NCBI GenBank assembly: GCA_965262935.1
Contig: OZ253572.1
Location: 6,846,445-6,910,444 of the forward strand
Length of the DNA stretch: 64,000 nucleotides
Reading direction: 5' to 3'
Origin: Spirochaetia bacterium
GTDB lineage: Bacteria; Spirochaetota; Spirochaetia; SZUA-6; Bin103
Shown here: in pieces, positions 1-64,000 of the stretch
Layout of the letters: the number at the start of each line of letters is the position of its first letter
Numbering within the stretch: the first letter of the stretch is position 1
Notes under the pieces: generated by a model
Database searches by the model: none
What the model was told of the DNA's origin: nothing
What the model saw: the letters and a program-made list of their open reading frames with translations, nothing else
Translations under genes and position numbers: made by a program

Positions 1-1188
1 CGTCGCGCATGCCGACCACGTCGATCTGCGTCGCGGGGCTCCAGTATTCGCCTACCTCGAAGCCGGCGGTGACTCCCTCCTGCGCGTAGATGAGCGGCAG
101 CGCCTCGCGACACAGCCGTTCGAAACAGTGCCCGAACCAGGCGTCGAGCGCCGGCGCGATGCGTGCGGAAAAAGCGCGCGCCGCGCCGCTGCCGCGGATC
201 ATGCTCACGTTCGGGAACACGAATCGGAACCAGAACCGCAGCAAGGGATCGTCCAACTCGAAGCGCACCTGCCGCGCGTTGGGCCGCCGGCCCTGCAGCG
301 GATACCGCCGTCGCAGGTAGCCCAGGTTCACGAGCTGCTGGAGATAGTAGTGCAGGCTGCGCTCCGGCAACCCGGTGGTGGCGGCAATTGCGGGCGCGGC
401 GCCGTGACCGGTCGCCAGGGCATGCAGAATCGCCTGATACGGCGCGATCTCGCGCAGCTCCTCGCGCAACAGAAAGGTGGGTTCATGAAACAGGGGCGCG
501 AATTCGGCGAGCAGATGGTCGCGGATATTGCTGTCGATGGAGCGGCTGTCGTCGAGGCAGAGCAGGTACTGCGGCAGACCGCCGACCAGAAAGTACGCCT
601 TGGTCTGATCCACCAGTGACCAGCGGGGATGGAACCGGGCTGCGTCCCGGTAGTCGAACGGCTGCAGATGGATCTGTGCCGTGCGCCGGCCGAACAGCGG
701 GCTCTTGTTGCCCAGCACGTCGCGCTCCATGAACCCGAGGTACGACCCGCACAACAGCAGCACCACGTTGCCGGCATCGCGCCACCACCGGTCCCAGCAC
801 TGCTGCAACTCCGACAGCAGGCCCGGTTCGGAGGCGGCGATCCACTGAAACTCGTCCAACGCGAGGACCAGTTTCGTTCCCGGGTTGGTGGCGGTCCACT
901 GCTCCACCACCGTACGCAGCGCCGGTCCCCAGCCGGCGGAACGCAGCTCTGCAAGCAGCGGCATGGCCAGGGCGCCGGCGGCCTCGGCCAGAAACTCGCG
1001 CACCTGCAGACCCGCCGACGATTGCTGCCCCAGATAGTAGACGCCGGGCTTGCCGGCCATGAATTTCAGGATCAGTTCGCTCTTGCCCACCCGGCGGCGG
1101 CCGTAGATCGGAATGAACTCCGAACGGGGCGACCGGTATGCGCCCTGCAACAGCCTCAGCTCCGTACCGCGGCCGACGAACTTCGTCA
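1..1188 (-). CDS. AAA+ ATPase of the DUF4143 / archaeal-ATPase family; C-terminal part runs off the window start
   Basis: Reverse-complement translation from a GTG at 1188..1186 reads VTKFVGRGTELRLLQGAYRSPRSEFIPIYGRRRVGKSELILKFMAGKPGVYYLGQQS, i.e. the FxGRxxEL ... YGRRRVGKS Walker A signature of this family. It is absent from the ORF track because no stop lies within the window. The + strand ORFs here are high-GC shadows. Confidence 0.7.
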
Positions 1189-1284
1189 CAGCGCTACTGT
1201 GCCCGCGCCTCCGAGGTTCGTCAAGTCGTGTTACGACAAGTCTTGCCTTGACAAGTTACGACTCGCAAAAGCGCGGACGGATGC

Positions 1285-2304
1285 TCAGCCGCCGCCGTAT
1301 TCGTCGGGGGTGATGGTGAGCCCGAGCACACGGGCGCGGCGCAGCACGGTGAGCGGCGTCGGCCGCCCCACCGCCTGGTCGTCGAGCAGCTTGTCGAGCT
1401 GGTCGATGGCAGAGATCGGCTGGTCGCCGAAGGCGATGATCACGTCGCCGCGCAGCAGCCCGGCGCGGCCGGCCGGCCCGCGGCCCTCGACCGATTCCAC
1501 CATCACCCCGCCGTCCACGGGTAGCTGCAGGTGGCGCACCACCTGCCGGGAGATGGCGACGTTGTGGCCGCCGATGCCGATGTAGCTGCGCCGCACGCGG
1601 CCCTCGCGCATCAGGTACATGCTCACGTACTTGGCCGTGTTGATGGCGGTGGCGAAGCAGATGCCCTGCGCCGGTACGATGGCCGCCGTGTTGACCCCCA
1701 CCACCTCGCCGTAGGAGGTGACCAGCGGGCCGCCCGAGTTGCCCGGGTTGAGCGGCGCATCGGTCTGGATCACATCGTTCACCTGGCGCCCGGCGTCGGA
1801 GCGCAGCGTACGGCCCAGGGCGCTCACCACGCCCGCGGTCACCGTGTACTGGAACCCGTACGGGTTGCCGATGGCAATCACCAGTTGGCCGACCCGGATC
1901 GCCGAGGAATCGCCGAGCGGCGCCGCCACCAGGTCGTCGCCGGAGATGCGCACCACGGCCAGGTCGGTCTCCGGGTCGGCGCCCACCAGGCGCGCCTCGA
2001 ACTGCCGGCCGTCGGCCAGGGTAGCGGTCACCGTCGCGGCATCGGCCACCGCGTGGCTGGTGGTGAGGATGAAGCCGTCCGGCGTGAAGATGAAGCCGGA
2101 GGCGGCGCCCTCCCCGGCGCCGTCCGCGGTGTCCAGATTGACCACCGCCGGCGACACCGCGTCGACCGCTTCGATGACGGCGCGCGAGTAGGGGTCGAGG
2201 CGCGGATCGAGCGCGCCGCCCGCGCCCACGCCCGCGCTCCCCTGATCGGGCGCAGCGTAACGCGAGCCGAGCGCATTCAGGAACGGTTCCGGGCCGTAGC
2301 GCAT
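1285..2304 (-). CDS. HtrA/DegP-family trypsin-like serine protease with C-terminal PDZ domain
   Basis: The 339-aa ORF has the catalytic-triad region with GNSGGPL and a PDZ-like C-terminus (GDVIIAFGDQPISAIDQL). Confidence 0.85.
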   Translation of the reverse strand: MRYGPEPFLNALGSRYAAPDQGSAGVGAGGALDPRLDPYSRAVIEAVDAVSPAVVNLDTADGAGEGAASGFIFTPDGFILTTSHAVADAATVTATLADGRQFEARLVGADPETDLAVVRISGDDLVAAPLGDSSAIRVGQLVIAIGNPYGFQYTVTAGVVSALGRTLRSDAGRQVNDVIQTDAPLNPGNSGGPLVTSYGEVVGVNTAAIVPAQGICFATAINTAKYVSMYLMREGRVRRSYIGIGGHNVAISRQVVRHLQLPVDGGVMVESVEGRGPAGRAGLLRGDVIIAFGDQPISAIDQLDKLLDDQAVGRPTPLTVLRRARVLGLTITPDEYGGG

Positions 2305-2517
2305 AACCTTTGGTCCACATTATAGATCATCCGACTAGGTCACGCGCCGGGACAGGTATCCGTGTATCCGTCCCCTCCCGCGGGCGCCACCACATCGGTC
2401 TCTCCTCCCTGAACACCCTCAGCCACTTGACTGCCAGCGCTTCTGCGGTCAGCCTACTGCAATCCTGCGGGCCGTTAACCCCCATCTGTGGTACGCCCCC
2501 CTATGGAAGGTGGTAAC

Positions 2518-4677
2518 ATGGCTATCGATATCGTTCGCGGCACCACAAACAAACCAGCTGCCACTCAAGCACTCGAACAACGCATGTCCGAACTTGGTAA
2601 TTGCTCAGGAGAGCTGTTCATCGGCTATCCCATTATCGTTTCTCCTACTGGTTCTTATCCTATCGATGCGCTCCTCGTATCGGTAGACCCGGGAATTGTC
2701 GTGTTTGATTTAGTCGAAGGCACCGATCCCGGAGACTATCAAGACCGACAGGACGAGTTGTACAACCAACTCGAAGCCCGTCTGAAAAAGCACTCGGATT
2801 TGGTAGACCGAAGAAAGCTCCGTATTCCAATTCATCCCATTTCATTCGCACCTGCAATTACCTCTGCCGACAGTTACGATGACAAAAATTACCCACTTAC
2901 GGACGCGAATACCCTTCTTTCTCGACTACCGAAGTGCGATCCCGCCGTGAATGCGAGCGTCTATCGAGCCGCGCTTTCTGTAATTGAGAGCACCTCAACA
3001 ATCCGCAAGAACCGATCTCGTAGAGCTGTGCAGCTAGACAACTCACGGGGTGCAAAACTGAAACGTCTTGAAGACTCTATCGCTACACTCGACTCAATAC
3101 AGAACAAAGCAGTCATTGAGACCGTTGAAGGAGTTCAACGTATTCGGGGGCTCGCTGGATCGGGGAAGACGATAGTCTTGGCATTGAAGGCAGCCTATCT
3201 TCATATCCAAAATCCGAACTGGCGCATCGCGGTGACTTTCAACACTCGTTCCTTGAAGGGCTTTTTCCGACGGCTCATCACCATCTTTTGCCTCGAGCAA
3301 AATGGAGAGGAACCGGACTGGGAGAGTCTGCGCATCGTAAACGCATGGGGTGCTCCCGGGAAACCGGAACGAGATGGGATGTATTATGAGTTCTGTCGTG
3401 CTAACAACGTCACATATTTCGATTTCCGTAGCGCGCGTTCGAGATTCGGAGCGGGCGATCCATTTGCTGGTGCATGCAAATTCGCAATAAGAGAAGCTGG
3501 TGTGCCAAAGCAGATTTATGACGTGATTCTCACGGATGAAGCGCAGGACCTTTCTCCTGCATTTTTGAAACTCTGCTATGAATCGCTCCGCACGCCGAAA
3601 CGATTAATATATGCATATGACGAACTGCAGAATCTCACTGGTGGTTCGCTTCCATCGCCAGAGGCTATCTTCGGCGACGATTCGGATGGGGCTTCTCGCG
3701 TTCGATTTAAATCCGAATCTAACGGCACAATGCGAAACGACATTATTCTCGAAAAATGCTACCGCAATTCCCGGCCGGTTTTGGTTGCCGCGCATGCGCT
3801 GGGCTTTGGAATCTACCGAAAACCGGCAGCCGGGAACAAGATTGGTCTTGTCCAGATGTTTGATCATCCCCAACTCTGGGAGGAGATCGGATATACGTCC
3901 CATACGGGGAAACTCAACCCTGGCGCCGAGGTTATTCTCTCGCGGTCCGAGACAAACAGCCCTCGTTTCTTGGAGTCACACTCTCCCAAAAAAGATCTGA
4001 TTTGCTTTAAGGTCTTCGACACTAAGGAGGATCAGACCGATTGGCTAGTGCAGCAAATAAACGACAATCTCACCAAGGACGAACTCCGGCATGACGATAT
4101 CATCGTGATCAATCCTGATCCACTCTCTACCCGCACCGAGGTCGGGCCCATTAGACGACGGCTACTAGAGGCTGGGATCGAGTGCCACGTCGCCGGGGTT
4201 GACACAGATCCAGACTACTTCAACCACGCAGAAAACCAATCGATCACTTTCACTGGCATCCACCGTGCAAAGGGAAATGAGGCTGGAATGGTCTACATCA
4301 TCAATGCACAGGATTGCCACGCGTCTGCGTACAATCTCGCCCGGCTTCGAAATCGACTGTTTACAGCTATAACGAGGAGCAAGGCCTGGATTAGGGTGCT
4401 TGGGATAGGAACGAACATGCAATCTCTTATCGACGAATACGAAATTCTAAAGTCATCCGATTTCGAGCTTCGATTCAGATATCCCACCGAAGACGAACGT
4501 GAGCAACTACGAATCGTCCACAAGGACATGTCTGAAAAGGCACTCGCACATCTTCGAAAAAGAGACAGAATTCTGTCAGATCTCGTGTCCGATCTGGAAG
4601 CGGGAGACGTAAACGTGCAGGACCTAAACAAGGATCTCGTTGAGAAACTACTACAACACTTCGAGAATATCGACTAG
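2518..4677 (+). CDS. SF1 helicase-like P-loop NTPase with an N-terminal NERD/nuclease-like domain (DUF2075 / Nhi-like architecture)
   Basis: Walker A GLAGSGKT, Walker B DEAQD, motif VI-like TFTGIHRAKGNEAGMVYII. The N-terminus FIGYPII..IDALLVSVDPGIVVFDL resembles a NERD/PD-(D/E)xK fold. A GGAAGGTGG Shine-Dalgarno sits before the ATG at 2518. GC is markedly lower than the flanks. Confidence 0.7.
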   Translation: MAIDIVRGTTNKPAATQALEQRMSELGNCSGELFIGYPIIVSPTGSYPIDALLVSVDPGIVVFDLVEGTDPGDYQDRQDELYNQLEARLKKHSDLVDRRKLRIPIHPISFAPAITSADSYDDKNYPLTDANTLLSRLPKCDPAVNASVYRAALSVIESTSTIRKNRSRRAVQLDNSRGAKLKRLEDSIATLDSIQNKAVIETVEGVQRIRGLAGSGKTIVLALKAAYLHIQNPNWRIAVTFNTRSLKGFFRRLITIFCLEQNGEEPDWESLRIVNAWGAPGKPERDGMYYEFCRANNVTYFDFRSARSRFGAGDPFAGACKFAIREAGVPKQIYDVILTDEAQDLSPAFLKLCYESLRTPKRLIYAYDELQNLTGGSLPSPEAIFGDDSDGASRVRFKSESNGTMRNDIILEKCYRNSRPVLVAAHALGFGIYRKPAAGNKIGLVQMFDHPQLWEEIGYTSHTGKLNPGAEVILSRSETNSPRFLESHSPKKDLICFKVFDTKEDQTDWLVQQINDNLTKDELRHDDIIVINPDPLSTRTEVGPIRRRLLEAGIECHVAGVDTDPDYFNHAENQSITFTGIHRAKGNEAGMVYIINAQDCHASAYNLARLRNRLFTAITRSKAWIRVLGIGTNMQSLIDEYEILKSSDFELRFRYPTEDEREQLRIVHKDMSEKALAHLRKRDRILSDLVSDLEAGDVNVQDLNKDLVEKLLQHFENID

Positions 4678-4681
4678 AGCT

Positions 4682-5350
4682 ATGCCGTTGTCAAACGACA
4701 CCTATATCGAGATCAACACACTCATTTCATATCTGGTCGAGAACGGTCTCGCTGATGCACAACAATACGCGATACTAAGGGATTCTGGAACGCGCACTAA
4801 GCATGTGTCGTTTTCACAATCTGGTTTCGTCAACATTGCACTTAAGAACGTGAGCTACAGCGATATATACGAGCAACTTGCGGAGTCTCGGGCATACAAC
4901 GCGAAAATGCTTGACGGCGCGTTGATCCAATTGATGTACTCTTTCGAGGCGGAAACAGCGGCAAGCCATCGACTAGCATTTTCCCCCGCTCCGCATCTTG
5001 AGGAATTCCAGAATAATCCGGATATATATCTGGATGATGAGATCTACGCTGACGTAGTGGATCGGAATATTGTTCCGTTCCCAGTACGTTTTGACTACAA
5101 TATTCAAACTCAGGGGGTCGATACAACGGCTCACCCGATATCACACCTGACACTTGGCCAGTACCGCAACTGTCGTATTCCCGTAACCGGTCCTGTTTCC
5201 CCATTCCGGTTTATCGAGTTTATCCTGAGGAATTTCTACCATACGGCATTCTCGCGGTATGCTGACGCGCTTCCTGCCGGCGACAACAGGTTTTCCGACA
5301 CGATCCGCCCGCATGAACGTCGGATTGTTCATGTAGTTGTTCCCGCGTGA
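4682..5350 (+). CDS. hypothetical protein (222 aa), likely cotranscribed with the upstream helicase
   Basis: The ATG lies 5 bp after the helicase stop on the same strand, in the same low-GC block. No recognisable motifs. Confidence 0.45.
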   Translation: MPLSNDTYIEINTLISYLVENGLADAQQYAILRDSGTRTKHVSFSQSGFVNIALKNVSYSDIYEQLAESRAYNAKMLDGALIQLMYSFEAETAASHRLAFSPAPHLEEFQNNPDIYLDDEIYADVVDRNIVPFPVRFDYNIQTQGVDTTAHPISHLTLGQYRNCRIPVTGPVSPFRFIEFILRNFYHTAFSRYADALPAGDNRFSDTIRPHERRIVHVVVPA

Positions 5351-6646
5351 GCGTCGGATGATGGATGGCGGAACGATTCTGTTCGGATGGATCGTCCTGT
5401 ATGCGCTGCAGCAGGGCGGCGAGACGCTCCTCACCCTGCTCAACCTGCGCCACGGCGCGCGCCACCCGGCGCCGCCGGCGGAGCTGGAGGGGGTGCTCGA
5501 TGCCGCCACCGTGGCCCGCATGCACGACTATCAGGCCGCCCGCAGCCGCCTCGGCCTGGTGCGCCGCGCGCTGCTCGTCGCCGTCACCGTGGCGGTGGTC
5601 GCCGGCGGCGCCTTGGGCGTGCTCGATCAGGCGCTCGCCGGCTGGCTGCAGGCGCTCGGCATCGCCTCGCCGCTACTCGCCGGGGCCGCGTTCGTGGTCG
5701 TGCTGACGGTCGCGAGCACGCTCCTGACGCTCGCCATCCGCCTGTACGGCCAGTTCGTGATCGAAGCGAAGTTCGGCTTCAACCGCATGACCGTGGCCAC
5801 CTTCTGCCTCGATCAACTGAAGAGCCTGCTGCTCACCCTGATCCTCGGCGTGCCGCTGCTGCTCGGCCTGTTCTGGTTCATGGCCGAGAGCGGCGAACGC
5901 TGGTGGATCTGGGCGTTCTGTTTCGTGGCCGCCTTCCAACTGCTGGTGAACTACCTGTACCAGCCGGTCATCGCGCCGCTGTTCAACAAGTTCCAGCCGC
6001 TGGCCGAGGGCACGCTGAAGCACCGCCTGGTGGCGCTGGCGGAACGGCTCGAGTTCCGGGTCAAGTCGGTGCTGGTGATGGACGGCAGCCGCCGTTCGCA
6101 GCACAGCAATGCCTACTTCGCCGGATTCGGCGGCGCCAAGCGCATCGTGCTGTTCGACACGCTGCTGAAAACGCTCGACGAGCCGCAGGTAGAGGCGGTG
6201 CTGGCGCACGAGATCGGCCACGAAAAACGCCGCCACGTCCTCAAGCACGTCGCCTGAGCCTGCTCCTCACCCTGCTCGGGCTGTGGCTGATGAGCGTGCT
6301 CCTGCACCAGCCGGCGCTGTTCGCGGCGTTCGGCTTTCACGCCGCCGGCGCCGGCCAACCGAGCTCGCACGCGGCGCTGATCATTCTCTCCCTGTTGTCG
6401 GGGCCCGCCACCTTCTTCCTGCAGCCGGCCGCCAATGGCTGGATCCGACGCCACGAGTACGAGGCCGACCGCTACGCGGCGCGCGCCACCGACGGCGCCG
6501 GCGCCCTGGCCGGCGCCCTGATCACGCTGAGCCGCGACAACCTGAGCAATCCCCATCCCCACCCCTGGTACAGCGCCTACCATTACACCCACCCCACCCT
6601 GGTGGAACGGCTGCGCGCGCTGCACCGCCCCGCTACCACCCGGTGA
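5337..6646 (+). pseudogene. M48-family (Ste24/HtpX-like) zinc metallopeptidase, interrupted by a frameshift near 6250
   Basis: Frame 0 (5337..6257) gives TM helices and HEIGHEKRRHVLKHVA then a stop. Frame +1 continues as LSLLLTLLGLWLMSVLL ... EYEADRYAA ... HPHPWYSAYHYTHPTLVERL, the C-terminal third of Ste24-like peptidases. Combined length of about 436 aa is normal for the family. Confidence 0.7.
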
Positions 6647-6779
6647 GCCGGTCGGATTGCGACAGGTTCGCTCCGGCCTGATCGCGCCGCCTGCGCCGGG
6701 CGCACCTGGCCGCGCCCGGGCGCGCCCGCTATCAGGGTGGCAGCCGCCATGATGATTGTGTACAATGTTGCTCCCCCTG

Positions 6780-6853
<74 letters not shown>

Positions 6854-6981
6854 TTAGCGCGTCGCCCGTCCCCACTACCCCGAATCCGCGCGGTGTGCCG
6901 GCCCGCTCCGCGTCCGGCGCCGTCCCGGCGGATCCGGCATGCCCTGGCGGCAAGTGCACCGGCGGCGCGCGGGAGGACGAT

Positions 6982-7683
6982 ATGGCAGTGGTAACCATTT
7001 CCCGGCAGCTCGGCAGCGGCGCCCGCGCCATCGGCATCCGGGCGGCGGAACTGCTCGGCTACGACGTGGTCGACAAGGCGCTGATCACCGAGGTGGCGCG
7101 CGAGGCGCACGTCGATCCCGAAGAGGTAGCCGAGATCGACGAGGTGGAAGAACCCGGCGTGCGCGGCTTTCTGACCCGCTGGTTCACCATGGAGAGCGTG
7201 GCCAACGTACCGTCGGCGTCATCGCTGGTCGATCTGTCCTACCACGGTCCGGGCGGCATCTTCGTGCCGCCGGCCGACGCCGACATCGGCGAGGAGGTGC
7301 ACTTCCTCGACCGCCAGCAGTACCACCGGCTCGTGCAACAGACCATTCACCGGCTCGGCGAGCGCGGGCGGGTGATCATCGTGGGCCGCGGCGGCATGGT
7401 GCTGCTGCGCGACGCGCCGGACACGCTGCGCATACGCGTCGTCGCCTCGGAGGAGAGCCGTGCCGAGCGCTACGCGAGCGAAGAGGGCATCACCTTTCGC
7501 GAGGCCCTGCACCAGGTGCGCATCAGCGACCGGCGCCGGGCCGCGTTCGTGCATCGCAACTACCACGTCGACTGGGACGACGCCGCGCTCTATCACCTGG
7601 TGATCAACTCGGAGAGCACCTCCACCGCCATGGCGGCCTCCGCCATCGCCTCCGCCGTCGGCGCCATGAAGCCGGTCACCTGA
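6982..7683 (+). CDS. cytidylate kinase-like family protein (AAA_33 / Cytidylate_kin2)
   Basis: N-terminal MAVVTISRQLGSGARAIG P-loop, typical of cytidylate-kinase-like domain proteins. The 233-aa length fits. Confidence 0.7.
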   Translation: MAVVTISRQLGSGARAIGIRAAELLGYDVVDKALITEVAREAHVDPEEVAEIDEVEEPGVRGFLTRWFTMESVANVPSASSLVDLSYHGPGGIFVPPADADIGEEVHFLDRQQYHRLVQQTIHRLGERGRVIIVGRGGMVLLRDAPDTLRIRVVASEESRAERYASEEGITFREALHQVRISDRRRAAFVHRNYHVDWDDAALYHLVINSESTSTAMAASAIASAVGAMKPVT

Positions 7684-7758
7684 GCAATTCATGCAATCCC
7701 CGCGCCGCTGCCCCGGCGGCGGCTGTCGGGCTGTCGGGCTGTCGGGTAGCATGTTGAC

Positions 7759-9141
7759 ATGGTGACCTGCGAGCGCACGACGATCCTTCATCACCCACTG
7801 GAGCGCGCGTTCTCCTGGCACGAACGCCCGGCGGCGGTCGAGCGTTCCTTTCCGCCGCGGCAACGCATCGAGACCGTGGCACGCACCGGGACCATTCGCG
7901 ACGGCGACCGCATCACGTTTAGCGCTCGAGTGGGGCCGTTCACGATGCGCTGGACGGTGCAGCACGAAGGCTACCGGCCTCCCGCAGAGTTCGGAGACCG
8001 TCAAGTCGACGGACCCTATCGCTCGATGAACCACCGTCATTTCTTTCGCGCGACCGGGACGGCAAGCTGCGAAATGACCGACCGCGTCCAATGTGAGCCG
8101 GGTAGAATGTTGACACTTCTGGGCCGCAACAGGCTCCAGAGTACCGTGGAACGCAGCCTGGAGTTCCACCATGAGCGGGTGCGCCGCGACCTGGACCGCC
8201 ATGCAACTGGCCCGCCGCAACCCATTCGGGTGCTGATCTCCGGTGCCTCCGGTCTGATCGGCGGCGCGCTGACGGCGTTTCTGGACAGCGGCGGCCATGA
8301 GGTGGTGCGGCTGGTTCGACGTGCTCCGCGGTCCGCCGCGGAGATCGCCTGGGATCCGGCCGCCGGGCAGGTCGACGCGGATGCGCTGGAAGGGTTCGAT
8401 GCAGTGATCCACCTGGCCGGCGAGAACATCGGCGCCGGGCGCTGGACCGCGGCGCGCCGGCAGCGCATCCGGGACAGCCGCGTGGCGTCGACCGCGCTGC
8501 TGTGCGCTGCGCTCGCCGGACTTCGCCGGCCACCCGCGGTGCTGGTGTCGGCGTCGGCGATCGGGTACTACGGCGACGCGGCCGGCTCGGCGGACGAGGC
8601 GGCGCCGGCCGGCACCGGGTTCCTGGCCGAGGTGACGGCCGCCTGGGAGCAGGCCGCCGAGCCGGCGCGGGCAGCGGGCATCCGCGTGGCGCACGCCCGG
8701 CTGGGTCCGGTGCTGAGCCCCGCGGCGGGCATGCTGAAACGGCTGCTGCCGGTGTTCCAGGCCGGAGCCGGCGGCGTGGTCGGCAGCGGCCGGCAGGCGA
8801 TAAGCTGGATCGGGCTCGATGACGCGGTCGGCGCCCTGCATTTTCTGATCAGCAACGGGCAGGCGCACGACGCCTTCAACGTGGTAGCCCCCGAAGCGGC
8901 CACCAACCGCGAGTTCACGCACGCGCTGGCGGCCGTGCTGCGCCGGCCGGCTGTCGCGCGCGTGCCCGGCATCGCCATCCGGCTGCTGCTCGGCGAGATG
9001 GGCGACCAGCTCATCCTCAAGGGCAAGGCCGTGCTCCCGGCACGGCTCACGGAGCTGGGCTTCCGCTGGCTGGAGCCGACCCTGGACGGCGCGCTGCGCT
9101 GGGAGCTGGGCATGCCCGCGGGCGAGAGCCGTCCCGGATAG
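7759..9141 (+). CDS. SRPBCC-domain fused to TIGR01777 (YfcH-like) NAD-dependent epimerase/dehydratase family protein
   Basis: Rossmann motif ISGASGLIGGAL, DUF1731-like C-terminus (VLPARLTELGFRW), and an N-terminal ~150-aa SRPBCC-like segment. Confidence 0.75.
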   Translation: MVTCERTTILHHPLERAFSWHERPAAVERSFPPRQRIETVARTGTIRDGDRITFSARVGPFTMRWTVQHEGYRPPAEFGDRQVDGPYRSMNHRHFFRATGTASCEMTDRVQCEPGRMLTLLGRNRLQSTVERSLEFHHERVRRDLDRHATGPPQPIRVLISGASGLIGGALTAFLDSGGHEVVRLVRRAPRSAAEIAWDPAAGQVDADALEGFDAVIHLAGENIGAGRWTAARRQRIRDSRVASTALLCAALAGLRRPPAVLVSASAIGYYGDAAGSADEAAPAGTGFLAEVTAAWEQAAEPARAAGIRVAHARLGPVLSPAAGMLKRLLPVFQAGAGGVVGSGRQAISWIGLDDAVGALHFLISNGQAHDAFNVVAPEAATNREFTHALAAVLRRPAVARVPGIAIRLLLGEMGDQLILKGKAVLPARLTELGFRWLEPTLDGALRWELGMPAGESRPG

Positions 9142-9248
9142 CGCTCCGAAGTGCCGCCGGGCCTGGGGTCGGCGAACGCGGCCGCCTCTCCGTCCGGTCC
9201 GGTTGGTCCGGTTGTGACGCACCTGCTCCGGCAACTCCAGCCTGCGTC

Positions 9249-9762
9249 GTGATCGCCCTCGGTCTGTTCGGCCACCCACTCGCCGGAACCCCTTTCGGCG
9301 CGGCCCTGGAGCTGTGCATTGTCCTGGCCGCCACCGCCTGGCTGCTGTCGGTCGTCACCCGCGACTTCTCCTGGGTGGACCGGCTCTGGTCGCTCTGCCC
9401 GCCGGACCGTCGCCGACCGGCAGATGTGGGCCTTCCAGCAGGACAAGAAGCGGCGCATCGCGGCCGGCGAGCAGGGCGTCCAGTCGTTCCTCAGCACCGG
9501 GCCGCGGCGCCACTCCCGCCATCCCAACTACTTCGGCGAGATCGGCATGTGGTGGTGCTTTCTGCTGTTCGCCGTCGCGGCGTCGGGCCAGGGGCTGCAC
9601 TGGACGGGTATCGGGTGCATCCTCGTGACGCTGCAGATTGTCGGATCCATTGGCCCCACCGAGGCAATCTCCGCGGCGAAATACCCGGACTACCGCGCCT
9701 ACCAGGCGGCGACGCCGATGCTGGTGCCCTTCATTCGGTTGCGTGCGAAACGGCTTCGATGA
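9249..9762 (+). pseudogene. DUF1295 / ICMT-like membrane protein, truncated and frameshifted
   Basis: Frame A starts AWLLSVVTRDFSWVDRLWSLCP (typical DUF1295 start). Frame B carries the SRHPNYFGEIGMWWCFLLF C-terminal motif. The total span of about 171 codons is much shorter than the ~260-aa family norm. Confidence 0.55.
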
Positions 9763-9783
9763 ACCTCGCCGGCGGCTCGGCAG

Positions 9784-12288
9784 TCAGCTCTTGTCGCGGC
9801 TCGGCAGGTGCAGGATCTCGCGCGGCTTGCTGCCGTTGGCGGGGCCGACGATGCCGCGCTGCTCCATCTCCTCGACCAGCCGCGCGGCGCGGTTGTAGCC
9901 GATCTTGAGCTTGCGCTGCAGGTAGGAGGCGGACGCCTTGCCGGCCGCGGCCACGATCTCCAGCGCCTGATCCATCATCGGGTCGTTGCCGCCCGGTTCC
10001 AGGACCAGTTCCGTTTCCTCGTCGTCGAACAGGATATCCTCGTCGATGTAATCCGGCTCGCCCAACTCGCGCACCTTCTCGGTGATCCGCTCCACCTCTT
10101 CCTCCGACACCAGGGCGCCCTGGATGCGTAGCGGGTTGGAATCCCAGGCCGGCACGAACAGCATGTCGCCGCGACCGAGCAGCTTCTCCGCCCCGACCGC
10201 ATCGATGATGATGCGGGAATCGAACTTGCCGGCCACCATGAACGCGATACGGGACGGAATGTTGGCCTTGATCAGCCCGGTGATCACGTCGATCGAGGGC
10301 CTTTGCGTAGCCAGCACGATGTGGATGCCGACCGCGCGCGCCATCGCCGCCAGCCGCGCCAGGGTCGCTTCCAGTTCCTTGCCGGTGGTGGCCATCAGGT
10401 CCGCGAATTCGTCGATCACGATCACCAGGTAGGGCAACGGTCCGTGGCTGAGCTTCTCCTCGCGCTCCACGAGCCTGCGGTTGTAGGAGCGGATGTCGCG
10501 CACGCCGAGCTGGTCGAGCAACGCATAGCGGCGCTCCATCTCGTACAGGCAATACTGCAACGCCTGGAACGCCCGCTTGGGGTCGGTGATTACCGGCGTG
10601 AGCAGGTGCGGAACGTCGTTGTACAGCTTGAGCTCCACGATCTTGGGATCGATCAGCAGCAGGCGCACCTGTTCCGGCGTGCGCGAGTACAGGATGGAAC
10701 AGATCAGGGCGTTGACCAGCACCGACTTGCCGGCTCCGGTGGCGCCGGCGATCAGCAGGTGCGGGGTGGCGGTGAGATCGATCACCTGCGCCTCGCCGGT
10801 GATGTCCTTGCCGAGGGCGATGGGAATGCCGTCGGCCAGCGACCGGGGCGCCGGGCGGAAATCCTTCAGGCTGATGAGGTCGCGGAACCCGACTATGGCG
10901 CGGTGGCGGTTCGGCACCTCGATGCCGACCGCGTGCTTGCCCGGGATCGGCGCCACGATGCGCACCCGCGAGGCGGCCAGCCGCAGCGCGATATTGTCGG
11001 CCAGGTTGACGATGCGGGAGATCTTGACGCCCGGCGCCGGCAGGATCTCGAACATGGTGATCACCGGACCGCGGCGCACGCCGGTGACCTCGGCGTCGAT
11101 GCGGAACTCCGCCAGCGTGGTCATCAGCGTGGCGGCGGCTTCGCGGGTGTCGTTCTCCACCTGCCACGGCTCGTCCGACTTATGGACGTCGAGCACTTCC
11201 ACCGGCACGTGGTAGCCGCGGCGTCGGGAGCGTGCGGCGCGTGCCGGCACCGCGGCCGCGGCCGGGGACGAACCCGTTGTCGGCGGTGCCGGCGGTGCCG
11301 GTGGTGCCGGCTGCTCGTCCTGCGCGGGCGGTTCGTCCTGCGCAGGCGGTACGAGGAGCGCCGCAGGCATTTCGCCATCGCCATGCGTGCCGTCGAGATC
11401 CTGGCTATCGTGCTCCGGCAGGGCGGTGGCGGTTTCGGTTTCGGCTTCGACGGTGTCATCGTCGCGCGCCGGCAACTCCACGCCGTGGGAGGGTTCGGCG
11501 CGCAGCGCCGCGGCCAGGAGCGAGTCGGTATCGTCGGATACCGCTTCGTCGGCGGGCACCGGCTGGTCCGCCATCGGGGCCGCGGGCGCGGCGCCGTTGG
11601 CGGCGAAGTCCGGCTCGGCGACGTGTCCGGCACCGTTGGGCCGGGGTGCGCTGCCATTCGCGTAGTGCCCGGTGCCGTTGGCATACGGCGCTGCTGCATT
11701 GGCATACGCCGGCGGCACGGCGACCGCGTCGCCCGCGGGTAATTCCTCCGGCGCAGCGAGAGCCAGCGCGTCGTGCGGCGGCGCCTCGGCAGCGGTGCGC
11801 CACGCCTGCTCGCGCCAGCGCTTGAGGAACGCGAAAAAGGCGACGCTCTCCAGCGTCAGGATCAGGATCAGCAGGATGGCGGCCGGCACGCGTCCGAACG
11901 CCGCCACCAGCGCCACCGCCGCGAACGCCCCGTCCTCGCCGAGCAGTACATGGCTCAAGGTGCCGAGCACCGGCAGGAACAGGCCCACCGCGACCAGGGA
12001 GGCCATCACCTCACGGGTTACGCGGTCGTTGTACAGCACGATCACATACACATAGCAGAGCGCGGGAATCAGCAGCGAAAACCAGAGAAAGGAGTCGAAC
12101 AGGAACCACGCCGGCCCGTACAGCACGTTGAGCGGAAACGGAGCGGTATTGGGCCGGCCCGCGGCCAGGAACGGTAACAGCGACGCCAGGGCAAAGGTGC
12201 CGGTGGCGGCGAGCGCCACCGCGCACACCTGCTGCACCCCACCGTGCCCGGGCAGCCGCCACTGCTCTGCCCACCTGGGGATATTCAT
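9784..12288 (-). CDS. ftsK: DNA translocase FtsK (FtsK/SpoIIIE family)
   Basis: N-terminal TM segments, a Pro/Ala-rich linker, the motor domain with LLIAGATGAGKSV and VIVIDEFADL, and a C-terminal gamma (winged-helix) domain. Start chosen at ATG 12288 (MNIPRW...). Confidence 0.9.
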   Translation of the reverse strand: MNIPRWAEQWRLPGHGGVQQVCAVALAATGTFALASLLPFLAAGRPNTAPFPLNVLYGPAWFLFDSFLWFSLLIPALCYVYVIVLYNDRVTREVMASLVAVGLFLPVLGTLSHVLLGEDGAFAAVALVAAFGRVPAAILLILILTLESVAFFAFLKRWREQAWRTAAEAPPHDALALAAPEELPAGDAVAVPPAYANAAAPYANGTGHYANGSAPRPNGAGHVAEPDFAANGAAPAAPMADQPVPADEAVSDDTDSLLAAALRAEPSHGVELPARDDDTVEAETETATALPEHDSQDLDGTHGDGEMPAALLVPPAQDEPPAQDEQPAPPAPPAPPTTGSSPAAAAVPARAARSRRRGYHVPVEVLDVHKSDEPWQVENDTREAAATLMTTLAEFRIDAEVTGVRRGPVITMFEILPAPGVKISRIVNLADNIALRLAASRVRIVAPIPGKHAVGIEVPNRHRAIVGFRDLISLKDFRPAPRSLADGIPIALGKDITGEAQVIDLTATPHLLIAGATGAGKSVLVNALICSILYSRTPEQVRLLLIDPKIVELKLYNDVPHLLTPVITDPKRAFQALQYCLYEMERRYALLDQLGVRDIRSYNRRLVEREEKLSHGPLPYLVIVIDEFADLMATTGKELEATLARLAAMARAVGIHIVLATQRPSIDVITGLIKANIPSRIAFMVAGKFDSRIIIDAVGAEKLLGRGDMLFVPAWDSNPLRIQGALVSEEEVERITEKVRELGEPDYIDEDILFDDEETELVLEPGGNDPMMDQALEIVAAAGKASASYLQRKLKIGYNRAARLVEEMEQRGIVGPANGSKPREILHLPSRDKS

Positions 12289-12671
12289 CGCGCCGGCACC
12301 AGCGCAAGATTGCCCATATCCCAAGTATCGGCACCCCGGCGCGCCAGCCGAGCCCCGACCGGCACGGCGCGGCACCTGCAACGGGTGCATCCCGGATGGG
12401 CGCTGACCCCGCCCAGCGGCGCGCCCCGCCTGACCACACGCGGCCCGGTATGCGCAACAGCACGCCGTGAGCAGCTTTGCTGGCATCCAGCGCGGTTATT
12501 TTGGACACGGGTCAAGGCGCTCGCGGGCGCCTGCTACGGGACTGCCCGAGGGCAGTGTAACGTTGATCTTAAGCCAGCCGCCGGACAGGGAGTAATGTGG
12601 ATAACCGGTTGGGGATAGGGTGATCCGTTACATTGGTGTGGTTGTGGCTGCTATGAGAGCGAGCCTGGGTC

Positions 12672-12968
12672 TTAGTCGCGCAACGCCCTGATCTCCGTAA
12701 GCAACTCTGACCTGCTGGTCTGCACCTCTGCTCTGAGCGATTGCTCGGCAGATCGAGCCTCTAATCTGAGAGAGCCGATTTCCACCTTCATGTCAGACCG
12801 CAATACGTCTATATCTGACTCAAGATCCACTCTGAGCCCATCCACGTCATCTCCTAATTCCGTACGGAGGCCGTCCACCTTTTCACCCACTGCGCGTTCT
12901 ACGGCAGTTATATCCTTACGAATACTGTTGAACTGACCGATCAGAAAAAAGATAAACAACACGAACAA
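12672..12968 (-). CDS. hypothetical small protein with N-terminal TM segment and coiled-coil
   Basis: 98-aa ORF in a low-GC islet; hydrophobic N-terminus FVLFIFFLIGQF followed by periodic D/L/R repeats. Confidence 0.35.
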   Translation of the reverse strand: MFVLFIFFLIGQFNSIRKDITAVERAVGEKVDGLRTELGDDVDGLRVDLESDIDVLRSDMKVEIGSLRLEARSAEQSLRAEVQTSRSELLTEIRALRD

Positions 12969-12975
12969 GTCTCCA

Positions 12976-13218
12976 TTACAGTTCCTGTAATTCTCTCAGT
13001 CTATCTACGACCTCTTCTGCTTCGGAGCCACTGATATGCTCAAGCTTTACGACAATTCCACGGCGGCCAGTTTCCAAACCTGCTGTTACCCCGAAGAGTC
13101 CTGCTATCTCTTCTGTGGTAGCGCTTCTATCTGCAACTATACAGGAGTGATCGCCGCTGAGCTTTACGTAGCTACTGATAAACCGTTCTGGTATATCGGG
13201 AAGGGGGGCATTGGTCAC
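12976..13218 (-). CDS. hypothetical small protein (80 aa)
   Basis: Lies directly upstream of 12672..12968 on the same strand in the same low-GC islet. No motif recognised. Confidence 0.3.
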   Translation of the reverse strand: MTNAPLPDIPERFISSYVKLSGDHSCIVADRSATTEEIAGLFGVTAGLETGRRGIVVKLEHISGSEAEEVVDRLRELQEL

Positions 13219-13475
13219 TACTACAAGGAAACACTGCCTAGCTTAGTAGCCTGCCTGTTTCACGGATTTCCCCTGCACGTCAATTCCGTATGTAGCGATA
13301 GTTACCGGGTTCCGCCGTATCATTCGTATCATTCGTATCACTGCGCCTACGTGAGATGTTGGCGAGCGGCTCCGCGGCTATGCCAAGCCTTTCTCCGAGC
13401 CGGGTCGGCCGCATACGCCAGCGCTCCGCATCGTGCGGCAATACCCCGTTGGTGTAGCCGGTTCACGGAGCGCCG

Positions 13476-14303
13476 CTACCACAGGGTCAGACCGATGATT
13501 CCCACGGGTATCAGGTACAGGGCGAACAGGTGCAGCCGCCCGCGGCGCACGATGCGCAGCAGCACGGTCAGCGCCAGCCAGCCGGCGGCGAACGAAACCA
13601 CCATGCCGGCGGCCATGGCGGGCGCGTCGACGGTGGCCTCCAGGGCGGACAGCTCGGGCAGCGATACCGCCACCGCGCCCAGGATGGCGGGCACCGAGGC
13701 CAGGAAGGAGAAGTCGGCGGCCGTTTCGCGATCCGCCCCGGCCAGCACGCCGACGGATATGGTGGCGCCGGAGCGGGAGATGCCGGGAATCACCGCCAGC
13801 CCCTGAACCACACCGATCAGCAGCGCCCACGGCCAGCGCGGCTGCCATGCAACGCTCGGCGCGGCCTCGGCGCGCGGCCCGGCCATGCCGCGCACGAACG
13901 GGGCGGCGAGCAGCAGCGCCGCGGTGACCAGCAGCATGAAGGAGACGAAGCCCGGCGCGCGCGGCAGCCCGATGGATCCGAGCGCCATGCCGATACCGCC
14001 CGTGACCGCGGTGCAGAGCACGAGCAGCAGCAACAGGCGGCGGTCGTCGGGGCTGCACCGGCGGCGTGCCGGCGGCCGCAGCAGGTCGACGCCGGCGGCA
14101 ATCAGCCGGCCCAGCCGCGCCCGGAACACCACCGCGGTCGCGGCCAGGGTGGACGAGTGCAGCAGAACGTCGAACAACAGCGGCACCTCGCCCACCTCCA
14201 GGATGCCGCGCAGCAGCACCAGGTGCCCGGAACTGGACACCGGCAGGAACTCGGTGATGCCCTGCAGCCCGCCCAGAGCCACTGCCTGCCAGAAGCTCAT
14301 CAT
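13476..14303 (-). CDS. uppP: undecaprenyl-diphosphatase (BacA/UppP)
   Basis: LPVSSSGHL and GISRSGATI signature motifs; 8 predicted TM helices. Confidence 0.9.
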   Translation of the reverse strand: MMSFWQAVALGGLQGITEFLPVSSSGHLVLLRGILEVGEVPLLFDVLLHSSTLAATAVVFRARLGRLIAAGVDLLRPPARRRCSPDDRRLLLLLVLCTAVTGGIGMALGSIGLPRAPGFVSFMLLVTAALLLAAPFVRGMAGPRAEAAPSVAWQPRWPWALLIGVVQGLAVIPGISRSGATISVGVLAGADRETAADFSFLASVPAILGAVAVSLPELSALEATVDAPAMAAGMVVSFAAGWLALTVLLRIVRRGRLHLFALYLIPVGIIGLTLW

Positions 14304-14661
14304 GCGAGTGACGCCGGTGCGAGGTCATTCGCTGCCGACACCCGGGCACCGATCGGCTCGCGGTAGTGGCGCAGGCATCGGCCCGTCGCGGTCAGTTCGG
14401 CGACAAGCGACAGCGGAGGTACGTTGAACTGACTACTCATGGTGATGGGACAGCGTCCTCAAAGATGCTTGCAGTATGTTTCGCGGGAAGTCAGCTCCAC
14501 GTCCAGCGGGCCGGTCGGCCCGGGCGGCGCGTTGGATCGAGGTCCAAGGCACCGCTCAAGAAACGGCGAGCGGGATTTCATCGGGGGGCATACCGGCAGT
14601 GAGTTATGGCAACCAGTAGCTCTTTCAGGTAGTCAATCAGACCACCACCGTAGCGGCTTCT

Positions 14662-15882
14662 CTACCCTGCGGCCTCTTTCAGTGCGTCAACGTCCGCGCG
14701 CAGGGCCTCCAGCTCGGTGCGGTCTGCCTTCGTCGCCGCGAAGTTCTCAACGGCCGCTTGCACGTTCGCGAGTCCGTCCCCGAGCACTTCGGTAACGGAA
14801 TGCTCCAACGAATCCATGCGGGCGTCGATTCCTTCCAGATGCTCGCCCTGGCCTTCCAGACGCCCGTCAATACCTTCCAGACGCCCGTCAATACCTTCCA
14901 GACGCCCGTCAATACCTTCCAGACGCCCGTCGATTCCGTCGAACCGCTCGCCATGGCTCGCCAGCCGCTCGTCAATACCTTCCAGACGCCCGTCGATTCC
15001 GTCGAACCGCTCGCCATGGCTCGCCAGCCGCTCGTCAATACCTTCCAGACGCCCGTCGATTCCGTCGAACCGCTCGCCATGGCTCGCCAGCCGCTCGTCA
15101 ATACCTTCCAGACGCCCGTCGATTCCGTCGAACCGCTCGCCATGGCTCGCCAGCCGCTCGTCAATACCTTCCAGACGCCCGTCGATTCCATCGAACCGCT
15201 CGCCATGGCTATCCAGACGCCCGTCGATTCCATCGAACCGCTCGCCATGGCTGGTCAGCCGCCCGTCGATTCCTTCCAGACGCCCGTCGATTCTGTCGAA
15301 CCGCTCGCCATGGCTCGCCAGCCGCTCGTCAATACCTTCCAGATGCCCGTCGATTCCGTCGAACCGCTCGCCATGGCTCGCCAGCCGCTCGTCAATACCT
15401 TCCAGATGCCCGTCGATTCCGTCGAACCGCTCGCCATGGCTCGCCAGCCGCTCGTCAATACCTTCCAGACGCCCGTCGATTCCGTCGAACCGCTCGCCAT
15501 GGCTCGCCAGCCGCTCGTCAATACCTTCCAGATGCCCGTCGATTCCGTCGAACCGCTCGCCATGGCTCGCCAGCCGCTCGTCGATTCCTTCCAGATGCCC
15601 GTCGATTCCGTCGAACCGCTCGCCATGGCTCGCCAGCCGCTCGTCAATACCTTCCAGACGCCCGTCGATTCCGTCGAACCGCTCGCCATGGCTCGCCAGC
15701 CGCTCGTCAATACCTTCCAGATGCCCGTCGATTCCGTCGAACCGCTCGCCATGGCTCGCCAGCCGCTCGTCGATTCCTTCCAGGCGCTCGCCAATCCCGT
15801 CCAGGCGCGCACCGTGGTCAGCGCGCAAGGCACGCAACTCGCGCAGTACGTCATGGAGCGTTGGCTCGGTTGCTTTACTCAT
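14662..15882 (-). CDS. highly repetitive protein built from fourteen 21-aa (63-nt) tandem repeats, SHGERFDGIDG(H/R)LEGIDERLA
   Basis: The ORF is in frame through the whole array. The N-terminus MSKATEPTLHDVLRELRALRA and the C-terminus DSLEHSVTEVLGDGLANVQAAVENFAATKADRTELEALRADVDALKEAAG are non-repetitive. The heptad-like periodicity suggests a coiled-coil. Confidence 0.6.
   Translation of the reverse strand: MSKATEPTLHDVLRELRALRADHGARLDGIGERLEGIDERLASHGERFDGIDGHLEGIDERLASHGERFDGIDGRLEGIDERLASHGERFDGIDGHLEGIDERLASHGERFDGIDGHLEGIDERLASHGERFDGIDGRLEGIDERLASHGERFDGIDGHLEGIDERLASHGERFDGIDGHLEGIDERLASHGERFDRIDGRLEGIDGRLTSHGERFDGIDGRLDSHGERFDGIDGRLEGIDERLASHGERFDGIDGRLEGIDERLASHGERFDGIDGRLEGIDERLASHGERFDGIDGRLEGIDERLASHGERFDGIDGRLEGIDGRLEGIDGRLEGIDGRLEGQGEHLEGIDARMDSLEHSVTEVLGDGLANVQAAVENFAATKADRTELEALRADVDALKEAAG
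14815..15795. repeat. 63-bp tandem repeat array, about 14 copies plus 21-bp sub-repeats at the 5' end
   Basis: Near-identical units differ mainly by CAT/CGT (His/Arg) and ATG/ACG changes. Confidence 0.9.
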
Positions 15883-16005
15883 CGTTCCAGAATATAGCTC
15901 ACCTGCCACCCACCGTGCCACCCCAGTGACGCCACCGCCAACCCTTCGCCGGCAGTCGCCGCGTGGCGTGCCGCGCCCCACGCGCTACCGCCTGCCGGAA
16001 GCCCA

Positions 16006-16695
16006 TCACGCCTTGAACCCCCGCAGAAGGACTAGGTGGCGCTCGGCGTCCAGGTGCGGCACAGCAAGGCGTATCACCTGCATCCGCAGCATTTCACCCG
16101 CCGCTTCGCGCGCGGCCCTCAGTTCCCGCTGCACGGTCGCCGCAGTGCCCTGGTAAAGGGCAACCGTCGACCGCGCATGCAGGCGCGGCAGCAGATCAGG
16201 CAGCAGGCGGGCCAGCGGCGCCACCGCGCGCCACGTCACTACGTCCACCTGGGCCAGCGCCGCCTCCGCCAGCGGGCGTCCGACCACGGTCAACTCCGTC
16301 AGCACCAACTCGCGGCGCACATGGTTCAGGAACGCCGCCCGCCGGGCGCTGCGTTCCACCAGAATTACCCGCGACCCGGGCAGCGCCAGCGCCAGCGGAA
16401 TACCCGGCAGGCCGGCGCCGCTGCCCACATCCAGCAACGTGGCGCGCGGTTCGATTTCACGTAGCGCCGACACCGCCGCCAGGCTGTCCAGCAAGTGGTG
16501 GGTGATCAGCCGCCGACGATCCGCGTCCACCAGCCGGTACACCGGATTGGCCGCCTCGATCAGCGCGGCGAAGCGCAGCAGCCGGTCACGCAGCTGCCCG
16601 TTGCCGCCCACCCCCAACCGGCGCAGCCCATCGTCGAGCAGCTCCTCATCCGTCAATTTCGCGCACCTCGGCACCACGGTACCCAAAAGTGCCAT
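16006..16695 (-). CDS. rsmG: 16S rRNA (guanine527-N7)-methyltransferase RsmG (GidB)
   Basis: SAM-binding LLDVGSGAGLPGIPLA; overall GidB architecture and length (229 aa). Confidence 0.9.
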   Translation of the reverse strand: MALLGTVVPRCAKLTDEELLDDGLRRLGVGGNGQLRDRLLRFAALIEAANPVYRLVDADRRRLITHHLLDSLAAVSALREIEPRATLLDVGSGAGLPGIPLALALPGSRVILVERSARRAAFLNHVRRELVLTELTVVGRPLAEAALAQVDVVTWRAVAPLARLLPDLLPRLHARSTVALYQGTAATVQRELRAAREAAGEMLRMQVIRLAVPHLDAERHLVLLRGFKA

Positions 16696-17173
16696 GCCCT
16701 CCTACACTGTGCACATGGAAAACGAAACCGACCTCACCGGCCTCGATCCGGCGGCGGCCCGCGAGTACGTACACGGCTACATCACCGCGCTGCGCCTTGC
16801 CGCGAGGAAGCGCCAGCGCCTGGAGACGGCGCTCAAGACCTGGGAGGAGCGCGTCAAACACGCCGCGGAAGCCGGCAACACCACGTTGCGCGACGCCGCG
16901 CGCACCGAGATGGAGCGCGTCCAGGACGGCCTCGGCCGCATTGCCGCCGAGGAGGCGGATCTGAGCGCCCAGGTGGAAGTGATGAAGCGCCACCTGAAGA
17001 GCATGCGCCCCGCGACCGCCATCAACGTCGACGCCGAGCAGCTCCTCGCCCAGCTCCAGTCCATCACCGGCGAGCCGGACACCCTCAAGTCCGATCTCGA
17101 CCGCCTCGGCACCCAACAGCGCGCCGACCAGGAACTCGCCGCCCTCAAGCGCCGCATGGCGAAAGGCGAGTAA
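16694..17173 (+). CDS. hypothetical coiled-coil protein (159 aa), divergent from rsmG
   Basis: ATG at 16694 overlaps the rsmG start on the opposite strand. The translation is Ala/Glu/Arg-rich with helical periodicity; no known motif. Confidence 0.45.
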   Translation: MPSYTVHMENETDLTGLDPAAAREYVHGYITALRLAARKRQRLETALKTWEERVKHAAEAGNTTLRDAARTEMERVQDGLGRIAAEEADLSAQVEVMKRHLKSMRPATAINVDAEQLLAQLQSITGEPDTLKSDLDRLGTQQRADQELAALKRRMAKGE

Positions 17174-17512
17174 GCGTTACTCCATCACCGGCATCCACGC
17201 ACGCCCCGTAGTAGTAGGTGTCCGCGGCCGACGGCGCCGTGGGTGTCGCCTCCAGTGCGACGCAATCTACGATATTGAGAGGGACCAAATACAATACTAA
17301 ACACGAACGCGTGCAGGTTGTTTCGTAGTCGCGAATTACGGCGATTCACACAGGAGGGCTCGGAAACCGGCCGTTCTCAGAGCCGCTAGGGGCGCGCCGG
17401 TTGCGTCGAACAGCTCCAGTTGCGCCACCGTCACCACCGCCGGAGCGTGCGGAACACGGCGCGCTCCGGGCCAGGCGGCGCCCGTAAGGTCGTCATGGTG
17501 TCGCCTCCACGG

Positions 17513-17704
17513 TCATGGCGCGGCTTCCATCTCCTGCTTGAGGTCTTCCAGTTCGCGGAGGATGCCAGCCGCGTCAGTACCACTCATCGCGCCAAGTACC
17601 GCGAACTCCTGCTTGAGGGCGTCCAGTTCCCGAACGACGGTCGCCGCTTCGGTCGCCTCGATGCCCGCTTCCAGGCGGGCGAACAGAGCTTGCGCCCTTC
17701 GCAC
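17513..17704 (-). CDS. possible small coiled-coil protein (63 aa)
   Basis: Short ORF downstream of the DUF5615 gene on the same strand. Weak support. Confidence 0.25.
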   Translation of the reverse strand: MRRAQALFARLEAGIEATEAATVVRELDALKQEFAVLGAMSGTDAAGILRELEDLKQEMEAAP

Positions 17705-17752
17705 GGCGGCAGCAAGCCGTTGCTGCGCGCAGCAAGCCGAACAGGAAGCCGC

Positions 17753-17971
17753 TCACCCGGCCCCGTCCCGTCGCTTGCGCCGGATTTGCTTGTCGGCGGT
17801 CACGGCAACCCACTGCCGACTCGCGACGTTAGGTATCCACCTTACGTCGGGATCACCAGGATTGATGTCACATGCGTTGCGGTAAGTCACCGCGTGCAGG
17901 TCTTTCTCCCGCAGCAAATCGACGAGATTCGGACCGTATGTCTCGTCCACAGAGAACGTGAGAGGCGTCAC
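17753..17971 (-). CDS. DUF5615-family PIN-like protein (putative toxin)
   Basis: 72 aa; overlaps the upstream DUF433 gene by 4 nt, the classic TA arrangement. Confidence 0.55.
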   Translation of the reverse strand: MTPLTFSVDETYGPNLVDLLREKDLHAVTYRNACDINPGDPDVRWIPNVASRQWVAVTADKQIRRKRRDGAG

Positions 17972-18672
17972 GCAGCTATGTTGCGAGTCCAGTCCTCGTA
18001 AGAGATCGCGCGGGTCACTTCGGGCACAGACCGTTCGTATATCGCGGCGAGCTGCTCTGCCGTTTCACCGGCGCACTTGCGTTTGTAGATGATCTCCGTG
18101 GGGATGCCGGTGCCGGGGATTCGTGGCTGCCCGAACCTGATCCCCGGGTCTACTTCCGCCGCCACGATTGATTTGTTGTTCGGGTCCGGAATCCGCAACC
18201 TGTCGGGAAGCCCATCTACTCCTCTGTCGACCTGCTTCATGCACTGAAGCAACTGCTCCTTCATCTCGAATTGGCCGGCTCGGCTAAGGTTGAGGTACTC
18301 GCCCGTCTTCTCAACAAACAGGTCTGAGCGATCAGTAAGGAGATTCAAGTCCGCGAGAGGATGATCAGTTCGTTCGGTCTTCCGGAGATACTCGATGGCG
18401 CTTCGCACGTTCTTGAATTGTACCTCGTGGAGTTTGCCCAGCGACGAAAGCACATACAACTCCACCAGATTCTGAAACGACAGGTGCGGTGGATCAGCCG
18501 GCACGATGGGTGGCCAGAACTGCTTGCCGTCGCTGGTCATATAGCGCGCGCCGCGTGTCCAGGACCGCACCGTCGATACCGGGCGCCTGATGATTCGTGC
18601 TGCCTCGGTTGGTGTGTACACAGGGATCTCAGCAGGACGCTTGCCGCCGTGAATGTCCGTCATCGTGGGCAC
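17968..18672 (-). CDS. DUF433 domain protein with extended N-terminus (putative antitoxin/partner of DUF5615)
   Basis: C-terminal DPGIRFGQPRIPGTGIPTEIIYKRKCAGETAEQLAAIYERSVPEVTRAISYE matches DUF433. Confidence 0.6.
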   Translation of the reverse strand: MPTMTDIHGGKRPAEIPVYTPTEAARIIRRPVSTVRSWTRGARYMTSDGKQFWPPIVPADPPHLSFQNLVELYVLSSLGKLHEVQFKNVRSAIEYLRKTERTDHPLADLNLLTDRSDLFVEKTGEYLNLSRAGQFEMKEQLLQCMKQVDRGVDGLPDRLRIPDPNNKSIVAAEVDPGIRFGQPRIPGTGIPTEIIYKRKCAGETAEQLAAIYERSVPEVTRAISYEDWTRNIAA

Positions 18673-18909
18673 ATTGAGTCAATACGACGCATCTGTCCAG
18701 CCACAGCTATCGAGCTATCAACCGGGCCGCGGACGGTGCGCGCGGCTCCGGGTCCGGCTCCCGGATGATCCACTGCACGTGCGTGACGCGCGGGTACACG
18801 GCGAGGACGACCGGGAAGTGGCTCGCGGCGGGGGCTCCGGTCTGCCCGGTGGACGGCCACGGGGCGATGGACCCGGCGGAGTAGCCGCCCGGCCCGTCAG
18901 TATGTGTTC

Positions 18910-20031
18910 TCACAGCGGCTCGCGCACCGCGGTGGCGCCAATCCAGCGGCCCGGCTTGGCGGCGGCGTCCTCCCCGCCACGCAGCACCCGCACGACCGCA
19001 CCGCGCGGCGCTGCCGCCGCGCCGCGCTCCGGGCCGCCAGCGGCGCCATCCTCGGCTTCAGGTTGCACTTCCGCTGGTTCATCGCCGGTCGCCTGGGCCT
19101 CCGGGTCGAGCACCGCCAGGTCGGCGTCGCAGCCCGGGTGGAGGCGCCCCTTCGCCGGCAGGCCCAGTAGCCGCGCCGGCTGCCAGCACAGCAGGGCCGC
19201 CAACTCCTCCAGGGCGATGTGCCCCGGCGCGACCCCCGCCCGCCACAGGTGAGCCAGCAACTGGCGGTCGGTGGCGGCCTCCTCGGCTCCGAGGCTCACC
19301 ATGCGCACCGTCCCGGAGCGCACCGCCGGCCACCACTCCGCGGCCGCCCTCGGCTCGGCGAGCAGCAGGTGCGCCGGCGCCGCCACCGCGATGCCGCTGC
19401 CCGGCTCGCCGCTGCGCAGCGCCGTCGCCAGCGCCGCCCGCATGCCGGCCGCACCGGCGGGAGCCAGCACCACCCGGCCGCCGTCGAGCGGCAACGGTAG
19501 CCCGCCGACGCTGCGCTCCATGACGCGTGCATCGTCGCTGAGCACCACCAGGGTCGCCCCGCAGTGGCCGGTCACCCGCACCAGGTCGTCGTCCCAGCCC
19601 GGCTCCGTCAGGATGCGGTCGTCGACCGCGAACGCCGCGCAGCCTTGCCCGAACACCGCCTCCGGCAGCACTTCCAGCTCCGGCTCCAGCCCCCGCAACA
19701 GCGGAATCGGCACCGCATCCACGGCGTACGCCGCATCGGCGTCGGGCTCCCCGTCCCCCGGCGGCGCGGCAGGCGCAGCGAGACTCGCAACCGGCACGCC
19801 CACCGTGGTGGCCGGGCAGCCGCCGCGCCCGGCCAGCGGCATGCCGGAACGGCACAGCACCACCGGGCCGGGAAATACCAGCTTGCCGGTCAGATCGCGC
19901 CACCCCGCCGCCTCGGCCGCATCCGAGCGCGCCATGCGCAGCGCGCGCACTACCCCGCCGCCCATCTCCAGGTCGGCCACGAACCGCCCGTCGGCATGCA
20001 CCACCAGCCCCTGATACAGCGTGCCACCCAT
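18910..20031 (-). CDS. amidohydrolase-superfamily protein, dihydroorotase-like, probably non-catalytic (metal-binding His motif replaced); repeat copy A
   Basis: C-terminal GRLHPGCDADLAVLDPE resembles DHOase-like amidohydrolases. The N-terminal V.PG.VD.H.H region reads LVFPGPVVLCRSG, as in PyrC'-type inactive paralogues. Confidence 0.55.
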   Translation of the reverse strand: MGGTLYQGLVVHADGRFVADLEMGGGVVRALRMARSDAAEAAGWRDLTGKLVFPGPVVLCRSGMPLAGRGGCPATTVGVPVASLAAPAAPPGDGEPDADAAYAVDAVPIPLLRGLEPELEVLPEAVFGQGCAAFAVDDRILTEPGWDDDLVRVTGHCGATLVVLSDDARVMERSVGGLPLPLDGGRVVLAPAGAAGMRAALATALRSGEPGSGIAVAAPAHLLLAEPRAAAEWWPAVRSGTVRMVSLGAEEAATDRQLLAHLWRAGVAPGHIALEELAALLCWQPARLLGLPAKGRLHPGCDADLAVLDPEAQATGDEPAEVQPEAEDGAAGGPERGAAAAPRGAVVRVLRGGEDAAAKPGRWIGATAVREPL

Positions 20032-20159
20032 CGCGACCGATTATACGCCCACCACTCCCGGTCCGACTCGCCCCCGAACATCCCGCCGCCCCGCGGCGGC
20101 GCGAGCGCCTCTCGCGTGGCGCGGGCCCGGAAATCTGCACGATCTACAAGGTCGGATTT

Positions 20160-20340
20160 GCGTGACTGGAAGAAAACCGTTCAGCGAGTTGGGCGATCAG
20201 CAGCTCCTCGACCAGACCAGGCGCCTGGCCGCCAATCAACGCAACCTTGAGGCGCACATGCTGGACCATCTCGACGAGAGAGATCGCCGCGGTCTGGCGC
20301 CGCGACGCGGCTTCTCGAGCCTGTTCAACTACACCCTTAT
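20160..20340 (+). pseudogene. N-terminal fragment of an HNH-endonuclease (DUF222-type) gene
   Basis: Translation FSELGDQQLLDQTRRLAANQRNLEAHMLDHLDERDRRGLAPRRGFSSLFNY matches the conserved start of high-GC HNH endonucleases, then degenerates into repeat element X. Confidence 0.4.
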
Positions 20341-20580
20341 TCGGTCTATTTGTAATTATTGTAATGGTTTACTTGTTTCACGAATATCCCGTTATTGCTT
20401 TCGCAACCCCTGGGTGATATCCGAGCATCCTTGACTCGCTTCGGTCTCGCGCCGTGACGCGCGCGGAGCCGGTCATCATGAATGTGGGCGGCGCCGACCG
20501 CGGCTCCGCCACCGCCGCGCCCACATCCCTGACCTTCTCGCACACGACTTGGGACACCGTCACACGGTAGGCCTAGCGGT
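20330..20580. repeat. repeat element X, copy 1 (~250 bp; second copy at 34040..34290)
   Basis: About 80% identity block from TTGTAA..TAATGGTTTACT through ...GTAGGCCT. It directly follows amidohydrolase copy A; copy 2 directly follows FG-GAP repeat B1. Confidence 0.7.
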
Positions 20581-20636
20581 GGAAACTACCCCGAATAGTA
20601 GCCGTAGTGCTGGTTAATTTGTGGTTCGATAAATAG

Positions 20637-20858
20637 TTACGGGAGGAGGCCGTGGCGTGTGTTCTGGTAGGCACTCAGATAGAGGCGGATAGCCTTCCAG
20701 ATAACGTCCGATCGGTTATGCGTGCCGGAGTCCGCAGCGATCGCGTCCAGCGCGTCGATCACCTCTTGGCGGATATTGGAGACACTGGCACGAAGGATCC
20801 CGTTGCGGCGGCATTCGAGCGCCTTCTCGATCTTGCTATTCAGGTCGTCCATTGGCAT
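20637..20858 (-). CDS. ribbon-helix-helix (CopG-like) small protein
   Basis: MPMDDLNSKIEKALECRRNGILRASVSNIRQEVIDALDAIAADSG has an RHH-like N-terminal beta strand plus two helices; low GC. Confidence 0.4.
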   Translation of the reverse strand: MPMDDLNSKIEKALECRRNGILRASVSNIRQEVIDALDAIAADSGTHNRSDVIWKAIRLYLSAYQNTRHGLLP

Positions 20859-21512
20859 GGCGCGCAGCGTATCGACCGCGGCCCCGCAGGGGCAAGGGGG
20901 CAAGGGGGCAAGGGGGCGTCATGGGTTGACAAATCTGTGCCGCATACTAATCTGGTTGCCGTATACGCGCCCGATGGAATGGAATTTCGTCCCAGAAATA
21001 GTTTACGCTCTCGTCGAGTTGCCGGCGGCGAGCTTTTCAGAACTGACCGACGCTCTAGATTAGGCCGTTTCCTCGGGAAATCTCAACAGGGTTCTCAGCG
21101 ACCGAAGCCCGCTGAGTGTAAATCCGGATGCCTTACGTAGGATGCTCGCCGAAGCAGAAGCGGATAATTAGCCTCCAGGGCTACCAGACGGCGGCCCTTG
21201 ACGTCAGCCGCGGGCATCGAACTGGAAGCCGGGAGCGTGCGACGGGTGAAGGGCTGGGGACAGCGATTTGTGCGCCGCGCCCTGGACGTCTTCTGCTCCG
21301 GGCCTCTATCCTTGACCTGCAACGCACTGGGTCAGACTGCGGTCATGCCGGGTCACCTGGTCGAATACAACAGATCCATCGCGGGGTGAGGAGTAGCTAC
21401 CTCACCCCGGAGCGAATAGTCAGGGACACCCACTTTCAAAGTGCGATCTGCACTCGGTGCGTTGCAAACACGACCCGGCACCTTTGGCTGCCGGGTGCTG
21501 GAGGCATCGCAC

Positions 21513-23111
21513 ATGGTGGCACAGGGGATGCTCAGGATCGTTCTCGGTGGACTGGTCATCGGTTCGGTGTTCCTTCTCGGGAGCTGCGAGGAAGTGGCAC
21601 CCAATTCCTCGCGTGCGGCCCCCGTGCCGACGGAGAAGCCTCCTATCTCGGACGACCCGCCAGAGCAACAGCCTGCGGATCCAGCAACAGCAGGCGCCCG
21701 CGTTTCGATCTCCTCGACGCCATCCGGCGCGCATGTCACCATCGACGGCGGTGCCGGCAACGCTCGCCGTCTCGCTGCGGCTGCCGCACCCATTACCACG
21801 CCAGCTACCATCGACCTCCCACCCGGCGATTACACTTTCACCATTACCAAGCCAGGAACTGGCACAGCGGGGGGCACTGTCAAGGTGGAACGTAACGCCG
21901 ACGTCAACCTCAACATCACCCTAAGCAACAGCACCGTCGCGGACCGACTGCCGGAGTTCGACAATCCCACGCTCCATTACTGGCACACGGAACTCTTCGG
22001 CCCCCTCCTCGGCGTGTCTCTGATAGAGGAACACCAGTATTACCCTGCACGCGACGACGAGGCCGAAAAGCGCGTCGTGCGGGGTGTGGCTGCCACGGCA
22101 GGCGACCCGCCTTACTCCTATGCCCTGACCGGTGTGCCGGTTGGCATGGTTTTCGATCCAGACACCAGAATCCTGTACGGCACGCCCGCCGTCGGTACTG
22201 CACTCATTTGGGAAGGCATCTACTCGATAACCGATGCTGATGGCGACACCACCGAGACCGAGATTATGTTCATCGTGTTTCCCGACTCCCGACCGTACTT
22301 CGATTCCGGCGTTGACGATCAGACCTACAAAACCGGGTCCGAGATAGTCCCGCTACAGCTGCCCGAAGTCAAGAGGACCGATATCACTATTCCAGAGAAC
22401 ACCACGGATCGGTCGGTCACCTTCGGAGGGAGGAGTGAAGGAACTCTCCCCGGCCATTGGGCGACCCGTGGTTGGGGCTCGTTCCCGGATTATGAGCCCG
22501 TCTCCGGCGTTCCCCACAACCTCTACCGAGACTACTTGTACGTGCGCAATCTCCAACCCGTACAATCGGGAGAGGTAACCGAGCCCGCAGCGTATTTCAT
22601 CGTCGGCACGCCCCAGGAGGTCGGCACTTTCCCGGTCACCTACACCATCGTCGATTCAAACGGCGATACGGCTGCGGTGGAGTTTACGATCACCGTCTTC
22701 GACCCGAGACCGAGACTATCTATAAGCGGCGGCCCTCTCATTGTACTTGAAGACGATAGGAACCCGAACACGTCTCATACCGAGATGTATTCGGTAACTA
22801 TGAATCGACTCAGCCATGAAACGGTGACTGTGGACATCGATACTGAGGACGGTACGGCAAAGGCAGGAGAAGACTACTCCGCAACCAATATGACGCTGAG
22901 TTTCGCACCAGGCACCTGGCACCAGCGTGTCGGCGTGGGAATCCGCAGCGATACGCTGGTTGAGCCTCCTGAGACGTTCTTCTTGAGGCTGAGCAACGCG
23001 GTGAACGCCACCATCGTAGATGAGCCTGAGCGCGGCCTCTTCGGGCGTTTCGCTGTCACGATCTGTGATAGGGGTTCTCCCGCCGCATGCGCCTCACCGA
23101 GAGAACCTTGA
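21513..23111 (+). CDS. surface lipoprotein with PEGA-like, cadherin-like (putative Ig) and Calx-beta domains
   Basis: Lipobox LLGSC after a signal peptide. The Calx-beta signature DGTAKAGEDY lies near the C-terminus; YSYALTGVPVGMVFDPDTRILYGTP is dystroglycan/cadherin-like. Confidence 0.7.
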   Translation: MVAQGMLRIVLGGLVIGSVFLLGSCEEVAPNSSRAAPVPTEKPPISDDPPEQQPADPATAGARVSISSTPSGAHVTIDGGAGNARRLAAAAAPITTPATIDLPPGDYTFTITKPGTGTAGGTVKVERNADVNLNITLSNSTVADRLPEFDNPTLHYWHTELFGPLLGVSLIEEHQYYPARDDEAEKRVVRGVAATAGDPPYSYALTGVPVGMVFDPDTRILYGTPAVGTALIWEGIYSITDADGDTTETEIMFIVFPDSRPYFDSGVDDQTYKTGSEIVPLQLPEVKRTDITIPENTTDRSVTFGGRSEGTLPGHWATRGWGSFPDYEPVSGVPHNLYRDYLYVRNLQPVQSGEVTEPAAYFIVGTPQEVGTFPVTYTIVDSNGDTAAVEFTITVFDPRPRLSISGGPLIVLEDDRNPNTSHTEMYSVTMNRLSHETVTVDIDTEDGTAKAGEDYSATNMTLSFAPGTWHQRVGVGIRSDTLVEPPETFFLRLSNAVNATIVDEPERGLFGRFAVTICDRGSPAACASPREP

Positions 23112-23357
23112 GATTGAGATGCGGAGCCGAAGGCGTGCGAGAGTTGGGAAGGCCCGATGGGGGGCAGCAGAGCGGTCCCTCTCTGTAATACTTGGCGACG
23201 GCGCCCTGCTCGGCGCTGCGACGAAGAAGGCAGGTGGTAGCCTCCCTACCCGGTGCGCCGCCATGTCCCGGTCGTTGCCCTGGCGCGATCTGGAGTCCCT
23301 GAGGGCGACCCGATTGCCGCCCCGGCTGTGCCCACCAGCCCCGCAAGTCTCGGTGGT

Positions 23358-24030
23358 GCGGTTGTGCGACGATCGGAACACGACCGCCCGGAAGCTATGC
23401 CGGCTCTTGGCGCTGGTGCTGCTGGTGGTGTTGGCTGATGCTGCGGCCCCGGCGCTGCCGTCGTGTCTGCCAAATTGCGCCGACGCGGATCTAAGCGGAT
23501 TTGATCTGGTAGGTGCTGACTTGGCACGTGCCGACTTCTCCTATGCCGATCTGGAAGGCGCGGACCTGACGGGCGCCACCCTCCGCTGCGCCACTCTGCA
23601 GGCCGCCAATTTGACCGGGGTGAGGCTCGCCGACGCCGACCTGACCGGAGCGGACCTATCGTTTGCGTATCTGGAGAACGCGGACCTATCGCACGCAAAT
23701 CTGACAAGGGCCGACTTGGCGGGTGCGATCATGTTCGACGCGAATCTGCGGGGTGCAGTGCTCGCGTATGCGTATCTCGGCGGACGGAACTATAGTCCGC
23801 GTCCCGGCTATATTGGCGCCTATCTATCGGTGATTCTGGAAAATGTCGACTTGACGGACGCGAACCTTGAAGGGGCGAACCTAACCGATGCATACCTGAT
23901 CGTCGTGAACCTGGAAGGTGCGAACTTGGCCGGAGCCAATCTGAGCCATGCAACTCTCACCGGCGCGGACTTCGCTGGCACCATTGGCTGCGACGTGACT
24001 GGACGCATTCCTGGCTGCGAAGCGCCATGA
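23358..24030 (+). CDS. secreted pentapeptide-repeat protein (paralogue 1)
   Basis: The signal peptide LLALVLLVVLADAAAPALPSCLPNCADADL is followed by about 35 A(D/N)LxG pentapeptide units. The start codon is uncertain (GTG at 23358 chosen). Confidence 0.6.
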
Positions 24031-24099
24031 TCGCACGCGCCGGAGGCCGAGCGGCCCAGATGCGGACCGATTCGAGCGAAATGGACCGCCGCGCGGCGG

Positions 24100-24240
24100 C
24101 TCCGCTCAGTCGCTCGCAGCAGCCGGCGCCGGCCTTGTCAATGGCAGGAAGCGGGCGATTGGCAGGCGCTCACCATGCCGGCGCACTACGCGCGGCACCA
24201 GCACGCTGCGCCGTCGCCAAGCTCCGCTAATAGCGGGCCG
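24100..24240 (+). pseudogene. tyrosine-recombinase 3'-end remnant (copy 1)
   Basis: About 90-nt identity to 27010..27100; encodes EAGDWQALTMPAHYA, the catalytic-Tyr region of an integrase. Confidence 0.35.
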
Positions 24241-24400
24241 GTAGCAGCGCATCGCAGCAGGGCCGCCGGCAAGCGGCTTTGCGCACGTCAGGTGGTATTA
24301 GGGAGACACCGTAGGGGCGTGACATTCCATTGATTGAATTCTAACATTTCCCCGGTGCCCCGGCCCGTCCGGCGGTCCAGTTTGGGAGCCATGTAAAGTT

Positions 24401-25294
24401 CTAAATGTTCTCGAACCAATTCGACTGGATACGCACGCTCTCGACCATCTCAGTCTCCACACCAAGGTGATTGTCCTTAAGCAAATCGCAGAGGCGATCC
24501 CCGTCGATAAGGTCAATCGCGATCGCGCCGTCACGAGTGGCCTCGGCTGACGCTTGATTGGAGAAATGGCCGGTGGTGGTGAACAAGCCTTTGTCGGCGC
24601 GTCCCTGCAACGCTCCGCGAAAATCTCTGATTTCCGTGGAACCGACGATTCCCTTCCAACGCTTACACTGGAAATAGACCCGGAACGATACAAGGCTCAC
24701 GCGTAGCATACCCACACCGTCGATCCCACCATCACCAGATTTTCCACGCACTTCGACTTTGGTGAACCCTGATTCGCGCAAAAGCCGTTGTGATAGCCGC
24801 TCAAACGCATCTGGAGGCATCGCGCCCAGCGTCGCCAAAAGCGAGGCCTTCCAGTCACCGACTTTATCTGAGCCCTCATCCGCCAGTTCCACGACATCCG
24901 GGGCCGCCTCTTTGTCAGCTTGCCGCTTGGTCCGTGTCCGGTCACGTTCTTCCAGCGTGACCTTCTCATAGATCGCGCGGGTCTCTTCGAGCTCCGTGAT
25001 CGCCACGCCACTTTCGGTCAGGGCCCAGACCCCGCGGGAAGAGTTCACTATCGCATTGCCGCGTTTGAGGTAGGTGCGAGCCCAGGCGAGGTAGTAGTTC
25101 ACTCGAGGCCGGTTTTCGTTCCGTAGCATAGTAAAGGTTAGCTCTGCTTCAGTCACACCCTCCAACTCGATCACCTTTTCGTCGAGCTCCTGAATGGTAG
25201 CCGATCCGCCCAAGACCTTAAGCGCCGCGACTACAGATAGCATCATTCCTGGTAAATTGGGCAGGCTCGCCGCGTCGATCTCAAAATGTCTCAT
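24401..25294 (-). CDS. mrr: Mrr-family type IV restriction endonuclease (Mrr_N winged helix + Mrr_cat)
   Basis: N-terminal MRHFEIDAASLPNLPGMMLSVVAALKVLGG (Mrr_N); C-terminal GKSGDGGIDGVGM ... FQCKRW ... FTTTGHFS (PD-(D/E)xK Mrr_cat). Low GC. Confidence 0.8.
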   Translation of the reverse strand: MRHFEIDAASLPNLPGMMLSVVAALKVLGGSATIQELDEKVIELEGVTEAELTFTMLRNENRPRVNYYLAWARTYLKRGNAIVNSSRGVWALTESGVAITELEETRAIYEKVTLEERDRTRTKRQADKEAAPDVVELADEGSDKVGDWKASLLATLGAMPPDAFERLSQRLLRESGFTKVEVRGKSGDGGIDGVGMLRVSLVSFRVYFQCKRWKGIVGSTEIRDFRGALQGRADKGLFTTTGHFSNQASAEATRDGAIAIDLIDGDRLCDLLKDNHLGVETEMVESVRIQSNWFENI

Positions 25295-26053
25295 CACCTT
25301 CTCAGGTTCGGCTATCTGCTGGCCGCCCGTCAAACCCGCTTCGGGCACCCACCCCACTACCAGCAGCGATGCACGGGGCCGTTGCGGCCGGTCCACGGGG
25401 AACCCCTGCGCCGCTCGTGTCCGTCACCGTGGGCAACGGCGCAGTGCCAGCCTCCACACACGGGGACGCGGGTCGGTCACCGCCGGGCGATCAGGACGCG
25501 GCCACCAGCGGCGGCCAGAATTGCTCCGGCTCGAAGCCGGCTTCCCGCGCTAGGCGCTCACGCGCTTGGTCCGCTTGGTCGCCGGTCTCCAGAGGTGGCA
25601 CGTCATGGCGGCCAGCGGCGCTCCAGCAGCCACGCGGCTTCGTGCGGCGGCCAGGGCGCCGCACGGTGCGGGCTCGGTCATGCTCGAAGTCTACCACCGG
25701 GGCGGCGCGAAGGGGAGCACGGGGCCGCGGCGTGACGGGCGCCGAGCGGGCCGCCGCAATCTCAGGCCGGCCGTGCGTACTCGGCAAGCCGCGCCCTGGG
25801 GTGGGCGGAAGCCCACCACCCCAGGGGGTCTACATCCGGCCGGCAGTACCCGACGTTAGGTTAGGCCGCCAACGCGGTTAGGGACCCCCGGCCCCCCTGT
25901 ACCCTTTAGAAAGTAGACAGTTCGTCAGGGCCTGCTAGAATCCCAGACGGGCAAGGCAACCTGCCGGGAGCAACCTTGGCCCCCCTGCGCCAGAGAGCAC
26001 CTGGGGGCCAGCGGGCGCTACAAGCAAAGCGTGAACTGAGGTAGTATGTGCGC

Positions 26054-26716
26054 ATGACTGCGTACAAAGCAGGAAGCCGTATGCACTGGTTGGTTTGGTT
26101 GACCGTCGCCTGCCTAGGTCCCGCTCTCGTCTCCTGCGCGACCCCCGATGTGTCGGCCTCCTACCTGGTGAGCAAAGGCTTGGACGTGAAGGAACGGGAC
26201 GAGAAGGGTCGGACGATCCTGCACCGCGCTGCCCAGGAAAGTGATGATCCGCGGCTGGTAGAGGCGATAATAGCTGCCGATGCGGACGTAAACGCGCGGG
26301 ACGAGGATGGCCTTACTCCCCTACACTACGCCGCTGCGTTCAATAGAACTCCGGAGGTCATTGAGGTACTGATAGCTGCCGGTGCGGACGTAGACGCACG
26401 AGATGAGGTGTTGGCCGCGACTCCCTTGCATCGCGCAGCAACATTCAACGAGCACCCGAAAATCGTTGAGATACTGATAGCTGCTGGCGCGGACGTTAAC
26501 GCACAGGCCAAGGGTGATTTTACACCCCTTCATCTGGCGGCAGGGAATAATTACGCGGAGGTTATAGAGGCGCTACTGGATGCGGGTGCTGATACGTCCG
26601 TGAGAACCGTCGACGGCGGTACCCCCTTTGATTATGCAGAACAACGGGAAGACTTGGCGGTGATCCGCGAGTATTCGGTTTACAGGCGCCTGCGCGACGA
26701 ACGCGATTCCGAATAG
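26054..26716 (+). CDS. ankyrin-repeat lipoprotein (four to five ANK repeats)
   Basis: Lipobox LVSC after MHWLVWLTVACLGPA; repeated TPLHxAA..G....V..Li.aGADVNA units. Confidence 0.75.
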   Translation: MTAYKAGSRMHWLVWLTVACLGPALVSCATPDVSASYLVSKGLDVKERDEKGRTILHRAAQESDDPRLVEAIIAADADVNARDEDGLTPLHYAAAFNRTPEVIEVLIAAGADVDARDEVLAATPLHRAATFNEHPKIVEILIAAGADVNAQAKGDFTPLHLAAGNNYAEVIEALLDAGADTSVRTVDGGTPFDYAEQREDLAVIREYSVYRRLRDERDSE

Positions 26717-26865
26717 TCACCGATTCCGCTGGGCGCCGATAGCATCCGCGCCATAGTGCGCGGGCCGTTGACGGCCGGCCGGACGGCAGCGTCACCGTGA
26801 CGGTGCGAAGCTCGTAAACCGACCAGGAAGGGCGCGGGCACGTCCGCTACCTCGGCGCGACTACC

Positions 26866-27114
26866 ATGCAGCGCTTGGCTACGTGGCATGGCGGCGCCGG
26901 CATCACCGCCGGCGGGCCGTTGTTCCGCCAGGTGCTCAAGGATGGCGCCACCTCCGGGTCGGCTCCGCCAGTCGCTTCGCAGCAGCAACCGCCGCCAGTC
27001 GAATTGCAGGAGGCGGGCGATTGGCAGGCGCCGACCATGCCGGCGCACTACGCAGGGCACCAGCTTGCAGCACGCGGCACCGTCGCCAAGATCCGCTACC
27101 AGGCGGGCCGGTAA
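26866..27114 (+). pseudogene. tyrosine-recombinase 3'-end remnant (copy 2)
   Basis: ELQEAGDWQAPTMPAHYAGH aligns with the E.M.AG.W....M...Y catalytic-tyrosine motif, and with remnant 51176..51394. Confidence 0.4.
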
Positions 27115-27627
27115 AGGCGCGGACGCACCAATCGTCCGTGGTATCACCAAAGTCTTTCCTGACAAACTGATAGATACCAGGCTCAGCAGGAGGTTCCTGA
27201 CGACTTGGACGGCCTCTCCCAAGTATGCTCATCGCGTGTCTCCTTCTGGATGTTGTTTCGCCGCCGACGCCGGTTCGCAACGGTGGCCAGGACGATAACA
27301 CACTTGCCGGCGGGTGGACGCGTGGTCTACCAGGCACAGCAGGCACAGGCAGGGGGCGCTCAGGCGCCGCCGGGCCAGAATCCGGGGTACATTAGACACC
27401 GGCCCGCCCCCGCGACCATGCCGGCATCGAGCGCACGCTCCGCGGCATCGAGCGTGACGGCGCGGGCCGTGGCCAAGCCTCACCGCTCACCCAGGGGCCG
27501 CCTCGCAGCGGGGTTGCTGCTCAACGAAACGGAAACCACTGCCGGAGTGGCTGCGGCGCGTGGAGCGACTGATCGAAGTAGCGGCTGACCGCCAAGGCGC
27601 TACTCCCACAAGCGCCATGGCCGGCGG

Positions 27628-28287
27628 TCAGCACCCCGGCGCCAGCGGGCGTGGCGTCGTTTGCAGGTCGCAGTTCTTCACCCCCGCGATGTTGACCGTA
27701 TCCCACCCCAACACCCCGGTCAGATTTGCGGCATACAGGTCGGCGCTGCTCAGATCGGCATCGGTCAGATTGGCCCCGCTGAGGTCGGCAGTACCCAACA
27801 ACGTGAATGCAAGGGTCGCGCCGGTCAGATCAGTGTCGGTTAGGTCGACGGCCCACATACTTGCCCCACGCAGTTCGGCGCTACGCAAGCTCGCTCCACC
27901 CAAATAAGCGCGGGTCAGAACGGCGACGAGTAGATTTGCGCCGGCCAGATCGGCGCGGACCAGGTTTGCCCCGATAAGGTCTGCGCCGATCAGAATCGCG
28001 TCCCGCAGGATGGCATCGTCCATAATCGCGCCGTGTAGATCGGCGCCGCTAAGGTCCGTGCCGATCAGGATCGCGTTGCTCAGGTAAGCGCGTGCCAGCT
28101 TCGCATCGCTCAAGTCGACCCGACTCAGGTCGGCCCGCTCGAAGTCGGCACGGGCGAGGTTGGCACCGCTCATGTCAACGCCAGCCAAGTCAGCCCCTGC
28201 GCAGTTCGGCAGGCACTGTGGCAGCGCAACAGCACCGCTGGCGACGATCACCAGCAGCAGCAGTACAAGGCGAATCATCGGCGACAC
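27628..28287 (-). CDS. secreted pentapeptide-repeat protein (paralogue 2)
   Basis: Signal peptide MSPMIRLVLLLLVIVASGAVALPQCLPNCAGADL; pentapeptide repeats throughout; C-terminal LGWDTVNIAGVKNCDLQTTPRPLAPGC is shared with the other paralogues. Confidence 0.75.
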   Translation of the reverse strand: MSPMIRLVLLLLVIVASGAVALPQCLPNCAGADLAGVDMSGANLARADFERADLSRVDLSDAKLARAYLSNAILIGTDLSGADLHGAIMDDAILRDAILIGADLIGANLVRADLAGANLLVAVLTRAYLGGASLRSAELRGASMWAVDLTDTDLTGATLAFTLLGTADLSGANLTDADLSSADLYAANLTGVLGWDTVNIAGVKNCDLQTTPRPLAPGC

Positions 28288-28377
28288 CCTACACCACGGA
28301 GCACACGGCGGCTACGGTGTACTCTGACGGCGGACTGCCTGGCGCATCAGCCATAGCAGCGGCTGGCGCCTCGGCGC

Positions 28378-28917
28378 TTGGCTCTGCTTGCCACCGCGGG
28401 GATGCCGGCCTCACCGCTCGTCTCTCCGGCGCCGGAGCTGGCACCCGGCGTGTTCCCTGACGGCGGACTGCCTGGCGCATCAGCCGAAGCAGCGGCTGGC
28501 GCCTCGGCGGATGCCTCTGCTGCCGACGCGGAGATGCCGGTCTCGCCGCTCGTCTCTCCGGCGCCGGAGCCGGCATCTGGCGTGTATTCTGACGGCGGCC
28601 CGAGCGGCGTCTCAACCGGGGCGGCGGCGCACACAGCCCGCGATTCTGTCCACGGCCGCCACCAATCCCCGCCGCGGCGCCACATTACTGCGGCTGTCCG
28701 GCGCCACGTATGGCAATGCGACGGTGGACGCTGCTGTTATCGCGATCCGCTCACCGGGCGCCGCTGCACCTCTTCCCATCTGCTCCAGATCGACCACCTG
28801 TTGCCGGTCGCCCAGGGCGGTGGCGCGAACCTGTTCAACTTACGCCTTCTCTGCTTTGCCCATCGCAGCTTGCGCCACGGCCATGGGTCGGCTGTGCCGC
28901 CGGAACGCCCCACGTAG
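28378..28917 (+). pseudogene. HNH endonuclease C-terminal fragment preceded by about 129-bp tandem repeats
   Basis: RRHVWQCDGGRCCYRDPLTGRRCTSSHLLQIDHLLPVAQGGGANLFNLRLLCFAHRSL is a complete HNH motif. 28310..28600 holds 2.3 copies of a ~129-bp unit. There is no N-terminal domain. Confidence 0.5.
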
Positions 28918-29573
28918 CGCCTCCTCCGCGCTGCTGGCGCGCCGGTCGACTCGGCTCGCCGACGGCTTGCAGGTGGACGTGGCTGGGCGGGACACCCTTC
29001 GTATCTCCGCGCGCCAAGCGCACAATCTTCGCCGCCGCATCATCAGATCCTGGCCGTGGTCTGCCATCTACGACCCTCCCGCTTCCGGCGATCGGCACCA
29101 TCGCCAACGAGCCGCTCTGCAGCATCGCTAGCGCACCGTCTATAATGGCCGTCAACCCATGCATCCTCCTGCCGGCATCGAGCTTGTCGCACGCATGTCG
29201 CGGCTCATTCTGCGACTGCGCCTGATCGCGGCGTTCGCGGCCGGGGTGCTCGCAGTCGGCTGCCGGGCCTTCGTTGCCGATCCCGGATACCGGGCAACGC
29301 AGTTGCCGGACGATCTCACCAAGCTCTTCGAGGTGCAACAAGTGGTGGCGAATCCGGACGCCGACACGGTGTGGATCTTCGAGGAGGGCGGCCCTGCGCA
29401 CGAGAGACCGGATCCACGAAGCACTGCAGGAACAACCCTGACGAGGCCACGCCCCGGCCCCGGTAGCGCACCAGAGCGCCCCGAACTCCCCCCAAACCAT
29501 GTCTGGCGATGTCTGGCGCGGTCGCCGTTGACAGTCCCATTACATCATGTTACCGCCCGGTTCCACCGGTTCC

Positions 29574-29975
29574 ATGCAAGACTTGACAGCCGTGGGCAAG
29601 GAACCGAGACTTTATGGCGATACCGTCCCTGTAGAGCGCCGTCGCCTGTACGAGCTATTCCTTGACCTCGTCGCGCAGCTCAGCGAGCTACAAGTCCGAG
29701 GCGATCTTTTCGTTGGCGGCAGCTTTGTGACGAAAAAGTTCAAACCGAACGACATCGACGTCGCCATCGACCTAAGCCGCGAGCCGCCGTCGTCGCCGAG
29801 CCCGCGCGTCGCGTGGCGGTTAAGCGAGGATTTTTACCCGAAAGGATTGCAATTACTCCCCGTTCTCGCGGTTGGCCGCAATTACCTGGAATGGCTCCAG
29901 CAGGTTAGACCGTTCGATTGCATGGTGTTGGGCCTGCCGGTCAACCATCGCAAAGGAATCCTGCGGGTCGCCTGA
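29574..29975 (+). CDS. minimal nucleotidyltransferase (MNT / Pol-beta-like NTase fold)
   Basis: GGSFVTKKFKPNDIDVAIDL fits the hG[GS]x9-13DhD NTase signature. 133 aa. Confidence 0.55.
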   Translation: MQDLTAVGKEPRLYGDTVPVERRRLYELFLDLVAQLSELQVRGDLFVGGSFVTKKFKPNDIDVAIDLSREPPSSPSPRVAWRLSEDFYPKGLQLLPVLAVGRNYLEWLQQVRPFDCMVLGLPVNHRKGILRVA

Positions 29976-30922
29976 TGGGCATTTGGGTCGACGCGGCCCG
30001 AGCATCGTTGCGTATTGTCCTGAACGAGTTGGCCGCGGCGCGCCTTGGAGACGAGGAGTTGGCTGACGCGTCGCGTTGGAGTGTTCTTGAAGGGATGCTC
30101 GCTGACTATAGCGTCGCCAAAGTCCTCGACGCCTCCGATCTCGTCGCGCGCTTGGAAGGGCCGGCGGTGGAATCTGGTACGCCCGCTTCCCTTGCGTCAT
30201 GGATCATGGACCTGATGTGGAAGCAGGTTAAGGCTGCCACGACTACGACCGTGGCCCTCTCCAACGCCACGGAGAGCGCGTTCGCCGGCTGGGCGCCGCG
30301 GTGGCCGAAGAGCCTCAGCGTTGACCTAACTGGAATCGGGGAAGGGAGCCTCTTCCTCGGGTTTCGCGCATCGCGGGATTCCCACCAGGAGGCAGGGTTC
30401 CTGGACACCGCGTTTGATGCCATGCACTCCGTCCTGAGCGGCATCGCCGAGGCGCCCGGCTTTTTCACTGAAACCGGCGTCCGGGAGGAAATCTCCGAGC
30501 GGTTTCCCGACCATGCGATCCGAGACTCCCTCCTTTCCGCCGTGTACAACCTCGCGCCTACCGGGCGGCGCGGCATCGCCTCCGTTACCTTCTATGCGGG
30601 CGGCGAGCCGGCGCGCCCGGCCGTGCCGCTCACCGCCGCGACCCGAAGATTCCTCAGGCCCTTGCTCGATAAACCGGTATCGTCTGATGTCAGCGGTGAG
30701 TTCCGCGGGACGATCCGCGCGGTCGATCTCGACGCCCGGCGGTTCGTGCTAAGAGGGGTTCCCGACGTAGGGGCGATTCGATGCGCGTATCCGGCAGCGC
30801 TTGACGCGCGCGTCCGGAGCCTGCTCGCCTCGGGGGCGAAAGTCGAGGTCCGTGGATCTCACGAGCCGACCAATCGTCCCCGCCTAGTGCAGGTGGAAGG
30901 CGAGATCGCGGAGGCCGAGTAG
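29975..30922 (+). CDS. hypothetical protein (315 aa), translationally coupled to the NTase
   Basis: Its ATG overlaps the TGA of the upstream gene (TGATG). No known motif, only a weak RASRDSH (Rx5H) candidate. Confidence 0.5.
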   Translation: MGIWVDAARASLRIVLNELAAARLGDEELADASRWSVLEGMLADYSVAKVLDASDLVARLEGPAVESGTPASLASWIMDLMWKQVKAATTTTVALSNATESAFAGWAPRWPKSLSVDLTGIGEGSLFLGFRASRDSHQEAGFLDTAFDAMHSVLSGIAEAPGFFTETGVREEISERFPDHAIRDSLLSAVYNLAPTGRRGIASVTFYAGGEPARPAVPLTAATRRFLRPLLDKPVSSDVSGEFRGTIRAVDLDARRFVLRGVPDVGAIRCAYPAALDARVRSLLASGAKVEVRGSHEPTNRPRLVQVEGEIAEAE

Positions 30923-31400
30923 GCCATTGACAACCCGGCCCGCACGCTAGATGTGGTTCGGGGATCAAGGGATCGGCGGCGGCCGGCACGGCTACCTGGG
31001 CAGTGAGAAGGCCGTCCCTGCTCAAGAGGTCCCTGGTCTGGGCCGACCGCAGGACCGGCCGCGCTGACGTCCTCTTGCGTTCTCCCGTTCTTGCCCTTCC
31101 TCTTTTGGCAGATTCGCCTTGAGCATTTGCGGCGTCTGTTCAGGGAAGAACGGGAGAAATTGGCCGACCCTGACTCCCGGCGGGCCAAAGCCGAATTGGA
31201 GGCTTTGCTCAAGCGGGACGCCCCGTGACCCCGAGGTCCTCCACCGCGCAGTTTCGCTGCACTCCGCCGAGAACGCCCGGTGGGTAACGGCGAACAGCAG
31301 CAGTGCGAAGAACGGTGGCCCGCTCGTTGGCGTCGTATGAGCTTCAACCGTCCGGCCCATGCCATCCCAATATAGCGCGTCCGCTATTTTCAGATCGTGA

Positions 31401-31832
31401 CTACGCCGCTCGCGTAGCAACCGTCAGGCGCTGGCCCAGTGCATGTAGCGCCGTCTCGATCTGGCCGATGTGCGATCGGTGATCGAGGTCGATCAGCCGA
31501 CGCATCGCGCCTTCGCTAAGCCCGAGCCGCTCCGCTAGCGCGGTATTGCCGACGCCCTGCTCGTGCATCGCGCCGTAGAGCGCAATCTTGGCGGCAACCA
31601 GCACCGGCAGCGCGACCGGCGTCCGCCCGCGGACCGGGGACGGCGCGGGAATAGGGTGCCGGCTCTCCACGTACCCGCCAAGGGCGGCTATCACGCAGTC
31701 CTGCGCCTCCGTCAGCGCTTCGGCTTCCGTCGCCCCTTCGGTCAACGCCTCCGGGATGTCCGGGAACGAGACGAGGATCGAACCGTCCTCCTGCCGTTGC
31801 AGGTCCGCTGGCCAGACCAGTCTCTGCGTCAT
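31401..31832 (-). CDS. hicB: HicB-family antitoxin
   Basis: The N-terminal UPF0150/HicB fold reads YPADLQRQEDGSILVSFPDIPEALTEGATEAEALTEAQDCVIAAL; the C-terminal part is HTH-like. Confidence 0.7.
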   Translation of the reverse strand: MTQRLVWPADLQRQEDGSILVSFPDIPEALTEGATEAEALTEAQDCVIAALGGYVESRHPIPAPSPVRGRTPVALPVLVAAKIALYGAMHEQGVGNTALAERLGLSEGAMRRLIDLDHRSHIGQIETALHALGQRLTVATRAA

Positions 31833-31853
31833 CCTGCTTTCCCTCCACTGCGT

Positions 31854-32252
31854 TCAGAGATCGTCGCGACTCAGTCCGAGCTGCCGGAGCATCGCCGCCA
31901 AGAGTCCCGCTCCGATCTCCTTGCGCCGGTTCTTGATAGTCGTGAAGTGTTCACCGTAGTACAGCCGCCCGTGGCTTCCCTTGCCTGCACGAGGGTCAAA
32001 CCGTACCGCAACCCCACGCTCTCGGCCCAATCGCCGCACGCGGCGCACGAACTCCTCACCGGTCAAAATATCCCGTACAGATTTGTACGAAACAATACCT
32101 GCCGGGTCAAGGGTATGTGGCCGAATCCGGTCGGGAGCGCTTTTCCAGCAGCCGGCCCGCTGATCATTCTCAACTCGCGCAAGAAGATGCTGATCGAGCA
32201 GGTGCTCTCGGTGCTGACCGCAAGAGTTCGCCCAGGAACCGGCGGCGACCAT
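31854..32252 (-). CDS. hicA: HicA-family mRNA interferase toxin (start uncertain, possible N-terminal extension)
   Basis: The C-terminal YKSVRDILTGEEFVRRVRRLGRERGVAVRFDPRAGKGSHGRLYYGEHFTTIKNRRKEIGAGLLAAMLRQLGL carries the GSH motif. The ORF could extend to 32399. Confidence 0.6.
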   Translation of the reverse strand: MVAAGSWANSCGQHREHLLDQHLLARVENDQRAGCWKSAPDRIRPHTLDPAGIVSYKSVRDILTGEEFVRRVRRLGRERGVAVRFDPRAGKGSHGRLYYGEHFTTIKNRRKEIGAGLLAAMLRQLGLSRDDL

Positions 32253-32978
32253 GGCGGTGGTGCCGATCCTGCTGGTGTCCTCTTCTCGTAGCGCTACTTC
32301 GTACGGGATCGCACTCACCGGCCTACTATAGTAGCGGAGCCGCGCGGCGGGCGCAGAGGTTGGCGTCGAAGCGCTGCAGGCGGGGCCAGGAGGTCTCAAT
32401 CGTCGTCTGGTACAGTCACATACGCAATTCGCGTTCGCCTGCTGTCATCCCATCCGGGATGGTATCGACATGCAGCGAATCCACCCCTCGCTGTCTTCCT
32501 CATCCATCGAGTTGTTGTCCTGGCGAATGTCAGCGTCGCCGTGCTCTGATCCGCACTCATCGTCACCGTCCAGGGTCAAGTGATTGGCTTCTGCGGTTTC
32601 AAAGAATCGCTGCATCCCATCCGTTTGGCGGGAACGTGTCGGTCGAACCTGGCAAGGTTGCAGCGAACAGATGCTCGGGTATACTGCGCCTGCTCAAGGG
32701 TCTGCTGTCGCACCTCGACCCGCGCATGTCATGGGGCGACTTGGTGACACGCCTGGTGCGCGATGCGGTAGCGCGGCACGACCCGCGCGGCGCCGGTAGC
32801 GGGCACAGGCGGCGCAGCGAGGGTAGCGCGGGCGCGTCACCGCAGCGGACATCGAACAAGAGCGGCTGGACCTCTGTCACGACGCCGGCCTTGTGGGGAG
32901 CCCGTCAGTCGAGCCATTTGCGGCTGACGGGTTCATTTCTATTTACCTCTCTATTTTACAAATTGCGCTGTTTGTGTT

Positions 32979-33785
32979 GTGGTCATGGCAATGAAACTGA
33001 TAAGGGCGGCCTTCCTGCTGGCCGCCATCACCGTAGCAGGATGCTGGGCCGCCACCACCGCGACGGCCCAGCCGGTCGAGCAGCCGTCCCAGAGTTGCAC
33101 CGTCCGGCAGCCCGACCCCACCTTCACGACCATCGAGACGGAGAACGCGCTGACGCGCCCGCACCGCGTGGTGGCGGTAGCGGACTGGAACGGAGATGGC
33201 CTCGACGACCTCGTGGCGTTCCCGTGGGTCGAGCACAGCAACGACCCCGCCGACCGCCATCAGACTGCCCCGCTCGCCATCTTGCTGGCTCAGCCGGACG
33301 CGACGTTCAGTCGGTTGCTGGCGCCGGGACTGACCGTCGAGGCGCGCGACCCGATCGTGCTGGTGGAAGACTTCAACCAAGATGGCACGCCCGACATGGC
33401 CGTCTTCGATGCCGGAGTCTACGCGACGGCTGAATCGACCGGCTACGGCAACCCACCGCAGCTCCTGTTGAGCAGACCTGACTTCACCCACGAGCTCTCC
33501 AGTGCGCTGGCCGACGCCGTCGCGGCCCACCGACACTCGCTCGGCCCCGACCTCCACCTCAAGAGCGCGACAATCGGAGACATCGAATGCGCCGACCTTG
33601 TGGTGTCGGGCTCCCGCCATGATTATCCTTTCGTCTACCGCCGCGTCGGCGACAGCTTCAAGCTGCAGGACCGTCCCCTCACGACCAACAACGGCTACGC
33701 CGCCGACGTCAACGGCGACGGTGCGGTCGACTTCGTGTCGCTGCCGGGCGGCACCGACGTCGAGGTGTTGCTGAACCGGCAGTAG
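32979..33785 (+). CDS. secreted FG-GAP/VCBS-repeat protein
   Basis: Signal peptide MVMAMKLIRAAFLLAAITVAGCWA; motifs DWNGDGLDDLV, DFNQDGTPDMAVFD, DVNGDGAVDFV. Confidence 0.7.
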   Translation: MVMAMKLIRAAFLLAAITVAGCWAATTATAQPVEQPSQSCTVRQPDPTFTTIETENALTRPHRVVAVADWNGDGLDDLVAFPWVEHSNDPADRHQTAPLAILLAQPDATFSRLLAPGLTVEARDPIVLVEDFNQDGTPDMAVFDAGVYATAESTGYGNPPQLLLSRPDFTHELSSALADAVAAHRHSLGPDLHLKSATIGDIECADLVVSGSRHDYPFVYRRVGDSFKLQDRPLTTNNGYAADVNGDGAVDFVSLPGGTDVEVLLNRQ

Positions 33786-33975
33786 CGGGCCAGCACGCAG
33801 AGCGTGTTGACGTTATTGACAGGGTGTGGAGAGATTGTACGTGCGTCCACGGTCGTTAGGGCATTTACGGCTGGGGCGTGGCCTTACTGAAGCTCGTCCA
33901 GACGCTCGTTGAGTAATCTGGCGAGCTCTTTACATTTCTGAGCCGCCACCTTCGCGGGCGGCCGTGTAGGTGTCT
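33587..33975. repeat. direct repeat B1 (3' end of the FG-GAP gene plus 190 bp downstream), duplicated at 61846..62236
   Basis: About 95% identity over ~390 bp. The second copy carries an extra A (CGCCAATGATTAT versus CGCCATGATTAT). Confidence 0.85.
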
Positions 33976-34039
33976 TGCCTGTTCGACTGCACCATTATTG
34001 GGCCTTTCCGCGTGCGGTTAGCCGCGCGCGGCGGGTTTG

Positions 34040-34290
34040 AGCTGGTCTATGTGGTCTTTTGTAAATTCTATAATGGTTTACTCGGTACCCCAATATCCGG
34101 TTATTGCTTCCGCAACCCCTTGATGGGCAGCCGATCATCGTTGATTCGCTTCCGTCTGGCGCCGTGACGTGCTCGGAGCCGGTCATCATGACCGTCGACG
34201 GCACCGAACGCAGCTCCGTCACCGCCGCGCCCACCTCCCTGACCTTCGCGCACACGACTCGGGACGCCGTCAAGACCGTAGGCCTGAGCG
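34040..34290. repeat. repeat element X, copy 2
   Basis: Homologous to 20330..20580; a degraded HNH N-terminal remnant (SCLFDCTII) spans its upstream junction. Confidence 0.7.
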
Positions 34291-34581
34291 TTACGACGGC
34301 GACGCTGAGTCAGAAGGCATCGCCCCAGTGCGGTTCCGGTCACGATTATTCCGAAGGTCCCGTTTACTTAGCGTTTCGTGCGGCTCTTCTGCTTTCCGCA
34401 GCCTCCGAATTCCGCGCTCATCAGCGCCCCATGAGTGTTTAATCAGCCCGCCGTCGCCGCGCCGCGCGTCGACACCCTGCGACGCCTCGAAAGCCGCCTA
34501 CAACCCGTCGGCCGTACCACGCTACGCGGGACCGACAAGCTGCGGCGTCGTATGTCTCCAGCTCACCAGTTCCGCTTGACG

Positions 34582-35607
34582 CTACGAATTCGTCACATCC
34601 TCGTCCGCAAGGTCCAGGGGAATACGGACTCGGTGAAACTCTGGAGCGTTGAGACTCCCCGAGGCAAATACCATTCCTCTCGCCGTGCCACCCGGTTTCC
34701 AATCCGGGTAGTCAAGTAGGACGTTCGATAACGTCACCTCTGTTGGACAATTCGTCTTCGGATCAAGAAAACCAGTCCCTTTGAGCTTCAACTCCCCGGT
34801 TGTACGCCCTGCGCCTGTACTGTCCCTACATGACTGAATGAGCCGAAAGTCAAAATACACTTGATCAGCATTATCCGTAGCAAAGCAATGAACTTCCCCT
34901 CTTACGCTACCGACGGTTTCGAATCCATTTTGCAGCAACAACTCTGTCACTGCATCACCTTCTTGGTCTCTAATCGACTCGAATATCTGTACCATAGAGA
35001 GTTTCATAGGCACACGTATTTCGCTCAGAAGATCATTCAGATCCTTCTTCAAGAGAACTCGATTGACGTCCGAGCACTCTTTCATCTCGCTGACCAACTC
35101 AGAAGCGAGCCCCTTTTCGTAGCTTTTCTGTTCGTAGAAGTCCGTATCTTGCGTAACAAAAAACACATCTCCTTCTTGGAGCAACTCGAGACAATGCGCC
35201 CAAATTACTCCGTCGCGGAACTCCTCCTTGGTCTTTGATGGCGGGATTCTCCTGATTATCTTTATCATCGAAGACCGAGCAACATCTACATTAAACTCAA
35301 CCTCACGGACTGGGACATCAAAATTTGACACGATGCGAGAGACCACTCCTCGGATGTCTTCTTCGAGCGGCAGCGTAAGACGCTGCAACTTGTGAAACAC
35401 CTGCAGCAGCTGTTTGTGGCTGTCTGCTGCTTGTTTTCTTAGCTTCAACAAGTGACCCGTCAGCCGCTCCTCTATTTCGAGTCTTACGATTTCCGGGACT
35501 ACGACAGTCGCCCCTTGTCTCAGGGCGAAGTGACGAACGGCGGCACCACTCCGTGATTGGAGACCCAATTGGGAAAACCACACATTTGAATCGAATAGTA
35601 TGAACAT
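34582..35607 (-). CDS. PIN-like domain protein (DUF4935-type) with a ~220-aa C-terminal extension
   Basis: N-terminal MFILFDSNVWFSQLG, with the first acidic residue of the PIN fold in the FDSN motif, then conserved acidic positions. Low GC. Confidence 0.55.
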   Translation of the reverse strand: MFILFDSNVWFSQLGLQSRSGAAVRHFALRQGATVVVPEIVRLEIEERLTGHLLKLRKQAADSHKQLLQVFHKLQRLTLPLEEDIRGVVSRIVSNFDVPVREVEFNVDVARSSMIKIIRRIPPSKTKEEFRDGVIWAHCLELLQEGDVFFVTQDTDFYEQKSYEKGLASELVSEMKECSDVNRVLLKKDLNDLLSEIRVPMKLSMVQIFESIRDQEGDAVTELLLQNGFETVGSVRGEVHCFATDNADQVYFDFRLIQSCRDSTGAGRTTGELKLKGTGFLDPKTNCPTEVTLSNVLLDYPDWKPGGTARGMVFASGSLNAPEFHRVRIPLDLADEDVTNS

Positions 35608-36532
35608 ATGAGTTTCACGGGCGCGACTAAGAGAGTTGTTCTCCGCCAAATCGGAGGGGGCACTTGCCATGGATAGGCAGTGTAGCAGTCAACGCGTAGG
35701 CGCGCTACCCTTTGGGGGGCGCGGGGGCGCGGATTCGGAAACGATGGAAACAAGCTGCCCGAGCGTAGCTTCGGAGTCGTCAGATCAGCTTCCCAATGCA
35801 GTCTCGCCGCGACGCTCCGGTAGCCGTTGCGAAGTTGTTCCACCGATCGCTACATTCGTGACGCGACACCGCGGCGCTCGTCGGTCTCCAACTCCGTCAA
35901 ACGCTGCAGCGTGACCCGTCCCACCTGACGCAAGACGTCGTCGTTGGCATGCTTCTCAGCTTGTTCCGGTCTACAATCCGGCGCCGACAATCCGGCGCCG
36001 TGGTGGACATTCAACGGACGATATGAGTATTGCTCCTATCATGGCATTAGGAATCGCAGCGACGGGTGGCCGGGGACGTTCCGGCACCTGTCCGGCTTGG
36101 AGGCCGGGGGTCACGCGCCGTCGGCTGGCGACGCGGGGACGTCGACCGATGGTTGGAGGCTCTGCCGAAGGCGTAGGCCGCCGTCGTGGGCGTGCCGGGA
36201 CCGGAGGGAAACCCCATCCGGCAACGCGGCAACCACCGAGTCGGCACGACAGTTATTCGCGGAAACAACCCAAAACCGCCAACAGGAAACTAGTGGGGAT
36301 CAAGCGATCACTGCCGGGTACTCATAACCGTTGGAGCGGAAGGCATGCTTAAGCTGTACTGGGGTGACGCCAAAGCCTGAGCGGGTTGGCGGCGGAGGGC
36401 TTCGAAGGAGAGGGCCAGCGGGCCGCCGCTGCGGGGGGAGCCGGGGGTGCCGGCTCAAGGACGGGGAGCCCGAGAAGCCGCGGTCCCGGAACTGCCACGA
36501 GCCGAGGCTTAGTCGACAGGGTGTTTTCATAC

Positions 36533-39500
36533 ATGGGCGCAAGGAATTACGATGACGGCGTGGCGCAGCCGTTTTTCGAACAACCGATCCTGAATTCGCC
36601 GTATGAATACCCGGCGCGGCACTGGGAACTGGACGAGGACCGGCAACCCACCAACCAGATCGTCGACCGTCGGCGTACCGTATCGTTCATCACGCCGATT
36701 CCCGCCGCCCGCAAGCAACGCGCGGCTCAGCGCGAGCTGGGTGTGGATGATGCCCGCGGCACGGCGGACGAGGACGGTCAGCAATACGAACTGATGAGGA
36801 TGATCGAGAGCGTGCGCCACAGCGTGAACGAGTGGCGCCGGCTGCCCCGAGCCCGGTGGCGGGTTACCGCGGAGACCGCCCGCCTGCTCCATCATTGGCG
36901 CCACCACCAGTTCAGCGACATCCGTCCATTCTTCTGCCAGGTCGAGGCGGTGGAGACCGTGATCTGGCTGACCGAGGTAGCCGCCAGCGCCGGACGCGAC
37001 GGGCGGCAGTTCGTCCAGCGGCTGCAGGAGGCGAACGACCAAGCCAACCCCGGCCTCCCGCGGCTGGCACTCAAACTCGCCACCGGCGCCGGCAAGACGA
37101 CGGTGATGGCGATGCTGATCGCGTGGCAGACGGTCAACGCGGTGCGCCATCCGGGCAGCCAGCGATTCACGCGCGGCTTCCTGGTAGTGACCCCCGGCCT
37201 GACGATCCGCGACCGGCTGCGCGTGCTGCAGCCCAACGACCCGGACAGCTACTACCAGAGCCGCGAACTGGTGCCGCGCGACATGCTCGGCGATCTGCAC
37301 CGCGCCAACATCGTCATCACCAACTACCACGCCTTCATGCCGCGTGAGACGCAGGACATCTCAAGCGGTGGACGCGCCCTGCTGCAGGGGCGCGGCCCGG
37401 AGCTGCACACGCTGGAGACCGAGGGCCAGGTGCTGCAGCGGGTCATGCCCGGCCTGATGGGCATGAAGAACATCATGGCATTCAACGACGAAGCCCATCA
37501 CTGCTACCGCGAGAAGCCCGCGCAGAAGAGCGACGAGGCCAGACTGACGGCAGACGACCGCCGGGAGGCCAAGAAGAACAGCGAAGCCGCTCGGGTATGG
37601 ATTTCCGGCCTCGAAGTGGTGCAGCGCAGGCTGAGTCTGAGCAGGGTGCTCGATCTTTCGGCCACGCCATTCTTCCTGCGCGGCTCCGGCTACGCGGAGG
37701 GCACGCTGTTCCCCTGGACAATGAGCGACTTCTCGCTGATGGACGCGATCGAGTGCGGCATCGTCAAGCTGCCGCGCGTGCCGGTGGCGGACAACATCCC
37801 CAGTGGCGAGATGCCCACGTTTCGGAACCTGTGGGAGCACATCGGCACGAAGATGCCACGAAAGGGGCGCGCCAAGTCCGCGCTGCTCGACCCGCTGAGC
37901 ATTCCCACACGGTTGAAGACCGCCCTCGAAGCGCTCTATGGCCACTACCAGAAGATCTTCGACCAGTGGCGCGAAACGGGCATTCAAGCGCCTCCGTGCT
38001 TCATCGTCGCGTGCAACAACACGGCCACCTCGAAACTGGTCTACGACTACATCTCCGGGTTTCATCGCCAACATGAGGACGGCTCCTCTTCGCTCGAGAA
38101 CGGAAGGCTGGAGTTGTTTCGGAACTTCGACGAATACGGCCACCCGCTCGCCAGACCGCACACCCTGCTGATCGACAGCGAGCAGCTCGACTCCGGGGAA
38201 GGACTCGGCCGGGACTTCCGGGTCGCCGCGAGCGACGAGATCGAGCGCTTCCGTCGCGAGATCGTCGCGCGCACCGGCGACCGCCGCCAGGCCGAAAGCC
38301 TCTCCGACCAGGACCTGTTGCGCGAAGTGATGAACACCGTCGGCGTCGCGGGCCGGCTCGGCGGCTCCACCCGCTGCGTGGTGTCGGTCTCGATGCTCAC
38401 CGAGGGCTGGGACGCGCGCACCGTCACCCACATCCTCGGAGTGCGCGCGTTCGGCACCCAGCTTCTGTGCGAGCAGGTGGTGGGCCGCGCTCTGCGCCGC
38501 CAGTCCTACGATCTGAACGAAGAGGGCCTGTTCAACGTCGAGTACGCGGACGTGCTCGGCATCCCGTTCGACTTCACCGCCCAGCCGGTCGCCGCCAGGC
38601 AGCCGAAGCCGCGCGAGACGGTACCGGTCCGGGCCATCACCCCGGATCGGGACGCCTGCGAGATTCGCTTTCCGCGCGTCCAGGGATACCGCGTGGAACT
38701 GCCGGAGGAACACGTCGACGCGAAGTTCGGCCAGGACTCGACCCTGGTCCTCACCCCGGACATCGTCGGCCCTTCCGTCACGCACAATGCCGGCATCATC
38801 GGCGAGGGCGTCGACCTGAACCTGATCCACCGCCGGGATCTGCGCCCTGCCACGCTGGTCTACCATCTCACCAAGACCCTGCTGGAGAAACACTGGCGCG
38901 CGCCCGATCAGGAGCCGAAGCTGCACCTGTTCGGTCAACTCAAGCGAGTCACCCGCCGCTGGCTGACCGATCACCTGGTCTGCAACGGTGGCACCTACCC
39001 CGCTCAACTCATGTACCAGGAGCTGGCCGACCAGGCGTGCACACGCATCACGCGCGGAATTGTGGCGCGGCATCTCGGGGAGCGCCCGGTCACCGCGGTG
39101 CTGGATCCCTACAACCCGACCGGCTCCACGATCCACGTCAACTTCACCACCTCGAAGCAGCCCCGCTGGCAAACCGACGCCCGCCTGTGCCACGTGAACT
39201 GGGTGGTCTGCGACAGCGAGTGGGAGGCGGAGTTCTGCCGCTTCGTCGAGTCGCAGCCGCAGGTCCACGCTTACGTGAAGAACCACGGCCTCGGGCTGGA
39301 GGTTCCCTACCGGTACGGCTCCGAGGCGCGCACCTACCTCCCCGACTTCATCGTGCTGGTGGACGATGGCCGCGGCGAGGATGATCTGCTCCACCTCGTG
39401 GTCGAGATCAAGGGCTACCGCCGCGAGGACGCCAAGGAAAAGAAGGCCACCATGGACACCTACTGGGTGCCGGGCATCAACCGCTCCGGTGCCTACGGCC

Positions 39501-39607
39501 GCTGGGCCTTCGCAGAGTTCACCGACGTGTATACGATTGGCGACGAATTTGCCGCCGCGACCGGGCTCGTGAATGTCGATGCCGACAAGAAAAGGATTGC
39601 TGGATAG
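36533..39607 (+). CDS. res: type III restriction-modification restriction subunit (Res, SF2 helicase + endonuclease)
   Basis: N-terminal QPFFEQPILNSPYEYPARHWELD, a hallmark of type III Res. Walker A ATGAGKT, DEAH-box-like FNDEAHHCY, motif VI SMLTEGWDARTVTHILGVRAF. Confidence 0.9.
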   Translation: MGARNYDDGVAQPFFEQPILNSPYEYPARHWELDEDRQPTNQIVDRRRTVSFITPIPAARKQRAAQRELGVDDARGTADEDGQQYELMRMIESVRHSVNEWRRLPRARWRVTAETARLLHHWRHHQFSDIRPFFCQVEAVETVIWLTEVAASAGRDGRQFVQRLQEANDQANPGLPRLALKLATGAGKTTVMAMLIAWQTVNAVRHPGSQRFTRGFLVVTPGLTIRDRLRVLQPNDPDSYYQSRELVPRDMLGDLHRANIVITNYHAFMPRETQDISSGGRALLQGRGPELHTLETEGQVLQRVMPGLMGMKNIMAFNDEAHHCYREKPAQKSDEARLTADDRREAKKNSEAARVWISGLEVVQRRLSLSRVLDLSATPFFLRGSGYAEGTLFPWTMSDFSLMDAIECGIVKLPRVPVADNIPSGEMPTFRNLWEHIGTKMPRKGRAKSALLDPLSIPTRLKTALEALYGHYQKIFDQWRETGIQAPPCFIVACNNTATSKLVYDYISGFHRQHEDGSSSLENGRLELFRNFDEYGHPLARPHTLLIDSEQLDSGEGLGRDFRVAASDEIERFRREIVARTGDRRQAESLSDQDLLREVMNTVGVAGRLGGSTRCVVSVSMLTEGWDARTVTHILGVRAFGTQLLCEQVVGRALRRQSYDLNEEGLFNVEYADVLGIPFDFTAQPVAARQPKPRETVPVRAITPDRDACEIRFPRVQGYRVELPEEHVDAKFGQDSTLVLTPDIVGPSVTHNAGIIGEGVDLNLIHRRDLRPATLVYHLTKTLLEKHWRAPDQEPKLHLFGQLKRVTRRWLTDHLVCNGGTYPAQLMYQELADQACTRITRGIVARHLGERPVTAVLDPYNPTGSTIHVNFTTSKQPRWQTDARLCHVNWVVCDSEWEAEFCRFVESQPQVHAYVKNHGLGLEVPYRYGSEARTYLPDFIVLVDDGRGEDDLLHLVVEIKGYRREDAKEKKATMDTYWVPGINRSGAYGRWAFAEFTDVYTIGDEFAAATGLVNVDADKKRIAG

Positions 39608-42574
39608 ATGGCGAAGCGCCGGACGCGCAAGAAACCGATCGAAGTAACGTCCATTACCCACGACGAGGCGTCGCGCCGGAACATCCCCACGGCCGAGTAC
39701 CGGTCGGTGATGGAAAAGGGCGATCAGAGCCCCATCCAGGTGGCCTACCAGCGCCGCAACCGCGACCTGGATCCGCAGCTCGTGTGGCGCGGCAAGGACG
39801 AGCAGGACTGGTCCGACCTCGTGGTGCAGGCGCCGCCGCTGTTCATCCAGGAGAAGGTGCACCCCAAGGTGCTGATCGACGACCTCCTGCGGCGCAGCAA
39901 GGAGGGGCAACAAGCAGCGCACGCCCAACTCGACCTGTTCGCCGACTTCAACGGCCTGCCGGACGACAACGCCCGCACCGAGTTCTACCGACACGACGCC
40001 AACTGGTCCAACCGCATGATCCTCGGCGACAGCCTGCAGGTAATGGCCTCCTTGGCCGAGCGTGAAGGGCTGCGCGGCAAGGTGCAGTGCATCTACCTCG
40101 ACCCGCCCTACGGCATCAAGTTCAACTCCAACTTCCAGTGGTCCACCACCAGCCGCGACGTGAAGGACGGCAAGGCAGAGCACATCACTCGCGAACCCGA
40201 GCAAGTCAAGGCCTTCCGCGACACTTGGCGTGACGGCATCCACTCCTATCTGACGTATCTACGTGATCGGCTGACGGTAGCACGTGATTTGCTTACCGAA
40301 AGCGGTAGTATATTTGTCCAAATCGGCGACGAGAATGTACATCGGGTAAGGGCACTGTTAGATGAAGTCATGGGACAGGATAACTTCGTGGCACAAATTG
40401 CTGCTACCAAGACCGCCGGACAGACAGATGCTCTCTTGCCGTCTTTGTTTGATACACTCCTGTGGTATAAGAGGAGTTCAGAGCGCTGCAAATTCCGACG
40501 TCTCTTTCGGGACAAGGGTGTTGGACAAGATGAAATTGGACAATACTACTTCGTTCAACTGAGTGATGGTACACGGAGCCGGCTGACTGAACGAGAGACA
40601 CTTTCCGGTCATGGTCTTGAACAGGGATCTCCGTTTCGCAGTTCCGATATCTCTAGCAACAAACCCTATAGCCTTGGTCGTCTACCATTTGAGTTCGAAG
40701 GCAGGGTATTTCTTCCCCCTGCAGGTCGTTACTGGACGCACAGTCCGGACGGTCGAGAACGGTTAAGGAAAGCCGACAGGTTGATCGCGATGGGAAAGAA
40801 TATTCGGTTCGTCGGTTTTCTGCAAGATGATCCCGTTTCAACGATTAGCAACCAATGGACTGACACTGGGATCAGCGGCTTCGCAGCCGACAAGGTTTAT
40901 GTCGTCCAGACCAGCCCGAAGTTAATTGAGCGGTGCATCCTGATGGCCACCGATCCTGGCGACCTTGTCTTGGACCCAACTTGTGGCTCAGGAAGCACGG
41001 CCTATGTCGCCGAGCAATGGGGACGGCGCTGGATTACCATCGATACCTCCCGCGTGGCTTTGGCTCTGGCCCGCTCCCGCGTCATGGGTGCACGTTATCC
41101 ATACTATCTGCTCACGGACAGCACGGCGGGCCGGCAGAAGGAAGCAGATATTACGCAGACGATCACGATGAAAGGGCTTGCGGGCCGCGACATCAGGCAG
41201 GGCTTCGTATACGAGCGTGCCACCCACGTCACTCCGAGGTTAATCGCCAACAACGCCGAGATCGACGTGATCTGGGAGCGGTGGCAGGAGACGCTGGAGC
41301 GGCTTCGGGCGGAACTGAACGGCGCGCTTGGTCGCGCGTGGGAGGAGTGGGAGGTCCCGCGAGAGGCTGGCGAGCCGTGGCCCGAGCCGGCGACGGCAGC
41401 GTGGAAACGGTTGCAGTCGGCCCAGTCCGATGCGCAGAGAGCCGACGCACTGTTGGCTTTGAACCACGCTCTGCGCCGCGACTACACCCTTGACGATGTC
41501 CCCGGCCAGCCGCGCGACCCGTGGGACGCGGTCCCCCGAACCGACCTGCACCGCCGCTGGTGGGAGGCGCGCATCGCGCGGCAGAAGGAGATCGATGCCT
41601 CCATCGCCGCCAAGGCGGACTTCGAGTACCTGTACGACAAGCCCTACGAGGATCGGGGCACCGTCCGCGTCGCCGGCCCGTTCACGGTGGAGAGCCTGGC
41701 GCCGCACCGCACGCTCGGCGTCGACGAGAATGACGAACTGATCGACCATCTCGCCGAGACCAAGACCGGCTACGACGGGCAGCAGGAATTCGCGACCATG
41801 ATCCTGGAGCACCTGAACACGTCGGGCGTCCAGCAGGCGCACCGGGAGGACCGCATCTCCTTCACCGCGCTCACCCCGTGGCCTGGTGACCTGATCTGCG
41901 CCGAGGGGCGCTACGTCGAAGGTGACGTGGACACCGGGACCGAACGCCGTGCCGGGATCTTCATCGGCCCGGAGTTCGGCACCGTTGCCCGCCCCGACCT
42001 GGTGGCCGCCGCCCTCGAAGCCGCCGACGCCGACTTCGACGTGCTGATCGCCTGCGCGTTCAGCTACGAGGCACACGCCACCGAGTTCAGCAAACTCGGC
42101 CGCATCCCGATTCTCAAGGCGCGTATGAACGCCGACCTGCACATGGCCGGCGACCTGAAGAACACCGGCAAGGGCAACCTGTTCGTGATCTTCGGCGAGC
42201 CGGACATCGAGATCATCCCGGTCCAGGACAACGCCACTCAGGCGTGCCAGATCCAGGTCAAGGTCAACGGCGTGGACGTGTTCCACCCCAACACCGGCGA
42301 AATCCGCAGCGACGGCCCGGACGGCATCGCCTGCTGGTTCGTCGACACCGACTACAACGAGGAGAGTTTCTTCGTCCGCCACGCCTACTTCCTCGGCGCC
42401 AACGACCCCTACAAGGCGCTCAAGACGACCCTCAAGACGGAGATCCACCGCGACGCCTGGGAAACCCTGCACAGCGACACCTCCCGCCCCTTCGACCGCC
42501 CCGCCTCCGGCCGCATCGCCGTCAAGGTCATCAACCACCTCGGCGACGAAGTAATGAAAGTCTTCCGCGTGTGA
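39608..42574 (+). CDS. mod: type III R-M N6-adenine DNA methyltransferase (Mod) with long C-terminal extension
   Basis: IYLDPPYGI (motif IV DPPY) and LVLDPTCGSGSTAYVA (motif I). Its ATG follows the res stop by 0 nt (TAGATG). The low-GC middle segment at 40250..41100 is the probable target-recognition domain. Confidence 0.9.
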   Translation: MAKRRTRKKPIEVTSITHDEASRRNIPTAEYRSVMEKGDQSPIQVAYQRRNRDLDPQLVWRGKDEQDWSDLVVQAPPLFIQEKVHPKVLIDDLLRRSKEGQQAAHAQLDLFADFNGLPDDNARTEFYRHDANWSNRMILGDSLQVMASLAEREGLRGKVQCIYLDPPYGIKFNSNFQWSTTSRDVKDGKAEHITREPEQVKAFRDTWRDGIHSYLTYLRDRLTVARDLLTESGSIFVQIGDENVHRVRALLDEVMGQDNFVAQIAATKTAGQTDALLPSLFDTLLWYKRSSERCKFRRLFRDKGVGQDEIGQYYFVQLSDGTRSRLTERETLSGHGLEQGSPFRSSDISSNKPYSLGRLPFEFEGRVFLPPAGRYWTHSPDGRERLRKADRLIAMGKNIRFVGFLQDDPVSTISNQWTDTGISGFAADKVYVVQTSPKLIERCILMATDPGDLVLDPTCGSGSTAYVAEQWGRRWITIDTSRVALALARSRVMGARYPYYLLTDSTAGRQKEADITQTITMKGLAGRDIRQGFVYERATHVTPRLIANNAEIDVIWERWQETLERLRAELNGALGRAWEEWEVPREAGEPWPEPATAAWKRLQSAQSDAQRADALLALNHALRRDYTLDDVPGQPRDPWDAVPRTDLHRRWWEARIARQKEIDASIAAKADFEYLYDKPYEDRGTVRVAGPFTVESLAPHRTLGVDENDELIDHLAETKTGYDGQQEFATMILEHLNTSGVQQAHREDRISFTALTPWPGDLICAEGRYVEGDVDTGTERRAGIFIGPEFGTVARPDLVAAALEAADADFDVLIACAFSYEAHATEFSKLGRIPILKARMNADLHMAGDLKNTGKGNLFVIFGEPDIEIIPVQDNATQACQIQVKVNGVDVFHPNTGEIRSDGPDGIACWFVDTDYNEESFFVRHAYFLGANDPYKALKTTLKTEIHRDAWETLHSDTSRPFDRPASGRIAVKVINHLGDEVMKVFRV

Positions 42575-42827
42575 CGACACGGATGTCGTCACAGTCAGCG
42601 CTTGCCGGATCGCTACAAACAAGGCGCACCTCTGACGGACCGAGTCCGGCGCAATCTTGTCTACGCGTAGTGCCGGGATTCCCAATCCCGCTCGGAAGTG
42701 CAAGGTGTGGCGACTCGGGGCGTCTCATGCCCGTGCCAGCGGTGCAGGTGCGTTCCGATACGGTCGAGCTGACGGGTCAGCGCACATTGTTGCAATTGTC
42801 TGCCACTTAATCGATCTCAGAAAGGCT

Positions 42828-43109
42828 ATGTCCAGAATCAGAGTGTTGTTCGATCTAAGTACCGTATCCAAGATGCATGGTCTAGGACGGCTTTCTCAGT
42901 TGGTTCCAATTGGCGGAAACGTAATCGCATATGCATCGACAGCTTTTCTTGAGGAACTTTCCGGTCTGCGTAGAAAGCATCCACGAATGTATGAAGAGAT
43001 CCTTGATTGGTATCGGTCTTGTACGTTCGGACGTTTGATCAAGCCGTGGAGGCAACTCATATACAGTGAGGGATGCGCTGAAATCAGTAAATCGCTGCCT
43101 GATAGATGA
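42828..43109 (+). CDS. hypothetical small protein
   Basis: Low-GC ORF starting MSRIRVLFDLSTVSKMHGLGR. Weak support. Confidence 0.25.
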   Translation: MSRIRVLFDLSTVSKMHGLGRLSQLVPIGGNVIAYASTAFLEELSGLRRKHPRMYEEILDWYRSCTFGRLIKPWRQLIYSEGCAEISKSLPDR

Positions 43110-43341
43110 GCGATACATAGCTGTTATTCATGGTCACGATGGAGAAGAGAGGGCTCGCGAGTACGCTGAATTCAAGAATCGTAGAGATGGCTTACGGTAT
43201 TCAGCCGTCGAGGGCGTCAACGAATGGCGGGTCGAGACGATCAACCATAAATCAAACGACGAGTACCGAGAAGTCACTTTCTACGGAATGTATGACGAGG
43301 ACAGAGCCCGCGAGTACGTTGCATTCAAGAATGCAACATAG
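43066..43341 (+). CDS. hypothetical small protein with internal duplication (EERAREYAEFKN / EDRAREYVAFKN)
   Basis: Low-GC 91-aa ORF; the internal repeat is seen in the translation. Confidence 0.3.
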   Translation: MRDALKSVNRCLIDERYIAVIHGHDGEERAREYAEFKNRRDGLRYSAVEGVNEWRVETINHKSNDEYREVTFYGMYDEDRAREYVAFKNAT

Positions 43342-43347
43342 TGGCAC

Positions 43348-44013
43348 CTATCGCCCGCCCCAACATTGCTGTGAGATTTGCGCCAAGTCATGTCGCAGGG
43401 TTTGCGGTGTGTGACGGTGATGTAGCTCTCTTAGTGTCTTTCCGTGGCAACACTTCACTAAGCGTCCGCTTCCGCACGGGCACAATCTATGTCCGTCATA
43501 TCCGTACTCGCTAAGGAAGCGGATTACTTCTACTGCCTCCTTCTCACATCTCAGGTCGAAGGCGTCCATGTAGAATTGTACTATCCCGGCAGAACCATGT
43601 TTTTGTTCCCCGAAAGGATGAACATCATGTTTCTCCCAATAGCGATATCCGTAAAGGAAGGGGACCAAAAGACGGTTTACGAACCCCAAAAGAGTCGGCT
43701 CGTTGTGAAATATGATGCGCGCCTTAATGGGAACGCAGAGGCAGAGCGTTCTGTCTGGATTTACGTGTTCGTACTCTTTAATTGAACCGCCGGTTTCCCT
43801 GGCTATGGGCAAGTCGTCTGGATACGATTCCGGTATGCACAATTCAACGTCGAAACAGGTCACAATGGACTCGAGTCCACCATAGTGTGCCCTAAACGGC
43901 AAAGCACCAGACAGGGCGGTTCCACCAACTTTCCTTTGTACTCTGGTCAGCTCTCGGTGGGTTTGCTGCAAGTCTCCGATCTGGCGCGACAATTCCTCGC
44001 TCAAACCCTCCAC
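43348..44013 (-). CDS. E2-like ubiquitin-conjugating-fold protein (short Cap2-like) with C-terminal SEC-C zinc motif
   Basis: EHVNPDRTLCLCVP matches the E2 HPN...C(L) catalytic signature. C-terminal CPCGSGRLVKCCHGK is a SEC-C motif. Overlaps the CD-NTase gene by 13 nt. Confidence 0.65.
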   Translation of the reverse strand: MEGLSEELSRQIGDLQQTHRELTRVQRKVGGTALSGALPFRAHYGGLESIVTCFDVELCIPESYPDDLPIARETGGSIKEYEHVNPDRTLCLCVPIKARIIFHNEPTLLGFVNRLLVPFLYGYRYWEKHDVHPFGEQKHGSAGIVQFYMDAFDLRCEKEAVEVIRFLSEYGYDGHRLCPCGSGRLVKCCHGKTLRELHHRHTPQTLRHDLAQISQQCWGGR

Positions 44014-45185
44014 GGCTTAGGGCCTTCTGCGATACTAATATTGGGAACGGGGATCGCTGGCGTTTCGGGCGAGATCAACGCAAGACGCGACGACGTGGCC
44101 GGGATGCCTAGGGCTGCGGCGAGAATACGGTCAGGGTTGGAACGACCAGTACCCAATATGTCAACCAAGTCCTCCTTCAGCTTAGCCACCCAACGGAAGA
44201 ACGCTCTGGCACGAGCGTGTCCATCCTCGTGCCATCGGTCGGCGAAATTCTCGTCTTGGTTGACAGGGTTACCAATATACCAAGTCCCATCTGGCTTGCG
44301 CCTGATAAGCTGCCTTCCTGCGAGGCTGCCTGTTGGCAATCGTCCTGCCATTAGTACGGCATGATCATCGAGCTGGCTTACAATTCCGGCAAGCGCTGCG
44401 TAAATGTCAAGTTCTCCTTGATACAGGTGCCCAGCGAGCGTGGTAATGATCATGGAGATTGGCCCATAGTCGCTGTTGCTGAACATAACGTCGCGGTGAC
44501 GTTTCATTATCTGGATGCTTCTCTGTAAGGGAGTACGGACTAGTTGATCGGGAACGTCGTCGATGGAAGCGTACACCGCCGCTTCCTGTCGAAAAATGGA
44601 CTCTTTCTGAGATGCGGCAACCCGCGCGAACGCTCCTCTGTTGCGTCCAGAGAACCATTCAGCGAAGCCACGGGGGTCGCTTGGCAACCAGTCATAGGTT
44701 CGGCCCTGCCTGTCCGTAATGGCAATCGCCGTAGGCCGACCGACTTTACTGTCAGGAACGCATGGCAGTATGTCCATGTGGAACCCGATGTTATCTTGTT
44801 CGGCATATTCAAGTGTCCAGCATCGACGGCCCTCATCATCGAGAAGGCCGAGATAGGTCTTGTGTTCGCGGAGGCGATCCCCGACCATCACCTTAACGGT
44901 CTTAGGTTCCGTTAGATATCGCGGAATAGACAGCTCGCACACCAGGTCGATATCATAGTCAGCCTCCGCCCCATGCTTGATCGGTCTTACGACAGTACCC
45001 AGGCGGAATGAACCCTGAGTGTAAATCGATGGAGTTTCGGACGAACCCTGATAGTTCCCGTTCTCCAGCCACTCTCCAACGGACTTGTACCTTTCGACTG
45101 CTTGTTGGTACTTGCTCGGTGAGATGTCGATGTCTTGTGCGATTCTGTTAAGAAACTCCGAATACCTCGCGTTGTCAATTGGCAT
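44001..45185 (-). CDS. cGAS/DncV-like nucleotidyltransferase (CD-NTase, SMODS domain)
   Basis: GSFRLGTVVRPIKHGAEADYDIDLV fits [GS]x..[DE]h[DE]h, with a third acidic site at HMDILP. Length is 394 aa. Confidence 0.8.
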   Translation of the reverse strand: MPIDNARYSEFLNRIAQDIDISPSKYQQAVERYKSVGEWLENGNYQGSSETPSIYTQGSFRLGTVVRPIKHGAEADYDIDLVCELSIPRYLTEPKTVKVMVGDRLREHKTYLGLLDDEGRRCWTLEYAEQDNIGFHMDILPCVPDSKVGRPTAIAITDRQGRTYDWLPSDPRGFAEWFSGRNRGAFARVAASQKESIFRQEAAVYASIDDVPDQLVRTPLQRSIQIMKRHRDVMFSNSDYGPISMIITTLAGHLYQGELDIYAALAGIVSQLDDHAVLMAGRLPTGSLAGRQLIRRKPDGTWYIGNPVNQDENFADRWHEDGHARARAFFRWVAKLKEDLVDILGTGRSNPDRILAAALGIPATSSRLALISPETPAIPVPNISIAEGPKPWRV

Positions 45186-45197
45186 AGTGTTCTCCGT

Positions 45198-46163
45198 CTA
45201 TAGTGTGTAGCATGGAATGAATTCCTCTGCTGTGGTGTCAAAGAACGTGGGCGTGAGGACGGGTTTTCTATCTCGTCCTAGAGAATGCCCAAGTCCCTTC
45301 AAATCGTCGATGACCTTCGCATCATCGAATTTGTATTGGTCTTGCGGTACTGTGTAGTCGATCCGGTGTAACGACTGGCGGTCATGCTCATGACCAAGAA
45401 GCAACCTAGTCATGCCTAGCGATCCATTGGACTGACCGTCCATGAACAGTTTTACGGCGTTTAGTCCGATTCGCACGAGACCAGACCGCTTGTGGACCGT
45501 GTATGTCTCGTCCAGGCAACCGAGGCTTAGCATGGAGAGAGACTCTGCTGGCCATTTCAGCACTGCGATAGCCTCGACGGCGGCAATTGCAGCTGGATTG
45601 TTGGCCCATATACCACCGTCAATCAGGCTCGCACCTTGTTTAGTGACATGCGGTGGAAAGATCGTCGAGGCGGCCGACGTGGCCATAGCTGCATCAATGG
45701 CAGGGGAGCGATAATCTGTCCGAAAGCGAGGATGGTGAGCGGTCTTGTAGACGTATACAGACTTGGCTTGCGGATTCCACGTTGGGACCACTAAACGGGT
45801 TCGAGAATCTCCGATGAGCTTGCTGCCTATCGTCTCTGTGAGTGCCGTCCGGAGTGCCTCGGGGCCGTACTTGGACCGAAATATCTGTCGGATGCGACGG
45901 GCAAACCGGGGCCCTCCGAATATCTTTGGGCCATGTTCTTCGTAGAAGTCGAGAACATCTGAAGCTCTATACCCAAGCCCAAGCGCAATCCCTATTATGC
46001 CGCCAGTAGACGTTCCCACGATTAGATCGAAATAAGAGCCTATTGGCTCTTGTAGGTCTTTCTCTAGCTCTGCGAGGAAGGCTGCGGGGAACGTACCAAG
46101 GATGCCTCCTCCGTCAATAGAGAGGATGCGCCGTTTCTTGTCGATGGGCCCCTGAGGTTCCAA
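45198..46163 (-). CDS. patatin-like phospholipase (CapV-like CBASS effector)
   Basis: IDGGGILGTF oxyanion motif, GTSTGG nucleophile elbow (GxSxG), and LIDGGIWANNP carrying the catalytic Asp (DG motif). Confidence 0.85.
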   Translation of the reverse strand: MEPQGPIDKKRRILSIDGGGILGTFPAAFLAELEKDLQEPIGSYFDLIVGTSTGGIIGIALGLGYRASDVLDFYEEHGPKIFGGPRFARRIRQIFRSKYGPEALRTALTETIGSKLIGDSRTRLVVPTWNPQAKSVYVYKTAHHPRFRTDYRSPAIDAAMATSAASTIFPPHVTKQGASLIDGGIWANNPAAIAAVEAIAVLKWPAESLSMLSLGCLDETYTVHKRSGLVRIGLNAVKLFMDGQSNGSLGMTRLLLGHEHDRQSLHRIDYTVPQDQYKFDDAKVIDDLKGLGHSLGRDRKPVLTPTFFDTTAEEFIPCYTL

Positions 46164-46417
46164 GGATCGATGTGCTCCACGCTACCGAAGTTCCGTCGCG
46201 GGGATGCCGGTGCGTCCAGTAGCTCTCTTTTTTGTGGTGGTGAGAAGCTACGTATTCCCAGGATGGCGTGTCAACCCCGAATCTTTGAGCGGCCGACCAC
46301 CATAGCAACGGTGTCGGTGGTCATACCGAGCGGTCGTAAGGTATACGCGTCCGAGAGGACCATGACAGGCCGATTGGGTTGAGACGATTCCCGTAATATG
46401 CTACAGTATCAGCATAT

Positions 46418-46790
46418 ATGGCATGGAAGCGAACGCAGCACAAAGCGCCAGGGAAGTACTACCGCAACGGGATCACGCTGATCGACCTGATGCGGATGTT
46501 CCCGGACGACGCAACCGCCGAGCAGTGGTTCGTCGAAGGCCGCTGGCCTGCCGGCGTGCGCTGTCCGTACTGCCACAGCGACCGAGCCACCCGCTGCACG
46601 CACAAGACCATGCCGTTCCGCTGCCCGAGCTGCCGCACGTTCTTTTCGGTCAAGACGGACACGGTAATACACGCCTCCAGGGTCGGCTACCAGAAATGGG
46701 CCATCGCCATCTACCTGATGACCACGCGGATCAAGGGCATCTCAAGCATGAACATGCACCGCGAGATCGGCGTCACCCAAGAAGACGGCG
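46418..46790 (+). pseudogene. IS1595-family (ISXO2-like) transposase N-terminal fragment
   Basis: The zinc-ribbon region CPYCHS...CPSCRTFFSVKTDTVIHASRVGYQKWAIAIYLMTTRIKGISSMNMHREIGVTQ matches the family. The DDE domain is absent because the frame degenerates after ~125 aa. Confidence 0.65.
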
Positions 46791-47176
46791 TGGTATATGT
46801 GCCACCGGATGCTCCGATGCTGCTACCGGGGCCCACCAAGCGGTCCTTGCTGAATTCTATAGGTAGTTGCCGCGGCACTACTCCAGGTAATTCCCCACCG
46901 CGGTTCGCGACACCTTCAGCGCGCCTCCAATCGCCCGCTCGCTGCTGCACACCCACGGGGCGAGGCGGTTCAAACAAGGTTGCCAATGCGAATGGTACGG
47001 AAGATATCGTTGGTCGCCGAGCGCAAATCGCGCCAAATGACTTGCCCGAGCTACCGCCGGCTATCGTCGCCGGGCAGCAGTATCACTACGGGTTACCGGT
47101 CAAAGGAGGCAAACTCCAGGATGCTGCCGCCCGATCCATTTCCACACCTCTTGACGGAACCTTCCCGGGGTGCGGG

Positions 47177-48154
47177 TCAAGCGTCCGACGTGGCAACGGG
47201 TCTGTCCCATTCTTCGGAACCGGACCAAATGCGATAAACGGTTGGTTGTCGCTCAGCGCCAGGGACGTTTGACTTCCCTACAACAATCATTTCGTGACAA
47301 CGATCTACTATTCGGCTACGCGCTGACAAGTCCGTCCTTACCGGTGAAATCAACCCGGCTACACCTGATATATCAACTCCGTCCTTGCGAGGATCACTAT
47401 TTGTCACCAATTCCTGCATCATGCGAATGATGTACAAACCAGAATAGATTACCACCAACTGAACGTAAGAGAGGCATCCGAAATGGACGCAGTTTGCCAT
47501 TCTATAGCGCTTTCCTGCGCCTCTATCTATGTCATCCGGTTTCACGCCAACGGCCACAACCGCGGGGAGCTGATCAGTATTGGCGTGAGCACCTTCGAAA
47601 TCTGCTACTAATTTCAGCGCATCCCTCACTGTATATCCAACGGAATTGACCTGCATAATCTTCATCTCAAGCCACTTATCCATACTGATCGGGCTTCCAC
47701 TTACATCGAATGGACTTGTCATTTTACACCATCCGTCTTCTTGAAATTCGATACCGTACAACCGCCCAATCTTTATTTTATGCTCACTCTCTGGTACCAC
47801 GACCTGTTCTCTCCTCCCACCCTCGAACCCCAACACCCATTCCTGACGCTGGGTACGCCGCTTCAATATTGCCTTACTGTACTTGCCTTTTTCTCCACCC
47901 ACTGACAGGAACTGCGGATCCAAAACAACTCTCTGCAGCAATCTAGCCTGTCCGTCCAAGCAAAGTTTTCGTATAGGTACTGACATCTGTCTGACGGCTG
48001 TTCGCAAAAGCAGTAGGGCGGTGTTCTCATTTGAATGAGAATAGGCGATTACCAACCGCTGTGCAGCTGTTGCGAGTTCCGTGACACACTCTAACATAGC
48101 ATTCACGGTCATAGGATGAACCTTTTTGTTCCAGTTCCACTCGATGCTTTCCAA
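47177..48154 (-). CDS. hypothetical protein (about 300 aa), low-GC
   Basis: Long ORF with distinctly lower GC over 47400..48150. The 3' end (47177..47300) is in high-GC DNA and may be over-extended. No motif recognised. Confidence 0.4.
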   Translation of the reverse strand: MESIEWNWNKKVHPMTVNAMLECVTELATAAQRLVIAYSHSNENTALLLLRTAVRQMSVPIRKLCLDGQARLLQRVVLDPQFLSVGGEKGKYSKAILKRRTQRQEWVLGFEGGRREQVVVPESEHKIKIGRLYGIEFQEDGWCKMTSPFDVSGSPISMDKWLEMKIMQVNSVGYTVRDALKLVADFEGAHANTDQLPAVVAVGVKPDDIDRGAGKRYRMANCVHFGCLSYVQLVVIYSGLYIIRMMQELVTNSDPRKDGVDISGVAGLISPVRTDLSARSRIVDRCHEMIVVGKSNVPGAERQPTVYRIWSGSEEWDRPVATSDA

Positions 48155-49008
48155 GACAATGGCCTCCCTGGCTTTAGCGCGAAAGAAAATTATGAGCTGT
48201 ACGATCGTCGGATTCTTTTTGTCACGACTGGTGGCGTCGTTCGCGATAGACCCGCATACTCACGATGTTCGAGAAGAGAACGCGGTGTCTTCGTTTTTAG
48301 GAGGCACCGAACTGATTCTTCCAAGCGGTTTCGAGTCCCTCAGGACCTCACAGCGGTGCGCCGCTTGACTTGTGTGGTAAGCACACTGGGGACAACCGGT
48401 TTCCAATGCCAACGCATGCTGTGCTGTTCGTGCCGTCGTTGTGCTCCTCCTGGTGGACAGCGGCGTTCTGTTCGCGAAGGGCCGCTGTCAGGTCTCGGGC
48501 GCAGCTGGCGACCCGCTTCATGCCCGTTCATGCTCCCAATGCCGCCGTAGAGCCTGCAGCCATTTCGGCCGGGGTGGTGCCAGCCGGTCAACCTCCGTAT
48601 CTCTCGGTCAGCAGTCGCCCTCTTAGCAAACGTAACCCACTCCGCCATCGGGAGTCGAGGCGAGGGCATAGAACGGAGGTCGTTCCGGAAATGATTCGGA
48701 GAGAGACACGGTAACGGTCAGGAGCGGACTGACACGAGCGGGGCGTTGAGACAGCGAAGTTCGTCGACGGAGCCCTGGCGGGGATGCTCTACCGCTTTCC
48801 GAATGCCGTAGACCCGGAGCTGTCCGACCGGCGGCCGACCACCGCCGCCTGATCTCGACGAGGAGGGGCGGGTTGACAACCAACGGAATACACCTCACAA
48901 TACCCCCCCCTCACCGTCCAACTGACGGTGGCCACCTCAATTTTCAATTGCCGATCCCGTGGTATCTACGGCTTTTCTATAGATGGCCGAGGGGGAGATC
49001 ATCAAGTA

Positions 49009-49545
49009 ATGTCGAAACGAGGATTGCGGCTCCGTGACGCATTTTCGCCTTTGGAACCGAAATCTAACCATGTTCATCTTTGTGATGCGTTCGGGGTAGT
49101 ACAAAACGTCATTAGAAGATATTCCGATAAGTTGTGGCCGGATGGTGCTAAAGAGTGCGATAAATGGAATTCCATTTGTAATGAGCTAATTGACCTGACA
49201 AATGGAGTATCACATAGAGAAGAAGACAGGTCATTTGAGGATGTACTTCGTGACCTAATTCATGTCTTCCAGCATGGCGAGGCACGGATTGCCGAGTTAT
49301 TAGACTCTAACTCCATCACAATTCCAGAAGAAGAAATCACACAACATGATGAAGCTATTTTTCAGTGGATGGACAGGGTATTTCGGGCACTTGTTTATGG
49401 TGCTATCAATTCACGTTTACCCGACAAGCAAGACTCTACTTTGGTAAGAATAACCTTGTTTATGGATGGATCGCCATCGAAAGAGGTTTTTGAACATACA
49501 CCCATGCCTAAACCACCGAGACGATATCGCAAGAAATATATGTAA
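49009..49545 (+). CDS. hypothetical protein (178 aa), low-GC
   Basis: Start MSKRGLRLRDAF; low-GC island ORF with no motif. Confidence 0.4.
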   Translation: MSKRGLRLRDAFSPLEPKSNHVHLCDAFGVVQNVIRRYSDKLWPDGAKECDKWNSICNELIDLTNGVSHREEDRSFEDVLRDLIHVFQHGEARIAELLDSNSITIPEEEITQHDEAIFQWMDRVFRALVYGAINSRLPDKQDSTLVRITLFMDGSPSKEVFEHTPMPKPPRRYRKKYM

Positions 49546-50240
49546 AATGGCGCCCGGCTGTTGCCGAGCGCGCGGTCGTCCAATTCATACGCATATCTAA
49601 CATGCGGATGATTACAATACCCTTCACAACTAGATGCCAAGTTGATCACAATCGTGGTGAAGGACTGAATTGATAACCTCAACCATGTTATTCCTCCGGG
49701 AATGACGTTGGAGCGACGCTTACCTATCCCCTTGGCATTTAGGTATAGGGACTCTTGCGATGGTCAAATTGGGTTACTTATAATACAGTTGTTGATGGTG
49801 GCGGAGCTGCTCCACCACCAACGGGAGGCCGATCTACCGGAGCCGGCCTATCCATGAAGCTAATAGGAACGGCTCCTATGGTACTTGCGCTTATCGTTCT
49901 GGTAGTACTGATCACAGGATTGATCTGGCTCGAATACCGGGTATGGCGCGGCGTCCTCTTAGGGAAGTGGGAAAGAAAGAGGAGCGTGTGTGCGCGCCGC
50001 CGCCCATGACGCCTCCGACAGCGGCTGGCGACCGGCGCCCGCATCGTACGCCTCAATACCCGGCGCATCCGCCACGTGCAGCCGCAACCGCGGCTGCCGA
50101 GTGGCTGCATCTGGGCGGTGGCGGTCACAGCGACTCGCGCACCGGCGTCGCGCGGATCCAACGGCCCGGATTCGCTGCGACATCCTCCCCGCGGTGCAGC
50201 ATCCGCACCACCACGCCGCCCCGCGCCGCAGCCGGGCCGC

Positions 50241-51192
50241 TCACGTTGCCGTCGGCGGCGGCACCTTCATCGCCACCGCGCCGCTTCCCTCATCCCCGCG
50301 GTCGGCGGCCGGCGCCTCCGGGTCGAGTACCGCCAGGTCGGCGTCGCAGCCCGGGTGGAGGCGCCCCTTCGCCGGCAGGCCCAGGAGCCGCGCCGGCTGC
50401 CAGCACAGCAGGGCCGCCAGCTCCTCCAGCGTGATGTGCCCCGGTGCGACCCCCGCCCGCCACAGGCGCGCCAGGAACTGGCGGTCCGCGGCGCCCTCCT
50501 CGGGCCCGAGGCTCACCATGCGCACCGTCCAGGAGCGCACCGCCGGCCAGCACTCCGCGGCAGCGGGCGGCTCGGCGAGCAGCAGGTGCGCCGGCGCATG
50601 CCGGCCGCATCGGCGGGAGCCAGCACCACCCGGCCGCCGTCGAGCGGCAGCGGCAGCCCGCCGACGCTGCGCTCCATGACGCGCGCGTCGTCGCTGAGCA
50701 CCACCAGGGTCGCCCCGCAGTGGCCGGTCACCCGCACCAGGTCGTCGTCCCAGCCCGGCTCCGTCAGTATGCGGTCGTCGACCGCGAACGCCGCGCATCC
50801 CCGCCCGAACACCGCCTCCGGCAGCACTTCGAGCTCCGGCTCCAGCCCCCGCAGCAGCGGAATCGGCACCGCATCCGCCGCGTACGCCGCATCGGTGTCG
50901 GGCTCGGCGTACCCCGGCCTCGGGGCAGGCGCGGCGAGACTCGCAACCGGCACGCCCACCGTGGTGGCCGGGCAGCCGCCGCGCCCGGCCAGCGGCATGC
51001 CGGAACGGCACAGCAACACCGGGCCGGGAAACACCAGCTTGCCGGTCAGATCACGCCACCCCGCCCCCTCGGCCGCATCCGAGCGCGCCATGCGCAGCGC
51101 GCGCACCACCCCGCCGCCCATCTCCAGTCGGCCACGAACCGCCCGTCGGCATGCACCACCAGCCCCTGATACAGCGTGCCACCCATCGCCGC
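50241..51192 (-). pseudogene. amidohydrolase (dihydroorotase-like) repeat copy B, frameshifted
   Basis: Two overlapping ORFs (50241..51011 and 50513..51337) together reproduce copy A, e.g. MGGTLYQGLVVHADGRFVAD and GRLHPGCDADLAVLDPEA, at about 90% nucleotide identity but in different frames. Confidence 0.65.
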
Positions 51193-51394
51193 CGCCGCGA
51201 CGGCCGCCGGCATCGACGGCGGGATCACCGGGCACTCCGGGCGGGTCGGCCTCGCTTCCGAGCTCACCGCCCGCGGCCCCAGTGCCACCGAGATGATGCT
51301 TGCCGGCGGGTGGACAACGGCGCGCATGGTCGCCCACTACCCACTACTCCGCCGGCACAACATTGTTCGGCGTAGTAGGGTAGGGAAGCGATGA
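51176..51394 (+). pseudogene. tyrosine recombinase (integrase) C-terminal remnant (copy 3)
   Basis: ITGHSGRVGLASELTARGPSATEMMLAGGWTTARMVAHYPLL matches the HxxR ... E.M.AG.W....M...Y catalytic region. It abuts the start codon of amidohydrolase copy B on the opposite strand. Confidence 0.5.
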
Positions 51395-51594
51395 AGGTAA
51401 GTGTAGAGATTAAAGACTATCCCATGCCGGAGGAGGCGCAGTTGGAGCAGGCCAACACGGACCGGGAGGCTATCGTGGCGGCCCTGGAGGTGGTGGGACG
51501 GTTGGGTGTTCCGGGTAAGGAAGTGCTGCAGAAGGCTCTGTCACGTGTTGATCGGGCCCGAAGTGAGGCTGCGGGCTTGAGGGTTGAGGAGTGA
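51391..51594 (+). CDS. hypothetical small protein (67 aa)
   Basis: Starts 4 nt inside the integrase remnant end. Weak support. Confidence 0.3.
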   Translation: MKVSVEIKDYPMPEEAQLEQANTDREAIVAALEVVGRLGVPGKEVLQKALSRVDRARSEAAGLRVEE

Positions 51595-51961
51595 AGTTAG
51601 GAGTGATGTCAGTCGACGGGCGGCCACCCGATTGCACCGGGCCGCGGCAGCAGTAGATCGAGAGGCGGCTGGATGGAAGGACCTCGATACGCATATCGAC
51701 GACGTGCGGGCACTGCGGGCGATTGGACTTGCAGTGTGCGGACGCAACAACCTGATCCCCTCCGACTTCGCTGATATCTCGGCCGTCGAGATGGAGCGGG
51801 AGTTCGACCAAGGCGTCCACGGTGTCCGAATCACCTTCACGGTGAGCAACCATGCACTGGAGAAGGTGAGTTCGCAGGAGGTGTCGGACGCGATCAACGC
51901 TCTTGTCGCGCCGCTGAGCGAGCCGGAAGAGGACGACGAGCAGTCGGCTGCGAGCGGGTGA
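51584..51961 (+). CDS. hypothetical protein (125 aa)
   Basis: Overlaps the previous small ORF by 11 nt, a possible two-gene module. No motif. Confidence 0.3.
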   Translation: MRSEVRSDVSRRAATRLHRAAAAVDREAAGWKDLDTHIDDVRALRAIGLAVCGRNNLIPSDFADISAVEMEREFDQGVHGVRITFTVSNHALEKVSSQEVSDAINALVAPLSEPEEDDEQSAASG

Positions 51962-52019
51962 GGAAAGCATCAGCGATGGCACCGTGATAGTGTCGTCGCG
52001 TGGAACCCGGTGTGGTGTG

Positions 52020-52499
52020 CTACGTCGGGATCGGTAGATGGCCGATGCGGTACCCGCTTGGCTCTGCGACAAACTTCTCAAGATCGACTCCGGAAAGGAG
52101 AAGAACTGCCTTGTACGCTTCCAGCAAATCCTCGTGGATTTCCTCCAGGTCACGAAGCATCACGTCACGACCGTCATCGGAATTTCGGCGGAGGTTGTGC
52201 TGCAAGTAGAAGGAGTGTATCAGTCGATTGCGTGAGGCCAAAGCATCGTTGAGCAGTTGCTCGAGATCCGCGATGGAATCCCCTATCGAACCGAGGGACT
52301 GGACCAGTTGACCGAGAGTCTGCTTGGTGATCTGCTTATAGATTGCGGTCGCTTTGCGTGGATTGGAGCGATCGAGTAAACCAGCATCGATACACTTGTG
52401 CGTCAGGAGCAACGTGCCCAACTCAGTCTCCAAAAGCTGGGCGGCCTCACATACTTCGCCGAACTTCCTATAAACATCATATAGCGTCGCCATACTCAT
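52020..52499 (-). CDS. hypothetical protein (159 aa), low-GC
   Basis: Distinct low-GC ORF with no motif. Confidence 0.45.
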   Translation of the reverse strand: MSMATLYDVYRKFGEVCEAAQLLETELGTLLLTHKCIDAGLLDRSNPRKATAIYKQITKQTLGQLVQSLGSIGDSIADLEQLLNDALASRNRLIHSFYLQHNLRRNSDDGRDVMLRDLEEIHEDLLEAYKAVLLLSGVDLEKFVAEPSGYRIGHLPIPT

Positions 52500-53168
52500 A
52501 TCGCCTTTCTTCCGAATAGGGATGAACCGGCCGAGAACGCCGGTAACATCGCCGACGAAGACTGCCGATAGGCCACACTATACCGAACCTCGGTCGTGCG
52601 CTGCTCGAACTCAGCCCGCGTGGGACCGGTTCGCGCTGTCTCTTACGGACGACTCTCTGGGCCGTCAACGGTCGCGCGGGAGCGAGGGCGGCCAGCGGCC
52701 GGTGCGTGTGGGCTGTGGGCGGCTGTCGGGGGCTGTCGGGGACTGTCGGCGGTGGTGAAGGCCACGTTGGGGCGGGTGGCGGCCCCGGCGGAGTAGCCGC
52801 CTGGCCTCCAGGTCGCGGGCCGGCCCCGCCCTACGAATCCCGCGTGAACCTCCACCCATAGTCACCGTATGGCGCATTGCGGTTCGGCTCCAGAGTCCAG
52901 CGCAGCGCTCCCGGCTCACCCGCTACCTGTTGATCCCGGAACCATAGCGACACCCGAAGCCGGTTGGCCTCGCCGCTTGGCGCGTACGCAAAGCGGAGCG
53001 TTGCGCCCACCCACTATTGCAGGTCCGGGCGATGCTCGGTCACCGACCACCAAGTCCACCATACGCGCGACCGGGAGGACGGCGCCGCCACGTAAGCGGC
53101 CGCCCCAGGGCCGCCGGGAGCGCGTCCAGAGGCAGATCAGGCACCGCCACGCGCTCAGGGGCCGCTCG

Positions 53169-53560
53169 TCAGCAGGCGGGCGACAGCGGTCGCGGCCTCG
53201 TGGCCGTGTCGCATTCCCTTACACCTTCCAGGGTGACAGTAGACCAGCCCCGCACCCTGGTCAGGTTGGCCCCAATCAGCATCGCTTCGTTTAGATTGGC
53301 ACCGGTCAGGTCCGCGCCGGTTAGATCCGCACCGCCAAGGTTAACACCACTAAAGTCGGCATCGCGCAGGATTGCGTTGCTCAAATCCGCCCTTACAAAA
53401 CCGGAGAACTGCAACTTCGCGCCGGTCAGGTCGGCAAAGCTCAGGAACGCTCGGTCCCCGTACACACGCAACGTGGCGTAGCGCAGCTGCGCGCCATTCA
53501 GATGCGCCCCGGTCAGGTCTGCAAACATCAGGGTTGCGCCGCTCAAGCCCGCCTCGAATA
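53169..53560 (-). pseudogene. secreted pentapeptide-repeat protein paralogue 3, N-terminally truncated
   Basis: Pentapeptide repeats and C-terminal VRGWSTVTLEGVRECDTATRPRPLSPAC. The N-terminal side is replaced at ~53560 by a 150-bp amidohydrolase fragment. Confidence 0.55.
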
Positions 53561-53561
53561 G

Positions 53562-53710
53562 GTGCCGTCGTCGACCGCGAACGCCGCGCAGCCCTGCCCG
53601 AACACCGCCTCCGGCAGCACTTCCAGCTCCGGCTCCAGCCCCCGCAGCAGCGGAATCGGCACCGCATCCGCGGCGTACGCCGCACCGGCGAGCGCCGCAT
53701 CGGCGTCGGG
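53562..53710. repeat. amidohydrolase repeat fragment C (about 150 bp matching 19617..19745 and 50800..50950)
   Basis: Near-identical run GTCGTCGACCGCGAACGCCGCGCAGCC..TGCCCGAACACCGCCTCCGGCAGCACTTCCAGCTCCGGCTCCAGCCCCCGCA. Confidence 0.8.
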
Positions 53711-53732
53711 TCGACACCGTAAGCGTGTCGTG

Positions 53733-54488
53733 TTACTTCCTCCGAACGAGTGTCCCGTCGTTGCTCAGAATTCCTAACTCAAAACATCCCCCGCTGATCA
53801 CGTCATCGATATACTCGGCTGCTACCTTGAACGCAATCCTGAAAAACTCTCGGTCGTCCCTGACACGATAATGAATGAGACGTCGGTGAACGGCCCTCTC
53901 CGCCTCTCTTGGATTACGAACACGCCAGCAGCGTCGCACACCGAACGGCACTACTACGCCCGTTGCGCCATTGATTTCACGAGCTCGCTGACCGACATCA
54001 CGAGTTGTCATTCCGATCTTCAATAGATCGGGAATATCTCTTGTCGACAGCACATATATCCATCCAGAGTTGGACGCTGTCAACAGGCTCACCTTTCCAA
54101 GAAATATTGACAGACAATCCAGAGCCCCCATCATACTCAGGCGCGTGCAAGTGCGCGCAGCTTCCTCTTCATCCGAGGAATGTAGGGCTTTGCGGAGTAG
54201 TCCGAGATCCTGTGCGATCAACTTCGATAAACGCCGAGGGGGATATCCGAGCTGTGCAGAAACTGTAAACCAGTCCCATTGATCCTCTTGATGAACGCGA
54301 TTGAACATTCCTTTGACGATGCTCAGAGACCCCAAGCTATGCGTGTCACGGCCTGAAAAATCACCTATTTGAAGCATCTTCATAACCTGTTGACTAGCGT
54401 CCTTGCGTATCCTGTTCGTATGTGGCTTAGGCGGTGCCATTCCAAAGCCCCACTTCTCGGACACCTTACCGACGTTATTGCTCAACAC
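53733..54488 (-). CDS. GIY-YIG superfamily nuclease of the T5orf172 (Mug113-like) type with an unknown N-terminal domain
   Basis: GWIYVLSTRDIPDLLKIGMTTRDVGQRAREINGATGVVVPFGVRRCWRVRNPREAERAVHRRLIHYRVRDDREFF matches the T5orf172 signature. Low GC. Confidence 0.7.
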   Translation of the reverse strand: MLSNNVGKVSEKWGFGMAPPKPHTNRIRKDASQQVMKMLQIGDFSGRDTHSLGSLSIVKGMFNRVHQEDQWDWFTVSAQLGYPPRRLSKLIAQDLGLLRKALHSSDEEEAARTCTRLSMMGALDCLSIFLGKVSLLTASNSGWIYVLSTRDIPDLLKIGMTTRDVGQRAREINGATGVVVPFGVRRCWRVRNPREAERAVHRRLIHYRVRDDREFFRIAFKVAAEYIDDVISGGCFELGILSNDGTLVRRK

Positions 54489-54513
54489 GCGCCTATGCGC
54501 TCACTAACATCGT

Positions 54514-56484
54514 TCAACTGCGGACAAGCCGTTCGTTGACCTCGCTGCATATCCGCTGGAAGCGGTCCAGAATGGCCGGCGGCACCGTCACCTCGCCAAC
54601 CCTCTCTGCCAAGTAGCGAGCCGGGCGATAGTGATTAAAAGTGACTCCCTTTCTAAGGGGGTGCTCGACGAAATACTCCTTGAGGCGGACGGTGATCCGG
54701 GAATGCTTGCTCTTTAGGTCTTTCTCCTCAATTGGCTCACCAAGTGCCGCGGCGTACTCGGAATTGACAAGCTCGAGATAAAACTCTGTTCCGATTACGT
54801 CCTCAACGTCTGCCTCACTAGCTTCAACGAAGTCTGCATAGGTGAGCACCTGTTTCTTCTTAATGAGCTTGCGCCGCCACATGTTTTCAATCGCCTGACG
54901 GTCCTTCTCTTGAAAGTCGATCAGTGTAGCAACATTCATCTGCGTTTGCACACCCAGCAAGGCAACGAATGTAGGGACTTTATCTGATCCACCAACAGGA
55001 GTGATTGTCCATCCGGAACTGAGACCTTCTCGGCCCTCCGCTTGCAATACGCTTGTCATCACTTGGAGGTAGAGCAGGTCGGACACACCCTCCACAATGA
55101 GACTGTTTGGGCCAACGAAGAGCGTCTGCGCAATGTCGTAGCCGAGCGCTCCCTGCAGCGGGAACAGGCTGTCATCGGAGGTCGCCAGCACATCGACCGT
55201 TACCTTGGTGCCTGCGTCTCTATCCGCAACCTCTTCGTCAGCATCGATGCTTCGATCTTGAACGATCCGAACGCGGTCGAATCGCGCCGGATCGACCATG
55301 AAGGGCGAGTGTGTCGAGTAGATTAACTGATGATTTGGTACCAGCTCCTCTTCGAAATACGTGAGAAGGTCGCCCTGAGCCTTTCCGTGCAGTGATAAGC
55401 CAGGCTCGTCCAGCAGGATGATCACGTTCTGTTTATCACGCTGCACATCGCCGTACCAAGCAAGGAACGAGAAGAACCACACGAACCCATGAGAGCGCGT
55501 GCCAAGCTCCGTTGTCACCATGTGCAACGGGTCGTAGACCTCGGCCCAGATATTCGTACCGTTCTGCATCCCTGGCGGATCCTCTGGCTGCGCAGGGCGC
55601 ACGTCGAAGCGCATCTGGAGGTTTTTGTTCTGGGACCAGTACTTGACGATACTCTTGGTGAGGTGGTTCCCGGCGCCCTCAAGCTTGTTCTTGAGATCGC
55701 GAGTGCGCCCCGGCGTGAGAAGACTGTCGAGATCGAGGCGAGCCTTGCGGATCAAGCCGAGCATCGGGTGGTCCGGCTTCTCAAGCATCTCGTCTGCAAC
55801 CCGTTGCTGGAGCGCGTCGATATTGTCGCAACCCCGCATCTGGTAATACTCGTCGAAGTACATAAATCTCGGAACCCTGGAGCTGAGGATCTCGTCGCAG
55901 ATGTAGTCTGTGATCGAACCAGCGGAGACGATATCGTTCAACCACTCCGTGATGCTTTGGATCGCCGCTGTTTGTTCTAGATCAGTTACGATCTCCTTGG
56001 CCTCATCAGGTGTAGAACAGGACTCTAGTGCCTTACGGATCTCTTCCGGAACGGAGTAACCTGACAGTATGTGGTGCAGGGCTGCCTTATGGTCAACCGG
56101 AACAGAAAACGTGAAAGTGTCCTGTTCGTATGCTTTAGAAATCGTGATTTCTCTAGAGGCTAACGCCTTCGGACCAAAGACCTGTGCGATGGCGCCCGCG
56201 TCATCGTCGTCGAGCTCATATGTGAGCTGAGCAACCACGGCATGCTCGCGCTCTTTCTCTTCGATTGCGTGCTCGTAATCGGCAACGTCACCACGAGGGT
56301 AGTCGTCCGTGACGCTGTAGCCGACGTCGGTGTCGACGATCGGAAGGAGTCTATACATAGCCTGAAGGAGTGCCGTCTTACCTGCTTCATTCTTACCGAC
56401 GAGACAAGTGACATCTCCGACATTGAACTCGGTGGAATCGCGGACACTCTGGAAATCGGTGACGCGAACTTTCGTTAACTTCAT
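54514..56484 (-). CDS. OLD-family ATP-dependent nuclease (N-terminal ABC-type ATPase + C-terminal TOPRIM)
   Basis: Walker A VGKNEAGKTALLQA, Walker B/D-loop ILLDEPGLSLHGKAQ, TOPRIM LIVEGVSDLLYL. Length is 656 aa. It sits 25 nt upstream of the T5orf172 gene on the same strand. Confidence 0.8.
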   Translation of the reverse strand: MKLTKVRVTDFQSVRDSTEFNVGDVTCLVGKNEAGKTALLQAMYRLLPIVDTDVGYSVTDDYPRGDVADYEHAIEEKEREHAVVAQLTYELDDDDAGAIAQVFGPKALASREITISKAYEQDTFTFSVPVDHKAALHHILSGYSVPEEIRKALESCSTPDEAKEIVTDLEQTAAIQSITEWLNDIVSAGSITDYICDEILSSRVPRFMYFDEYYQMRGCDNIDALQQRVADEMLEKPDHPMLGLIRKARLDLDSLLTPGRTRDLKNKLEGAGNHLTKSIVKYWSQNKNLQMRFDVRPAQPEDPPGMQNGTNIWAEVYDPLHMVTTELGTRSHGFVWFFSFLAWYGDVQRDKQNVIILLDEPGLSLHGKAQGDLLTYFEEELVPNHQLIYSTHSPFMVDPARFDRVRIVQDRSIDADEEVADRDAGTKVTVDVLATSDDSLFPLQGALGYDIAQTLFVGPNSLIVEGVSDLLYLQVMTSVLQAEGREGLSSGWTITPVGGSDKVPTFVALLGVQTQMNVATLIDFQEKDRQAIENMWRRKLIKKKQVLTYADFVEASEADVEDVIGTEFYLELVNSEYAAALGEPIEEKDLKSKHSRITVRLKEYFVEHPLRKGVTFNHYRPARYLAERVGEVTVPPAILDRFQRICSEVNERLVRS

Positions 56485-57506
56485 GAGTTAACCTCCACTA
56501 TTTCGTACTTCCTCGGTCGCAATGTTCCACCTAGCGTTATCTCAGATCGTTCCGGTCGCGGCAGTATCGAAAGCGTTGCGTCACCGGAGAGCGGAGCGTT
56601 GCGATGAACGTCTTGGCACCCAGTCACCTGTACCGGCGCGCTCGACGGCACGGGACGAGTGTCCGCCGGTCGCACCGTCCGGTGAGTTATCGGGCTCCGT
56701 GGCCAACTCGATACTGGACTTCGTCATCTTGGCGGCCGGCACGGAGCACCGTCAAGCCAATCCGCCAACACCACACGAAGAGCACCGACAAGAGGGGCTC
56801 CCAACAGAGAGGCCTGATCCGGCGCGTTCCAGAGTGCTGCATCCATAAGGGCTTTTGAACATAGGACCACGCAAACCGTATCAACTGCTGTCTACGCATA
56901 CAACCTCTGTCGGTGCTTTTGTGCCTATGGAGAGCGGGTCGGCGCGACGGACAACGGCCGTCAAGTGGCCCCAAGCGAGGCCGCGGTCGGGGCTCCGGGC
57001 CGGCTTGGCCAGCTCATGCCGAGCTGTGCGCGGGGTCGCCGGTCGCCATCACCGTCGCCAGGAGAGCCGCATGCCTCAGGTGCACAGGTATCCCTTTCTG
57101 ACCTACTCGCTCCGGGCCGGGTAGCTCCTATACTCACCCATCCGTTCAAGAACGGACTCTTTGGGCCGAGTGGCGGTGGTGGCGTCCGGGACTCCCTGTG
57201 GGCGGTCCGCGCGGGGGATTCTGGTAGCGGGACGACTGCCAGCGGGCAAGCGGTGCAATCTCCGGTTGTCGTCAAAACACGGCGTCCTCCTCGGGCGCTG
57301 ACCCTGGCGGCAACCCTACGCCTCCCCGTGGCGGTGGATTCCAGGCGACAGAAACCGCCTTCACGGACGTTACCGGACGTGGCCGGCCGACACGACGACG
57401 CTACCAGCCTGAGCGAGGCCGCGCGCTTGCACTTGAGCGCTGCTTGAATCGCCTCGGCAAGTTCGCTATCCATTCCTGGTTTCTCCTTAAGGTGTATAGT
57501 TGGTGT

Positions 57507-57710
57507 ATGGCACGCACCAATATCGATATCGACGACGAGGCTTGCGTGGCGATCATGCGACGTTACCGGCTGGTTTCCAAGCGGGCGGCGGTCAACCTCG
57601 CGCTGCGTACGCTGGCGGCTGGCCCCCTAAGCCTGGCGGCCGCCCGGTGCCTGCGCGGATCGGGCTGGAAAGGCGATTTGGAGGAGATGCGCGGCAGCAG
57701 AGGAACGTGA
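57507..57710 (+). CDS. vapB: VapB-type antitoxin (MRTTLDIDD-family)
   Basis: MARTNIDIDDEACVAIMRRY is the typical start of this antitoxin family. AAGGTG SD-like motif upstream. Confidence 0.6.
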   Translation: MARTNIDIDDEACVAIMRRYRLVSKRAAVNLALRTLAAGPLSLAAARCLRGSGWKGDLEEMRGSRGT

Positions 57711-58093
57711 TCCTGATCGACACCTCGGCATGGGTGGAGTTCCTCCGCGACACCGGGTCGGACGTCAGTGCGCGGGTCGACGCTGAGATGGGCGGCGAGA
57801 TCGTGATCTGCGACGCCATCCATATGGAAGTACTCACTGGCGCGCGAGACGAGAGCCACCTTGAAGCGCTACGAGGACTGCTCGCGCGTGCGAGCGTGCT
57901 ACCCACCGAACCCACGCACTATGACGAGGCGGCGACGCTGTACCGCCGCTGCCGCCGTGAAGGCGAGACGGTGCGGCGGCTGATCGACTGCCTGATCGCC
58001 GCCGTCGCGATCGGTGCCGGCGTACCGGTGCTGCATCGCGACGACGACTTCGACGTGTTAGCTCGTCATACCGAACTCGATATCGTCCGGTGA
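57707..58093 (+). CDS. vapC: VapC PIN-domain toxin
   Basis: VILIDTSAWVEF (first catalytic Asp), further conserved acidic residues, C-terminal CLIAAVAIGAGVPVLHRDDDF. The GTG start overlaps the vapB stop (GTGA). Confidence 0.75.
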   Translation: MILIDTSAWVEFLRDTGSDVSARVDAEMGGEIVICDAIHMEVLTGARDESHLEALRGLLARASVLPTEPTHYDEAATLYRRCRREGETVRRLIDCLIAAVAIGAGVPVLHRDDDFDVLARHTELDIVR

Positions 58094-58506
58094 CGGATCG
58101 CCTGCAGCGGAGCGTTCCCAGGGCGCGACAGAAGGCGGCTTACCGGACGCTGGCCCGACGTTCGCCCGCTCCGTAGAATTGAGCGGGGGGTAGGGTGGGG
58201 TGCTGGCGATCCCTGGGCGGGTCTGCTGGCCATTCGTCATAGGGCCCGCAGCGTACCCGAGCGCTGCTAGCGCAAACCGGGTGGAGCACCCCTGGAACCC
58301 TTGACCCAGCAATGCAATGGCGGTAGCCTTGATGCCCTGAAACCGACCAAGGAACAACCCCGCCAGAAGCCGCCGCGGCCCGAGCCGAACCGGCGGGACC
58401 CCTGGGAGCAGTCCCTAGACATCGATCCAGAGCTGCTCGCCAAGGCAGTGCTCACCCCTCGGAAGCCGATCCGAAAGAGCTGACGACCGCACGACGGTAG
58501 GTAAGC

Positions 58507-58821
58507 ATGTTCTGGCGCTTTCTCCGTGACCTGTTCAAGCTCCAGGTGAACAGCCACTTCGTTTCGTTTGTTGTGGTTGCAGTGGCCATGTGGATCGCAC
58601 CAGATACCACTGGAGTCGTTCGCTTTCTGTTGGCCATCATTCTGAGCGCGAGAGGCTACTGGAACTTGATCTGGATGGTGTATATGATGCGCTACTTCTC
58701 GACACACCCAGAGAAAGATACACTCCAAGAGCTCCATACTACCGTTGGTGCGGCAACGGTACGAGTGATAGAGTCGATGGTGCTATTCGATTTCATTTTC
58801 GATCTCTACTTCCCTGAATAA
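58507..58821 (+). CDS. hypothetical small membrane protein (104 aa), low-GC
   Basis: Two to three hydrophobic helices (FVSFVVVAVAMWIAP, FLLAIILSARGYWNLIWMVYMM). Confidence 0.4.
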   Translation: MFWRFLRDLFKLQVNSHFVSFVVVAVAMWIAPDTTGVVRFLLAIILSARGYWNLIWMVYMMRYFSTHPEKDTLQELHTTVGAATVRVIESMVLFDFIFDLYFPE

Positions 58822-59414
58822 GGAACCCATTACCCGATCCGTCGTGCTCGCGCGGGCCATGCTATGGTGGTCGCATCCTTCCAGATAGCTCCCGGCAAAG
58901 CCGGCAGGAGTCTGGTTACTATCCTGGGTAGTTCCCCCAGCGCGGGATTGACACAACGCTTTACCGGAGCTCACCAAGACCCTCCGCCTGCGCCCTATGA
59001 GGCCCGGCGCGATCGCCCGGATCGACCGCGCCCAAGAGGAGCCCGGCACGTACGCCGAGATGAGACCCGCGAGCAAGAACTTCGTAACCGTCCGTCAGAC
59101 CGTGCGTATCGAGGCGCGCTGTCCGGTCGCTGGCGTCCGGCTGGTGAACGGCGGCCCATCGAACCCCGGCGACGGCTGCAGGCAAGGGAGTGTCCCGTCG
59201 ACTGCGCGTTCACGGAGGACGAGGTCGATGCGCTCGTTGCGCGGTGCGAGTCGGTAGAACAGGCGATCCGAGAGCACGCGGTGCCGGCGGGCTGTCGTCA
59301 GCACCCTCGTTTTGCCGTTCCAATGTCCCTGCACATCCACCCCGCGGCGGTGCTGATGCTTTGCGCTCCCAGCGAACTCGGACACCTCGGTGACGAGCAA
59401 CTGCGGCAGGCTAA

Positions 59415-60722
59415 GGGCTCTCGCCAAAATAATATGTTCTTTAGGTGAAGTGTGATATAGTGACGCTTCGTGATGGATGTCGCCCTGACCGAAACCGTCA
59501 AGGCCAAGTTCGTTGCCCTTGACCCGTTGTTCGACGAACGCTTGCGACGCCGCTGGGCGGCAGTCGAAGCACGCGGTATCGGGCGTGGCGGGATAGCCCG
59601 CGTAGCCGCAGCCACCGGTATGTCGCGGACGACCATTCGCGCCGGTCTGAAAGAGCTCGCTGCCAAGCAAGCGGCAGAGGCAGAACCCGAGACAGTGCGC
59701 GTGCGCCGGCCGGGGGCGGGACGCAAGCGATTGACCGCGCACGACCGGACCCTGGCGCAAGCGCTGGAGCGGTTGGTCGATCCGGTCACCCGCGGCGATC
59801 CGATGGGGCCGTTGCTGTGGACCTGCAGCAGCGCGGCGCGGTTGGCGACGGAACTGACGGCGGTCGGTCACGCGGTGAGCGAACGGACGGTGAACCGACT
59901 GTTACACGAGTTGGGCTACAGCCTGCAAGCCAACCGCAAGACGCTGGAAGGCAAGCAGCATGCGGACCGCGACGAGCAGTTCAAACGCATCAACCGGCGG
60001 GTGCGAGCGTTTCAGCGTCTGGGGCAGCCGGTAGTGTCTGTGGACACAAAGAAAAAGGAGTTGATCGGGCAATTTCGCAACGGCGGTCGAGAGTGGCGTC
60101 CGCAGGGCGACCCGGAGCGGGTCAAGGTGCACGATTTCATCGACCGGGAACTCGGCAAGGCGATTCCGTATGGGGTCTATGACGTGACCCGTGACAGCGG
60201 CTGGGTGAGTGTGGGGGAGGATCATGACACGCCGGCGTTCGCGGTGGAGACGCTGCGGAGGTGGTGGCGCCGGATGGGCAGGGCGGCGTATCCGGCGGCC
60301 AAGCGGCTGCTGATCACGGCCGACGGGGGTGGTTCCAACAGCAGTCGCAGTCGGCTGTGGAAGGCGGAGTTGCAGAAGTTCGCGGACGCGAGCGGGCTGT
60401 GCATCTCGGTGTGTCACTTTCCGCCGGGGACGAGCAAGTGGAACAAGATCGAGCACCGGATGTTCTGCCACATCGCGGAGAACTGGAGAGGGCGGCCGTT
60501 GGTGAGTCGAGAGGCGGTGGTGAATTTGATCGGGCACACGACGACGACAGAAGGATTGACGATCCGCTCGGAGTTGGACGAGAACAGCTATCCGACGGGA
60601 CAAACGGTGAGCGACGAGGAGATGGACAGGCTGAACCTGACGAGGGACAAATTTCACGGGGAATGGAACTACAAACTGACCCCGCGACACCGGTAACAGA
60701 CAGTTTATTTTGGCGAGACGCC
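59415..60722 (+). mobile_element. ISAzo13-family insertion sequence (about 1.3 kb) with terminal inverted repeats
   Basis: IRL GGCTCTCGCCAAAATAA at 59415..59431 and IRR TTATTTTGGCGAGACGCC at 60705..60722 (16/17 matching after reverse complement). A single transposase ORF lies inside. TAA flanks both ends, a possible 3-bp target duplication. Confidence 0.75.
59470..60696 (+). CDS. ISAzo13-family (Rhodopirellula-type DDE) transposase
   Basis: Full-length 408-aa ORF with the family-typical segments VSVDTKKKELIG, ITADGGGSN, HFPPGTSKWNKIEHRMF. Confidence 0.85.
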   Translation: MMDVALTETVKAKFVALDPLFDERLRRRWAAVEARGIGRGGIARVAAATGMSRTTIRAGLKELAAKQAAEAEPETVRVRRPGAGRKRLTAHDRTLAQALERLVDPVTRGDPMGPLLWTCSSAARLATELTAVGHAVSERTVNRLLHELGYSLQANRKTLEGKQHADRDEQFKRINRRVRAFQRLGQPVVSVDTKKKELIGQFRNGGREWRPQGDPERVKVHDFIDRELGKAIPYGVYDVTRDSGWVSVGEDHDTPAFAVETLRRWWRRMGRAAYPAAKRLLITADGGGSNSSRSRLWKAELQKFADASGLCISVCHFPPGTSKWNKIEHRMFCHIAENWRGRPLVSREAVVNLIGHTTTTEGLTIRSELDENSYPTGQTVSDEEMDRLNLTRDKFHGEWNYKLTPRHR

Positions 60723-61343
60723 TAACCTCGCGGGACCTGTTCGGACGCCGTCACACTGTCGACACCAGCCACAATCCGGTGTGGCGCGCGTGCACACAAT
60801 CCGAAGCCCGACCGCAGTCGGCTCTCGGCTTCGGTGTGCGCGCTGTAGGACACCGGTCGGCCAGAGCGACGACGCGAGTGGTTTCGCCGACCTCCCTCCA
60901 GCGGCGCACCAGAAGAACCGGCGTATGTGATCGAGCGAATGAGTTGCTCTGCCCCGTGCGCTTCAACCCCACAGGCGCCGCTGCGGCCCCTGCGTAGCCC
61001 TCTTGCCACCCCGCGCCAGCACACCACCGCCCGGTGCGGAAGCCCCCTGACGGGCGTCGCAACCGGCCTCCTGCTCAATCCGCACCGCCCGCGCGGCCCC
61101 GACTCACGCCCCATCAGCAGGCAGCCGGCGCCCCCTCAAGTAGACGGCACCGATTCCAGTTGAGCTCCCGCTAGCGCGCCACGACCGTCGTTCTCCTTCG
61201 GACATCCTTGCGACAGATCGATAAGCCGTGGGATCCTATAGCTACGATGCAACTGTCGAATCAAGGCTTGATCGAGACGGGTTGACCAAGTCGAATCTTA
61301 GCGCCAAGAATGAAACGCAACTGAGGAGGTTCGGAGCCATACA

Positions 61344-61850
61344 ATGCCAAAATCACCCACCGGCGGCACCCGTGCCATATTGAACATTCCAAGAGCCGAG
61401 AAGCTAAGACGTTTGTCTGCAATGGACGAGAGCGAATTTCGTGACCGCATAGTTCGTCCTCTATTCTTTGCGCGAGGATACAAAGACGGTCGCGATTTGC
61501 ACGGAACCCATGATGAAGGTAAGGACATTCTCTTCGAAGAGAACGATAAACTCGGCGAAATGAAGATTATATGTGTGCAAACTAAGAAGGGCAATATCAA
61601 CCTTTCTGCTGCACCCGCCCGGAACATCGAGACCGCAATAACCCAGCTACGTACAGCGTTGAATAGCCGCATCACGCGCCTTGAGGACCGGCAAAGATAC
61701 TACCCCGATGACGTCTTTCTCTGCGCGAGTGGAAAAATCAACACTCCTGCTCGAAATCATATTGCTGAGGAAGGATGGGCGATCAGTCGGCCACCCACAT
61801 CCAGGTGGGTCTTGCCGGCGGGCCCCAGATGGTCAAGTTTGACCGCGACG
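61344..61850 (+). pseudogene. Mrr-cat/restriction-endonuclease-like domain gene, 3'-truncated at the repeat B2 junction
   Basis: FRDRIVRPLFFARGYKDGRDLHGTHDEGKDILFEE ... ICVQTKK resembles the PD-(D/E)xK core of Mrr-cat (D...D/E.K). The reading frame runs into the duplicated FG-GAP 3' end. Confidence 0.4.
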
Positions 61851-62236
61851 AATGCGCCGACCTTGTGGTGTCGGGCTCCCGCCAATGATTATCCGTTCGC
61901 CTACCGCCGCGTCGGCGACGGCTTCAAGCTCCAGGACCGCCCCCTCACGACCAACAACGGCTACGCCGCAGACGTCAACGGCGACGGTGCGGTCGACTTC
62001 GTGTCGCTGCCGGGCGGCACCGACGTCGAGGTGTTGCTGAACCGGCAGTAGCGGGCCAGCACGCACAGCGTGTTGACGTTATTGACAGGGTGTGGAGAGA
62101 TTGTACGTGCGTCCACGGTCGCTAGGGCATTTACGGCTGGGGCGTGGCCTCACTGGAGTTCGTGCAGACGCTCGTTGAGTAGTCTGGCGAGCTCTTTACA
62201 TTTCTGAGCCGCCACATTCGCGGCGGCCATGTAGGT
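61846..62236. repeat. direct repeat B2 (degraded duplicate of the FG-GAP gene 3' end plus downstream region)
   Basis: See 33587..33975. It includes a 1-nt insertion that breaks the frame. Confidence 0.85.
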
Positions 62237-62418
62237 GTCTTGCCTGTACCGATGATTACCGCAAGGGGAGGAAGCCCGAAGGCAACCAGCAATACTACTC
62301 CAACAATATCTAAAACCAATCCAATAGTGGTAATCGTCATTGCTCTCAAACCATTCAAACAAGCCCGGACTAGTCACAACCGACTGGTCCAGGGGTTTTC
62401 GTCCTACCTCTTTCGGAA

Positions 62419-62910
62419 TTAGAAATCTAAGAATCCGCAAGCGTACCCGACAGGAACGAATGCCCACAGAAAACCCCCCACGTTGAAAGAGAAAGTGTAC
62501 CCTACAGGAACCTTCACAAGAAATCTCTTTCCCTTGTTAGGGTCCTCCATATCAACAAAACGCTCGATCAAAGACTCTATTTCATCCTTGGGAACAAACG
62601 CGAACGTGCGGTTCGTGGACCGAATCCACACATAATGCTCAGGAGGATCATCGTCTATCCTGATACGAACTTCTACGTTCTGTTCGTGAAATTCCCCGAC
62701 CAAGGATTTCACGAACACTTCTATCTCGTCGCGCCAACATCGAACGTATAGAATAGCCTGATGATTCTCTTCATACAAGGTGGCAGAAGTGATGATTGAA
62801 TCGTCAATCTCCTCTCTCCTCTCGGTAACAGACCAACCACCAAACACCGATTCAGCCGCCGCGGTAATCGCTATCAGCAGAACTACCAATCCGATGAAGG
62901 TGGCTTTCAT
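62419..62910 (-). CDS. hypothetical secreted protein (about 163 aa), low-GC
   Basis: Signal peptide MKATFIGLVVLLIAITAAAES. No motif. Confidence 0.45.
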   Translation of the reverse strand: MKATFIGLVVLLIAITAAAESVFGGWSVTERREEIDDSIITSATLYEENHQAILYVRCWRDEIEVFVKSLVGEFHEQNVEVRIRIDDDPPEHYVWIRSTNRTFAFVPKDEIESLIERFVDMEDPNKGKRFLVKVPVGYTFSFNVGGFLWAFVPVGYACGFLDF

Positions 62911-63220
62911 GGAGCAGAGATACACCAAGGTTTCCTCTTTCAAAATTCGCTACTCAAACGGATTTCCGCAATCCTCAACGTCGAGAAGATTCCTGCCCGG
63001 TTTGATTCTACGCAATCGCGGAACTTTTTGACCTTCTTTTCGAGATCGGTTCCTACCCTAATGGCAAACAGAGGAACATGAAAATCCGTCTGCATCCAGA
63101 ACCTATCCTCCGAATGCTATGGGTGGCCCCGAATCGATTGGACAGGTAGACGGGTAGTATAGAGTGCATTCCGTTGGCTATCAACCCGCCCCCTCCTGGT
63201 CGAGATGACCAAGCGGCGGG

Positions 63221-63400
63221 GAAGGGGGTAGGGTCCAGGGAAGGGGGTAGGGTCCAGGGAAGGGGGTAGGGTCCAGGGAAGGGGGTAGGGTCCAGGGAAG
63301 GGGGTAGGGTCCAGGGAAGGGGGTAGGGTCCAGGGAAGGGGGTAGGGTCCAGGGAAGGGGGTAGGGTCCAGGGAAGGGGGTAGGGTCCAGGGAAGGGGGT
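63221..63400. repeat. 20-bp minisatellite, 9 perfect copies of GAAGGGGGTAGGGTCCAGGG
   Basis: Perfect tandem array. The unit length is not a multiple of 3, so overlapping ORFs (PLPWTLPPSLDPTPFPGPYP periodicity) are probably artefacts. Confidence 0.9.
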
Positions 63401-63850
63401 GAACGAGCCTGTGGATATGTGGCCCCTCACGCGCCACGTGCCGGACGTTTCTCGCGGAGCAATCGTCGTCCGAGCCACCGATATAGGAGAGGCGGCGCTC
63501 TCGACGGTGAAGATCCCTGGGCGGTCGGGACAGACAACTCGGAGACACAGGCATCATGGGCTGGTCACGATGGTCCCGTTGCTTCCTACCGCCACGAAGC
63601 GCCCGTTGCCCCAAGTTACGTCCTTTAAGTTTAAGCGGTCGACGGTGGCAATACCAGTGGCCCGCACCCAGTGGTCGCCGTCGGGGCTGTACATGATCGT
63701 GCCGTCGAAGTAGCTGACTGGCACGAGCCGTTCGCCGCTCCACGCGAGGGCCTTGAACTGCTCGTCGGCGAGGTGACCGTGATCGGCGGCCAGCTCCCCA
63801 GCGGTCGCCGTCGCCGCTGCGCACCACCGGGGTTCTCGTCGGCCTACCAG

Positions 63851-64000
63851 ATGGACGAAAACCTCAAGACGAACCGCAACCGAGGCGAGCTGTGGCGGTA
63901 CGACGGCGCCGAACTGGTAGACCTCGACCGCGATGGTGACCTCGACCTGGTGCTGGGCCAGATCCGCGACACCCACCCAACCCACCTTAACCAGCACTCC
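63851..64000 (+). CDS. FG-GAP/VCBS-repeat protein, N-terminal part (runs off window end)
   Basis: MDENLKTNRNRGELWRYDGAELVDLDRDGDLDLVLGQIRD contains an FG-GAP-type DxDxDGxxD loop. Partial. Confidence 0.3.
   Translation, partial: MDENLKTNRNRGELWRYDGAELVDLDRDGDLDLVLGQIRDTHPTHLNQHS

Follow-up and report, generated by a model that had tools for sequence, protein, structure and literature searches.

The window analyzed here is a stretch of 64,000 nucleotides from the genome of a Spirochaetia bacterium (contig OZ253572.1), and it contains a low-GC islet of about 3.02 kb (positions ~2327 to 5348, plus strand) that consists of a leader, a helicase gene and a gene encoding a DUF2290 protein. The left neighbor, on the minus strand, is the gene for an HtrA-like S1C serine protease (htrA, 1285 to 2304; Trypsin_2 and PDZ in the Pfam annotation of its orthologues). 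The right neighbor, on the plus strand, encodes an M48 (Ste24-like) peptidase (5358 to 6646; Peptidase_M48) and begins 7 nt past the stop codon of the DUF2290 gene. The orthologues of this peptidase are intact proteins of 429–434 aa; in the window the gene is frameshifted, with a 1-nt indel relative to the syntenic genome L001. An earlier reading made from the sequence only had described a sharp drop in GC across 2.5–5.3 kb, and the measured values bear this out: GC is 0.46–0.53 over positions 2400 to 5400 versus 0.65–0.74 on either side, and 0.50 for the islet as a whole versus ~0.69 in the flanks. The third codon positions differ even more, with a GC3 of 0.524 in the helicase gene and 0.529 in the DUF2290 gene versus 0.932 in htrA and 0.921 in the M48 gene. 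Both open reading frames also lie where they had been placed, on the plus strand at 2518–4677 (719 aa) and 4682–5350 (222 aa). The second one starts, as had been noted, 5 nt past the TAG of the helicase gene (4675–4677), and the spacer of only 4 nt makes translational coupling of the two genes likely. The window contains no rRNA gene.

The islet was inserted between htrA and the M48 gene, in their divergent promoter region, as the sequence-only reading had proposed for the two flanking genes. Relatives with an empty site document this insertion: in L084/L085 and in L087, whose htrA genes are 88–89% identical to that of the window, htrA and the M48 gene are divergent direct neighbors, 113 and 39 nt apart, respectively. 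The alignment of the window to L084 and L087 is lost at position ~2326 and resumes at ~5349, and the TATAAT -10 box of htrA (the reverse complement of 2319–2326) is kept at the junction. The leader 5' of the helicase gene (2327 to 2517, plus strand, GC 0.63) contains the Shine-Dalgarno-like sequence GGAAGGTGG at 2505–2513, before the helicase ATG, and a consensus scan found no sigma-70-like promoter in it. Outside the syntenic relatives L001 and L002, with which it is shared at 91% identity, the leader has no counterpart at other helicase loci; because it is found only in these syntenic relatives, we reject the idea that the leader was transferred together with the two genes.

The islet contains no mobility gene, and no satellite, prophage or ICE genes were found around it. 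An imperfect inverted repeat has its left arm on the left insertion junction (2326–2354) and its right arm across the end of the DUF2290 gene, including its final codons and stop, and the ATG of the M48 gene (5338–5362), with 23 matches in 29 columns between the left arm and the reverse complement of the right arm. In a narrow test its score was reached by one of 2000 shuffles; when wide flanks were included, the z-score was only 1.8. A repeat of about 29 nt at both junctions might be the marker of a non-autonomous mobile cassette. However, terminal inverted repeats as a general signature of such cassettes are rejected by the wide-flank value and by the other loci: none of the 73 has a comparable junction repeat, and z reaches 4 or more in 0 of 74 loci. 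We regard the repeat as a local curiosity of uncertain significance.

The 719-aa protein is assigned to the SF1 (UvrD-like) helicases by its matches to the PADLOC model PDLC03002 "Helicase" (E = 6.8e-299, 991 bits; residues 3–716 on model positions 2–705 of 707) and to Pfam UvrD_C_2 (5.5e-9; residues 579–627). Its homologues, more than 5,401 in number, are about 60% identical between phyla and begin at the same methionine as the open reading frame in the window. The SF1 motifs that had been recognized from the sequence are present and conserved in the 83 homologues compared, 100% in every case: Walker A GLAGSGKT (residues 211–218, positions 3148–3171) and Walker B or motif II DEAQD (residues 340–344, positions 3535–3549) are invariant, as are R611 and R620 of motif VI, RNRLFTAITRSK, which lies within the UvrD_C_2 match (residues 611–622, positions 4348–4383). 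No solved-structure relative of the full-length helicase or DUF2290 protein was found by sequence; the full-length helicase profile reached only PcrA among the solved structures, across the Walker A region. The best NCBIfam relative is the STM2767 family DEAD/DEAH box helicase (NF053713; 101 bits, residues 179–372). The window helicase is related to this family but does not belong to it, because the match is partial and its score is far below the cut-off of 550 bits.

The N-terminus of the helicase had been described as NERD/PD-(D/E)xK-like, and the two halves of this description fared differently. Pfam NERD (PF08378) found no match at E <= 10 in 31 isolated N-terminal domains and none at E <= 1 in the full protein, whereas a PD-(D/E)xK (restriction-endonuclease-like) fold, defined by an alpha-beta-beta-beta-alpha-beta core, for residues ~1–115 (positions 2518–2862, plus strand) is supported by an AlphaFold model (pLDDT 81) and Foldseek. 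The top matches of the model in the PDB are all PD-(D/E)xK nucleases (the R2 restriction-like endonuclease (RLE), NucS/EndoMS, Bax1, Can2/Card1, SLFN14 and SduA), with probabilities up to 0.99 and E-values of 2e-3 to 0.1, which are marginal but uniform in theme. The conserved residues of the domain include D50 (83/83 homologues), D64 (80/83) and E67 (82/83), together with K12 (82/83), Q78 (83/83) and D79 (81/83). The sequence D64-L-V-E67 lacks the canonical (D/E)xK lysine, and most homologues have isoleucine at position 66; the near-invariant K12 or R77 could act as a substitute. Sequence profiles (Pfam, PDB) detected no nuclease family for this domain. Given the marginal Foldseek E-values, the missing profile match and the missing lysine, the domain could instead be a non-catalytic DNA-binding module.

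The partner had been said to have no recognizable domain. This is not the case: the 222-aa protein is a clear member of Pfam DUF2290 (PF10053; E = 4.9e-47, 160 bits, cut-off 25), and it matches the PADLOC model PDLC02999 over residues 4–221 of 222 (5e-89). Searching 1.84 billion representatives with a profile retrieved 1,439 relatives; among the matches listed, essentially all are standalone proteins of ~220 aa, with no domain fusions. D78, G79, Y86, R136, D138, H155 and R165 are invariant in 75 homologues. Beyond its own family, DUF2290 has no detectable relative in fold or sequence: Foldseek searches of the PDB and BFVD with its structure model (pLDDT 80) returned nothing at E <= 0.001, with TM-scores of at most ~0.25, and neither the DUF2290 profile nor the profile of the helicase N-terminal domain found a solved structure. 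A weak chorismate-lyase/UTRA theme in the Foldseek output is not credible, and the idea that DUF2290 arose from the N-terminal domain of the helicase by duplication and divergence was rejected (hhalign probability 0.2%). In the model, a beta-beta-alpha arrangement around H151-H155, C164-R165 and R183-N184 would fit a His-Me-finger-like metal site. With no relative outside the family, any role for DUF2290 is speculation, and each specific role that one might assign to it is doubtful at best.

Both proteins cover their PADLOC models end to end, and we conclude from these sequence matches, with high confidence, that the islet pair is the Helicase + DUF2290 anti-phage system (Rst_HelicaseDUF2290 in DefenseFinder, helicase-DUF2290 in PADLOC). 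This agrees with the proposal of a helicase-based defense module with a tightly linked accessory gene, for which a co-occurrence survey had been suggested. In this survey the partner was conserved beside homologous helicases: a DUF2290 gene lies directly 3' of the helicase gene on the same strand in 73 of the 78 assessable genomes, and in five cases the helicase occurs alone. Neither of the two outcomes that had been named as refuting the proposal was observed, as the helicase N-terminus resembles nucleases at the level of fold and the partner gene is conserved. The assessable loci come from Spirochaetia, Latescibacterota, Chloroflexota, Proteobacteria, Planctomycetota, Cyanobacteria, Actinomycetota, Bacillota and Saccharibacteria. 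The system first came to light in P4 satellites and prophage hotspots and is active against T7 (Rousset et al. 2022, Cell Host Microbe, PMC9122126); Rst_HelicaseDUF2290 and the window pair agree in both proteins, in gene order and in orientation. The system of Rousset et al. resides in an enterobacterial P4 satellite, whereas the host of the window is an uncultured bacterium with ~69% GC; the two also differ in sequence, the window helicase sharing ~59% identity with its enterobacterial counterpart in L053. The window pair is thus an ordinary copy of a system already described and experimentally validated, which the sequence-only reading had not recognized. For other copies, no protection was seen with a Lactococcus homologue against the phages that were tried, and deletion of the system in P. 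aeruginosa MPAO1 had phage-specific effects only. In P. aeruginosa the presence of the system correlates positively with prophage number.

Among other defense systems, Gabija (GajA, an OLD/TOPRIM nuclease, and GajB, a UvrD-like helicase) is likewise a two-gene operon with an SF1 UvrD-like helicase. However, the GajB matches of the window helicase do not exceed 32 bits and cover Walker A or motif V-VI stretches only, and the PADLOC scan revealed no GajA-like ATPase/TOPRIM partner, as the DUF2290 protein matches no GajA model. Nhi (nuclease-helicase immunity) and the PADLOC candidate C3a187 (NERD+UvrD) likewise place a nuclease-like domain in front of an SF1 helicase, at the N-terminus, and the core of the window helicase is related to C3a187 (57 bits, residues 187–376). 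The architecture had been compared to Nhi-like and DUF2075 proteins, but this comparison does not hold at the sequence level: the PADLOC Nhi match has 18 bits (1.9e-4) over just 43 residues (332–374), and Pfam DUF2075 gives no match at E <= 1. Furthermore, Nhi is a single gene with a DUF2075/Viral_helicase1 core, whereas the window type nearly always has a second gene.

The empty sites in close relatives and the low GC3 of the islet support its horizontal acquisition. Compared with its flanks, the module in other genomes is lower by more than 5 GC points in 44 of 61 cases and higher in none. The same pair occurs in L003 in an unrelated genomic context, and other Helicase + DUF2290 copies, too, are small cargo that sits at variable places in the genome. 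Its distribution is patchy, with the pair present in 3 of 5,426 E. coli genomes. The system is also widespread: of 185,579 species representatives, more than 513 carry it, and its proteins keep ~60% identity between phyla. In E. coli it is cargo of an integrative element that carries an integrase, AlpA, RepA, Trb genes and toxin-antitoxin modules, and a recombinase adjoins the pair. A phage-borne origin was rejected: tblastn found no match in 50,697 phage records, and IMG/VR holds 10 loci among 2.9 million viral contigs. Compared with L001, dN/dS is 0.20 for the helicase gene and 0.15 for the DUF2290 gene, values that indicate that both genes are under purifying selection; after its insertion the islet was passed on vertically in its chromosomal site under this selection. 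The best explanation overall is a horizontally acquired copy of Helicase + DUF2290, to which we assign a probability of roughly 0.8. Points against it are the missing protection by the Lactococcus homologue, the phage-specific effects in P. aeruginosa MPAO1, the five solo helicases and the leader in which no consensus promoter was detected.

The mechanism of this system is given as "N/A" in the literature. A nuclease-helicase that degrades phage DNA is our tentative scheme, and we rate its chances slightly below even; a Hachiman-like nuclease-helicase mechanism has also been hypothesized for this system by others. The helicase and DUF2290 genes would be co-transcribed and translationally coupled, and their products would work together. 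The 719-aa protein would be an active SF1 ATPase and translocase that loads on a feature of the invading DNA, e.g., the free ends or the replication intermediates that a linear T7-like genome presents, and the N-terminal PD-(D/E)xK-fold domain (D50/D64/E67 with K12 and Q78) would cleave the DNA while the motor tracks. DUF2290, a compact orphan fold of ~220 aa with an invariant Asp/His/Cys/Arg cluster, would be an obligate partner that either gates the helicase-nuclease or is a second effector. It is rather improbable that the mode of action is new among defense systems, a reading that combines three elements: a non-canonical PD-(D/E)xK nuclease (D...DxxE, its lysine coming from elsewhere) that is fused to an SF1 motor, a DUF2290 protein that would control or cooperate with this motor-borne nuclease, and a new fold for DUF2290, which would bind metal through His/Asp/Cys residues and might be a cryptic beta-beta-alpha-Me nuclease. 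If true, Helicase + DUF2290 would be a two-nuclease helicase machine.

An alternative explanation is a toxin-antitoxin-like or abortive-infection module, in which the helicase restrains DUF2290 as a toxic effector, e.g., a metal-dependent nuclease acting through D78/D138/H151/H155/C164, and frees it on sensing phage DNA or DNA damage, as HamB does with HamA in Hachiman, so that the infected cell dies. This alternative would fit the strict gene order and tight coupling of the two genes and the density of invariant polar, metal-ligand-type residues in DUF2290. It also draws on a preprint that likens this system to Hachiman, and the mechanism of Hachiman has been published (PMC12278908). Hachiman likewise has two genes that provide a helicase and a nuclease-fold module, and it is proposed in the literature as the mechanistic template. 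However, its HamB is an SF2 helicase and its HamA a separate DUF1837 PD-(D/E)xK protein, whereas the window pair has an SF1 helicase with the PD-(D/E)xK-like domain fused N-terminally and a partner with an unrelated orphan fold; the PADLOC scan of both proteins gave no match to the Hachiman (Ham) models at E <= 1. Moreover, no nuclease or toxin fold was detected in DUF2290, the nuclease-like domain of the helicase itself makes a separate effector less necessary, and solo helicases persist without DUF2290. We consider an abortive-infection module somewhat unlikely.

A second alternative places the benefit with the mobile elements that harbor the pair, for which it might, e.g., keep out rival plasmids, ICEs or satellites or process the DNA of the element; defense against phages would then not be its primary function, and the islet would be a stranded remnant of such an element. 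The location of the E. coli pair inside an integrative element, the discovery of the system in P4 satellites and prophage hotspots, and the correlation with prophage number in P. aeruginosa all point in this direction. However, the islet has no mobility gene and has remained under purifying selection (dN/dS 0.15–0.20) after vertical inheritance, a member of the family was shown to act against T7, and the pair is rare in viral contigs and absent from the phage records. This makes a primary role in element biology very unlikely. A third alternative, a UvrD/PcrA/HelD-type paralogue that serves in housekeeping or repair together with an accessory factor and has no part in immunity, is effectively refuted by the empty sites in close relatives and the foreign composition. 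The weak partial matches to PcrA, helicase IV, HelR and RecD2 over Walker A and motif V-VI that speak for it score far under the family cut-offs (e.g., PcrA 22 bits versus 911). The end-to-end matches to defense-system models and the patchy spread noted for E. coli also count against it.

For genome annotation, the horizontally acquired Helicase + DUF2290 copy is routine, as PADLOC or DefenseFinder would call the pair automatically. As a natural example it is clean: the insertion is minimal, comprises two genes within sharply defined borders and can be compared with matching empty sites, all in an uncultured lineage of high GC. The minimal insertion, the empty sites and the purifying selection together show that the pair alone is the selectable unit. 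At the level of folds, the evidence provides residues to mutate in tractable homologues, in the conserved PD-(D/E)xK-like domain and in the invariant Asp/His/Cys/Arg cluster of DUF2290.

The low-GC islet between the S1C protease gene htrA (1285-2304, minus strand) and the M48 peptidase gene contains two plus-strand genes, both located where the sequence-only reading had placed them. ORF A (2518-4677) encodes a helicase of 719 amino acids, is preceded by GGAAGGTGG at 2505-2513 ahead of its ATG, and starts at the same methionine as its homologues. ORF B (4682-5350; 222 amino acids) follows the TAG stop of ORF A after a 4-nt spacer, its ATG 5 nt past the last base of the stop. The second protein had been described as lacking a recognizable domain, but it matches Pfam DUF2290 (PF10053; E = 4.9e-47). 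In PADLOC-DB both proteins are matched end to end, ORF A by the model 'Helicase' (PDLC03002; E = 6.8e-299, residues 3-716 of 719) and ORF B by 'DUF2290' (PDLC02999; E = 5e-89, residues 4-221 of 222). Three defining features of the Helicase+DUF2290 system, a helicase model match, a DUF2290 model match, and adjacency with co-orientation, are present; judged by its sequence, the islet is a copy of this already described anti-phage system, which gives the suspected defence module with an accessory gene a known identity. The pair specifically inhibits phage T7 and recurs in prophage hotspots of Vibrio and Bacillus (Rousset et al. 2022, PMC9122126). DefenseFinder names it 'Rst Helicase+DUF2290'. Later papers report only its detection or deletion: deletion in P. 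aeruginosa MPAO1 has phage-specific effects, and a lactococcal copy failed to protect against the phages tried. Reviews enter its mechanism as not tested, and our full-text literature search found no mechanistic or structural study of the system.

The drop in GC noted at first sight is evident in the sliding profile (0.46-0.53 over about 2400-5400 versus 0.65-0.74 on either side) and at third codon positions (0.524 in ORF A and 0.529 in ORF B versus 0.932 in the upstream protease gene and 0.921 in the downstream peptidase gene). The proposed insertion between htrA and the M48 gene is confirmed by relatives with an empty site: on contigs L084/L085 and L087, whose protease orthologues are 88-89% identical, the protease and M48 genes sit side by side in divergent orientation with only 113 and 39 nt between them, and neither islet gene is found there. 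In the nucleotide alignment the left junction falls at about 2326, directly after ATTATAGA, whose complement is a TATAAT -10 box for htrA, and the right one at about 5349, in the stop codon of DUF2290, with the M48 ATG next at 5358. The insert therefore measures about 3.02 kb, and it entered the AT-rich promoter region common to htrA and M48. Because the M48 gene begins 7 nt behind the DUF2290 stop, it is probably transcribed by read-through from the islet. The closest helicase relatives (94% identity) are found on the ENA metagenome contigs L001 and L002, in the same gene order of S1C protease, helicase, DUF2290 and M48 peptidase. The helicase gene is 95% and the DUF2290 gene 91% identical to the copies on these contigs, compared with 95-96% in the flanks, so the insertion is older than these strains and its inheritance has been vertical from then on. 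The dN/dS values relative to L001 (0.20 for the helicase, 0.15 for DUF2290) indicate purifying selection on both genes.

The window's islet contains no mobility gene. A perfect 10-nt inverted repeat (2326-2335 and 5353-5362) is part of a longer, imperfect one of about 29 nt that coincides exactly with both junctions; it is not significant with wider flanks and has no counterpart at 73 other loci. An 18-nt direct repeat (16/18 matching; 5308-5325 and 5342-5359, 34 nt apart) lies across the right junction, with one copy within the conserved C-terminal coding end of DUF2290 and the other covering its stop codon and reaching into the M48 start codon. This repeat could represent microhomology at the right insertion junction.

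Homologues are numerous in the protein collection (more than 5,401 for the helicase, 1,510 for DUF2290), with typical identities to the window proteins of about 60% across very different phyla, and with one genome scanned per species, at least 513 species have the helicase. For the neighbourhood survey 80 helicase loci were kept, from Spirochaetia, Latescibacterota, Chloroflexota, Proteobacteria, Planctomycetota, Cyanobacteria, Actinomycetota, Bacillota and Saccharibacteria. The co-occurrence that the sequence-only reading had proposed to survey is pronounced: DUF2290 lies directly downstream on the same strand in 73 loci, and two loci stop too early to judge. In the remaining five (L062, L064, L067, L077 and L082; helicase at 6001 to about 8160) no DUF2290 gene occurs within 6 kb of the full-length helicase. 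Three of these share one Latescibacterota context, with a DnaJ-domain gene downstream on the opposite strand, which suggests a single loss of DUF2290. In L067 the genes downstream of the helicase resemble a C5-methyltransferase and a Vsr-like endonuclease. By its composition the module usually looks foreign: of 61 genomes, 44 have it more than 5 GC points below the flanking DNA, and none has it above. In E. coli the pair occurs in 3 of 5,426 complete genomes, as cargo of an integrative element that also has a recombinase and toxin-antitoxins along with integrase, AlpA, RepA and Trb genes. A search of 50,697 phage records found no copy, and copies in IMG/VR are few (10 loci).

The helicase core belongs to SF1 (UvrD-like; Pfam UvrD_C_2, 5.5e-9, with the UvrD N-terminal family slightly below the cut-off), and the only solved relative found by profile is PcrA, matched over the Walker A region. 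The motifs recognized earlier, GLAGSGKT (residues 211-218), DEAQD (340-344) and motif VI (611-622), are all there and invariant in 83 homologues. Conservation is 100% in all ATPase and helicase motifs, so an active motor is to be expected. The N-terminal region (residues 1-192, modelled from a 31-sequence alignment; pLDDT 81) had been called NERD/PD-(D/E)xK-like; the nuclease-like fold stands, and the NERD label does not. Every informative Foldseek match in the PDB is a PD-(D/E)xK nuclease (R2 retrotransposon restriction-like endonuclease, NucS/EndoMS, Bax1, Can2/Card1, SLFN14, Shedu SduA, AdnAB), with probabilities up to 0.99, yet E-values of only 2e-3 to 0.1. Near-invariant residues occupy the expected positions: D50 (83/83 homologues) at a strand start, D64 (80/83) and E67 (82/83) where the following strand ends, R77 (80/83), Q78 (83/83) and D79 (81/83) on the helix after it, and K12 (82/83). 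The canonical (D/E)xK lysine is missing (D64-L-V-E67; position 66 is isoleucine in most homologues). Taken together, the fold is nuclease-like, an active site is plausible and catalysis is putative. No sequence profile, NERD included, recognizes this domain; tests for membership in NERD and DUF2075 (Pfam) and in Nhi, Gabija and Hachiman (PADLOC) were negative, and the Nhi-like and DUF2075 labels fall as well.

DUF2290 was modelled well (pLDDT 80, pTM 0.83), but fold searches of the PDB and BFVD gave nothing significant, and neither sequence nor profile searches of the PDB produced a match; in these searches the protein has no relative outside its own family. A relationship to the helicase N-terminal domain was ruled out by comparing the two, and no fusions occur among the matches listed of 1,439 family representatives. 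Its polar cluster is invariant in 75 of 75 sequences at Y59, D78, G79, Y86, R136, D138, H155 and R165, and H151, C164 and E212 are kept in 74. Some of these residues fall in a predicted strand-strand-helix unit (154-158, 165-168, 174-185), whose topology and conservation would be compatible with a putative His-Me-finger-type metal site.

In its logic the system resembles Nhi, Hachiman and Gabija. The mechanism we prefer, with a probability of roughly 0.45, is that the helicase would translocate on invading DNA driven by ATP, the fused nuclease-like N-terminal domain would cut this DNA, and DUF2290 would be indispensable, either as a regulator or as a second effector. The chief alternative is an arrangement in the style of Hachiman, with DUF2290 as a toxic effector that is released; Hachiman-like action has been put forward in one preprint, as a hypothesis only, and we consider this arrangement unlikely.

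The M48 gene (5358-6646, plus strand) is split between two reading frames, 5358-6257 and a second to 6646, and differs by a single 1-nt indel from the intact 429-amino-acid orthologue in L001; either the gene is truly a pseudogene, or the long-read assembly is in error here. Just downstream, a tRNA-Met (CAT) gene (6780-6853, plus strand), the sole tRNA gene and sole Rfam match in the 64-kb window, lies away from the islet junction and was therefore not the insertion target. Beyond htrA, a gene for an ATPase_2 (PF01637)/DUF234 protein (2-1192, minus strand) runs off the window start; its product shares 95% identity with that of L001, and the gene is absent from the empty-site relatives L084, L086 and L087, so that strain-variable genes lie on both sides of htrA. 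In L086 (htrA 81% identical) the htrA-brxC/M48 interval holds a different insert, an AAA_14/DUF4143 ATPase gene (7360-8607, minus strand), so variable genes appear to integrate repeatedly in the htrA/M48 neighbourhood.

A second defence and mobile island, unrelated to the islet, occupies a low-GC patch at 39608-47272. It encodes an N6_N4 DNA methylase protein of 988 amino acids (39608-42574, plus strand), a CBASS pair of SMODS/DncV-like cyclase (44001-45185) and patatin phospholipase (45198-46163), both on the minus strand, and an IS1595-type zinc-ribbon transposase (46418-47272, plus strand). More low-GC patches at 34000-36000, 40000-41000, 47000-50000, 54000-57000 and 62000-63000 (0.47-0.58 versus about 0.65-0.70), where several ORFs (43348-44013, minus; 47177-48154, minus; 48928-49545, plus) lack a Pfam match, suggest additional horizontally acquired segments.

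Follow-up and report, generated by a model that had tools for sequence, protein, structure and literature searches.

A probable gene for a length-variable coiled coil, built on 21-bp-periodic repeats, in an uncultured spirochete

Background

Streptococcal M proteins and the alpha-C protein of group B Streptococcus are encoded by near-identical DNA repeats and occur as in-frame size variants in closely related strains. The M protein is a long coiled coil, and proteins of both kinds are surface antigens with signal peptides and LPXTG wall anchors. In NeuO, a phage-borne O-acetyltransferase of E. coli K1, a variable heptanucleotide repeat encodes N-terminal coiled-coil heptads; with a 7-nt unit the copy number also acts as an on-off switch of the reading frame, and the stalk belongs to an enzyme. 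ZapB and Braun lipoprotein Lpp are solitary proteins of approximately 60 to 100 aa, nearly one helix each, that form oligomeric rods or spacers, and the length of Lpp sets a cellular distance.

The gene described here lies in a window of 64,000 nucleotides (the whole stretch of DNA that was analysed) from an uncultured Spirochaetaceae lineage. Like the genes for M and alpha-C proteins, it gains or loses near-identical repeat units between strains, and, as in NeuO, the copy number of a DNA repeat sets the length of a coiled-coil stalk. Unlike the M and alpha-C proteins, its product has no export or anchor signal, no host-interaction context and no sequence likeness to them; unlike neuO, it has a unit of 21 nt, mostly in-frame changes and no catalytic domain. 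Short members of its family gave weak, sub-threshold matches to ZapB (E = 0.0056) and LPP (E = 0.011), but significant homology, a lipobox and a division-gene context were all lacking, and the family has end motifs of its own. The h-D-G-h-D-x-R flavour of its heptads is common to DUF7310, XhlA, DUF16 and 'RLDGIDxRLDGID' proteins, and similar heptads were found in many metagenomic and actinobacterial proteins. The likeness is confined to the repeats, as these proteins have other ends (transmembrane anchors, nuclease-like or glycosylase-like domains), and to our knowledge none of them has a known function.

Results and discussion

On balance, we favour a minus-strand gene for a dispensable cytoplasmic coiled coil whose rod length drifts through 21-bp-periodic repeats. 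That a genuine gene for a coiled coil of variable length lies here is very likely, while a role of the rod as spacer or scaffold is put forward tentatively. The stalk would have been amplified in the lineage of the window into near-identical units of 21, 42 and 63 bp. With a DNA period of 21 bp, whole heptads would be gained or lost by unequal recombination or by slippage during replication; most changes would thus leave the frame and the coiled-coil register intact and alter the rod length alone. Such repeat instability is of a known kind, and a new mechanism is not indicated.

Repeat architecture of the gene

The minus-strand ORF begins with ATG and ends with TAG at 14662-14664 (Table 1), and its translation contains the peptide SHGERFDGIDGR. 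The ORF and its translation bore out the coordinates and the 21-aa unit, SHGERFDGIDG(H/R)LEGIDERLA, of the initial annotation. Tandem Repeats Finder reported two 63-bp arrays far beyond chance expectation, one at 14898-15225 (5.2 copies, 97% matches, score 607) and one at 15212-15801 (9.4 copies, 95% matches, score 1033). The near-identity in DNA that marks a VNTR gene was thus present, with 95 to 97% matches across 14.6 copies. The surface exposure or on-off switching of VNTR contingency genes was absent: the protein has no signal peptide or anchor, and a 21-bp unit keeps the frame. No paralog of the gene was found elsewhere in the window.

A count of fourteen near-perfect 63-bp units, as first proposed, is defensible, but only 11 units are exact (seven at aa 43-189 and four at aa 225-308). 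Three are variants, DHGARLDGIGERLEGIDERLA at aa 22, SHGERFDRIDGRLEGIDGRLT at aa 190 and SHGERFDGIDGRLEGIDGRLE at aa 309; one unit has 42 bp, and three more GIDGRLE heptads, each a 21-bp repeat, follow the last 63-bp unit. The 14-aa (42-bp) unit at aa 211-224 puts blocks 1 and 2 out of 63-bp register with each other. The true period of the repeat is 21 bp, one heptad. An alternation of His and Arg was not found, since the residue runs H R H H R H H in block 1 and is only R afterwards; His-type units lie in the first block and Arg-type units in the second. Units do differ by CAT/CGT as described, but also by synonymous GGAATC/GGTATT changes and by GAG/GGG (Glu/Gly).

Table 1. Position of the gene, its parts and its neighbours in the window
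Feature	Position	Strand	Basis or remark
Complete gene, coiled-coil protein, 406 aa, 58 heptads in one register	14662..15882	-	ORF and translation
Unique N-terminus, aa 1-21 (MSKATEPTLHDVLRELRALRA), with family motif EPTLxDVL	15820..15882	-	Family alignment
Degenerate first 21-aa unit, aa 22-42 (DHGARLD GIGERLE GIDERLA)	15757..15819	-	
Block 1, seven exact 63-bp units, aa 43-189	15316..15756	-	g residues H R H H R H H
Variant unit, aa 190-210 (SHGERFD RIDGRLE GIDGRLT)	15253..15315	-	
Odd 42-bp (14-aa) unit, aa 211-224 (SHGERFD GIDGRLD)	15211..15252	-	Shifts the 63-bp register
Block 2, four exact 63-bp units, aa 225-308	14959..15210	-	Arg-type throughout
SHGERFD and four GIDGRLE heptads (21-bp tandem repeat), aa 309-343	14854..14958	-	
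C-terminal region, aa 344-406: degenerate heptads GQGEHLE GIDARMD, then family domain SLEHSVTEVLGDGLANVQAAVENFAATKADRTELEALRADVDALKEAAG	14665..14853	-	
Antisense shadow ORF, 479 aa, Pro/Ser/Arg-rich	14717..16156	+	GC2 0.79, codon log-odds -0.53 per codon
rsmG, 16S rRNA methyltransferase G, upstream neighbour	16006..16695	-	Pfam GidB, E = 2e-33
uppP/bacA, undecaprenyl-diphosphatase, downstream neighbour	13476..14303	-	Pfam BacA, E = 6e-61
Spacer of 123 bp, rsmG to gene	15883..16005	-	TATATT 8 nt before ATG

A small family of solitary proteins

Judged by its sequence, the protein belongs to a small, undescribed and metagenome-only family of solitary proteins of 80 to 190 aa. Its members consist of an N-terminal cap, EPTLRDVL, and a C-terminal segment, GLxxVxAAVExFAxTKADRxEVxxLRADVxxLKRAAGE, with a heptad stalk between them. 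Residues E6, P7, T8, L9, D11 and V12 are invariant or nearly so in 27 members. The N-terminal motif M-x3-5-EPTLxDV, with columns at least 90% conserved in the 27 sequences, is present in the window protein as MSKATEPTLHDVL, and the C-terminal domain (GLxxVxAAVExFAxTKADRxEVxxLRADVxxLKxAAG) as GLANVQAAVENFAATKADRTELEALRADVDALKEAAG, after which the stop codon follows. When the C-terminal 83 aa were used as the query, relatives aligned end to end (E = 1e-14 to 1e-38), and a profile search returned only 49 matches, each of 51 to 198 aa. No family name was attached to these 49 matches, two of which carried generic JGI labels only, and no Pfam domain covered the family core. Distant members have unrelated and variable neighbourhoods (restriction-modification genes, a glycosyltransferase, transposases) in which no shared partner gene was found.

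Stalks were expanded independently elsewhere in the family, by GQGKLEA x8 in P0281, DGRLDSV repeats in P0429, a 21-aa unit in P0279 and RLSGVDE RLDRIDE units in L020. Such independent expansion in several lineages suggests that a long stalk does at least no harm.

Exact look-ups of the protein gave no match because genes were called in antisense and the repetitive orthologs are absent from the collection; in all, no long repetitive ortholog was present among its 15 billion proteins. A search of genome contigs returned only heptad look-alikes (32-40%) in Actinobaculum, Methylomirabilia, Elarobacter and Gemmatimonadales MAGs.

PHROG, Pfam and NCBIfam matches (XhlA, DUF16, GTA head formation, SMC/Rad50, SpiroCoCo, ssr2422) were not accepted as membership, since they scale with repeat number and vanish in short orthologs. 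Against Pfam DUF7310 (PF23991) the full protein scored 57.3 bits, above the cut-off of 40, whereas few-repeat orthologs reached 15.4 to 21.2 bits, so the match is driven by the array. The 70-residue model NF048001 (GTA head formation, RCAP_rcc01685) was passed only in sum (58.3 bits against a cut-off of 50) and by no single stretch; short orthologs had no match to it, and L020 scored 22.7 bits. For XhlA haemolysin (PF10779) the sum was 47.1 bits, again with no stretch sufficient alone, and the protein has no hydrophobic segment to serve as the membrane part. SpiroCoCo (NF047514/NF047515) gave 39.2 bits against the cut-off of 125 for the C-terminal domain model. No literature was found on SpiroCoCo or DUF7310. 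Between antisense calls, missing long orthologs and misleading DUF7310 and GTA matches, databases in effect either miss the family or misname it.

Length variation and loss among relatives

In four metagenome contigs (L001 to L004), rsmG, uppP and both spacers are 98.3 to 100% identical to the window, at least 99.7% in three of them, and aa 1-21 of the protein are identical in all four. Their arrays nevertheless measure 1170, 1171, 1179 and 1227 nt, compared with 1221 nt in the window, and the order of units differs in each. The strain-to-strain variability in length that had been anticipated is therefore real. Proteins of 392 aa (L001) and 389 aa (L003) correspond to the 406 aa of the window. 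Somewhat further away, the protein has 315 aa in L009 and L011 and 329 aa in L010, L009 and L010 differing by exactly one 14-aa (42-bp) unit, while the FtsK protein is identical in all three; in L012 it has 272 aa made of another 14-aa unit. With short orthologs of 105, 119, 133 and 161 aa, the range in close relatives is 105 to 406 aa. Copy-number change had been expected in in-frame steps of 63 bp; the variation does mostly keep the frame, but its steps are 21, 42 and 63 bp. The concern that the assembly had collapsed the repeats found no support, since independent assemblies give arrays of similar size.

Two of the four closest contigs (L002 and L004) have frame-disrupting junctions within the array, with defects of 5, 8 and 10 nt, which are not distinguishable from consensus errors, and a 9-nt deletion in L003 breaks the heptad register. 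The array may accordingly not be strongly constrained. The ORF is open through 0.8 to 1.2 kb of repeats in the window, L001, L003 and L009 to L012. The gene is probably dispensable, as it is missing from three related genomes: in L014 and L015 it is absent between rsmG and uppP, and L013 retains only a degenerate remnant of the 5' end. For the unique ends of the gene, dN/dS was 0.16 to 0.33 in five of six pairs and 0.67 in one pair with small counts, compared with 0.20 for rsmG and 0.25 to 0.35 for uppP. The ends are thus under purifying selection as strong as that on the neighbouring housekeeping genes.

These data could also be read as neutral, runaway growth of the repeats, in which an ancestor of approximately 100 aa was functional, the 300 extra residues are tolerated products of slippage and length differences between strains are mutational noise towards decay of the gene. 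An array that differs in every near-identical strain, the broken frame or register in L002, L004 and L003 and the loss of the gene in L013 and its absence from L014 and L015 all fit this explanation; moreover, 21-bp periodic homology keeps the heptad phase automatically, so that a kept phase is no proof of selection. The strength of selection on the ends, an ORF kept open over such long repeats and independent expansion in several lineages argue against it. We consider neutral growth a possible account, if a doubtful one.

By analogy with other small self-associating bacterial coiled coils, our best guess is that the protein may be a dispensable structural or scaffolding rod, and we infer that its ends make functional contacts and that the stalk is the spacer. 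Whatever the role, the relatives provide a natural length series of one coiled coil (105, 119, 133, 161, 272, 315, 329, 389, 392 and 406 aa) within roughly species-level divergence. The series illustrates how, on DNA with a 21-bp period, a helical rod can become longer or shorter and in most cases stay in frame and in heptad register, and it could serve the study of coiled-coil length, stability and core-histidine chemistry.

Predicted structure and the heptad pattern

The coiled-coil rod proposed from the 7-residue period agreed with the AlphaFold2 predictions, which were nearly all helix, and with canonical heptads. For the 406-aa form, helices were predicted at aa 9-219, 227-383 and 388-405 (mean pLDDT 73.7), the break at aa 220-226 of this monomer falling at the odd 42-bp unit. 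The 105-aa ortholog, with a 27-sequence alignment, was predicted as one continuous helix over residues 9-104 (pLDDT 91.7). Over the 48 array heptads, position a is L in 33, F in 14 and M in 1; d is I in 32, H in 15 and Q in 1; e is D in 31 and G in 17; and g is R in 42 and H in 6. The pattern is that of a canonical left-handed coiled coil, with an unbroken period and a and d as expected. Arg at g and Asp at e are complementary and compatible with parallel pairing. By the rule known from GCN4-pLI, Leu at a together with Ile at d would favour a tetramer here. Since the AlphaFold2 predictions are of monomers, the oligomer is something we infer: the rod is probably a parallel homo-oligomeric coiled coil. 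If fully extended, it would measure approximately 15 nm in the 105-aa form and 59 nm in the 406-aa form. Less favourable to a stable helix is the glycine content of 17%, with Gly at many c, e and f positions. The protein is very acidic (pI 4.6; GRAVY -0.77), and no hydrophobic segment was found in it. Sequence matches to solved structures (apolipoprotein A-IV, reovirus sigma-1, tropomyosin-type) were set aside as low-complexity only, and Foldseek returned nothing below E = 0.9 against the PDB.

The histidines raise another explanation, a metal-binding or pH-switchable 'histidine zipper' whose His layers bind Zn, Ni or Cu or become protonated, so that assembly or metal buffering would respond to conditions. 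Every third core d residue is His (15 of the 48 array heptads) and g is His in six; the protein has 23 His in total, and its net charge goes from near -55 at pH 7 to near -34 at pH 5.5. His or Gln at d also occurs with other units (SHGEHLE in P0272, S(H/Q)GERLD in L012), the motif xHxxRFDxhDxRL recurs in unrelated actinobacterial and metagenomic proteins (P0001, P0005), and designed three-stranded coiled coils with core His layers bind Zn and Cu. Distant family members, however, lack core His, P0282 and P0433 having I, V or L at d, and no metal-handling genes were found near the gene. A histidine zipper is therefore unlikely. We give similarly little weight to the broader idea that the family is a novel class of cytoplasmic rods of tunable length, 'rulers' or 'His-zippers', in which the two end motifs dock partners and their spacing is quickly reset as heptads are gained or lost. 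If it were true, assembly or loading with metal would in this clade respond to pH or to Zn/Ni through the core His layers (15 d, 6 g), and an uncultured spirochete would have a heritable, quickly adjustable structural parameter.

The composition invites comparison with hydrophilins, defined by Gly above 6% and high hydrophilicity, and with group 3 LEA proteins, which have an 11-mer amphipathic repeat. Such a protectant would be disordered, would become helical on drying or on membranes and would protect more with more repeats. The Gly content, the GRAVY value, the tandem repeats and the only moderate pLDDT of the long form are in keeping with this, and apolipoprotein A-IV was the best sequence match among solved structures (E = 1e-7). 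The strict 7/21 period with its Leu/Ile seam and g-Arg/e-Asp pairs differs from the 11-mer period seen in LEA proteins and apolipoproteins, however, and the helix of the short ortholog is predicted very confidently, which makes a protectant quite improbable.

We think it very improbable that the protein is a surface or secreted variable antigen, or a decoy of a phage receptor, of the streptococcal M-protein type, in which shuffling of repeats evades recognition. Near-identical DNA repeats, arrays that differ between strains, the wealth of defence and toxin-antitoxin genes in the window and matches to PHROG families of unassigned function and XhlA-like families would suit such a protein. The protein, however, is without signal peptide, lipobox, transmembrane segment or anchor, the N-terminus MSKATEPTLHDV is polar in a protein of GRAVY -0.77, and the phage-family matches scale with repeat number and are gone in short orthologs.

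Coding strand

Codon statistics, dN/dS and homologs all identify the minus strand as coding. GC at the three codon positions of the minus frame (0.80/0.42/0.71) resembles that of the Pfam-supported neighbours rsmG, uppP and ftsK, and its codon log-odds of 0.276 per codon are the best of the six frames (0.071 and -0.531 for plus-strand ORFs). A counterpart of the plus-strand ORF at 14717..16156 is annotated as a gene on the syntenic contigs L001 to L004; this ORF was rejected as a gene on its GC2 and negative log-odds, and the calls offer a lesson for annotation, an antisense shadow ORF having been chosen on four contigs. That the plus-strand ORF is the real gene, as gene callers chose, or that the array length is an assembly artefact, as messy junctions in L002 and L004 might suggest if they are consensus errors, is scarcely credible given the codon statistics, ortholog substitutions that are mostly synonymous in the minus frame, homologs known only for the minus-frame product and arrays of 1170 to 1227 nt in five independent assemblies.

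Genomic neighbourhood

Neither a clear Shine-Dalgarno sequence in the 123-bp spacer before the gene nor a sigma-70 consensus promoter or terminator for it was found. An upstream TGGCAC...GTGGCA, read by eye as a sigma-54 promoter, was dropped because the -12 element does not fit. Searches gave no Rfam matches in or near the gene and no inverted repeats at it. The window as a whole is rich in defence and toxin-antitoxin genes. In L009 and L016, whose flanking genes reach only 94 to 96% identity, the rsmG-to-gene spacer is 98.4% identical.

Layout and coding strand of the repeat gene

The 406-aa product encoded between rsmG and uppP, with ftsK farther downstream, is a variable-number tandem-repeat coiled-coil protein of an undescribed small family. 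The gene lies in DNA of 62% G+C, and the window FtsK is 92% identical to a 'MAG: Spirochaetaceae bacterium' protein and 73% identical to that of Marispirochaeta. Together with related contigs of up to 5-7 Mb, this makes the host a member of an uncultured Spirochaetaceae lineage whose genome is large. Tandem Repeats Finder reported two 63-bp arrays; its rows at 42- and 105-bp period cover the same DNA. A single register of 58 heptads runs through the whole protein, and the basic period of the array is 21 bp. The observation made in the initial annotation was partly confirmed and its interpretation was supported: unit-by-unit layout of the ORF translation agreed with its unit, coordinates and approximate copy count. 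The His/Arg alternation that it described was wrong, as the first block of exact units reads H R H H R H H and the second is of Arg type.

Features of the window
Feature	Location	Strand	Detail
ORFs of 98 and 80 aa	12672-13218	minus	uppP-ftsK gap
uppP/bacA	13476-14303	minus	flank
46-aa ORF	about 14304-14444	minus	MSSQFNVPPLSLVAELT...
Repeat gene	14662-15882	minus	ATG start
Antisense shadow ORF	14717-16156	plus	Pro/Ser/Arg-rich
63-bp array 1	14898-15225		5.2 copies, 97% matches
63-bp array 2	15212-15801		9.4 copies, 95% matches
Unique N-terminus			21 aa
Degenerate unit	aa 22-42
Seven exact units	aa 43-189		SHGERFDGIDG(H/R)LEGIDERLA
Variant unit	aa 190-210
14-aa unit	aa 211-224
Four exact units	aa 225-308		Arg-type
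SHGERFD, then four GIDGRLE heptads	after aa 308
Two degenerate heptads	after GIDGRLE heptads
Unique C-terminus			49 aa
rsmG	16006-16695	minus	flank
152-aa coiled-coil protein	16439-17173	plus	listed with DUF433/PIN_10-like pair; second range, 17753-18672 (minus)
132-bp tandem repeat	28317-28618		2.3 copies, 84% matches
BPTD_3080-family restriction endonuclease	36386-39607		1312 bits
DNA methyltransferase	39608-42574		adjoins endonuclease
cGAS/CBASS-like nucleotidyltransferase	44001-45185	minus
PtuA/retron-effector-like ATPase	54514-56484	minus
19-bp tandem repeat	63219-63400		9.6 copies, 100% identical

Since gene callers had annotated the opposite strand on four syntenic metagenome contigs, the coding strand was tested directly. 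GC content by codon position in the minus frame (0.80/0.42/0.71) resembles that of Pfam-supported neighbours, and this frame has the best codon log-odds of all six; the ORF chosen by the gene callers has a GC2 of 0.79 and a negative codon score. For the unique ends, dN/dS was 0.16-0.33 in five of six ortholog pairs and 0.67 in one pair with small counts, compared with 0.20 for rsmG and 0.25-0.35 for uppP. Only the minus-frame product has homologs. The plus-strand ORFs are shadows, including the antisense ORF of the window and its counterparts at 6799-7854 of the nearest contigs (L001-L004), where they had been called in place of the coiled-coil gene. Long repetitive orthologs from the related loci L009, L010 and L012 were not found in a collection of 15 billion proteins, and annotation of the family is systematically wrong or missing.

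Protein family

Searches with the whole protein returned mostly heptad look-alikes with unrelated ends, such as hypothetical proteins of Nonomuraea, which are 35% identical, and others that carry a transmembrane anchor or a glycosylase-like domain. End-to-end relatives were recovered when the C-terminal 83 aa were searched against 1.84 billion representative proteins, and a profile built from seven of them retrieved only 49 proteins, all metagenomic and 51-198 aa long. None of the 49 carries a protein-family name (two have generic JGI labels only) or a Pfam domain on the core. The family alignment has a nearly invariant N-terminal M-x-x-x-EPTLRDVL and ends with GLxxVxAAVExFAxTKADRxEVxxLRADVxELKRAAGE at the end of the protein, the two being joined by a variable heptad stalk. 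This stalk has expanded independently, with different units, in several members: P0281 has eight copies of GQGKLEA and P0429 has DGRLDSV repeats, P0279 uses a 21-aa unit, and locus L020 uses RLSGVDE RLDRIDE units. Among the members seen, none is longer than the window protein. Neighbourhoods of distant members vary, with restriction-modification genes, a glycosyltransferase or transposases alongside, and contain no recurring partner gene.

The full-length protein exceeds the cut-offs of Pfam DUF7310 (57.3 bits; curated cut-off 40) and the NCBIfam GTA head formation family (58.3 bits; cut-off 50), and there are also matches to XhlA, DUF16 and SMC/Rad50 and to several PHROGs whose function is unknown. 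Membership in all of these was rejected because few-repeat orthologs fall below every cut-off; the scores are sums over the repeats. Among solved structures, sequence search gave no significant match beyond apolipoprotein- and tropomyosin-like periodicity, and fold search gave no significant match.

Predicted structure

The initial annotation's extended helical or coiled-coil rod is supported by AlphaFold2 and by the heptad a/d pattern. From the single sequence, helices were predicted at residues 9-219, 227-383 and 388-405 (mean pLDDT 73.7). The sole break within the modelled array falls at the odd 14-aa unit and probably reflects the monomer folding back on itself. For a 105-aa ortholog, modelled with a 27-sequence alignment, a single helix spans residues 9-104 (pLDDT 91.7). 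Position a is Leu, Phe or Met in all 48 array heptads; position d is Ile in 32, His in 15 and Gln in one; position e is Asp or Gly; and position g is Arg in 42 and His in six. Arg at g and Asp at e complement each other, as they do in parallel coiled coils. In GCN4-pLI, Leu at a with Ile at d favours a tetramer, and by analogy a tetramer would be favoured here. A fully extended helix would measure about 59 nm. The protein is acidic and hydrophilic (pI 4.6, GRAVY -0.77), and its sequence contains no hydrophobic segment fit for a signal peptide or membrane anchor.

Length variation across strains and relatives

The strain-to-strain length variability anticipated from the repeats was borne out. 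In L001-L004, rsmG, uppP and both spacers are 98.3-100% identical to the window, and the arrays measure 1179, 1227, 1170 and 1171 nt, respectively, against 1221 nt in the window, with His-type, Arg-type and short units arranged differently in every one. The array is far more mutable than the surrounding DNA. The gene is intact in L001, with 392 aa in 56 heptads, and in L003, with 389 aa; a 12-nt remnant in L003, itself in frame, breaks the heptad register. Remnants of 16, 32 and 34 nt from 21- or 42-nt units break the frame in L002 and L004. Deficits of 5, 8 and 10 nt at array junctions (L002 7500-7760, L004 7500-7560) always follow a 14-aa unit or precede the terminal heptads, the sites of allele differences. 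All of these defects, the L003 remnant among them, may have arisen in assembly as consensus errors where strains or alleles were mixed, or may be real lesions, which in L002 and L004 would be frameshift alleles.

For L009-L011 and L016, nucleotide identity across rsmG and uppP is about 94-96%. The product has 315 aa in both L009 and L011 but 329 aa in L010, a difference of one 14-aa unit, and these three have identical FtsK proteins. The L016 product is nearly without an array (about 119 aa), and its 90% cluster includes 133- and 161-aa forms, with two to five SHGEHLE GIDGRLA units; the representative-protein search added the 105-aa ortholog, P0278. L012, about 84-86% identical across rsmG and uppP, encodes 272 aa with a distinct 14-aa unit, S(H/Q)GERLD GIDARLD; each genome therefore homogenises its own units, a case of concerted evolution. 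In L014 and L015 rsmG directly adjoins uppP and the repeat gene is absent. In L013 the spacers are still present and the first ten codons survive in degenerate form, a sign that the gene was lost. The repeat gene is dispensable.

Because long stretches of identical sequence recur every 21 bp in all units, unequal recombination or slippage would realign the DNA by 21, 42 or 63 bp, and such steps would keep codon frame and heptad phase with no need for selection. As a protein it would form a homo-oligomeric rod in which an expandable spacer joins two ends that are conserved and under selection. Given the loss of the gene in relatives and the differences between the arrays of near-clonal strains, the expansion may well be neutral. 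The sequence also allows a metal- or pH-responsive protein acting through core His: in this clade His or Gln recurs at position d of the core, and the motif xHxxRFDxhDxRL occurs in unrelated bacteria as well. The find is of value as a natural series of lengths and for the pitfalls of annotation that it exposes, rather than as a new mechanism.

Other features of the window

The 46-aa ORF lies immediately upstream of uppP and overlaps its start (8214-8354 in L001); either a leader peptide or a mis-set uppP start could account for it. The spacer around it is kept even in L013, which is without the repeat gene. Two small ORFs separate uppP and ftsK. The 98-aa ORF has an N-terminal transmembrane segment, a coiled coil and a weak CCDC90-like/DUF1640 match below the cut-off (29.6 bits), and the 80-aa ORF has no family match. 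Gene calls of about 96 aa occupy the corresponding position in L001 and L002 (matched by position); in L009-L015 uppP adjoins ftsK. The conserved 152-aa coiled-coil protein is encoded divergently from rsmG, has a weak PspA/IM30-like match (E = 0.036 in the window; also weak in L014) and adjoins a DUF433/PIN_10 toxin-antitoxin-like pair.

The genes from the restriction endonuclease to the PtuA-like ATPase form an apparent defence island (36386-56484). The 19-bp repeat (GGGAAGGGGGTAGGGTCCA) is perfect and carries plus-strand G-runs prone to G-quadruplex formation; its period is not divisible by 3, and the ORFs overlapping it are only shadow-like.

Follow-up and report, generated by a model that had tools for sequence, protein, structure and literature searches.

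One intact and two decayed amidohydrolase-like gene copies at a probable recurrent insertion site of mobile defence islands in an uncultivated Spirochaetia lineage

Introduction

Why does one stretch of a Spirochaetia genome carry the same gene three times on the same strand? A preliminary description of the window, i.e., of the whole stretch of 64,000 nucleotides analysed here, had noted an intact dihydroorotase-like amidohydrolase gene (copy A), a frameshifted second copy beyond some 30 kb of accessory DNA (copy B) and a small third piece, and had considered an old duplication, an integration-associated rearrangement or an assembly error. We conclude that the repeat is real, and that one working and two decayed copies probably mark a site of repeated insertion of mobile defence islands. 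All sequences used for comparison (L001 to L017 and ctg256288) are metagenome contigs.

Results

The conserved single-gene locus of this uncultivated lineage encodes an amidohydrolase-like protein that lacks the HxH motif. As described, copy A (18910..20031, minus strand) is intact: it holds an uninterrupted 373-aa ORF, its product is 100% identical on the independent contig L001, and it represents the E-type allele, defined by a 3′ end and 3′ flank of the kind linked to a DUF433/PIN_10 module. The C-terminus of the protein gave weak Pfam matches to Amidohydro_1/3 (27.4 bits for Amidohydro_1, C-terminus only, with a cut-off of 25). A profile search against the PDB returned hydantoinase with an E value of 2e-12, and the top Foldseek matches of a low-confidence model (mean pLDDT, 54) were dihydropyrimidinases and CRMPs, with a TM score of about 0.45. 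By sequence or fold, the protein belongs to the amidohydrolase superfamily, with cyclic amidohydrolases and their noncatalytic relatives (CRMP) as best matches, and it retains the motifs G-K-x-V-x-P-G in the N-terminal beta-domain and D-A-D-L-x-V-x-D-P in the C-terminal part. In contrast to hydantoinase, it has no HxH metal motif (PGPVVLCRS aligns to PGGIDVHTH of D-hydantoinase), and its central region is too divergent for sequence alignment. Moreover, no conserved His was found at the HxH position after beta-strand 1 among 22 family members. The earlier label thus holds only loosely: the protein is a member of the cyclic amidohydrolase superfamily but probably not a dihydroorotase, and its nearest relatives are hydantoinase and dihydropyrimidinase.

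Upstream of copy A, a conserved block extends from position -1 to about -98 (20032..20129, minus strand) and includes a TATAAT box at 20040-20045. The block is kept in 10 copies having three different left flanks, which diverge further upstream. The recurrence of the -98 boundary beside these three left flanks is suggestive only as a fixed att position. Copy A is the sole intact, promoter-bearing copy of the window array and appears to be its one functional member. On its 3′ side, the E-type flank is followed by a DUF433 gene and a truncated PIN_10 toxin-antitoxin gene (17753..18909, minus strand; Pfam and 3′ flank typing), the latter encoding 72 aa, compared to 161 aa in the gene calls of L001 and L008-L010. 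Through this module, copy A is joined to a conserved downstream backbone (8907..17279) that consists of a 152-aa ORF, rsmG/GidB (16006-16695), uppP/BacA (13476-14303) and an FtsK-like gene (9784-12486). The backbone is 99.4% identical to that of L001, and the gene order adjoining the gene is kept in L009-L012. In relatives, the DUF433/PIN_10 module is followed by a tyrosine integrase and by another copy of the gene, both of which are deleted in the window; window and L001 both lack the integrase, the second copy and the CARDB gene found downstream of the gene in L009/L010.

Copy B is a full-length, inactivated and promoter-less pseudogene on the minus strand. The duplication stands, but the extent first given (50241..51192) does not: homology covers 50125..51186, and 50241 is only the end of one ORF fragment. 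The early estimate of about 90% nucleotide identity was accurate, with 956 of 1060 aligned bases identical in a global alignment; self-BLAST aligned 18910-20034 to 50125-51189 (1132 columns; identity, 84.9%; gap openings, 11). Both the ATG and the TGA of copy A are present in copy B, and the reading frame from its ATG ends after 47 codons, confirming the reported frameshift. Three indels break the frame: 1 nt is deleted at gene position 60 (about window 51127), the 61 nt of positions 591-651 are missing (about 50598), and 2 nt have been inserted after position 951 (about 50297). Homology between the copies ends at the stop codon and about 8 nt 5′ of the ATG, and these 8 nt are all that copy B shares upstream with other copies, leaving it without a promoter. 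Divergence from copy A is 5% over the first 900 nt, with identical runs of 56-82 nt. Since the codon-position profile of this divergence matches that of copy A against the intact orthologue in L003, copy B was inactivated recently.

The two copies also differ in type. Copy B resembles the E-type at gene positions 1-470 and the N-type, or backbone-type, at its 3′ end, and a 21-nt remnant of the N-type flank (50104..50124, minus strand) directly follows its stop codon. The sequence CCAGATGCAGC lies 3′ of copy B at an offset identical to that in L009c2, L010c2, L011c2, L013c2 and L014, and BLAST homology to the remnant copy of L010 extends to window 50104. Copy B is a different allele with a backbone-type 3′ flank; its assignment to the N-type depends on these 21 nt and on a weak difference (73-76% vs 69%) in a hypervariable segment.

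At position -8, copy B is joined to the C-terminal remnant of a tyrosine integrase on the opposite strand (51174..51394, plus strand; ORF part, 51176-51394), in agreement with the abutment noted before. The HSGR box and the catalytic-Tyr region are kept. Alone, the remnant gave a weak Pfam match to PF00589 (E, 0.0019); window 51174-51361 is 91% identical in nucleotides and 91% in amino acids to a gene of L008/L010 that has a precomputed PF00589 match. Comparison of junction sequences placed the fusion within (CCG)n microhomology. The remnant lies on the far side of copy B, outside the A-B interval, and the structure of copy B is identical in L002/L015, L016 and L017.

The third piece of about 150 bp exists, although it does not start at 53562; by BLAST and comparison with L016/L017, fragment 3 spans 53546..53690 (minus strand) and is the rest of a third copy, C. 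Its 146 nt are 92.5% identical to copy A over 19596-19741 and 95% identical to copy B over 50770-50895 (self-BLAST). In L016/L017, more of copy C survives, namely gene positions 298-600, gene positions 687-1122 and the first-following 16 nt of an E-type 3′ flank. Fragment 3 was correctly described as fused to a truncated pentapeptide-repeat gene (53169..53545, minus strand; Pfam Pentapeptide, E 2.7e-23), which lacks its N-terminal part; the fusion is due to a 1.8-kb deletion relative to L016. Fragment 3 is the leftover of a third, E-type copy after this deletion. The region 51395..53168, which separates the integrase remnant from the pentapeptide gene, contains small ORFs (51391-51594, 51584-51961 and 52020-52499) for which a Pfam search gave no family matches. 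This cargo is colinear with L016/L017 and belongs to a relic module common to L015-L017. Copy B sits in a relic module of its own, made of copy C, cargo, integrase remnant and copy B in that order.

Accessory DNA reaches past copy B to at least the window end at 64 kb. Pfam and PADLOC identified a module at 53733..57367 (minus strand) with a T5orf172/PDC-S57-like protein (53733-54488) and an OLD/GajA/AriA-like ATPase-TOPRIM protein (54514-56484). It is followed by a VapBC (PIN) module (57368..58147; BLAST and Pfam PIN) that lies directly upstream of copy A in the sister contig L001 and is duplicated in L008-L010. The block of about 30 kb between copies A and B (20130..50103; Pfam and PADLOC) encodes a Calx-beta/PEGA protein (21441-23111), Mrr (24401-25396), an abhydrolase fragment (29085-29405), HicAB (31401-32399), PIN_12 (34582-35670), type III res/mod (36386-42574), a CBASS E2/cyclase/patatin effector set (43348-46163), an IS1595-like protein (46418-47272) and RHH, pentapeptide, ankyrin, DUF6932 and FG-GAP proteins. 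The Mrr, type III R-M, CBASS and HicAB cargo reported earlier was thus recovered; together with OLD/GajA-like, VapBC and PIN_12 genes, it is the cargo of defence islands. Mobility relics at the locus are IS1595-like and ISAzo13-like transposases and the integrase remnant.

A reading of A and B as the two ends of one island of about 30 kb did not survive comparison with sister contigs, in which blocks come, go and reshuffle independently. GC content within the block varies from 46% to 69%. L001 lacks 20092-31011 yet retains 31012-41686, 34006-36413 is missing from both L001 and L002 (these blocks being missing or rearranged there), and the VapBC and FG-GAP modules are reshuffled. Sister contigs have 99.4% backbone identity but different DNA upstream of copy A from position -61, where L001 departs from the window (20091/20092). 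Both the A-B interval and the DNA beyond copy B are mosaic, made of defence and toxin-antitoxin modules that were gained and lost independently of one another.

Besides the window, at least six contigs of related Spirochaetia carry same-strand arrays of two to four copies, namely, ctg256288 (4 copies), L006, L009, L010, L011, L013 and L016/L017, and fragment ORFs of the gene are numerous in metagenomes. Six arrays, ctg256288 and L006 not among them, were scored for intactness, and five of these have just one intact copy: copy A in the window, c1 in L009/L010 and c2 in L011/L013. In L014, the sole copy within +/-10 kb is frameshifted. The gene of relatives lies between a TP_0789-like operon with a lipoprotein gene and rsmG-uppP-ftsK, and this backbone is kept with varying content in L001, L003-L005, L008-L014 and L015-L017. 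We recovered no single-copy, island-free locus among close relatives, the comparison that the preliminary description had called for; L001 carries other cargo from -61 instead of an empty site.

Alleles of the A and B types co-occur in these relatives. E-type 3′ flanks accompany copy A, L008, L009c1, L010c1, L013c1 and copy C; N-type flanks accompany copy B (21 nt), L009c2, L010c2, L011c2, L013c2 and L014. The 3′ 180 nt of the gene co-vary with flank type: in copy A, they are 95% identical to E-type copies of other genomes, 82% to N-type copies and 69% to copy B. L004c1 has 96% protein identity to a clade that is itself about 75% identical to A, so that one genome holds copies of different clades. 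The E-type lies upstream of the N-type in L009, L010 and L013, whereas the N-type copy B lies upstream of the E-type copy A in the window, an order that does not derive from a simple series of events.

Recombinase genes recur beside the copies. In L010, a PF00589 gene homologous to the remnant that abuts copy B lies directly 5′ of the truncated second copy, and remnants of the same integrase occur 0.2-1.5 kb upstream of the N-type copies in L011 and L013 and also in L009. All integrase copies seen are truncated or frameshifted. The direct repeats cover the whole CDS, and partial copies end at gene positions 50, 97, 298, 478, 662, 717, 808 and 941. Since neither an intact integrase nor a defined identical att core was found in the window and the arrays of relatives, and since truncation points vary, site-specific integration is something that we infer rather than observe. 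We looked for an N-type flank split at the junction with the backbone and found none.

Discussion

Several explanations of the repeat have to be weighed. The window comes from a metagenome assembly judged here without reads, but the suspicion of a collapsed or mis-joined repeat is barely credible: an exact 274-aa ORF across the integrase-remnant/B junction occurs in three contigs from three other samples, in which copy B and both flanks are colinear with the window at 98.4-99.6%, and L001 matches copy A, its downstream flank and the 61 nt before it at 99.4% identity. The A and B junctions are thus reproduced in four samples (L001, L002/L015, L016 and L017); moreover, a divergence of about 10% and indels separate the copies, neither of which is a hybrid of the other. 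An old in situ duplication of copy A, followed by drift and by insertion of islands between the copies, would account for same-strand copies of an entire CDS, yet it is highly improbable. Beyond position -8 and beyond the stop codon, the flanks show no relationship, the 3′ ends and 3′ flanks of A and B each match copies in other genomes, copy B has a backbone-type flank and the divergence of a selected orthologue rather than of long neutral decay, and copies of different clades coexist in one genome. The pattern of a paralogue pair, i.e., closest relatives with shared duplicated flanks, was not found for A and B.

Integration does have a part, as suggested before, since copy B abuts an integrase remnant, a homologue lies beside the second copy in relatives and the arrays recur; a single-island form is not supported. 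If one 31-kb integrative element had duplicated the gene by site-specific recombination, with A and B as attL and attR, same-strand copies on both sides of accessory DNA and the integrase remnant touching B would be explained, and the e14 prophage at icd/icdC follows the same principle (PMC13626634). We nevertheless regard a single element as improbable: the remnant lies beyond B, the interval is a mosaic, accessory DNA and a third copy continue past B, and the repeat is a whole CDS with no identical core at its edges. Less improbable, but still unlikely, is that recombination did everything, the repeated modules (gene copies, VapBC and FG-GAP) driving unequal or Campbell-type homologous exchange and import of large fragments from related strains, with the integrase relics as mere cargo. 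Variable breakpoints, the mosaic structure of copy B, the duplication of other modules, microhomology at deletion junctions and identical runs of 56-82 nt, which suffice for RecA, all fit this idea. On the other hand, there are five or more independent contexts in which remnants of the same integrase family directly adjoin a copy of the gene, above the expectation for random cargo, and the E-type 3′ end moves together with a defined module.

We consider it likely that islands were acquired one after another at a single hotspot and left the three copies behind as scars, the surplus ones eroding by deletion. Tyrosine-integrase islands, as well as DNA imported from related strains, would enter preferentially at the gene and its upstream region. 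Whatever enters would carry a whole or partial gene copy, and each event would therefore leave a same-strand duplicate; one copy would stay under selection while surplus copies decay. In the window, a single microhomology-mediated deletion may have removed both the promoter of copy B and the N-terminal part of the integrase, after which copy B would have gained its three frame-breaking indels. The repeats themselves would be functionless, and their identical runs of up to 82 nt could act as RecA-type substrates and delete or reshuffle the 31-kb block. Such serial acquisition would be a familiar genome scar, with no new mechanism. A bolder version is possible though doubtful: tyrosine-integrase islands of uncultivated, probably host-associated Spirochaetia may use the gene and its promoter as part of their attachment region, so that each integration yields a second complete, functional gene and can replace the resident allele with an incoming one (xenologous replacement). 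If true, the decaying copies would record, in order and like fossils, the islands acquired in succession.

Tandem genomic-island arrays with repeated target-gene fragments reportedly occur at tRNA and tmRNA genes, in analyses of the type of Williams 2002. There, too, one target is serially occupied, target fragments separate the islands and integrases decay after insertion; in contrast, our locus has as its target a protein-coding gene of about 1.1 kb that is confined to a single lineage of Spirochaetia, with repeats that range from hundreds of bases up to the full gene. [quoted passage not shown] The latter resemble our locus in their variable occupancy between conserved flanking genes, in their cargo (R-M, CBASS, OLD/Gabija-like and toxin-antitoxin systems) and in the many islands whose recognisable mobility genes are limited to an integrase or lacking altogether (PMC10121019). 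The hotspot in the window differs in that it belongs to another phylum, is known only from metagenomes and is marked by duplicates of the flanking gene itself.

The closest known analogue is e14, a cryptic prophage integrated in icd of E. coli K-12 that leaves the icdC pseudogene (Hill et al. 1989, via PMC13626634). Only a short C-terminal icd segment is duplicated in e14, whereas whole and partial copies, up to four per array, occur in the lineage of the window; e14 has a defined att site and demonstrated excision, whereas the arrays described here have variable breakpoints and integrase remnants only and are known from sequence alone. The likenesses (PMC13626634) are an integrase-bearing element at a protein-coding gene, and a functional gene and a displaced pseudogene copy in direct orientation with foreign DNA between them. 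In both systems, the two copies differ by substitutions because one of them is element-borne, and recombination between them, as between A and B, would yield a chimeric gene.

Copies of the amidohydrolase-like gene in the window

Comparison of the window with itself recovered both the repeat and its third piece. Positions 18910-20034 aligned with 50125-51189 at 84.9% identity (1132 columns, 11 gap openings), and a 146-nt piece at 53546-53690 was 92.5% identical to 19596-19741 and 95% identical to 50770-50895. Copy A (18910-20031, minus strand) is intact, as stated in the preliminary description, and contains an ORF of 373 codons. Copy B shares the ATG (51186-51184) and TGA (50125) of copy A; its left end, previously placed at 50241, is that of one ORF fragment and has to be moved to the common stop codon at 50125. 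The reported identity of about 90% and the frameshifted state of copy B were both borne out, with 956 of 1060 aligned bases identical to copy A and three frame-altering indels: copy B lacks 1 nt at gene position 60 and the 61 nt of 591-651, and carries 2 extra nt after 951. Translation of copy B from its ATG reaches a stop after 47 codons. The G+C content was 77% in both copies, compared to 62% across the window. The third piece (fragment 3, minus strand) is indeed fused to a truncated pentapeptide gene, but as 146 nt at 53546-53690 and not as 150 bp at 53562. We conclude that the repeat is real and that copy B and fragment 3 are dead copies.

Two ORFs annotated as genes in public assemblies are artefacts of junctions in very GC-rich DNA: ORF 50513-51337 (minus strand) runs from the antisense of the integrase remnant into copy B, and ORF 53169-53717 (minus strand) begins in an alternative frame of fragment 3 and continues into the pentapeptide gene. 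Annotation as pseudogenes is appropriate for copy B, the integrase piece, and fragment 3, and the two "fusion" ORFs should not count as real proteins.

A collapsed or mis-joined repeat, which had been considered earlier, was ruled out, since the junctions of both copies recur in independent contigs and neither copy is a hybrid of the other. The exact 373-residue product of copy A is also encoded at L001, on an independent 85-kb contig that is 99.4% identical to window positions 8907-20091. Likewise, a 274-residue ORF across the junction of copy B with the integrase remnant was found exactly on three contigs from three other samples, which are colinear with 40511-57387 (99.6% identity), 46868-52689 (99.2%), and 41614-53565 (98.4%). 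For positions 20092-36525, no independent colinear contig was found, given that an exact-protein look-up of ORF 29918-30922 returned no match. Homologous blocks of this stretch are present in L001, L008 to L010, and L013, and a mis-join within it, if any, would leave the repeat uninvolved.

Multi-copy arrays in related genomes

The key result of this analysis is that same-strand multi-copy arrays of the copy A gene are the rule in the lineage. The assemblies compared were ENA HiFi assemblies, in which contigs reach 3.5-7 Mb. On contig ctg256288 (loci L003 to L005), partial copies covering gene positions 2-717, 50-941, and 2-1122 lie within 4.5 kb, and an intact copy follows 67 kb downstream. 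L006, from a metagenome-assembled genome (MAG) with 75% protein identity, has a partial copy 2.2 kb upstream of a full copy. L011 consists of the upstream backbone, a truncated copy, 4.3 kb of DNA, an intact copy, and the downstream backbone. L009 and L010 share the order intact copy, DUF433, PIN_10, integrase, second copy, CARDB, and backbone, the second copy being a full-length pseudogene in L009 and covering gene positions 478-1122 in L010. In L013, a frameshifted copy is followed after 8 kb by an intact one, and in L016 and L017 the homologue of fragment 3 lies within a long third copy. Exactly one intact copy was present in five of the six arrays checked (ctg256288 and L006 were left unscored); at L014, the sole copy within ±10 kb is frameshifted. 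Moreover, protein searches yielded dozens of fragment ORFs with 80-95% identity, as expected if pseudogene copies are many.

Copies A and B are, on sequence comparison, different alleles and not a fresh duplicate, which speaks against the old duplication suggested previously. Two allele types were distinguished by their 3' flanks. The E-type flank (GAACACATACTGACGG…, into DUF433) follows copy A, the L008 copy, the first copies of L009, L010, and L013, and the third copy ("copy C") of L016. The N-type flank (CGGCCRCGGGCCAGATGC…, toward the backbone) follows the second copies of L009, L010, L011, and L013 and the L014 copy, and makes up the first 21 nt past the stop of B. In the last 180 nt, the identity of copy A is 95% with the other copies of the E type, 82% with those of the N type, and 69% with B, and the same part of B is closer to N-type copies (73-76%); the divergence between A and B is only about 5% in the first 900 nt. 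Both allele types were found together in several genomes. Differences between A and B by codon position (28, 29, and 47) resemble those between A and the intact orthologue L003 (36, 34, and 49), and their distribution along the gene is likewise similar, indicating that the divergence of B took place while it was a working gene and that its inactivation is recent. One partial copy on ctg256288 belongs to another clade than its neighbours (96% protein identity to a clade about 75% identical to A), and thus extra copies can have a foreign origin.

An integrase relic at copy B

The integrase remnant (51174-51394, plus strand) borders the start of copy B, as had been described. Positions 51174-51361 are 91% identical in DNA to a gene of L008 and L010 bearing a PF00589 match, and the remnant protein matches these at 40 of 44 residues, spanning the HSGR box and the MVAHY tyrosine region. 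The integrase gene of L010 lies directly 5' of the second gene copy on the opposite strand, which is the relative layout of the window; remnants of the same integrase were also observed in L009 and, 0.2-1.5 kb upstream of gene copies, in L011 and L013. At the junction, integrase codon ~113 (…ACC GCC GCC GCG ACG…) meets position -8 of B (…CAT CGCCGCCG…) in a CCG-repeat microhomology. Copy B lacks a conserved 98-nt upstream block with a TATAAT box that A shares with nine other copies. A single deletion probably removed the N-terminal part of the integrase, the intervening DNA, and the promoter of B.

Several other origins of the repeat were weighed. A fixed att core found little support, as the end points of partial copies differ among relatives; the coinciding ones (gene position 941, in the second copy of L004 and the first of L011) represent a single inherited junction, and the -98 boundary is only suggestive of an att core. 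A tRNA-linked island was dismissed as well, since the only tRNA, tRNA-Met at 6780-6853, is distant from the repeat, and an Rfam scan of the window found nothing besides it. Fragment 3 could have been taken for a template or variable repeat of a diversity-generating retroelement, but L016 and L017 show a long third copy from which the window lost 1.8 kb, and the scanned ORFs included no reverse transcriptase. Finally, a resident copy B whose 3' flank received a 32.8-kb insertion containing A would predict a split flank; the distal N-type flank was looked for at the backbone junction (about 17280-17386) and not found, leaving this reading unsupported.

Cargo and reshuffling of the locus

Downstream of copy A lie, in order, a DUF433 gene, a truncated PIN_10 gene, and the conserved backbone, comprising a 152-residue ORF, rsmG/GidB, a repeat-rich gene, uppP/BacA, and ftsK. 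Within one coding region of the backbone, 14700-15900 (ORF 14758-15897, plus strand) holds a long array of repeats with a 21-nt period and a 63-nt super-period, whose copy number and sequence vary between the window, L001, and L009 to L012.

The interval between A and B encodes, in order, RHH, Calx-beta/PEGA, pentapeptide and ankyrin proteins, Mrr, an abhydrolase fragment, DUF6932, HicAB, FG-GAP, PIN_12, a type III R-M system, a CBASS operon, and an IS1595-like gene (46418-47272); Mrr, type III R-M, CBASS, and HicAB had all been placed there correctly. The compact CBASS operon (43348-46163, minus strand) has strong PADLOC matches and comprises a patatin phospholipase effector, a CD-NTase cyclase, and an E2-only accessory protein. 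Beyond B follow the integrase remnant, small unknown ORFs, the truncated pentapeptide gene with fragment 3, T5orf172, an OLD/GajA/AriA-like ATPase-TOPRIM gene, VapBC, an ISAzo13-family transposase, and a second FG-GAP gene piece. The ATPase-TOPRIM gene (54514-56484, minus strand) adjoins T5orf172 (PDC-S57-like; 53733-54488, minus strand), with partial matches to several PADLOC families, and the pair may be a two-gene defence module. With cargo on both sides of B, the accessory region extends from 20.1 kb to at least the window end; the upstream backbone of relatives (TP_0789-like operon and divergent lipoprotein gene) lies beyond the reach of the window.

An alpha/beta-hydrolase gene fragment at 29085-29405 is 94-96% identical to L011 11670-11978 and L009 14958-15251. 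Several relatives have this gene immediately upstream of the backbone-type gene copy, and the fragment is a relic of the ancestral locus stranded within the island. Smaller repeats were also observed. In a 235-nt direct repeat (20343-20578 and 34053-34290, 83% identical, also present in L015), an AT-rich promoter-like stretch (TTTGTAA..TAATGGTTTACT) precedes the GC-rich start of an ORF; one of the two repeat units sits 300 nt upstream of copy A. A 150-nt direct repeat (24097-24243 and 26960-27113, 81% identical) lies on either side of the Mrr/ankyrin region, and a 41-nt inverted repeat containing TTGACA (48865-48905 and 63152-63192, 80% complementary) has arms 14 kb apart. A G-rich unit of 19 nt, GGGAAGGGGGTAGGGTCCA, is repeated perfectly in tandem about eleven times in intergenic DNA near the window end (63181-63438), with a similar stretch in L011 (19625-19743). 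The 3' part of the FG-GAP repeat gene is duplicated (33584-33982 and 61849-62247, 96% identity), and the copy at 32.8-34.0 kb has lost, relative to L001 and L002, an internal segment whose homologue lies at 63830-64000.

Fragment 3 represents the remainder of copy C after the 1.8-kb deletion, by which gene position 436 became joined to an internal part of the pentapeptide gene. The 5' edge of fragment 3 is unlike that in L016 and L017 and was thus trimmed in a separate event. The C-terminal part of PIN_10, the integrase, the second copy, and CARDB, located downstream of the gene in L009 and L010, were lost in the window and L001. VapBC lies directly at position -61 of A in L001, a place taken in the window by 10.9 kb of different cargo; the window carries VapBC at 57368-58147. 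Positions 34006-36413 are absent from L001 and L002, in which the FG-GAP gene is longer. Together with the varying end points of partial gene copies, these changes indicate a hotspot at which insertions, illegitimate deletions, and recombination between repeated modules have all been at work.

The protein family of copy A

The copy A protein gave weak C-terminal Pfam matches (Amidohydro_1, 27.4 bits; Amidohydro_3, 28.5 bits), and PDB sequence searches matched the C-terminal part of hydantoinases, dihydropyrimidinases, and CRMPs. In a profile alignment, the N terminus of the family paired with the beta-domain of D-hydantoinase, PGGIDVHTH of that enzyme corresponding to PGPVVLCRS, and across 22 diverse family members no histidine was conserved at the equivalent position. 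The AlphaFold model was poor (mean pLDDT, 54) and served as weak superfamily support; its best Foldseek matches were all cyclic amidohydrolases, with a TM of about 0.45. Thus, "dihydroorotase-like" holds only as a superfamily label, the closer similarity being to hydantoinases and dihydropyrimidinases, and the product is probably not a canonical metal-dependent enzyme. The family is conserved down to 45% identity and seems confined to Spirochaetia/Spirochaetaceae MAGs; this taxonomy is coarse, since the scan of species-representative genomes found two loci only, both in Spirochaetia MAGs (75% identity). The C-terminal linker (gene positions 941-1040) was hypervariable among close relatives in alignment A2, both in its length and in its sequence, and family members P0104, P0105, and P0108 carry long Ala/Gly-rich tandem insertions mid-protein.

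A proposed mechanism and its relation to known systems

The integrase relic abuts B, arrays recur in relatives, and the cargo is variable. The integration-associated rearrangement put forward in the preliminary description agrees with this relic and its recurrence near gene copies in relatives. Islands would enter at or in the amidohydrolase-like gene, partly via a dedicated tyrosine integrase family, and incoming islands would carry a whole or partial copy of the gene. Selection would then keep one copy, and surplus copies would decay. This mechanism does not explain the order in the window, where B (N type) is upstream of A (E type), opposite to L009, L010, and L013. Copy C, cargo, the integrase remnant, and B together look like an L010-type unit, and this module may have been imported within a larger fragment or may be left over from a former configuration of the locus. 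Stretches of 82, 80, 59, and 56 nt are identical in A and B, and, in view of what RecA requires, the 31-kb block could still be lost by recombination between the two copies.

The lineage-specific gene and its relic copies are a landmark for the main variable defence region of a poorly known Spirochaetia lineage, and whole-gene duplicates can arise as by-products of island traffic and not as adaptive duplications. The nearest textbook case is e14 at icd in E. coli K-12, with its displaced icdC pseudogene (PMC13626634); island arrays at tRNA and tmRNA genes and defence-island hotspots between core genes provide the general setting (PMC10121019). In contrast to these, the target here is a lineage-specific protein gene, whole genes are repeated instead of short att segments, and several generations of relics are preserved. 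The case is well documented and its mechanism is of a familiar sort, opening no new one.

Follow-up and report, generated by a model that had tools for sequence, protein, structure and literature searches.

A repeated element beside a 15-bp core of an HNH-family gene is probably the island-side arm of an attachment site used by P4-like tyrosine-integrase islands

A stretch of 64,000 nucleotides from a Spirochaetia bacterium (the window) carries an element of about 250 bp, here called X, in two places. What X is, and how it came to stand where it does, is the question raised by this locus. An earlier note had taken X to be derived from an HNH endonuclease gene, and had proposed that it marks either one boundary of a mobile unit that inserted twice or a hotspot for recombination.

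The duplication of X is confirmed: positions 20343-20578 and 34053-34290 align with 82.8% identity over 239 nt (E = 8e-55), and no third copy is present within the 64-kb window. A short collinear match of 23 nt is found 5′ of both copies (20319-20341 versus 33977-33999), with about 52 nt extra in the second copy (34003-34054) between this match and the remainder of X. Comparison with a related locus, L017, gives a full-length X of about 300 bp. Hence, the second copy, X2, occupies 33991-34349 on the plus strand and is full-length, its extra ~52 nt being a G+C-rich insertion, while the first, X1 (20333-20578, plus strand), is truncated on the right, where about 60 nt are missing. The G+C content of the first 68 nt of X1 is 32%. 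The divergence between X1 and X2 (83% identical) is as large as that between X copies of different genomes: across metagenome-assembled genomes (MAGs) labelled Chloroflexota and Spirochaetia, the copies are 73-89% identical, although the adjoining coding sequence of the HNH N-terminus can be far more diverged, as in L002. X is known so far only from a few GTDB MAGs and ENA assemblies; an X-internal pattern search of IMG/VR and JGI metagenomes returned 0 matches.

The sequence to the left of X1 is indeed an HNH N-terminal remnant, since 20161-20332 has 85% DNA identity to the uninterrupted gene of locus L007 at its 5′ end. The first 57 codons of this HNH-family gene (20162-20332, plus strand) would be the left half of a disrupted target gene, that is, the attB side of attL. 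They end in a putative 15-bp attachment core, AGCCTGTTCAACTAC (20318-20332, plus strand), which has one mismatch to the consensus AGCCTGTTCGACTAC found at codons 53-57 of the HNH-family ORF. Derivation of X itself from the HNH gene is not borne out: just the 15-bp core on its left is HNH sequence, and comparison of X1, X2 and the X of L017 with three HNH genes (blastn with word size 7, tblastx) gave only short G+C-rich matches, the best with E of 4e-4. To the left of X2 stands a core-like 15-mer, TGCCTGTTCGACTGC (33976-33990, plus strand; 2 mismatches), whose left 7 nt double as the end of repeat B1. The HNH C-terminal fragment, previously placed at 28650-28917, is longer than was supposed: the 3′ part of the gene covers 28317-28933, and homology to the native downstream flank continues to 29054. 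This segment (28317-29054, plus strand) matches L007 11637-12218, L011 11461-11904 and L017 16811-17377, with a weak match to PF01844, and in it 133-nt repeats that encode a Pro/Ala-rich linker precede the HNH domain (stop at 28917), after which comes the flank; it lacks about 1.5 kb of the HNH gene and the core of the right junction. A third HNH piece, absent from the earlier note, is a displaced mid-gene fragment at 32683-32861 (plus strand; 86% identity to L007 11081-11259), which also matches L008, L011 and L017. In metagenomes, 59 short ORFs are related to the N-terminal remnant, and ORFs that read through from the HNH N-terminus into X form about 25 protein clusters with the same left-junction breakpoint.

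Related loci present the site in all of its states. In L007 the gene is uninterrupted and runs from TTCTCG through AGCCTGTTCGACTAC into GCGCTGCGCGAG, which represents the empty site; the class 2 metagenome ORFs are further unoccupied sites. The left junction, in the order HNH N-terminus, core and X, has a breakpoint identical to the nucleotide in the window and in L001, L002, L006, L008-L010 and L013-L019. The right junction, in L011 and L012, has the order P4-like tyrosine integrase, AT-rich arm of about 170 nt, core and remainder of the HNH gene, and four further right junctions were found in JGI contigs (L020, L028, L030 and L031). The core 15-mer thus has a single copy in the empty site, recurs in L011 and L012 at the right junctions, and stands at both ends of a complete island of 5.19 kb in L017, where perfect 15-bp direct repeats of AGCCTGTTCGACTAC lie at 10166-10180 and 15356-15370. 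The flanks of this island rejoin to an uninterrupted gene, with L017 9797-10180 and 15356-16957 aligning to L007 9796-10180 and 10166-11767. Finally, L005 and L004 contain an attP-like junction in which X is contiguous with the integrase, the AlpA-like gene, about 450 nt and the core, as would be expected between tandem elements.

In at least 15 other loci, X has the HNH N-terminus or an island arm on its left, and never a counterpart of repeat A or B. The cargo just beyond X is completely different between loci. The reading of the earlier note would have been refuted by X copies in unrelated contexts with no consistent boundary; what is found is the opposite, the same boundary to the nucleotide everywhere. 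Its first proposal, a boundary of a mobile unit that inserted twice, stands in that X marks the left end of the unit, and the window has two such units one behind the other, each with an X allele of its own at its head.

The integrase at the right junction of L011 and L012 is 392 aa long and contains Arm-DNA-bind_3, Phage_int_M and Phage_integrase domains; in the integrases of L011 and L009, all three (Arm-DNA-bind_3 being DUF4102) score above the Pfam cut-offs. An integrase lies inside the island and adjoins one junction in L011, L012, L017, L020, L028, L030 and L031. X is found with two integrase lineages that are 60% identical to each other, and both orientations of X relative to the integrase/AlpA module are seen, that of L002 being opposite to that of L017, L009 and L005. 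GTTATYRCTTTMGC, the block of X with the highest conservation, is found again in the integrase-side arm of L011, L012 and L017, with a chance expectation of about 4e-4 per 170-nt arm. The motif common to X and the integrase-side arm, GTTATTGCTTTCGC (14 nt), is located at 20391-20404 in X1. In L005 and L004, the long arm upstream of the core lacks it.

In the window, neither tblastn nor Pfam scans detected an integrase, and there is no right junction; only the left core at 20318-20332 and the core-like sequence at 33976-33990 survive. The window copies are therefore remnants, and the case for islands rests on the related loci. A further trace is Y, the remnant of an AlpA/excisionase-like helix-turn-helix gene (36068-36259, plus strand), which matches L009 15102-15294, L005 2667-2775, L002 861-980 and L017 10881-10997. 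The L002 ORF that matches Y has a Phage_AlpA domain, and in the related islands this gene accompanies the integrase. No tRNA was detected at the junctions by ARAGORN or Rfam, the target being an HNH-family ORF and not the usual tRNA/tmRNA 3′ end. An att site derived from a tRNA was also considered and rejected, as the core and the start of X form no T-arm or acceptor end in a by-eye comparison. In L005, a tRNA lies about 360 nt upstream of X.

Both modules of the window carry cargo genes. The cargo of module 1 (20579-28316) encodes an RHH protein, a Calx-beta/PEGA surface protein, two pentapeptide-repeat proteins, an Mrr type IV restriction enzyme and an ankyrin-repeat protein (Pfam; PADLOC mREase_IV), and the whole segment is absent from the strain variant L018. 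In module 2, a PIN_12-domain gene (Pfam; 34582-35688, minus strand) lies between X2 and the AlpA-like remnant, and is followed by the type III restriction-modification genes res and mod (36386-42574, plus strand; Pfam ResIII, RE_endonuc and N6_N4_Mtase; PADLOC MTase_III), which are 97.7% identical to L018. Beyond X2, the window is collinear with L018 as far as 34586, from the equivalent of which L018 runs straight to that of 36414; the PIN_12 gene is accordingly absent from it. Across the right edge of the core, identity between the window and L018 falls from 100% over the 200 nt on the left to 83.5% over the 200 nt on the right. Between L008 and L009 it falls from 99.0% left of the core to 85.6% within X; the possibility that this divergence starts inside X was ruled out by a windowed identity count, which places the step at the core.

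The strain variants L018 and L019 each have a single X that leads directly into the res gene and is 89% identical to X2 and 84% to X1. Being closest to X2, this single X is the counterpart of that copy, and the window therefore has an extra module of about 13.7 kb headed by X1. We infer a second integration at the core, in the lineage of the window, as the source of module 1. A clean second integration would not bring the HNH pieces that lie within module 1 (28317-29054 and 32683-32861), and so recombination and deletion are needed as well. The change could also have gone in the opposite direction, L018 being derived from a window-like ancestor by recombination between X1 and X2.

The position of X with respect to the large repeats deserves separate treatment, because it underlies the second proposal of the earlier note, namely that X is a recombination hotspot which creates or marks the ends of the segmental duplications A and B by homologous or illegitimate recombination. 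Each X does have the first copy of a large repeat on its left, but there are only these two cases, and their geometry is unlike. Repeat B1 (33584-33982, plus strand), which comprises the 3′ end of an FG-GAP gene and the tail of a minus-strand ORF and is 95.75% identical to 61849-62247, abuts X2 directly. A1, on the other hand, ends at 20034, and the 298 nt from there to X1 contain the HNH remnant, so that X stands immediately after the first repeat copy in the one case and not in the other. A1 is an amidohydrolase gene (18910-20040, minus strand; Pfam Amidohydro_1/3; homology of 18910-20034 to 50125-51189 in A2), and it is the normal chromosomal left neighbour of the HNH locus, outside the mobile unit: the same gene stands next to the HNH N-terminus in L018 and L019, which have one X each. 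At the end of B1, the peptide SCLFDCTII was correctly noted as spanning the repeat boundary; the homology of B1 and B2 stops at 33982, within the core-like 15-mer 33976-33990. The junction of B1 and X2 shares 6 nt (GCCTGT) with the core, a microhomology that would suit a hotspot, and cuts a minus-strand ORF that is intact in B2 (ORF 62150-62467; B2 at 61849-62247, plus strand); judged by these sequences, it is a secondary rearrangement. Also in favour of a hotspot, the DNA beside B2 is island-type cargo, an ORF at 62434-62911 (minus strand) with 81% identity to L009 11043-11523, which lies about 650 nt downstream of the X of L009. Nevertheless, neither A2 nor B2 is followed by X, and no counterpart of A or B flanks X at any other locus. 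There is hence no rule that ties X to the ends of large repeats, and its link with A and B is incidental. With L018 and L019 largely refuting it, we regard the hotspot as very improbable.

If X is the left end of an island, it may still be a gene, an RNA, a transposon end or passive DNA. As coding sequence it was rejected, given that neither an internal ATG ORF nor the read-through frame from the HNH N-terminus has a codon-position bias (entropy by codon position of 0.49/0.47/0.59 and 0.44/0.46/0.50, respectively), that several copies have frameshifts or stops, and that Pfam finds nothing in the ORFs of X. A MITE or insertion-sequence end was dismissed as well: X is at one island end only, the duplicated 15-mer is the target's own sequence, an integrase is at the other end, and no inverted repeats of at least 60 nt exist within the window. 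L001 and L004 have reverse transcriptases near X, which are part of a mobile group II intron that is 99.8% identical, and an association with group II introns or retrons was discarded as incidental. A small RNA or cis-regulatory leader, controlling for example excision, the truncated HNH peptide or the expression of the cargo, would account for sequence conservation in non-coding DNA, for the AT-rich TATAAT-like box and for the hairpin GGAGCCGG...CCGGCTCC, which is conserved but varies in loop length. However, folded singly, the sequences do no better than their shuffled controls (z = -0.17 and 0.08), RNAalifold gives a positive covariation term (+1.61) and hardly any compensatory changes, and a promoter consensus scan finds no sigma-70-type site in either X copy. 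No known RNA family is matched: an Rfam gathering scan of the window detected only a tRNA-Met, and a permissive scan of 20100-20750 nothing credible. Moreover, the downstream gene differs from locus to locus and is usually on the opposite strand. An RNA or leader is accordingly extremely improbable. The alternative with the most in its favour, though we still hold it quite unlikely, is that X is passive DNA and plays no part in integration. On this view, an ancestral island happened to have a surface-protein gene at its left end, and X would be the fossil of the promoter and the first ~35 codons of that gene, a passenger of the islands that recombination has kept homogeneous. X does have a fossil-coding look in its 3′ half, which translates to an Ig-like or Calx-beta-like string (TAAPTSLTFSHATWDTVKTVGLSV) preceded by a Shine-Dalgarno sequence and ATG/GTG, with indels of 12 and 27 nt that are in frame; this fits hitch-hiking DNA as well as a functional arm. 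The loss of the last ~60 nt from X1, and the IS elements and group II introns inserted in or beside X without apparent penalty, point the same way. On the other side, the best-conserved parts of X are its 5′ AT-rich half and central block, which are non-coding and adjoin the core; the central motif recurs in the integrase-side arm; and X keeps its 73-89% identity in every left junction examined, with both integrase lineages and in different MAG phyla, whereas the cargo beyond it differs completely.

Since X is non-coding, lacks a conserved RNA structure and has a 14-nt motif in common with the integrase-side arm, it is most likely the island-side arm of attL. We infer, from sequence comparison, that it would be a functional arm, to which the integrase and bending proteins bind, and more than just the DNA with which the island begins. 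The explanation that we propose, and hold to be probably correct, is that X is the island-side sequence of attL in a family of islands moved by a P4-like tyrosine integrase into the 15-bp core AGCCTGTTCGACTAC of an HNH-nuclease-family gene, with two decayed modules in the window. In the circular form, the attachment site would have the order integrase-side arm, core and X. Integration would split the HNH gene at codons 53-57, leaving HNH N-terminus, core and X on the left, and integrase, arm, core and the rest of HNH on the right. At the HNH locus of the window, beside the amidohydrolase gene, two island modules would then stand in series, with X1 leading module 1 and X2 leading module 2. The two are decayed: the integrase and the right junction are gone, and the HNH gene is left in three displaced pieces. 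Defence and surface-protein cargo is carried by both. Of this scheme, the junction anatomy, the duplicated core, the empty site, the integrase by the right junction and the between-strain identity step at the core are given by the data themselves. An extension, which we consider unlikely, is that the HNH-family gene serves as a dedicated landing pad for defence islands, where these are stacked and swapped, where integration and excision toggle the nuclease gene, and where X acts as a shared homology anchor. The toggling would resemble the prophage-borne switches of other interrupted genes. The conserved 5′ HNH codons would in that case be the docking site of a whole integrase-borne island family, and the long conserved X would let strains exchange cargo even after loss of the integrase.

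Taken together, the findings describe an ordinary kind of mobile DNA and no new kind of mechanism, at a target site for which a literature search found no published report. Stacking and decay of integrase-borne islands at one HNH-gene site would explain the repeat and the mosaic of a defence-rich region of about 45 kb. The loci also define a natural pair of integrase and attachment site, with a 15-bp core, both arms, two integrase lineages, an empty site and both junctions; the pair is directly testable and could serve targeted insertion in uncultured high-G+C bacteria. The core together with X is, in addition, a sequence marker for variable defence-gene loci in the MAGs that carry X.

Among known systems, the P4-like islands come closest. 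These islands, of which CP4-57 is an example, have a DUF4102/Arm-DNA-bind_3 tyrosine integrase, are located at tRNA or tmRNA genes and carry an AlpA-type regulator. The X islands have the same integrase domain architecture, with the integrase next to one junction and an AlpA-like helix-turn-helix gene alongside, and share with them the short core at both ends, the variable and often defensive cargo, and tandem accretion and decay at the site. They differ in that they target a protein-coding HNH-family gene, that the start of X and the core do not resemble a tRNA 3′ end, and that the X arm, at ~300 bp, has an unusual length and is well conserved among distant MAGs. The dusA islands, as outlined by Farrugia et al. 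(2015, PMC4482086), have their own integrase family and share a single target site, close to the 5′ end of a conserved protein-coding gene, and are highly diverse, with the integrase and the junction sequences as common features. As far as that account goes, the X islands are likewise tyrosine-integrase islands sharing a target near the 5′ end of a protein-coding gene, but in another gene and with an integrase of another clade. The left junction of the X islands leaves only a 57-codon stub, which reads through into non-coding X. In the choice of target there is a third parallel. The ORFs of the REP13E12 repeats encode HNH-type (DUF222) proteins. Pfam detects no DUF222 domain in the present HNH-family gene, and any likeness of the two target genes would be one of type. 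Unlike the X islands, phiRv1, the prophage-like element of Mycobacterium tuberculosis concerned, uses a serine integrase. Its attB is described as lying inside REP13E12 repeats (Bibb and Hatfull 2002, cited in PMC9317374; PMC1931498), and in having its attB within a repeated chromosomal element it resembles the X islands.

Self-comparison of the window aligned 20343-20578 with 34053-34290 at 82.8% identity over 239 nt (E = 8e-55). The repeated element X reported in the earlier note is real, its coordinates and quoted strings were correct, and a profile search of the window gave no third copy besides X1 (20333-20578) and X2 (33991-34349). A short collinear match of 23 nt lies 5' of both copies. 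X2 carries an additional ~52 G+C-rich nt (34003-34054) between this match and the remaining X, and this insertion, which is peculiar to X2, holds an imperfect hairpin (CCGCGTGCGG-TTAG-CCGCGCGCGG). When one genome per species was scanned with a 20-nt X block, copies were found in three MAGs, two labelled Spirochaetia (contigs L001, L002, L004 and L006) and one Chloroflexota (contig L005, two copies). A protein search with ORF 20162-20431, which begins in the HNH remnant and reads on into X, matched 59 short proteins of metagenome assemblies in two classes: in the first (~25 clusters), ...GFSSLFDY is followed by the X-encoded TIIGSICKYYNGL.VTPISRYCFRNPLVVSDHP and a stop; in the remainder, it is followed by AVRELRFTDAAAQRRIQ..., the continuation of the intact gene. 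The switch from HNH to X occurs directly after TTCGACTAC in all sequenced copies. Pairwise identity among X copies is 73-89%, and the HNH coding sequence to their left is sometimes far more diverged than X (by eye, L002 and the window have ~40% of residues in common). X is a widespread element with exact boundaries.

The earlier note had derived X from an HNH endonuclease gene. Compared by small-word blastn and tblastx with three HNH genes, intact or nearly so, X gave only short G+C-rich matches, and this derivation was abandoned. As a coding sequence, X lacks codon-position bias in both candidate frames and has frameshifts or stops in several copies. An Rfam search for a known RNA was blank; for a structured RNA, fold z-scores were ~0 and the covariation term of the alignment fold was positive. 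A MITE was also rejected, given that the window contains no inverted repeats of at least 60 nt and that X is confined to one island end. The best-conserved parts of X are its AT-rich start (32% G+C, versus 65-70% for the genome) and a central block around GTTATTGCTTTCGC. The 3' half translates to a string like TAAPTSLTFSHATWDTVKTVGLSV with indels in frame, and may be the fossil of a surface-protein gene.

An empty site was found in L007, a low-coverage long-read contig in which the HNH-family gene, although frameshifted, is uninterrupted and reads ...GGGTTCTCG|AGCCTGTTCGACTAC|GCGCTGCGCGAG... across the 15-bp core. Left junctions, including that of the window, run from the 5' HNH remnant through the core into X. 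For the right junction, a protein search with the gene portion just past the breakpoint yielded two ORFs, on contigs L011 and L012, whose N-terminus is foreign up to a join at SLFDY. Both contigs encode on the opposite strand a 392-aa integrase (Arm-DNA-bind_3, Phage_int_M and Phage_integrase domains), followed by an AT-rich arm of ~170 nt, ...CAATGTTTT|AGCCTGTTCGACTAC|GCGGTGCGGGAG... and an HNH remainder of 573 aa that scores above the PF01844 cut-off. A 19-mer spanning this junction had 12 matches in JGI metagenomes; four (L020, L028, L030 and L031) are right junctions of the same build, and the remaining eight are probably due to chance.

One locus, L017, holds a whole island: the HNH remnant, core (10166-10180), X (10181-10479), an integrase 3'-end fragment, an AlpA-like gene, an FRG-domain gene and one gene without a recognised domain, the integrase (14004-15182, minus strand), a 173-nt arm, the second core (15356-15370) and the HNH remainder. 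Its two 15-mer cores are identical, and its flanks, when rejoined, give the L007 sequence. The AlpA-like gene and X are tail to tail, 14 nt apart, in L002 (109-1237) and oppositely arranged in L017 (10181-11018), L009, L005 and the window, which points to inversion within some islands. One X of L005 lies ~360 nt downstream of a tRNA gene (1-54) that is truncated at the end of the contig, and the left flank of this X resembles an island arm, not HNH sequence.

Comparisons between strains place the putative crossover at the core. L008 and L009, from one sample, have ~9.5 kb of upstream genes in common and then differ in cargo: genes without recognised domains, an IS3 element and a truncated HNH remainder in L008; a DUF2971 gene, a 401-aa integrase, an AlpA-like gene and an Eco57I-like restriction-modification system in L009. 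The two are 99.0% identical over the 200 nt ending at the core, 85.6% in X and 58% past X. L018 and L019 are variants of the window's own organism; L018 and the window are 100% identical over the 200 nt ending at the core and 83.5% over the following 200 nt. The single X of L018 is closer to X2 (89% identity) than to X1 (84%); 6440-6975 of L018 is collinear with X2 and its downstream flank (34054-34586, 89.8%), and then passes straight into the res gene (6975-10198 versus 36414-39630, 97.7%).

By its position, X is most likely the P' arm of attP, kept in attL. Three features speak for a functional arm rather than passenger DNA: conservation peaks beside the core and in the non-coding centre; X is kept at all left junctions examined, while the cargo right after it is wholly different at each locus; and L011, L012 and L017 repeat its 14-nt central motif, in the same orientation, in their integrase-side arms (estimated chance ~4e-4). 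The 9-mer CGTCAAGAC is also common to X and the integrase-side arm, a match that is not significant alone. The arm-binding N-terminal domain of the integrases fits a putative need for arm sites.

Two island modules follow each other at the window's core (20318-20332). Module 1, from X1 to ~33975, encodes an RHH protein, a Calx-beta/PEGA protein, pentapeptide-repeat proteins, Mrr and an ankyrin-repeat protein; module 2, from X2 onwards, contains a PIN_12 gene, the AlpA-like remnant Y (36068-36259) and a type III restriction-modification system. X1 is as distant from X2 as from the X copies of other genomes, so they are separately arrived alleles and not the products of a local duplication. Tandem integration at the core of an already occupied site would leave two X alleles in series, and L005 and L004 have the counterpart junction expected between tandem elements (integrase, AlpA-like gene, ~450 nt, core, X). 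The reverse direction is also conceivable, with L018 having lost 13.7 kb through recombination between X1 and X2. The region has since decayed, with no integrase and no right junction left in the window, and with the HNH gene reduced to three displaced pieces (20162-20332, 28317-29054 and 32683-32861). Since HNH pieces within module 1 are not expected from a clean second integration, additional recombination must have happened. The HNH-family protein has a Pro/Ala-rich linker encoded by 133-nt tandem repeats (28317-28628), which L007, L008 and L017 also contain.

The earlier note had further tied X to the ends of the window's large direct repeats, A (18910-20034 versus 50125-51189, 84-95% identity) and B (33584-33982 versus 61849-62247, 95.75%), both recovered by self-comparison. 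The amidohydrolase gene (A1) is the left chromosomal neighbour of the HNH locus, as it is in L018 and L019, each with one X, and this alone places it beside X1. B1 abuts X2 at a junction having GCCTGT in common with the core. At B2 the sequence runs on into an intact minus-strand ORF of 105 aa (62150-62467); hence B1 is the derived, truncated copy. To the right of B2, 62434-62911 is 81% identical to L009 DNA ~650 nt downstream of X, so B2 too lies in island-type DNA. In no other locus is X linked to A- or B-like repeats. What survives of the original proposal is that X bounds a mobile unit present twice, shorn of the HNH derivation and the tie to large repeats. A short third amidohydrolase-repeat fragment occupies 53388-53690 (19610-19741 versus 53560-53690, 95%).

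Other mobile elements and repeats were also seen. Four contexts of one metagenome (L013-L016, 9490-11737 each) hold 100% identical copies of a 2248-bp IS with a UPF0236-family transposase; it contains the HNH N-terminal remnant together with the core and ~85 nt from the start of X, a junction fragment thus spread as an IS passenger. X is split by an IS630-like element in L006 and truncated by an IS110 element in L010. In one MAG, 99.8% identical copies of a mobile group II intron (RF02005) with a 446-aa reverse transcriptase follow X at a distance of a few hundred nt in two loci, in opposite orientations (L001, 1363-3386; L004, 1096-3697). In the window, ten tandem copies of a 19-nt unit, GGGAAGGGGGTAGGGTCCA, lie at 63181-63438; next to them, 63122-63178 matches L001 1114-1169 (86% identity), between X and the intron. 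At 14700-15900, inside the ORF 14620-15897, a 21-nt unit (giving 7-residue repeats) occurs in tandem ~39 times or more, and the L018 counterpart matches this array in many shifted registers. Low-G+C patches hold more defence systems: a helicase and DUF2290 pair (2488-5350), a CBASS cyclase with a patatin phospholipase (44001-46163), and an OLD/GajA/AriA-like ATPase adjoining a T5orf172 protein (53733-56484). Transposases are of the IS1595 (46418-47272) and ISAzo13 (59470-60696) types.

A literature search for an integrase target within an HNH gene gave nothing specific. phiRv1, which lies in the REP13E12 repeats of M. tuberculosis and uses a serine integrase, offers a looser parallel (PMC9317374 and PMC1931498). 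A DUF222 domain was not found in the present HNH-family gene, and homology with the phiRv1 target is therefore not established. The system belongs to a known kind of integrase island: as in P4-like islands, the integrase sits beside one junction and has an AlpA-type partner, the core is short and duplicated, and the cargo varies; as in dusA-specific islands (PMC4482086), the target is a protein-coding gene.
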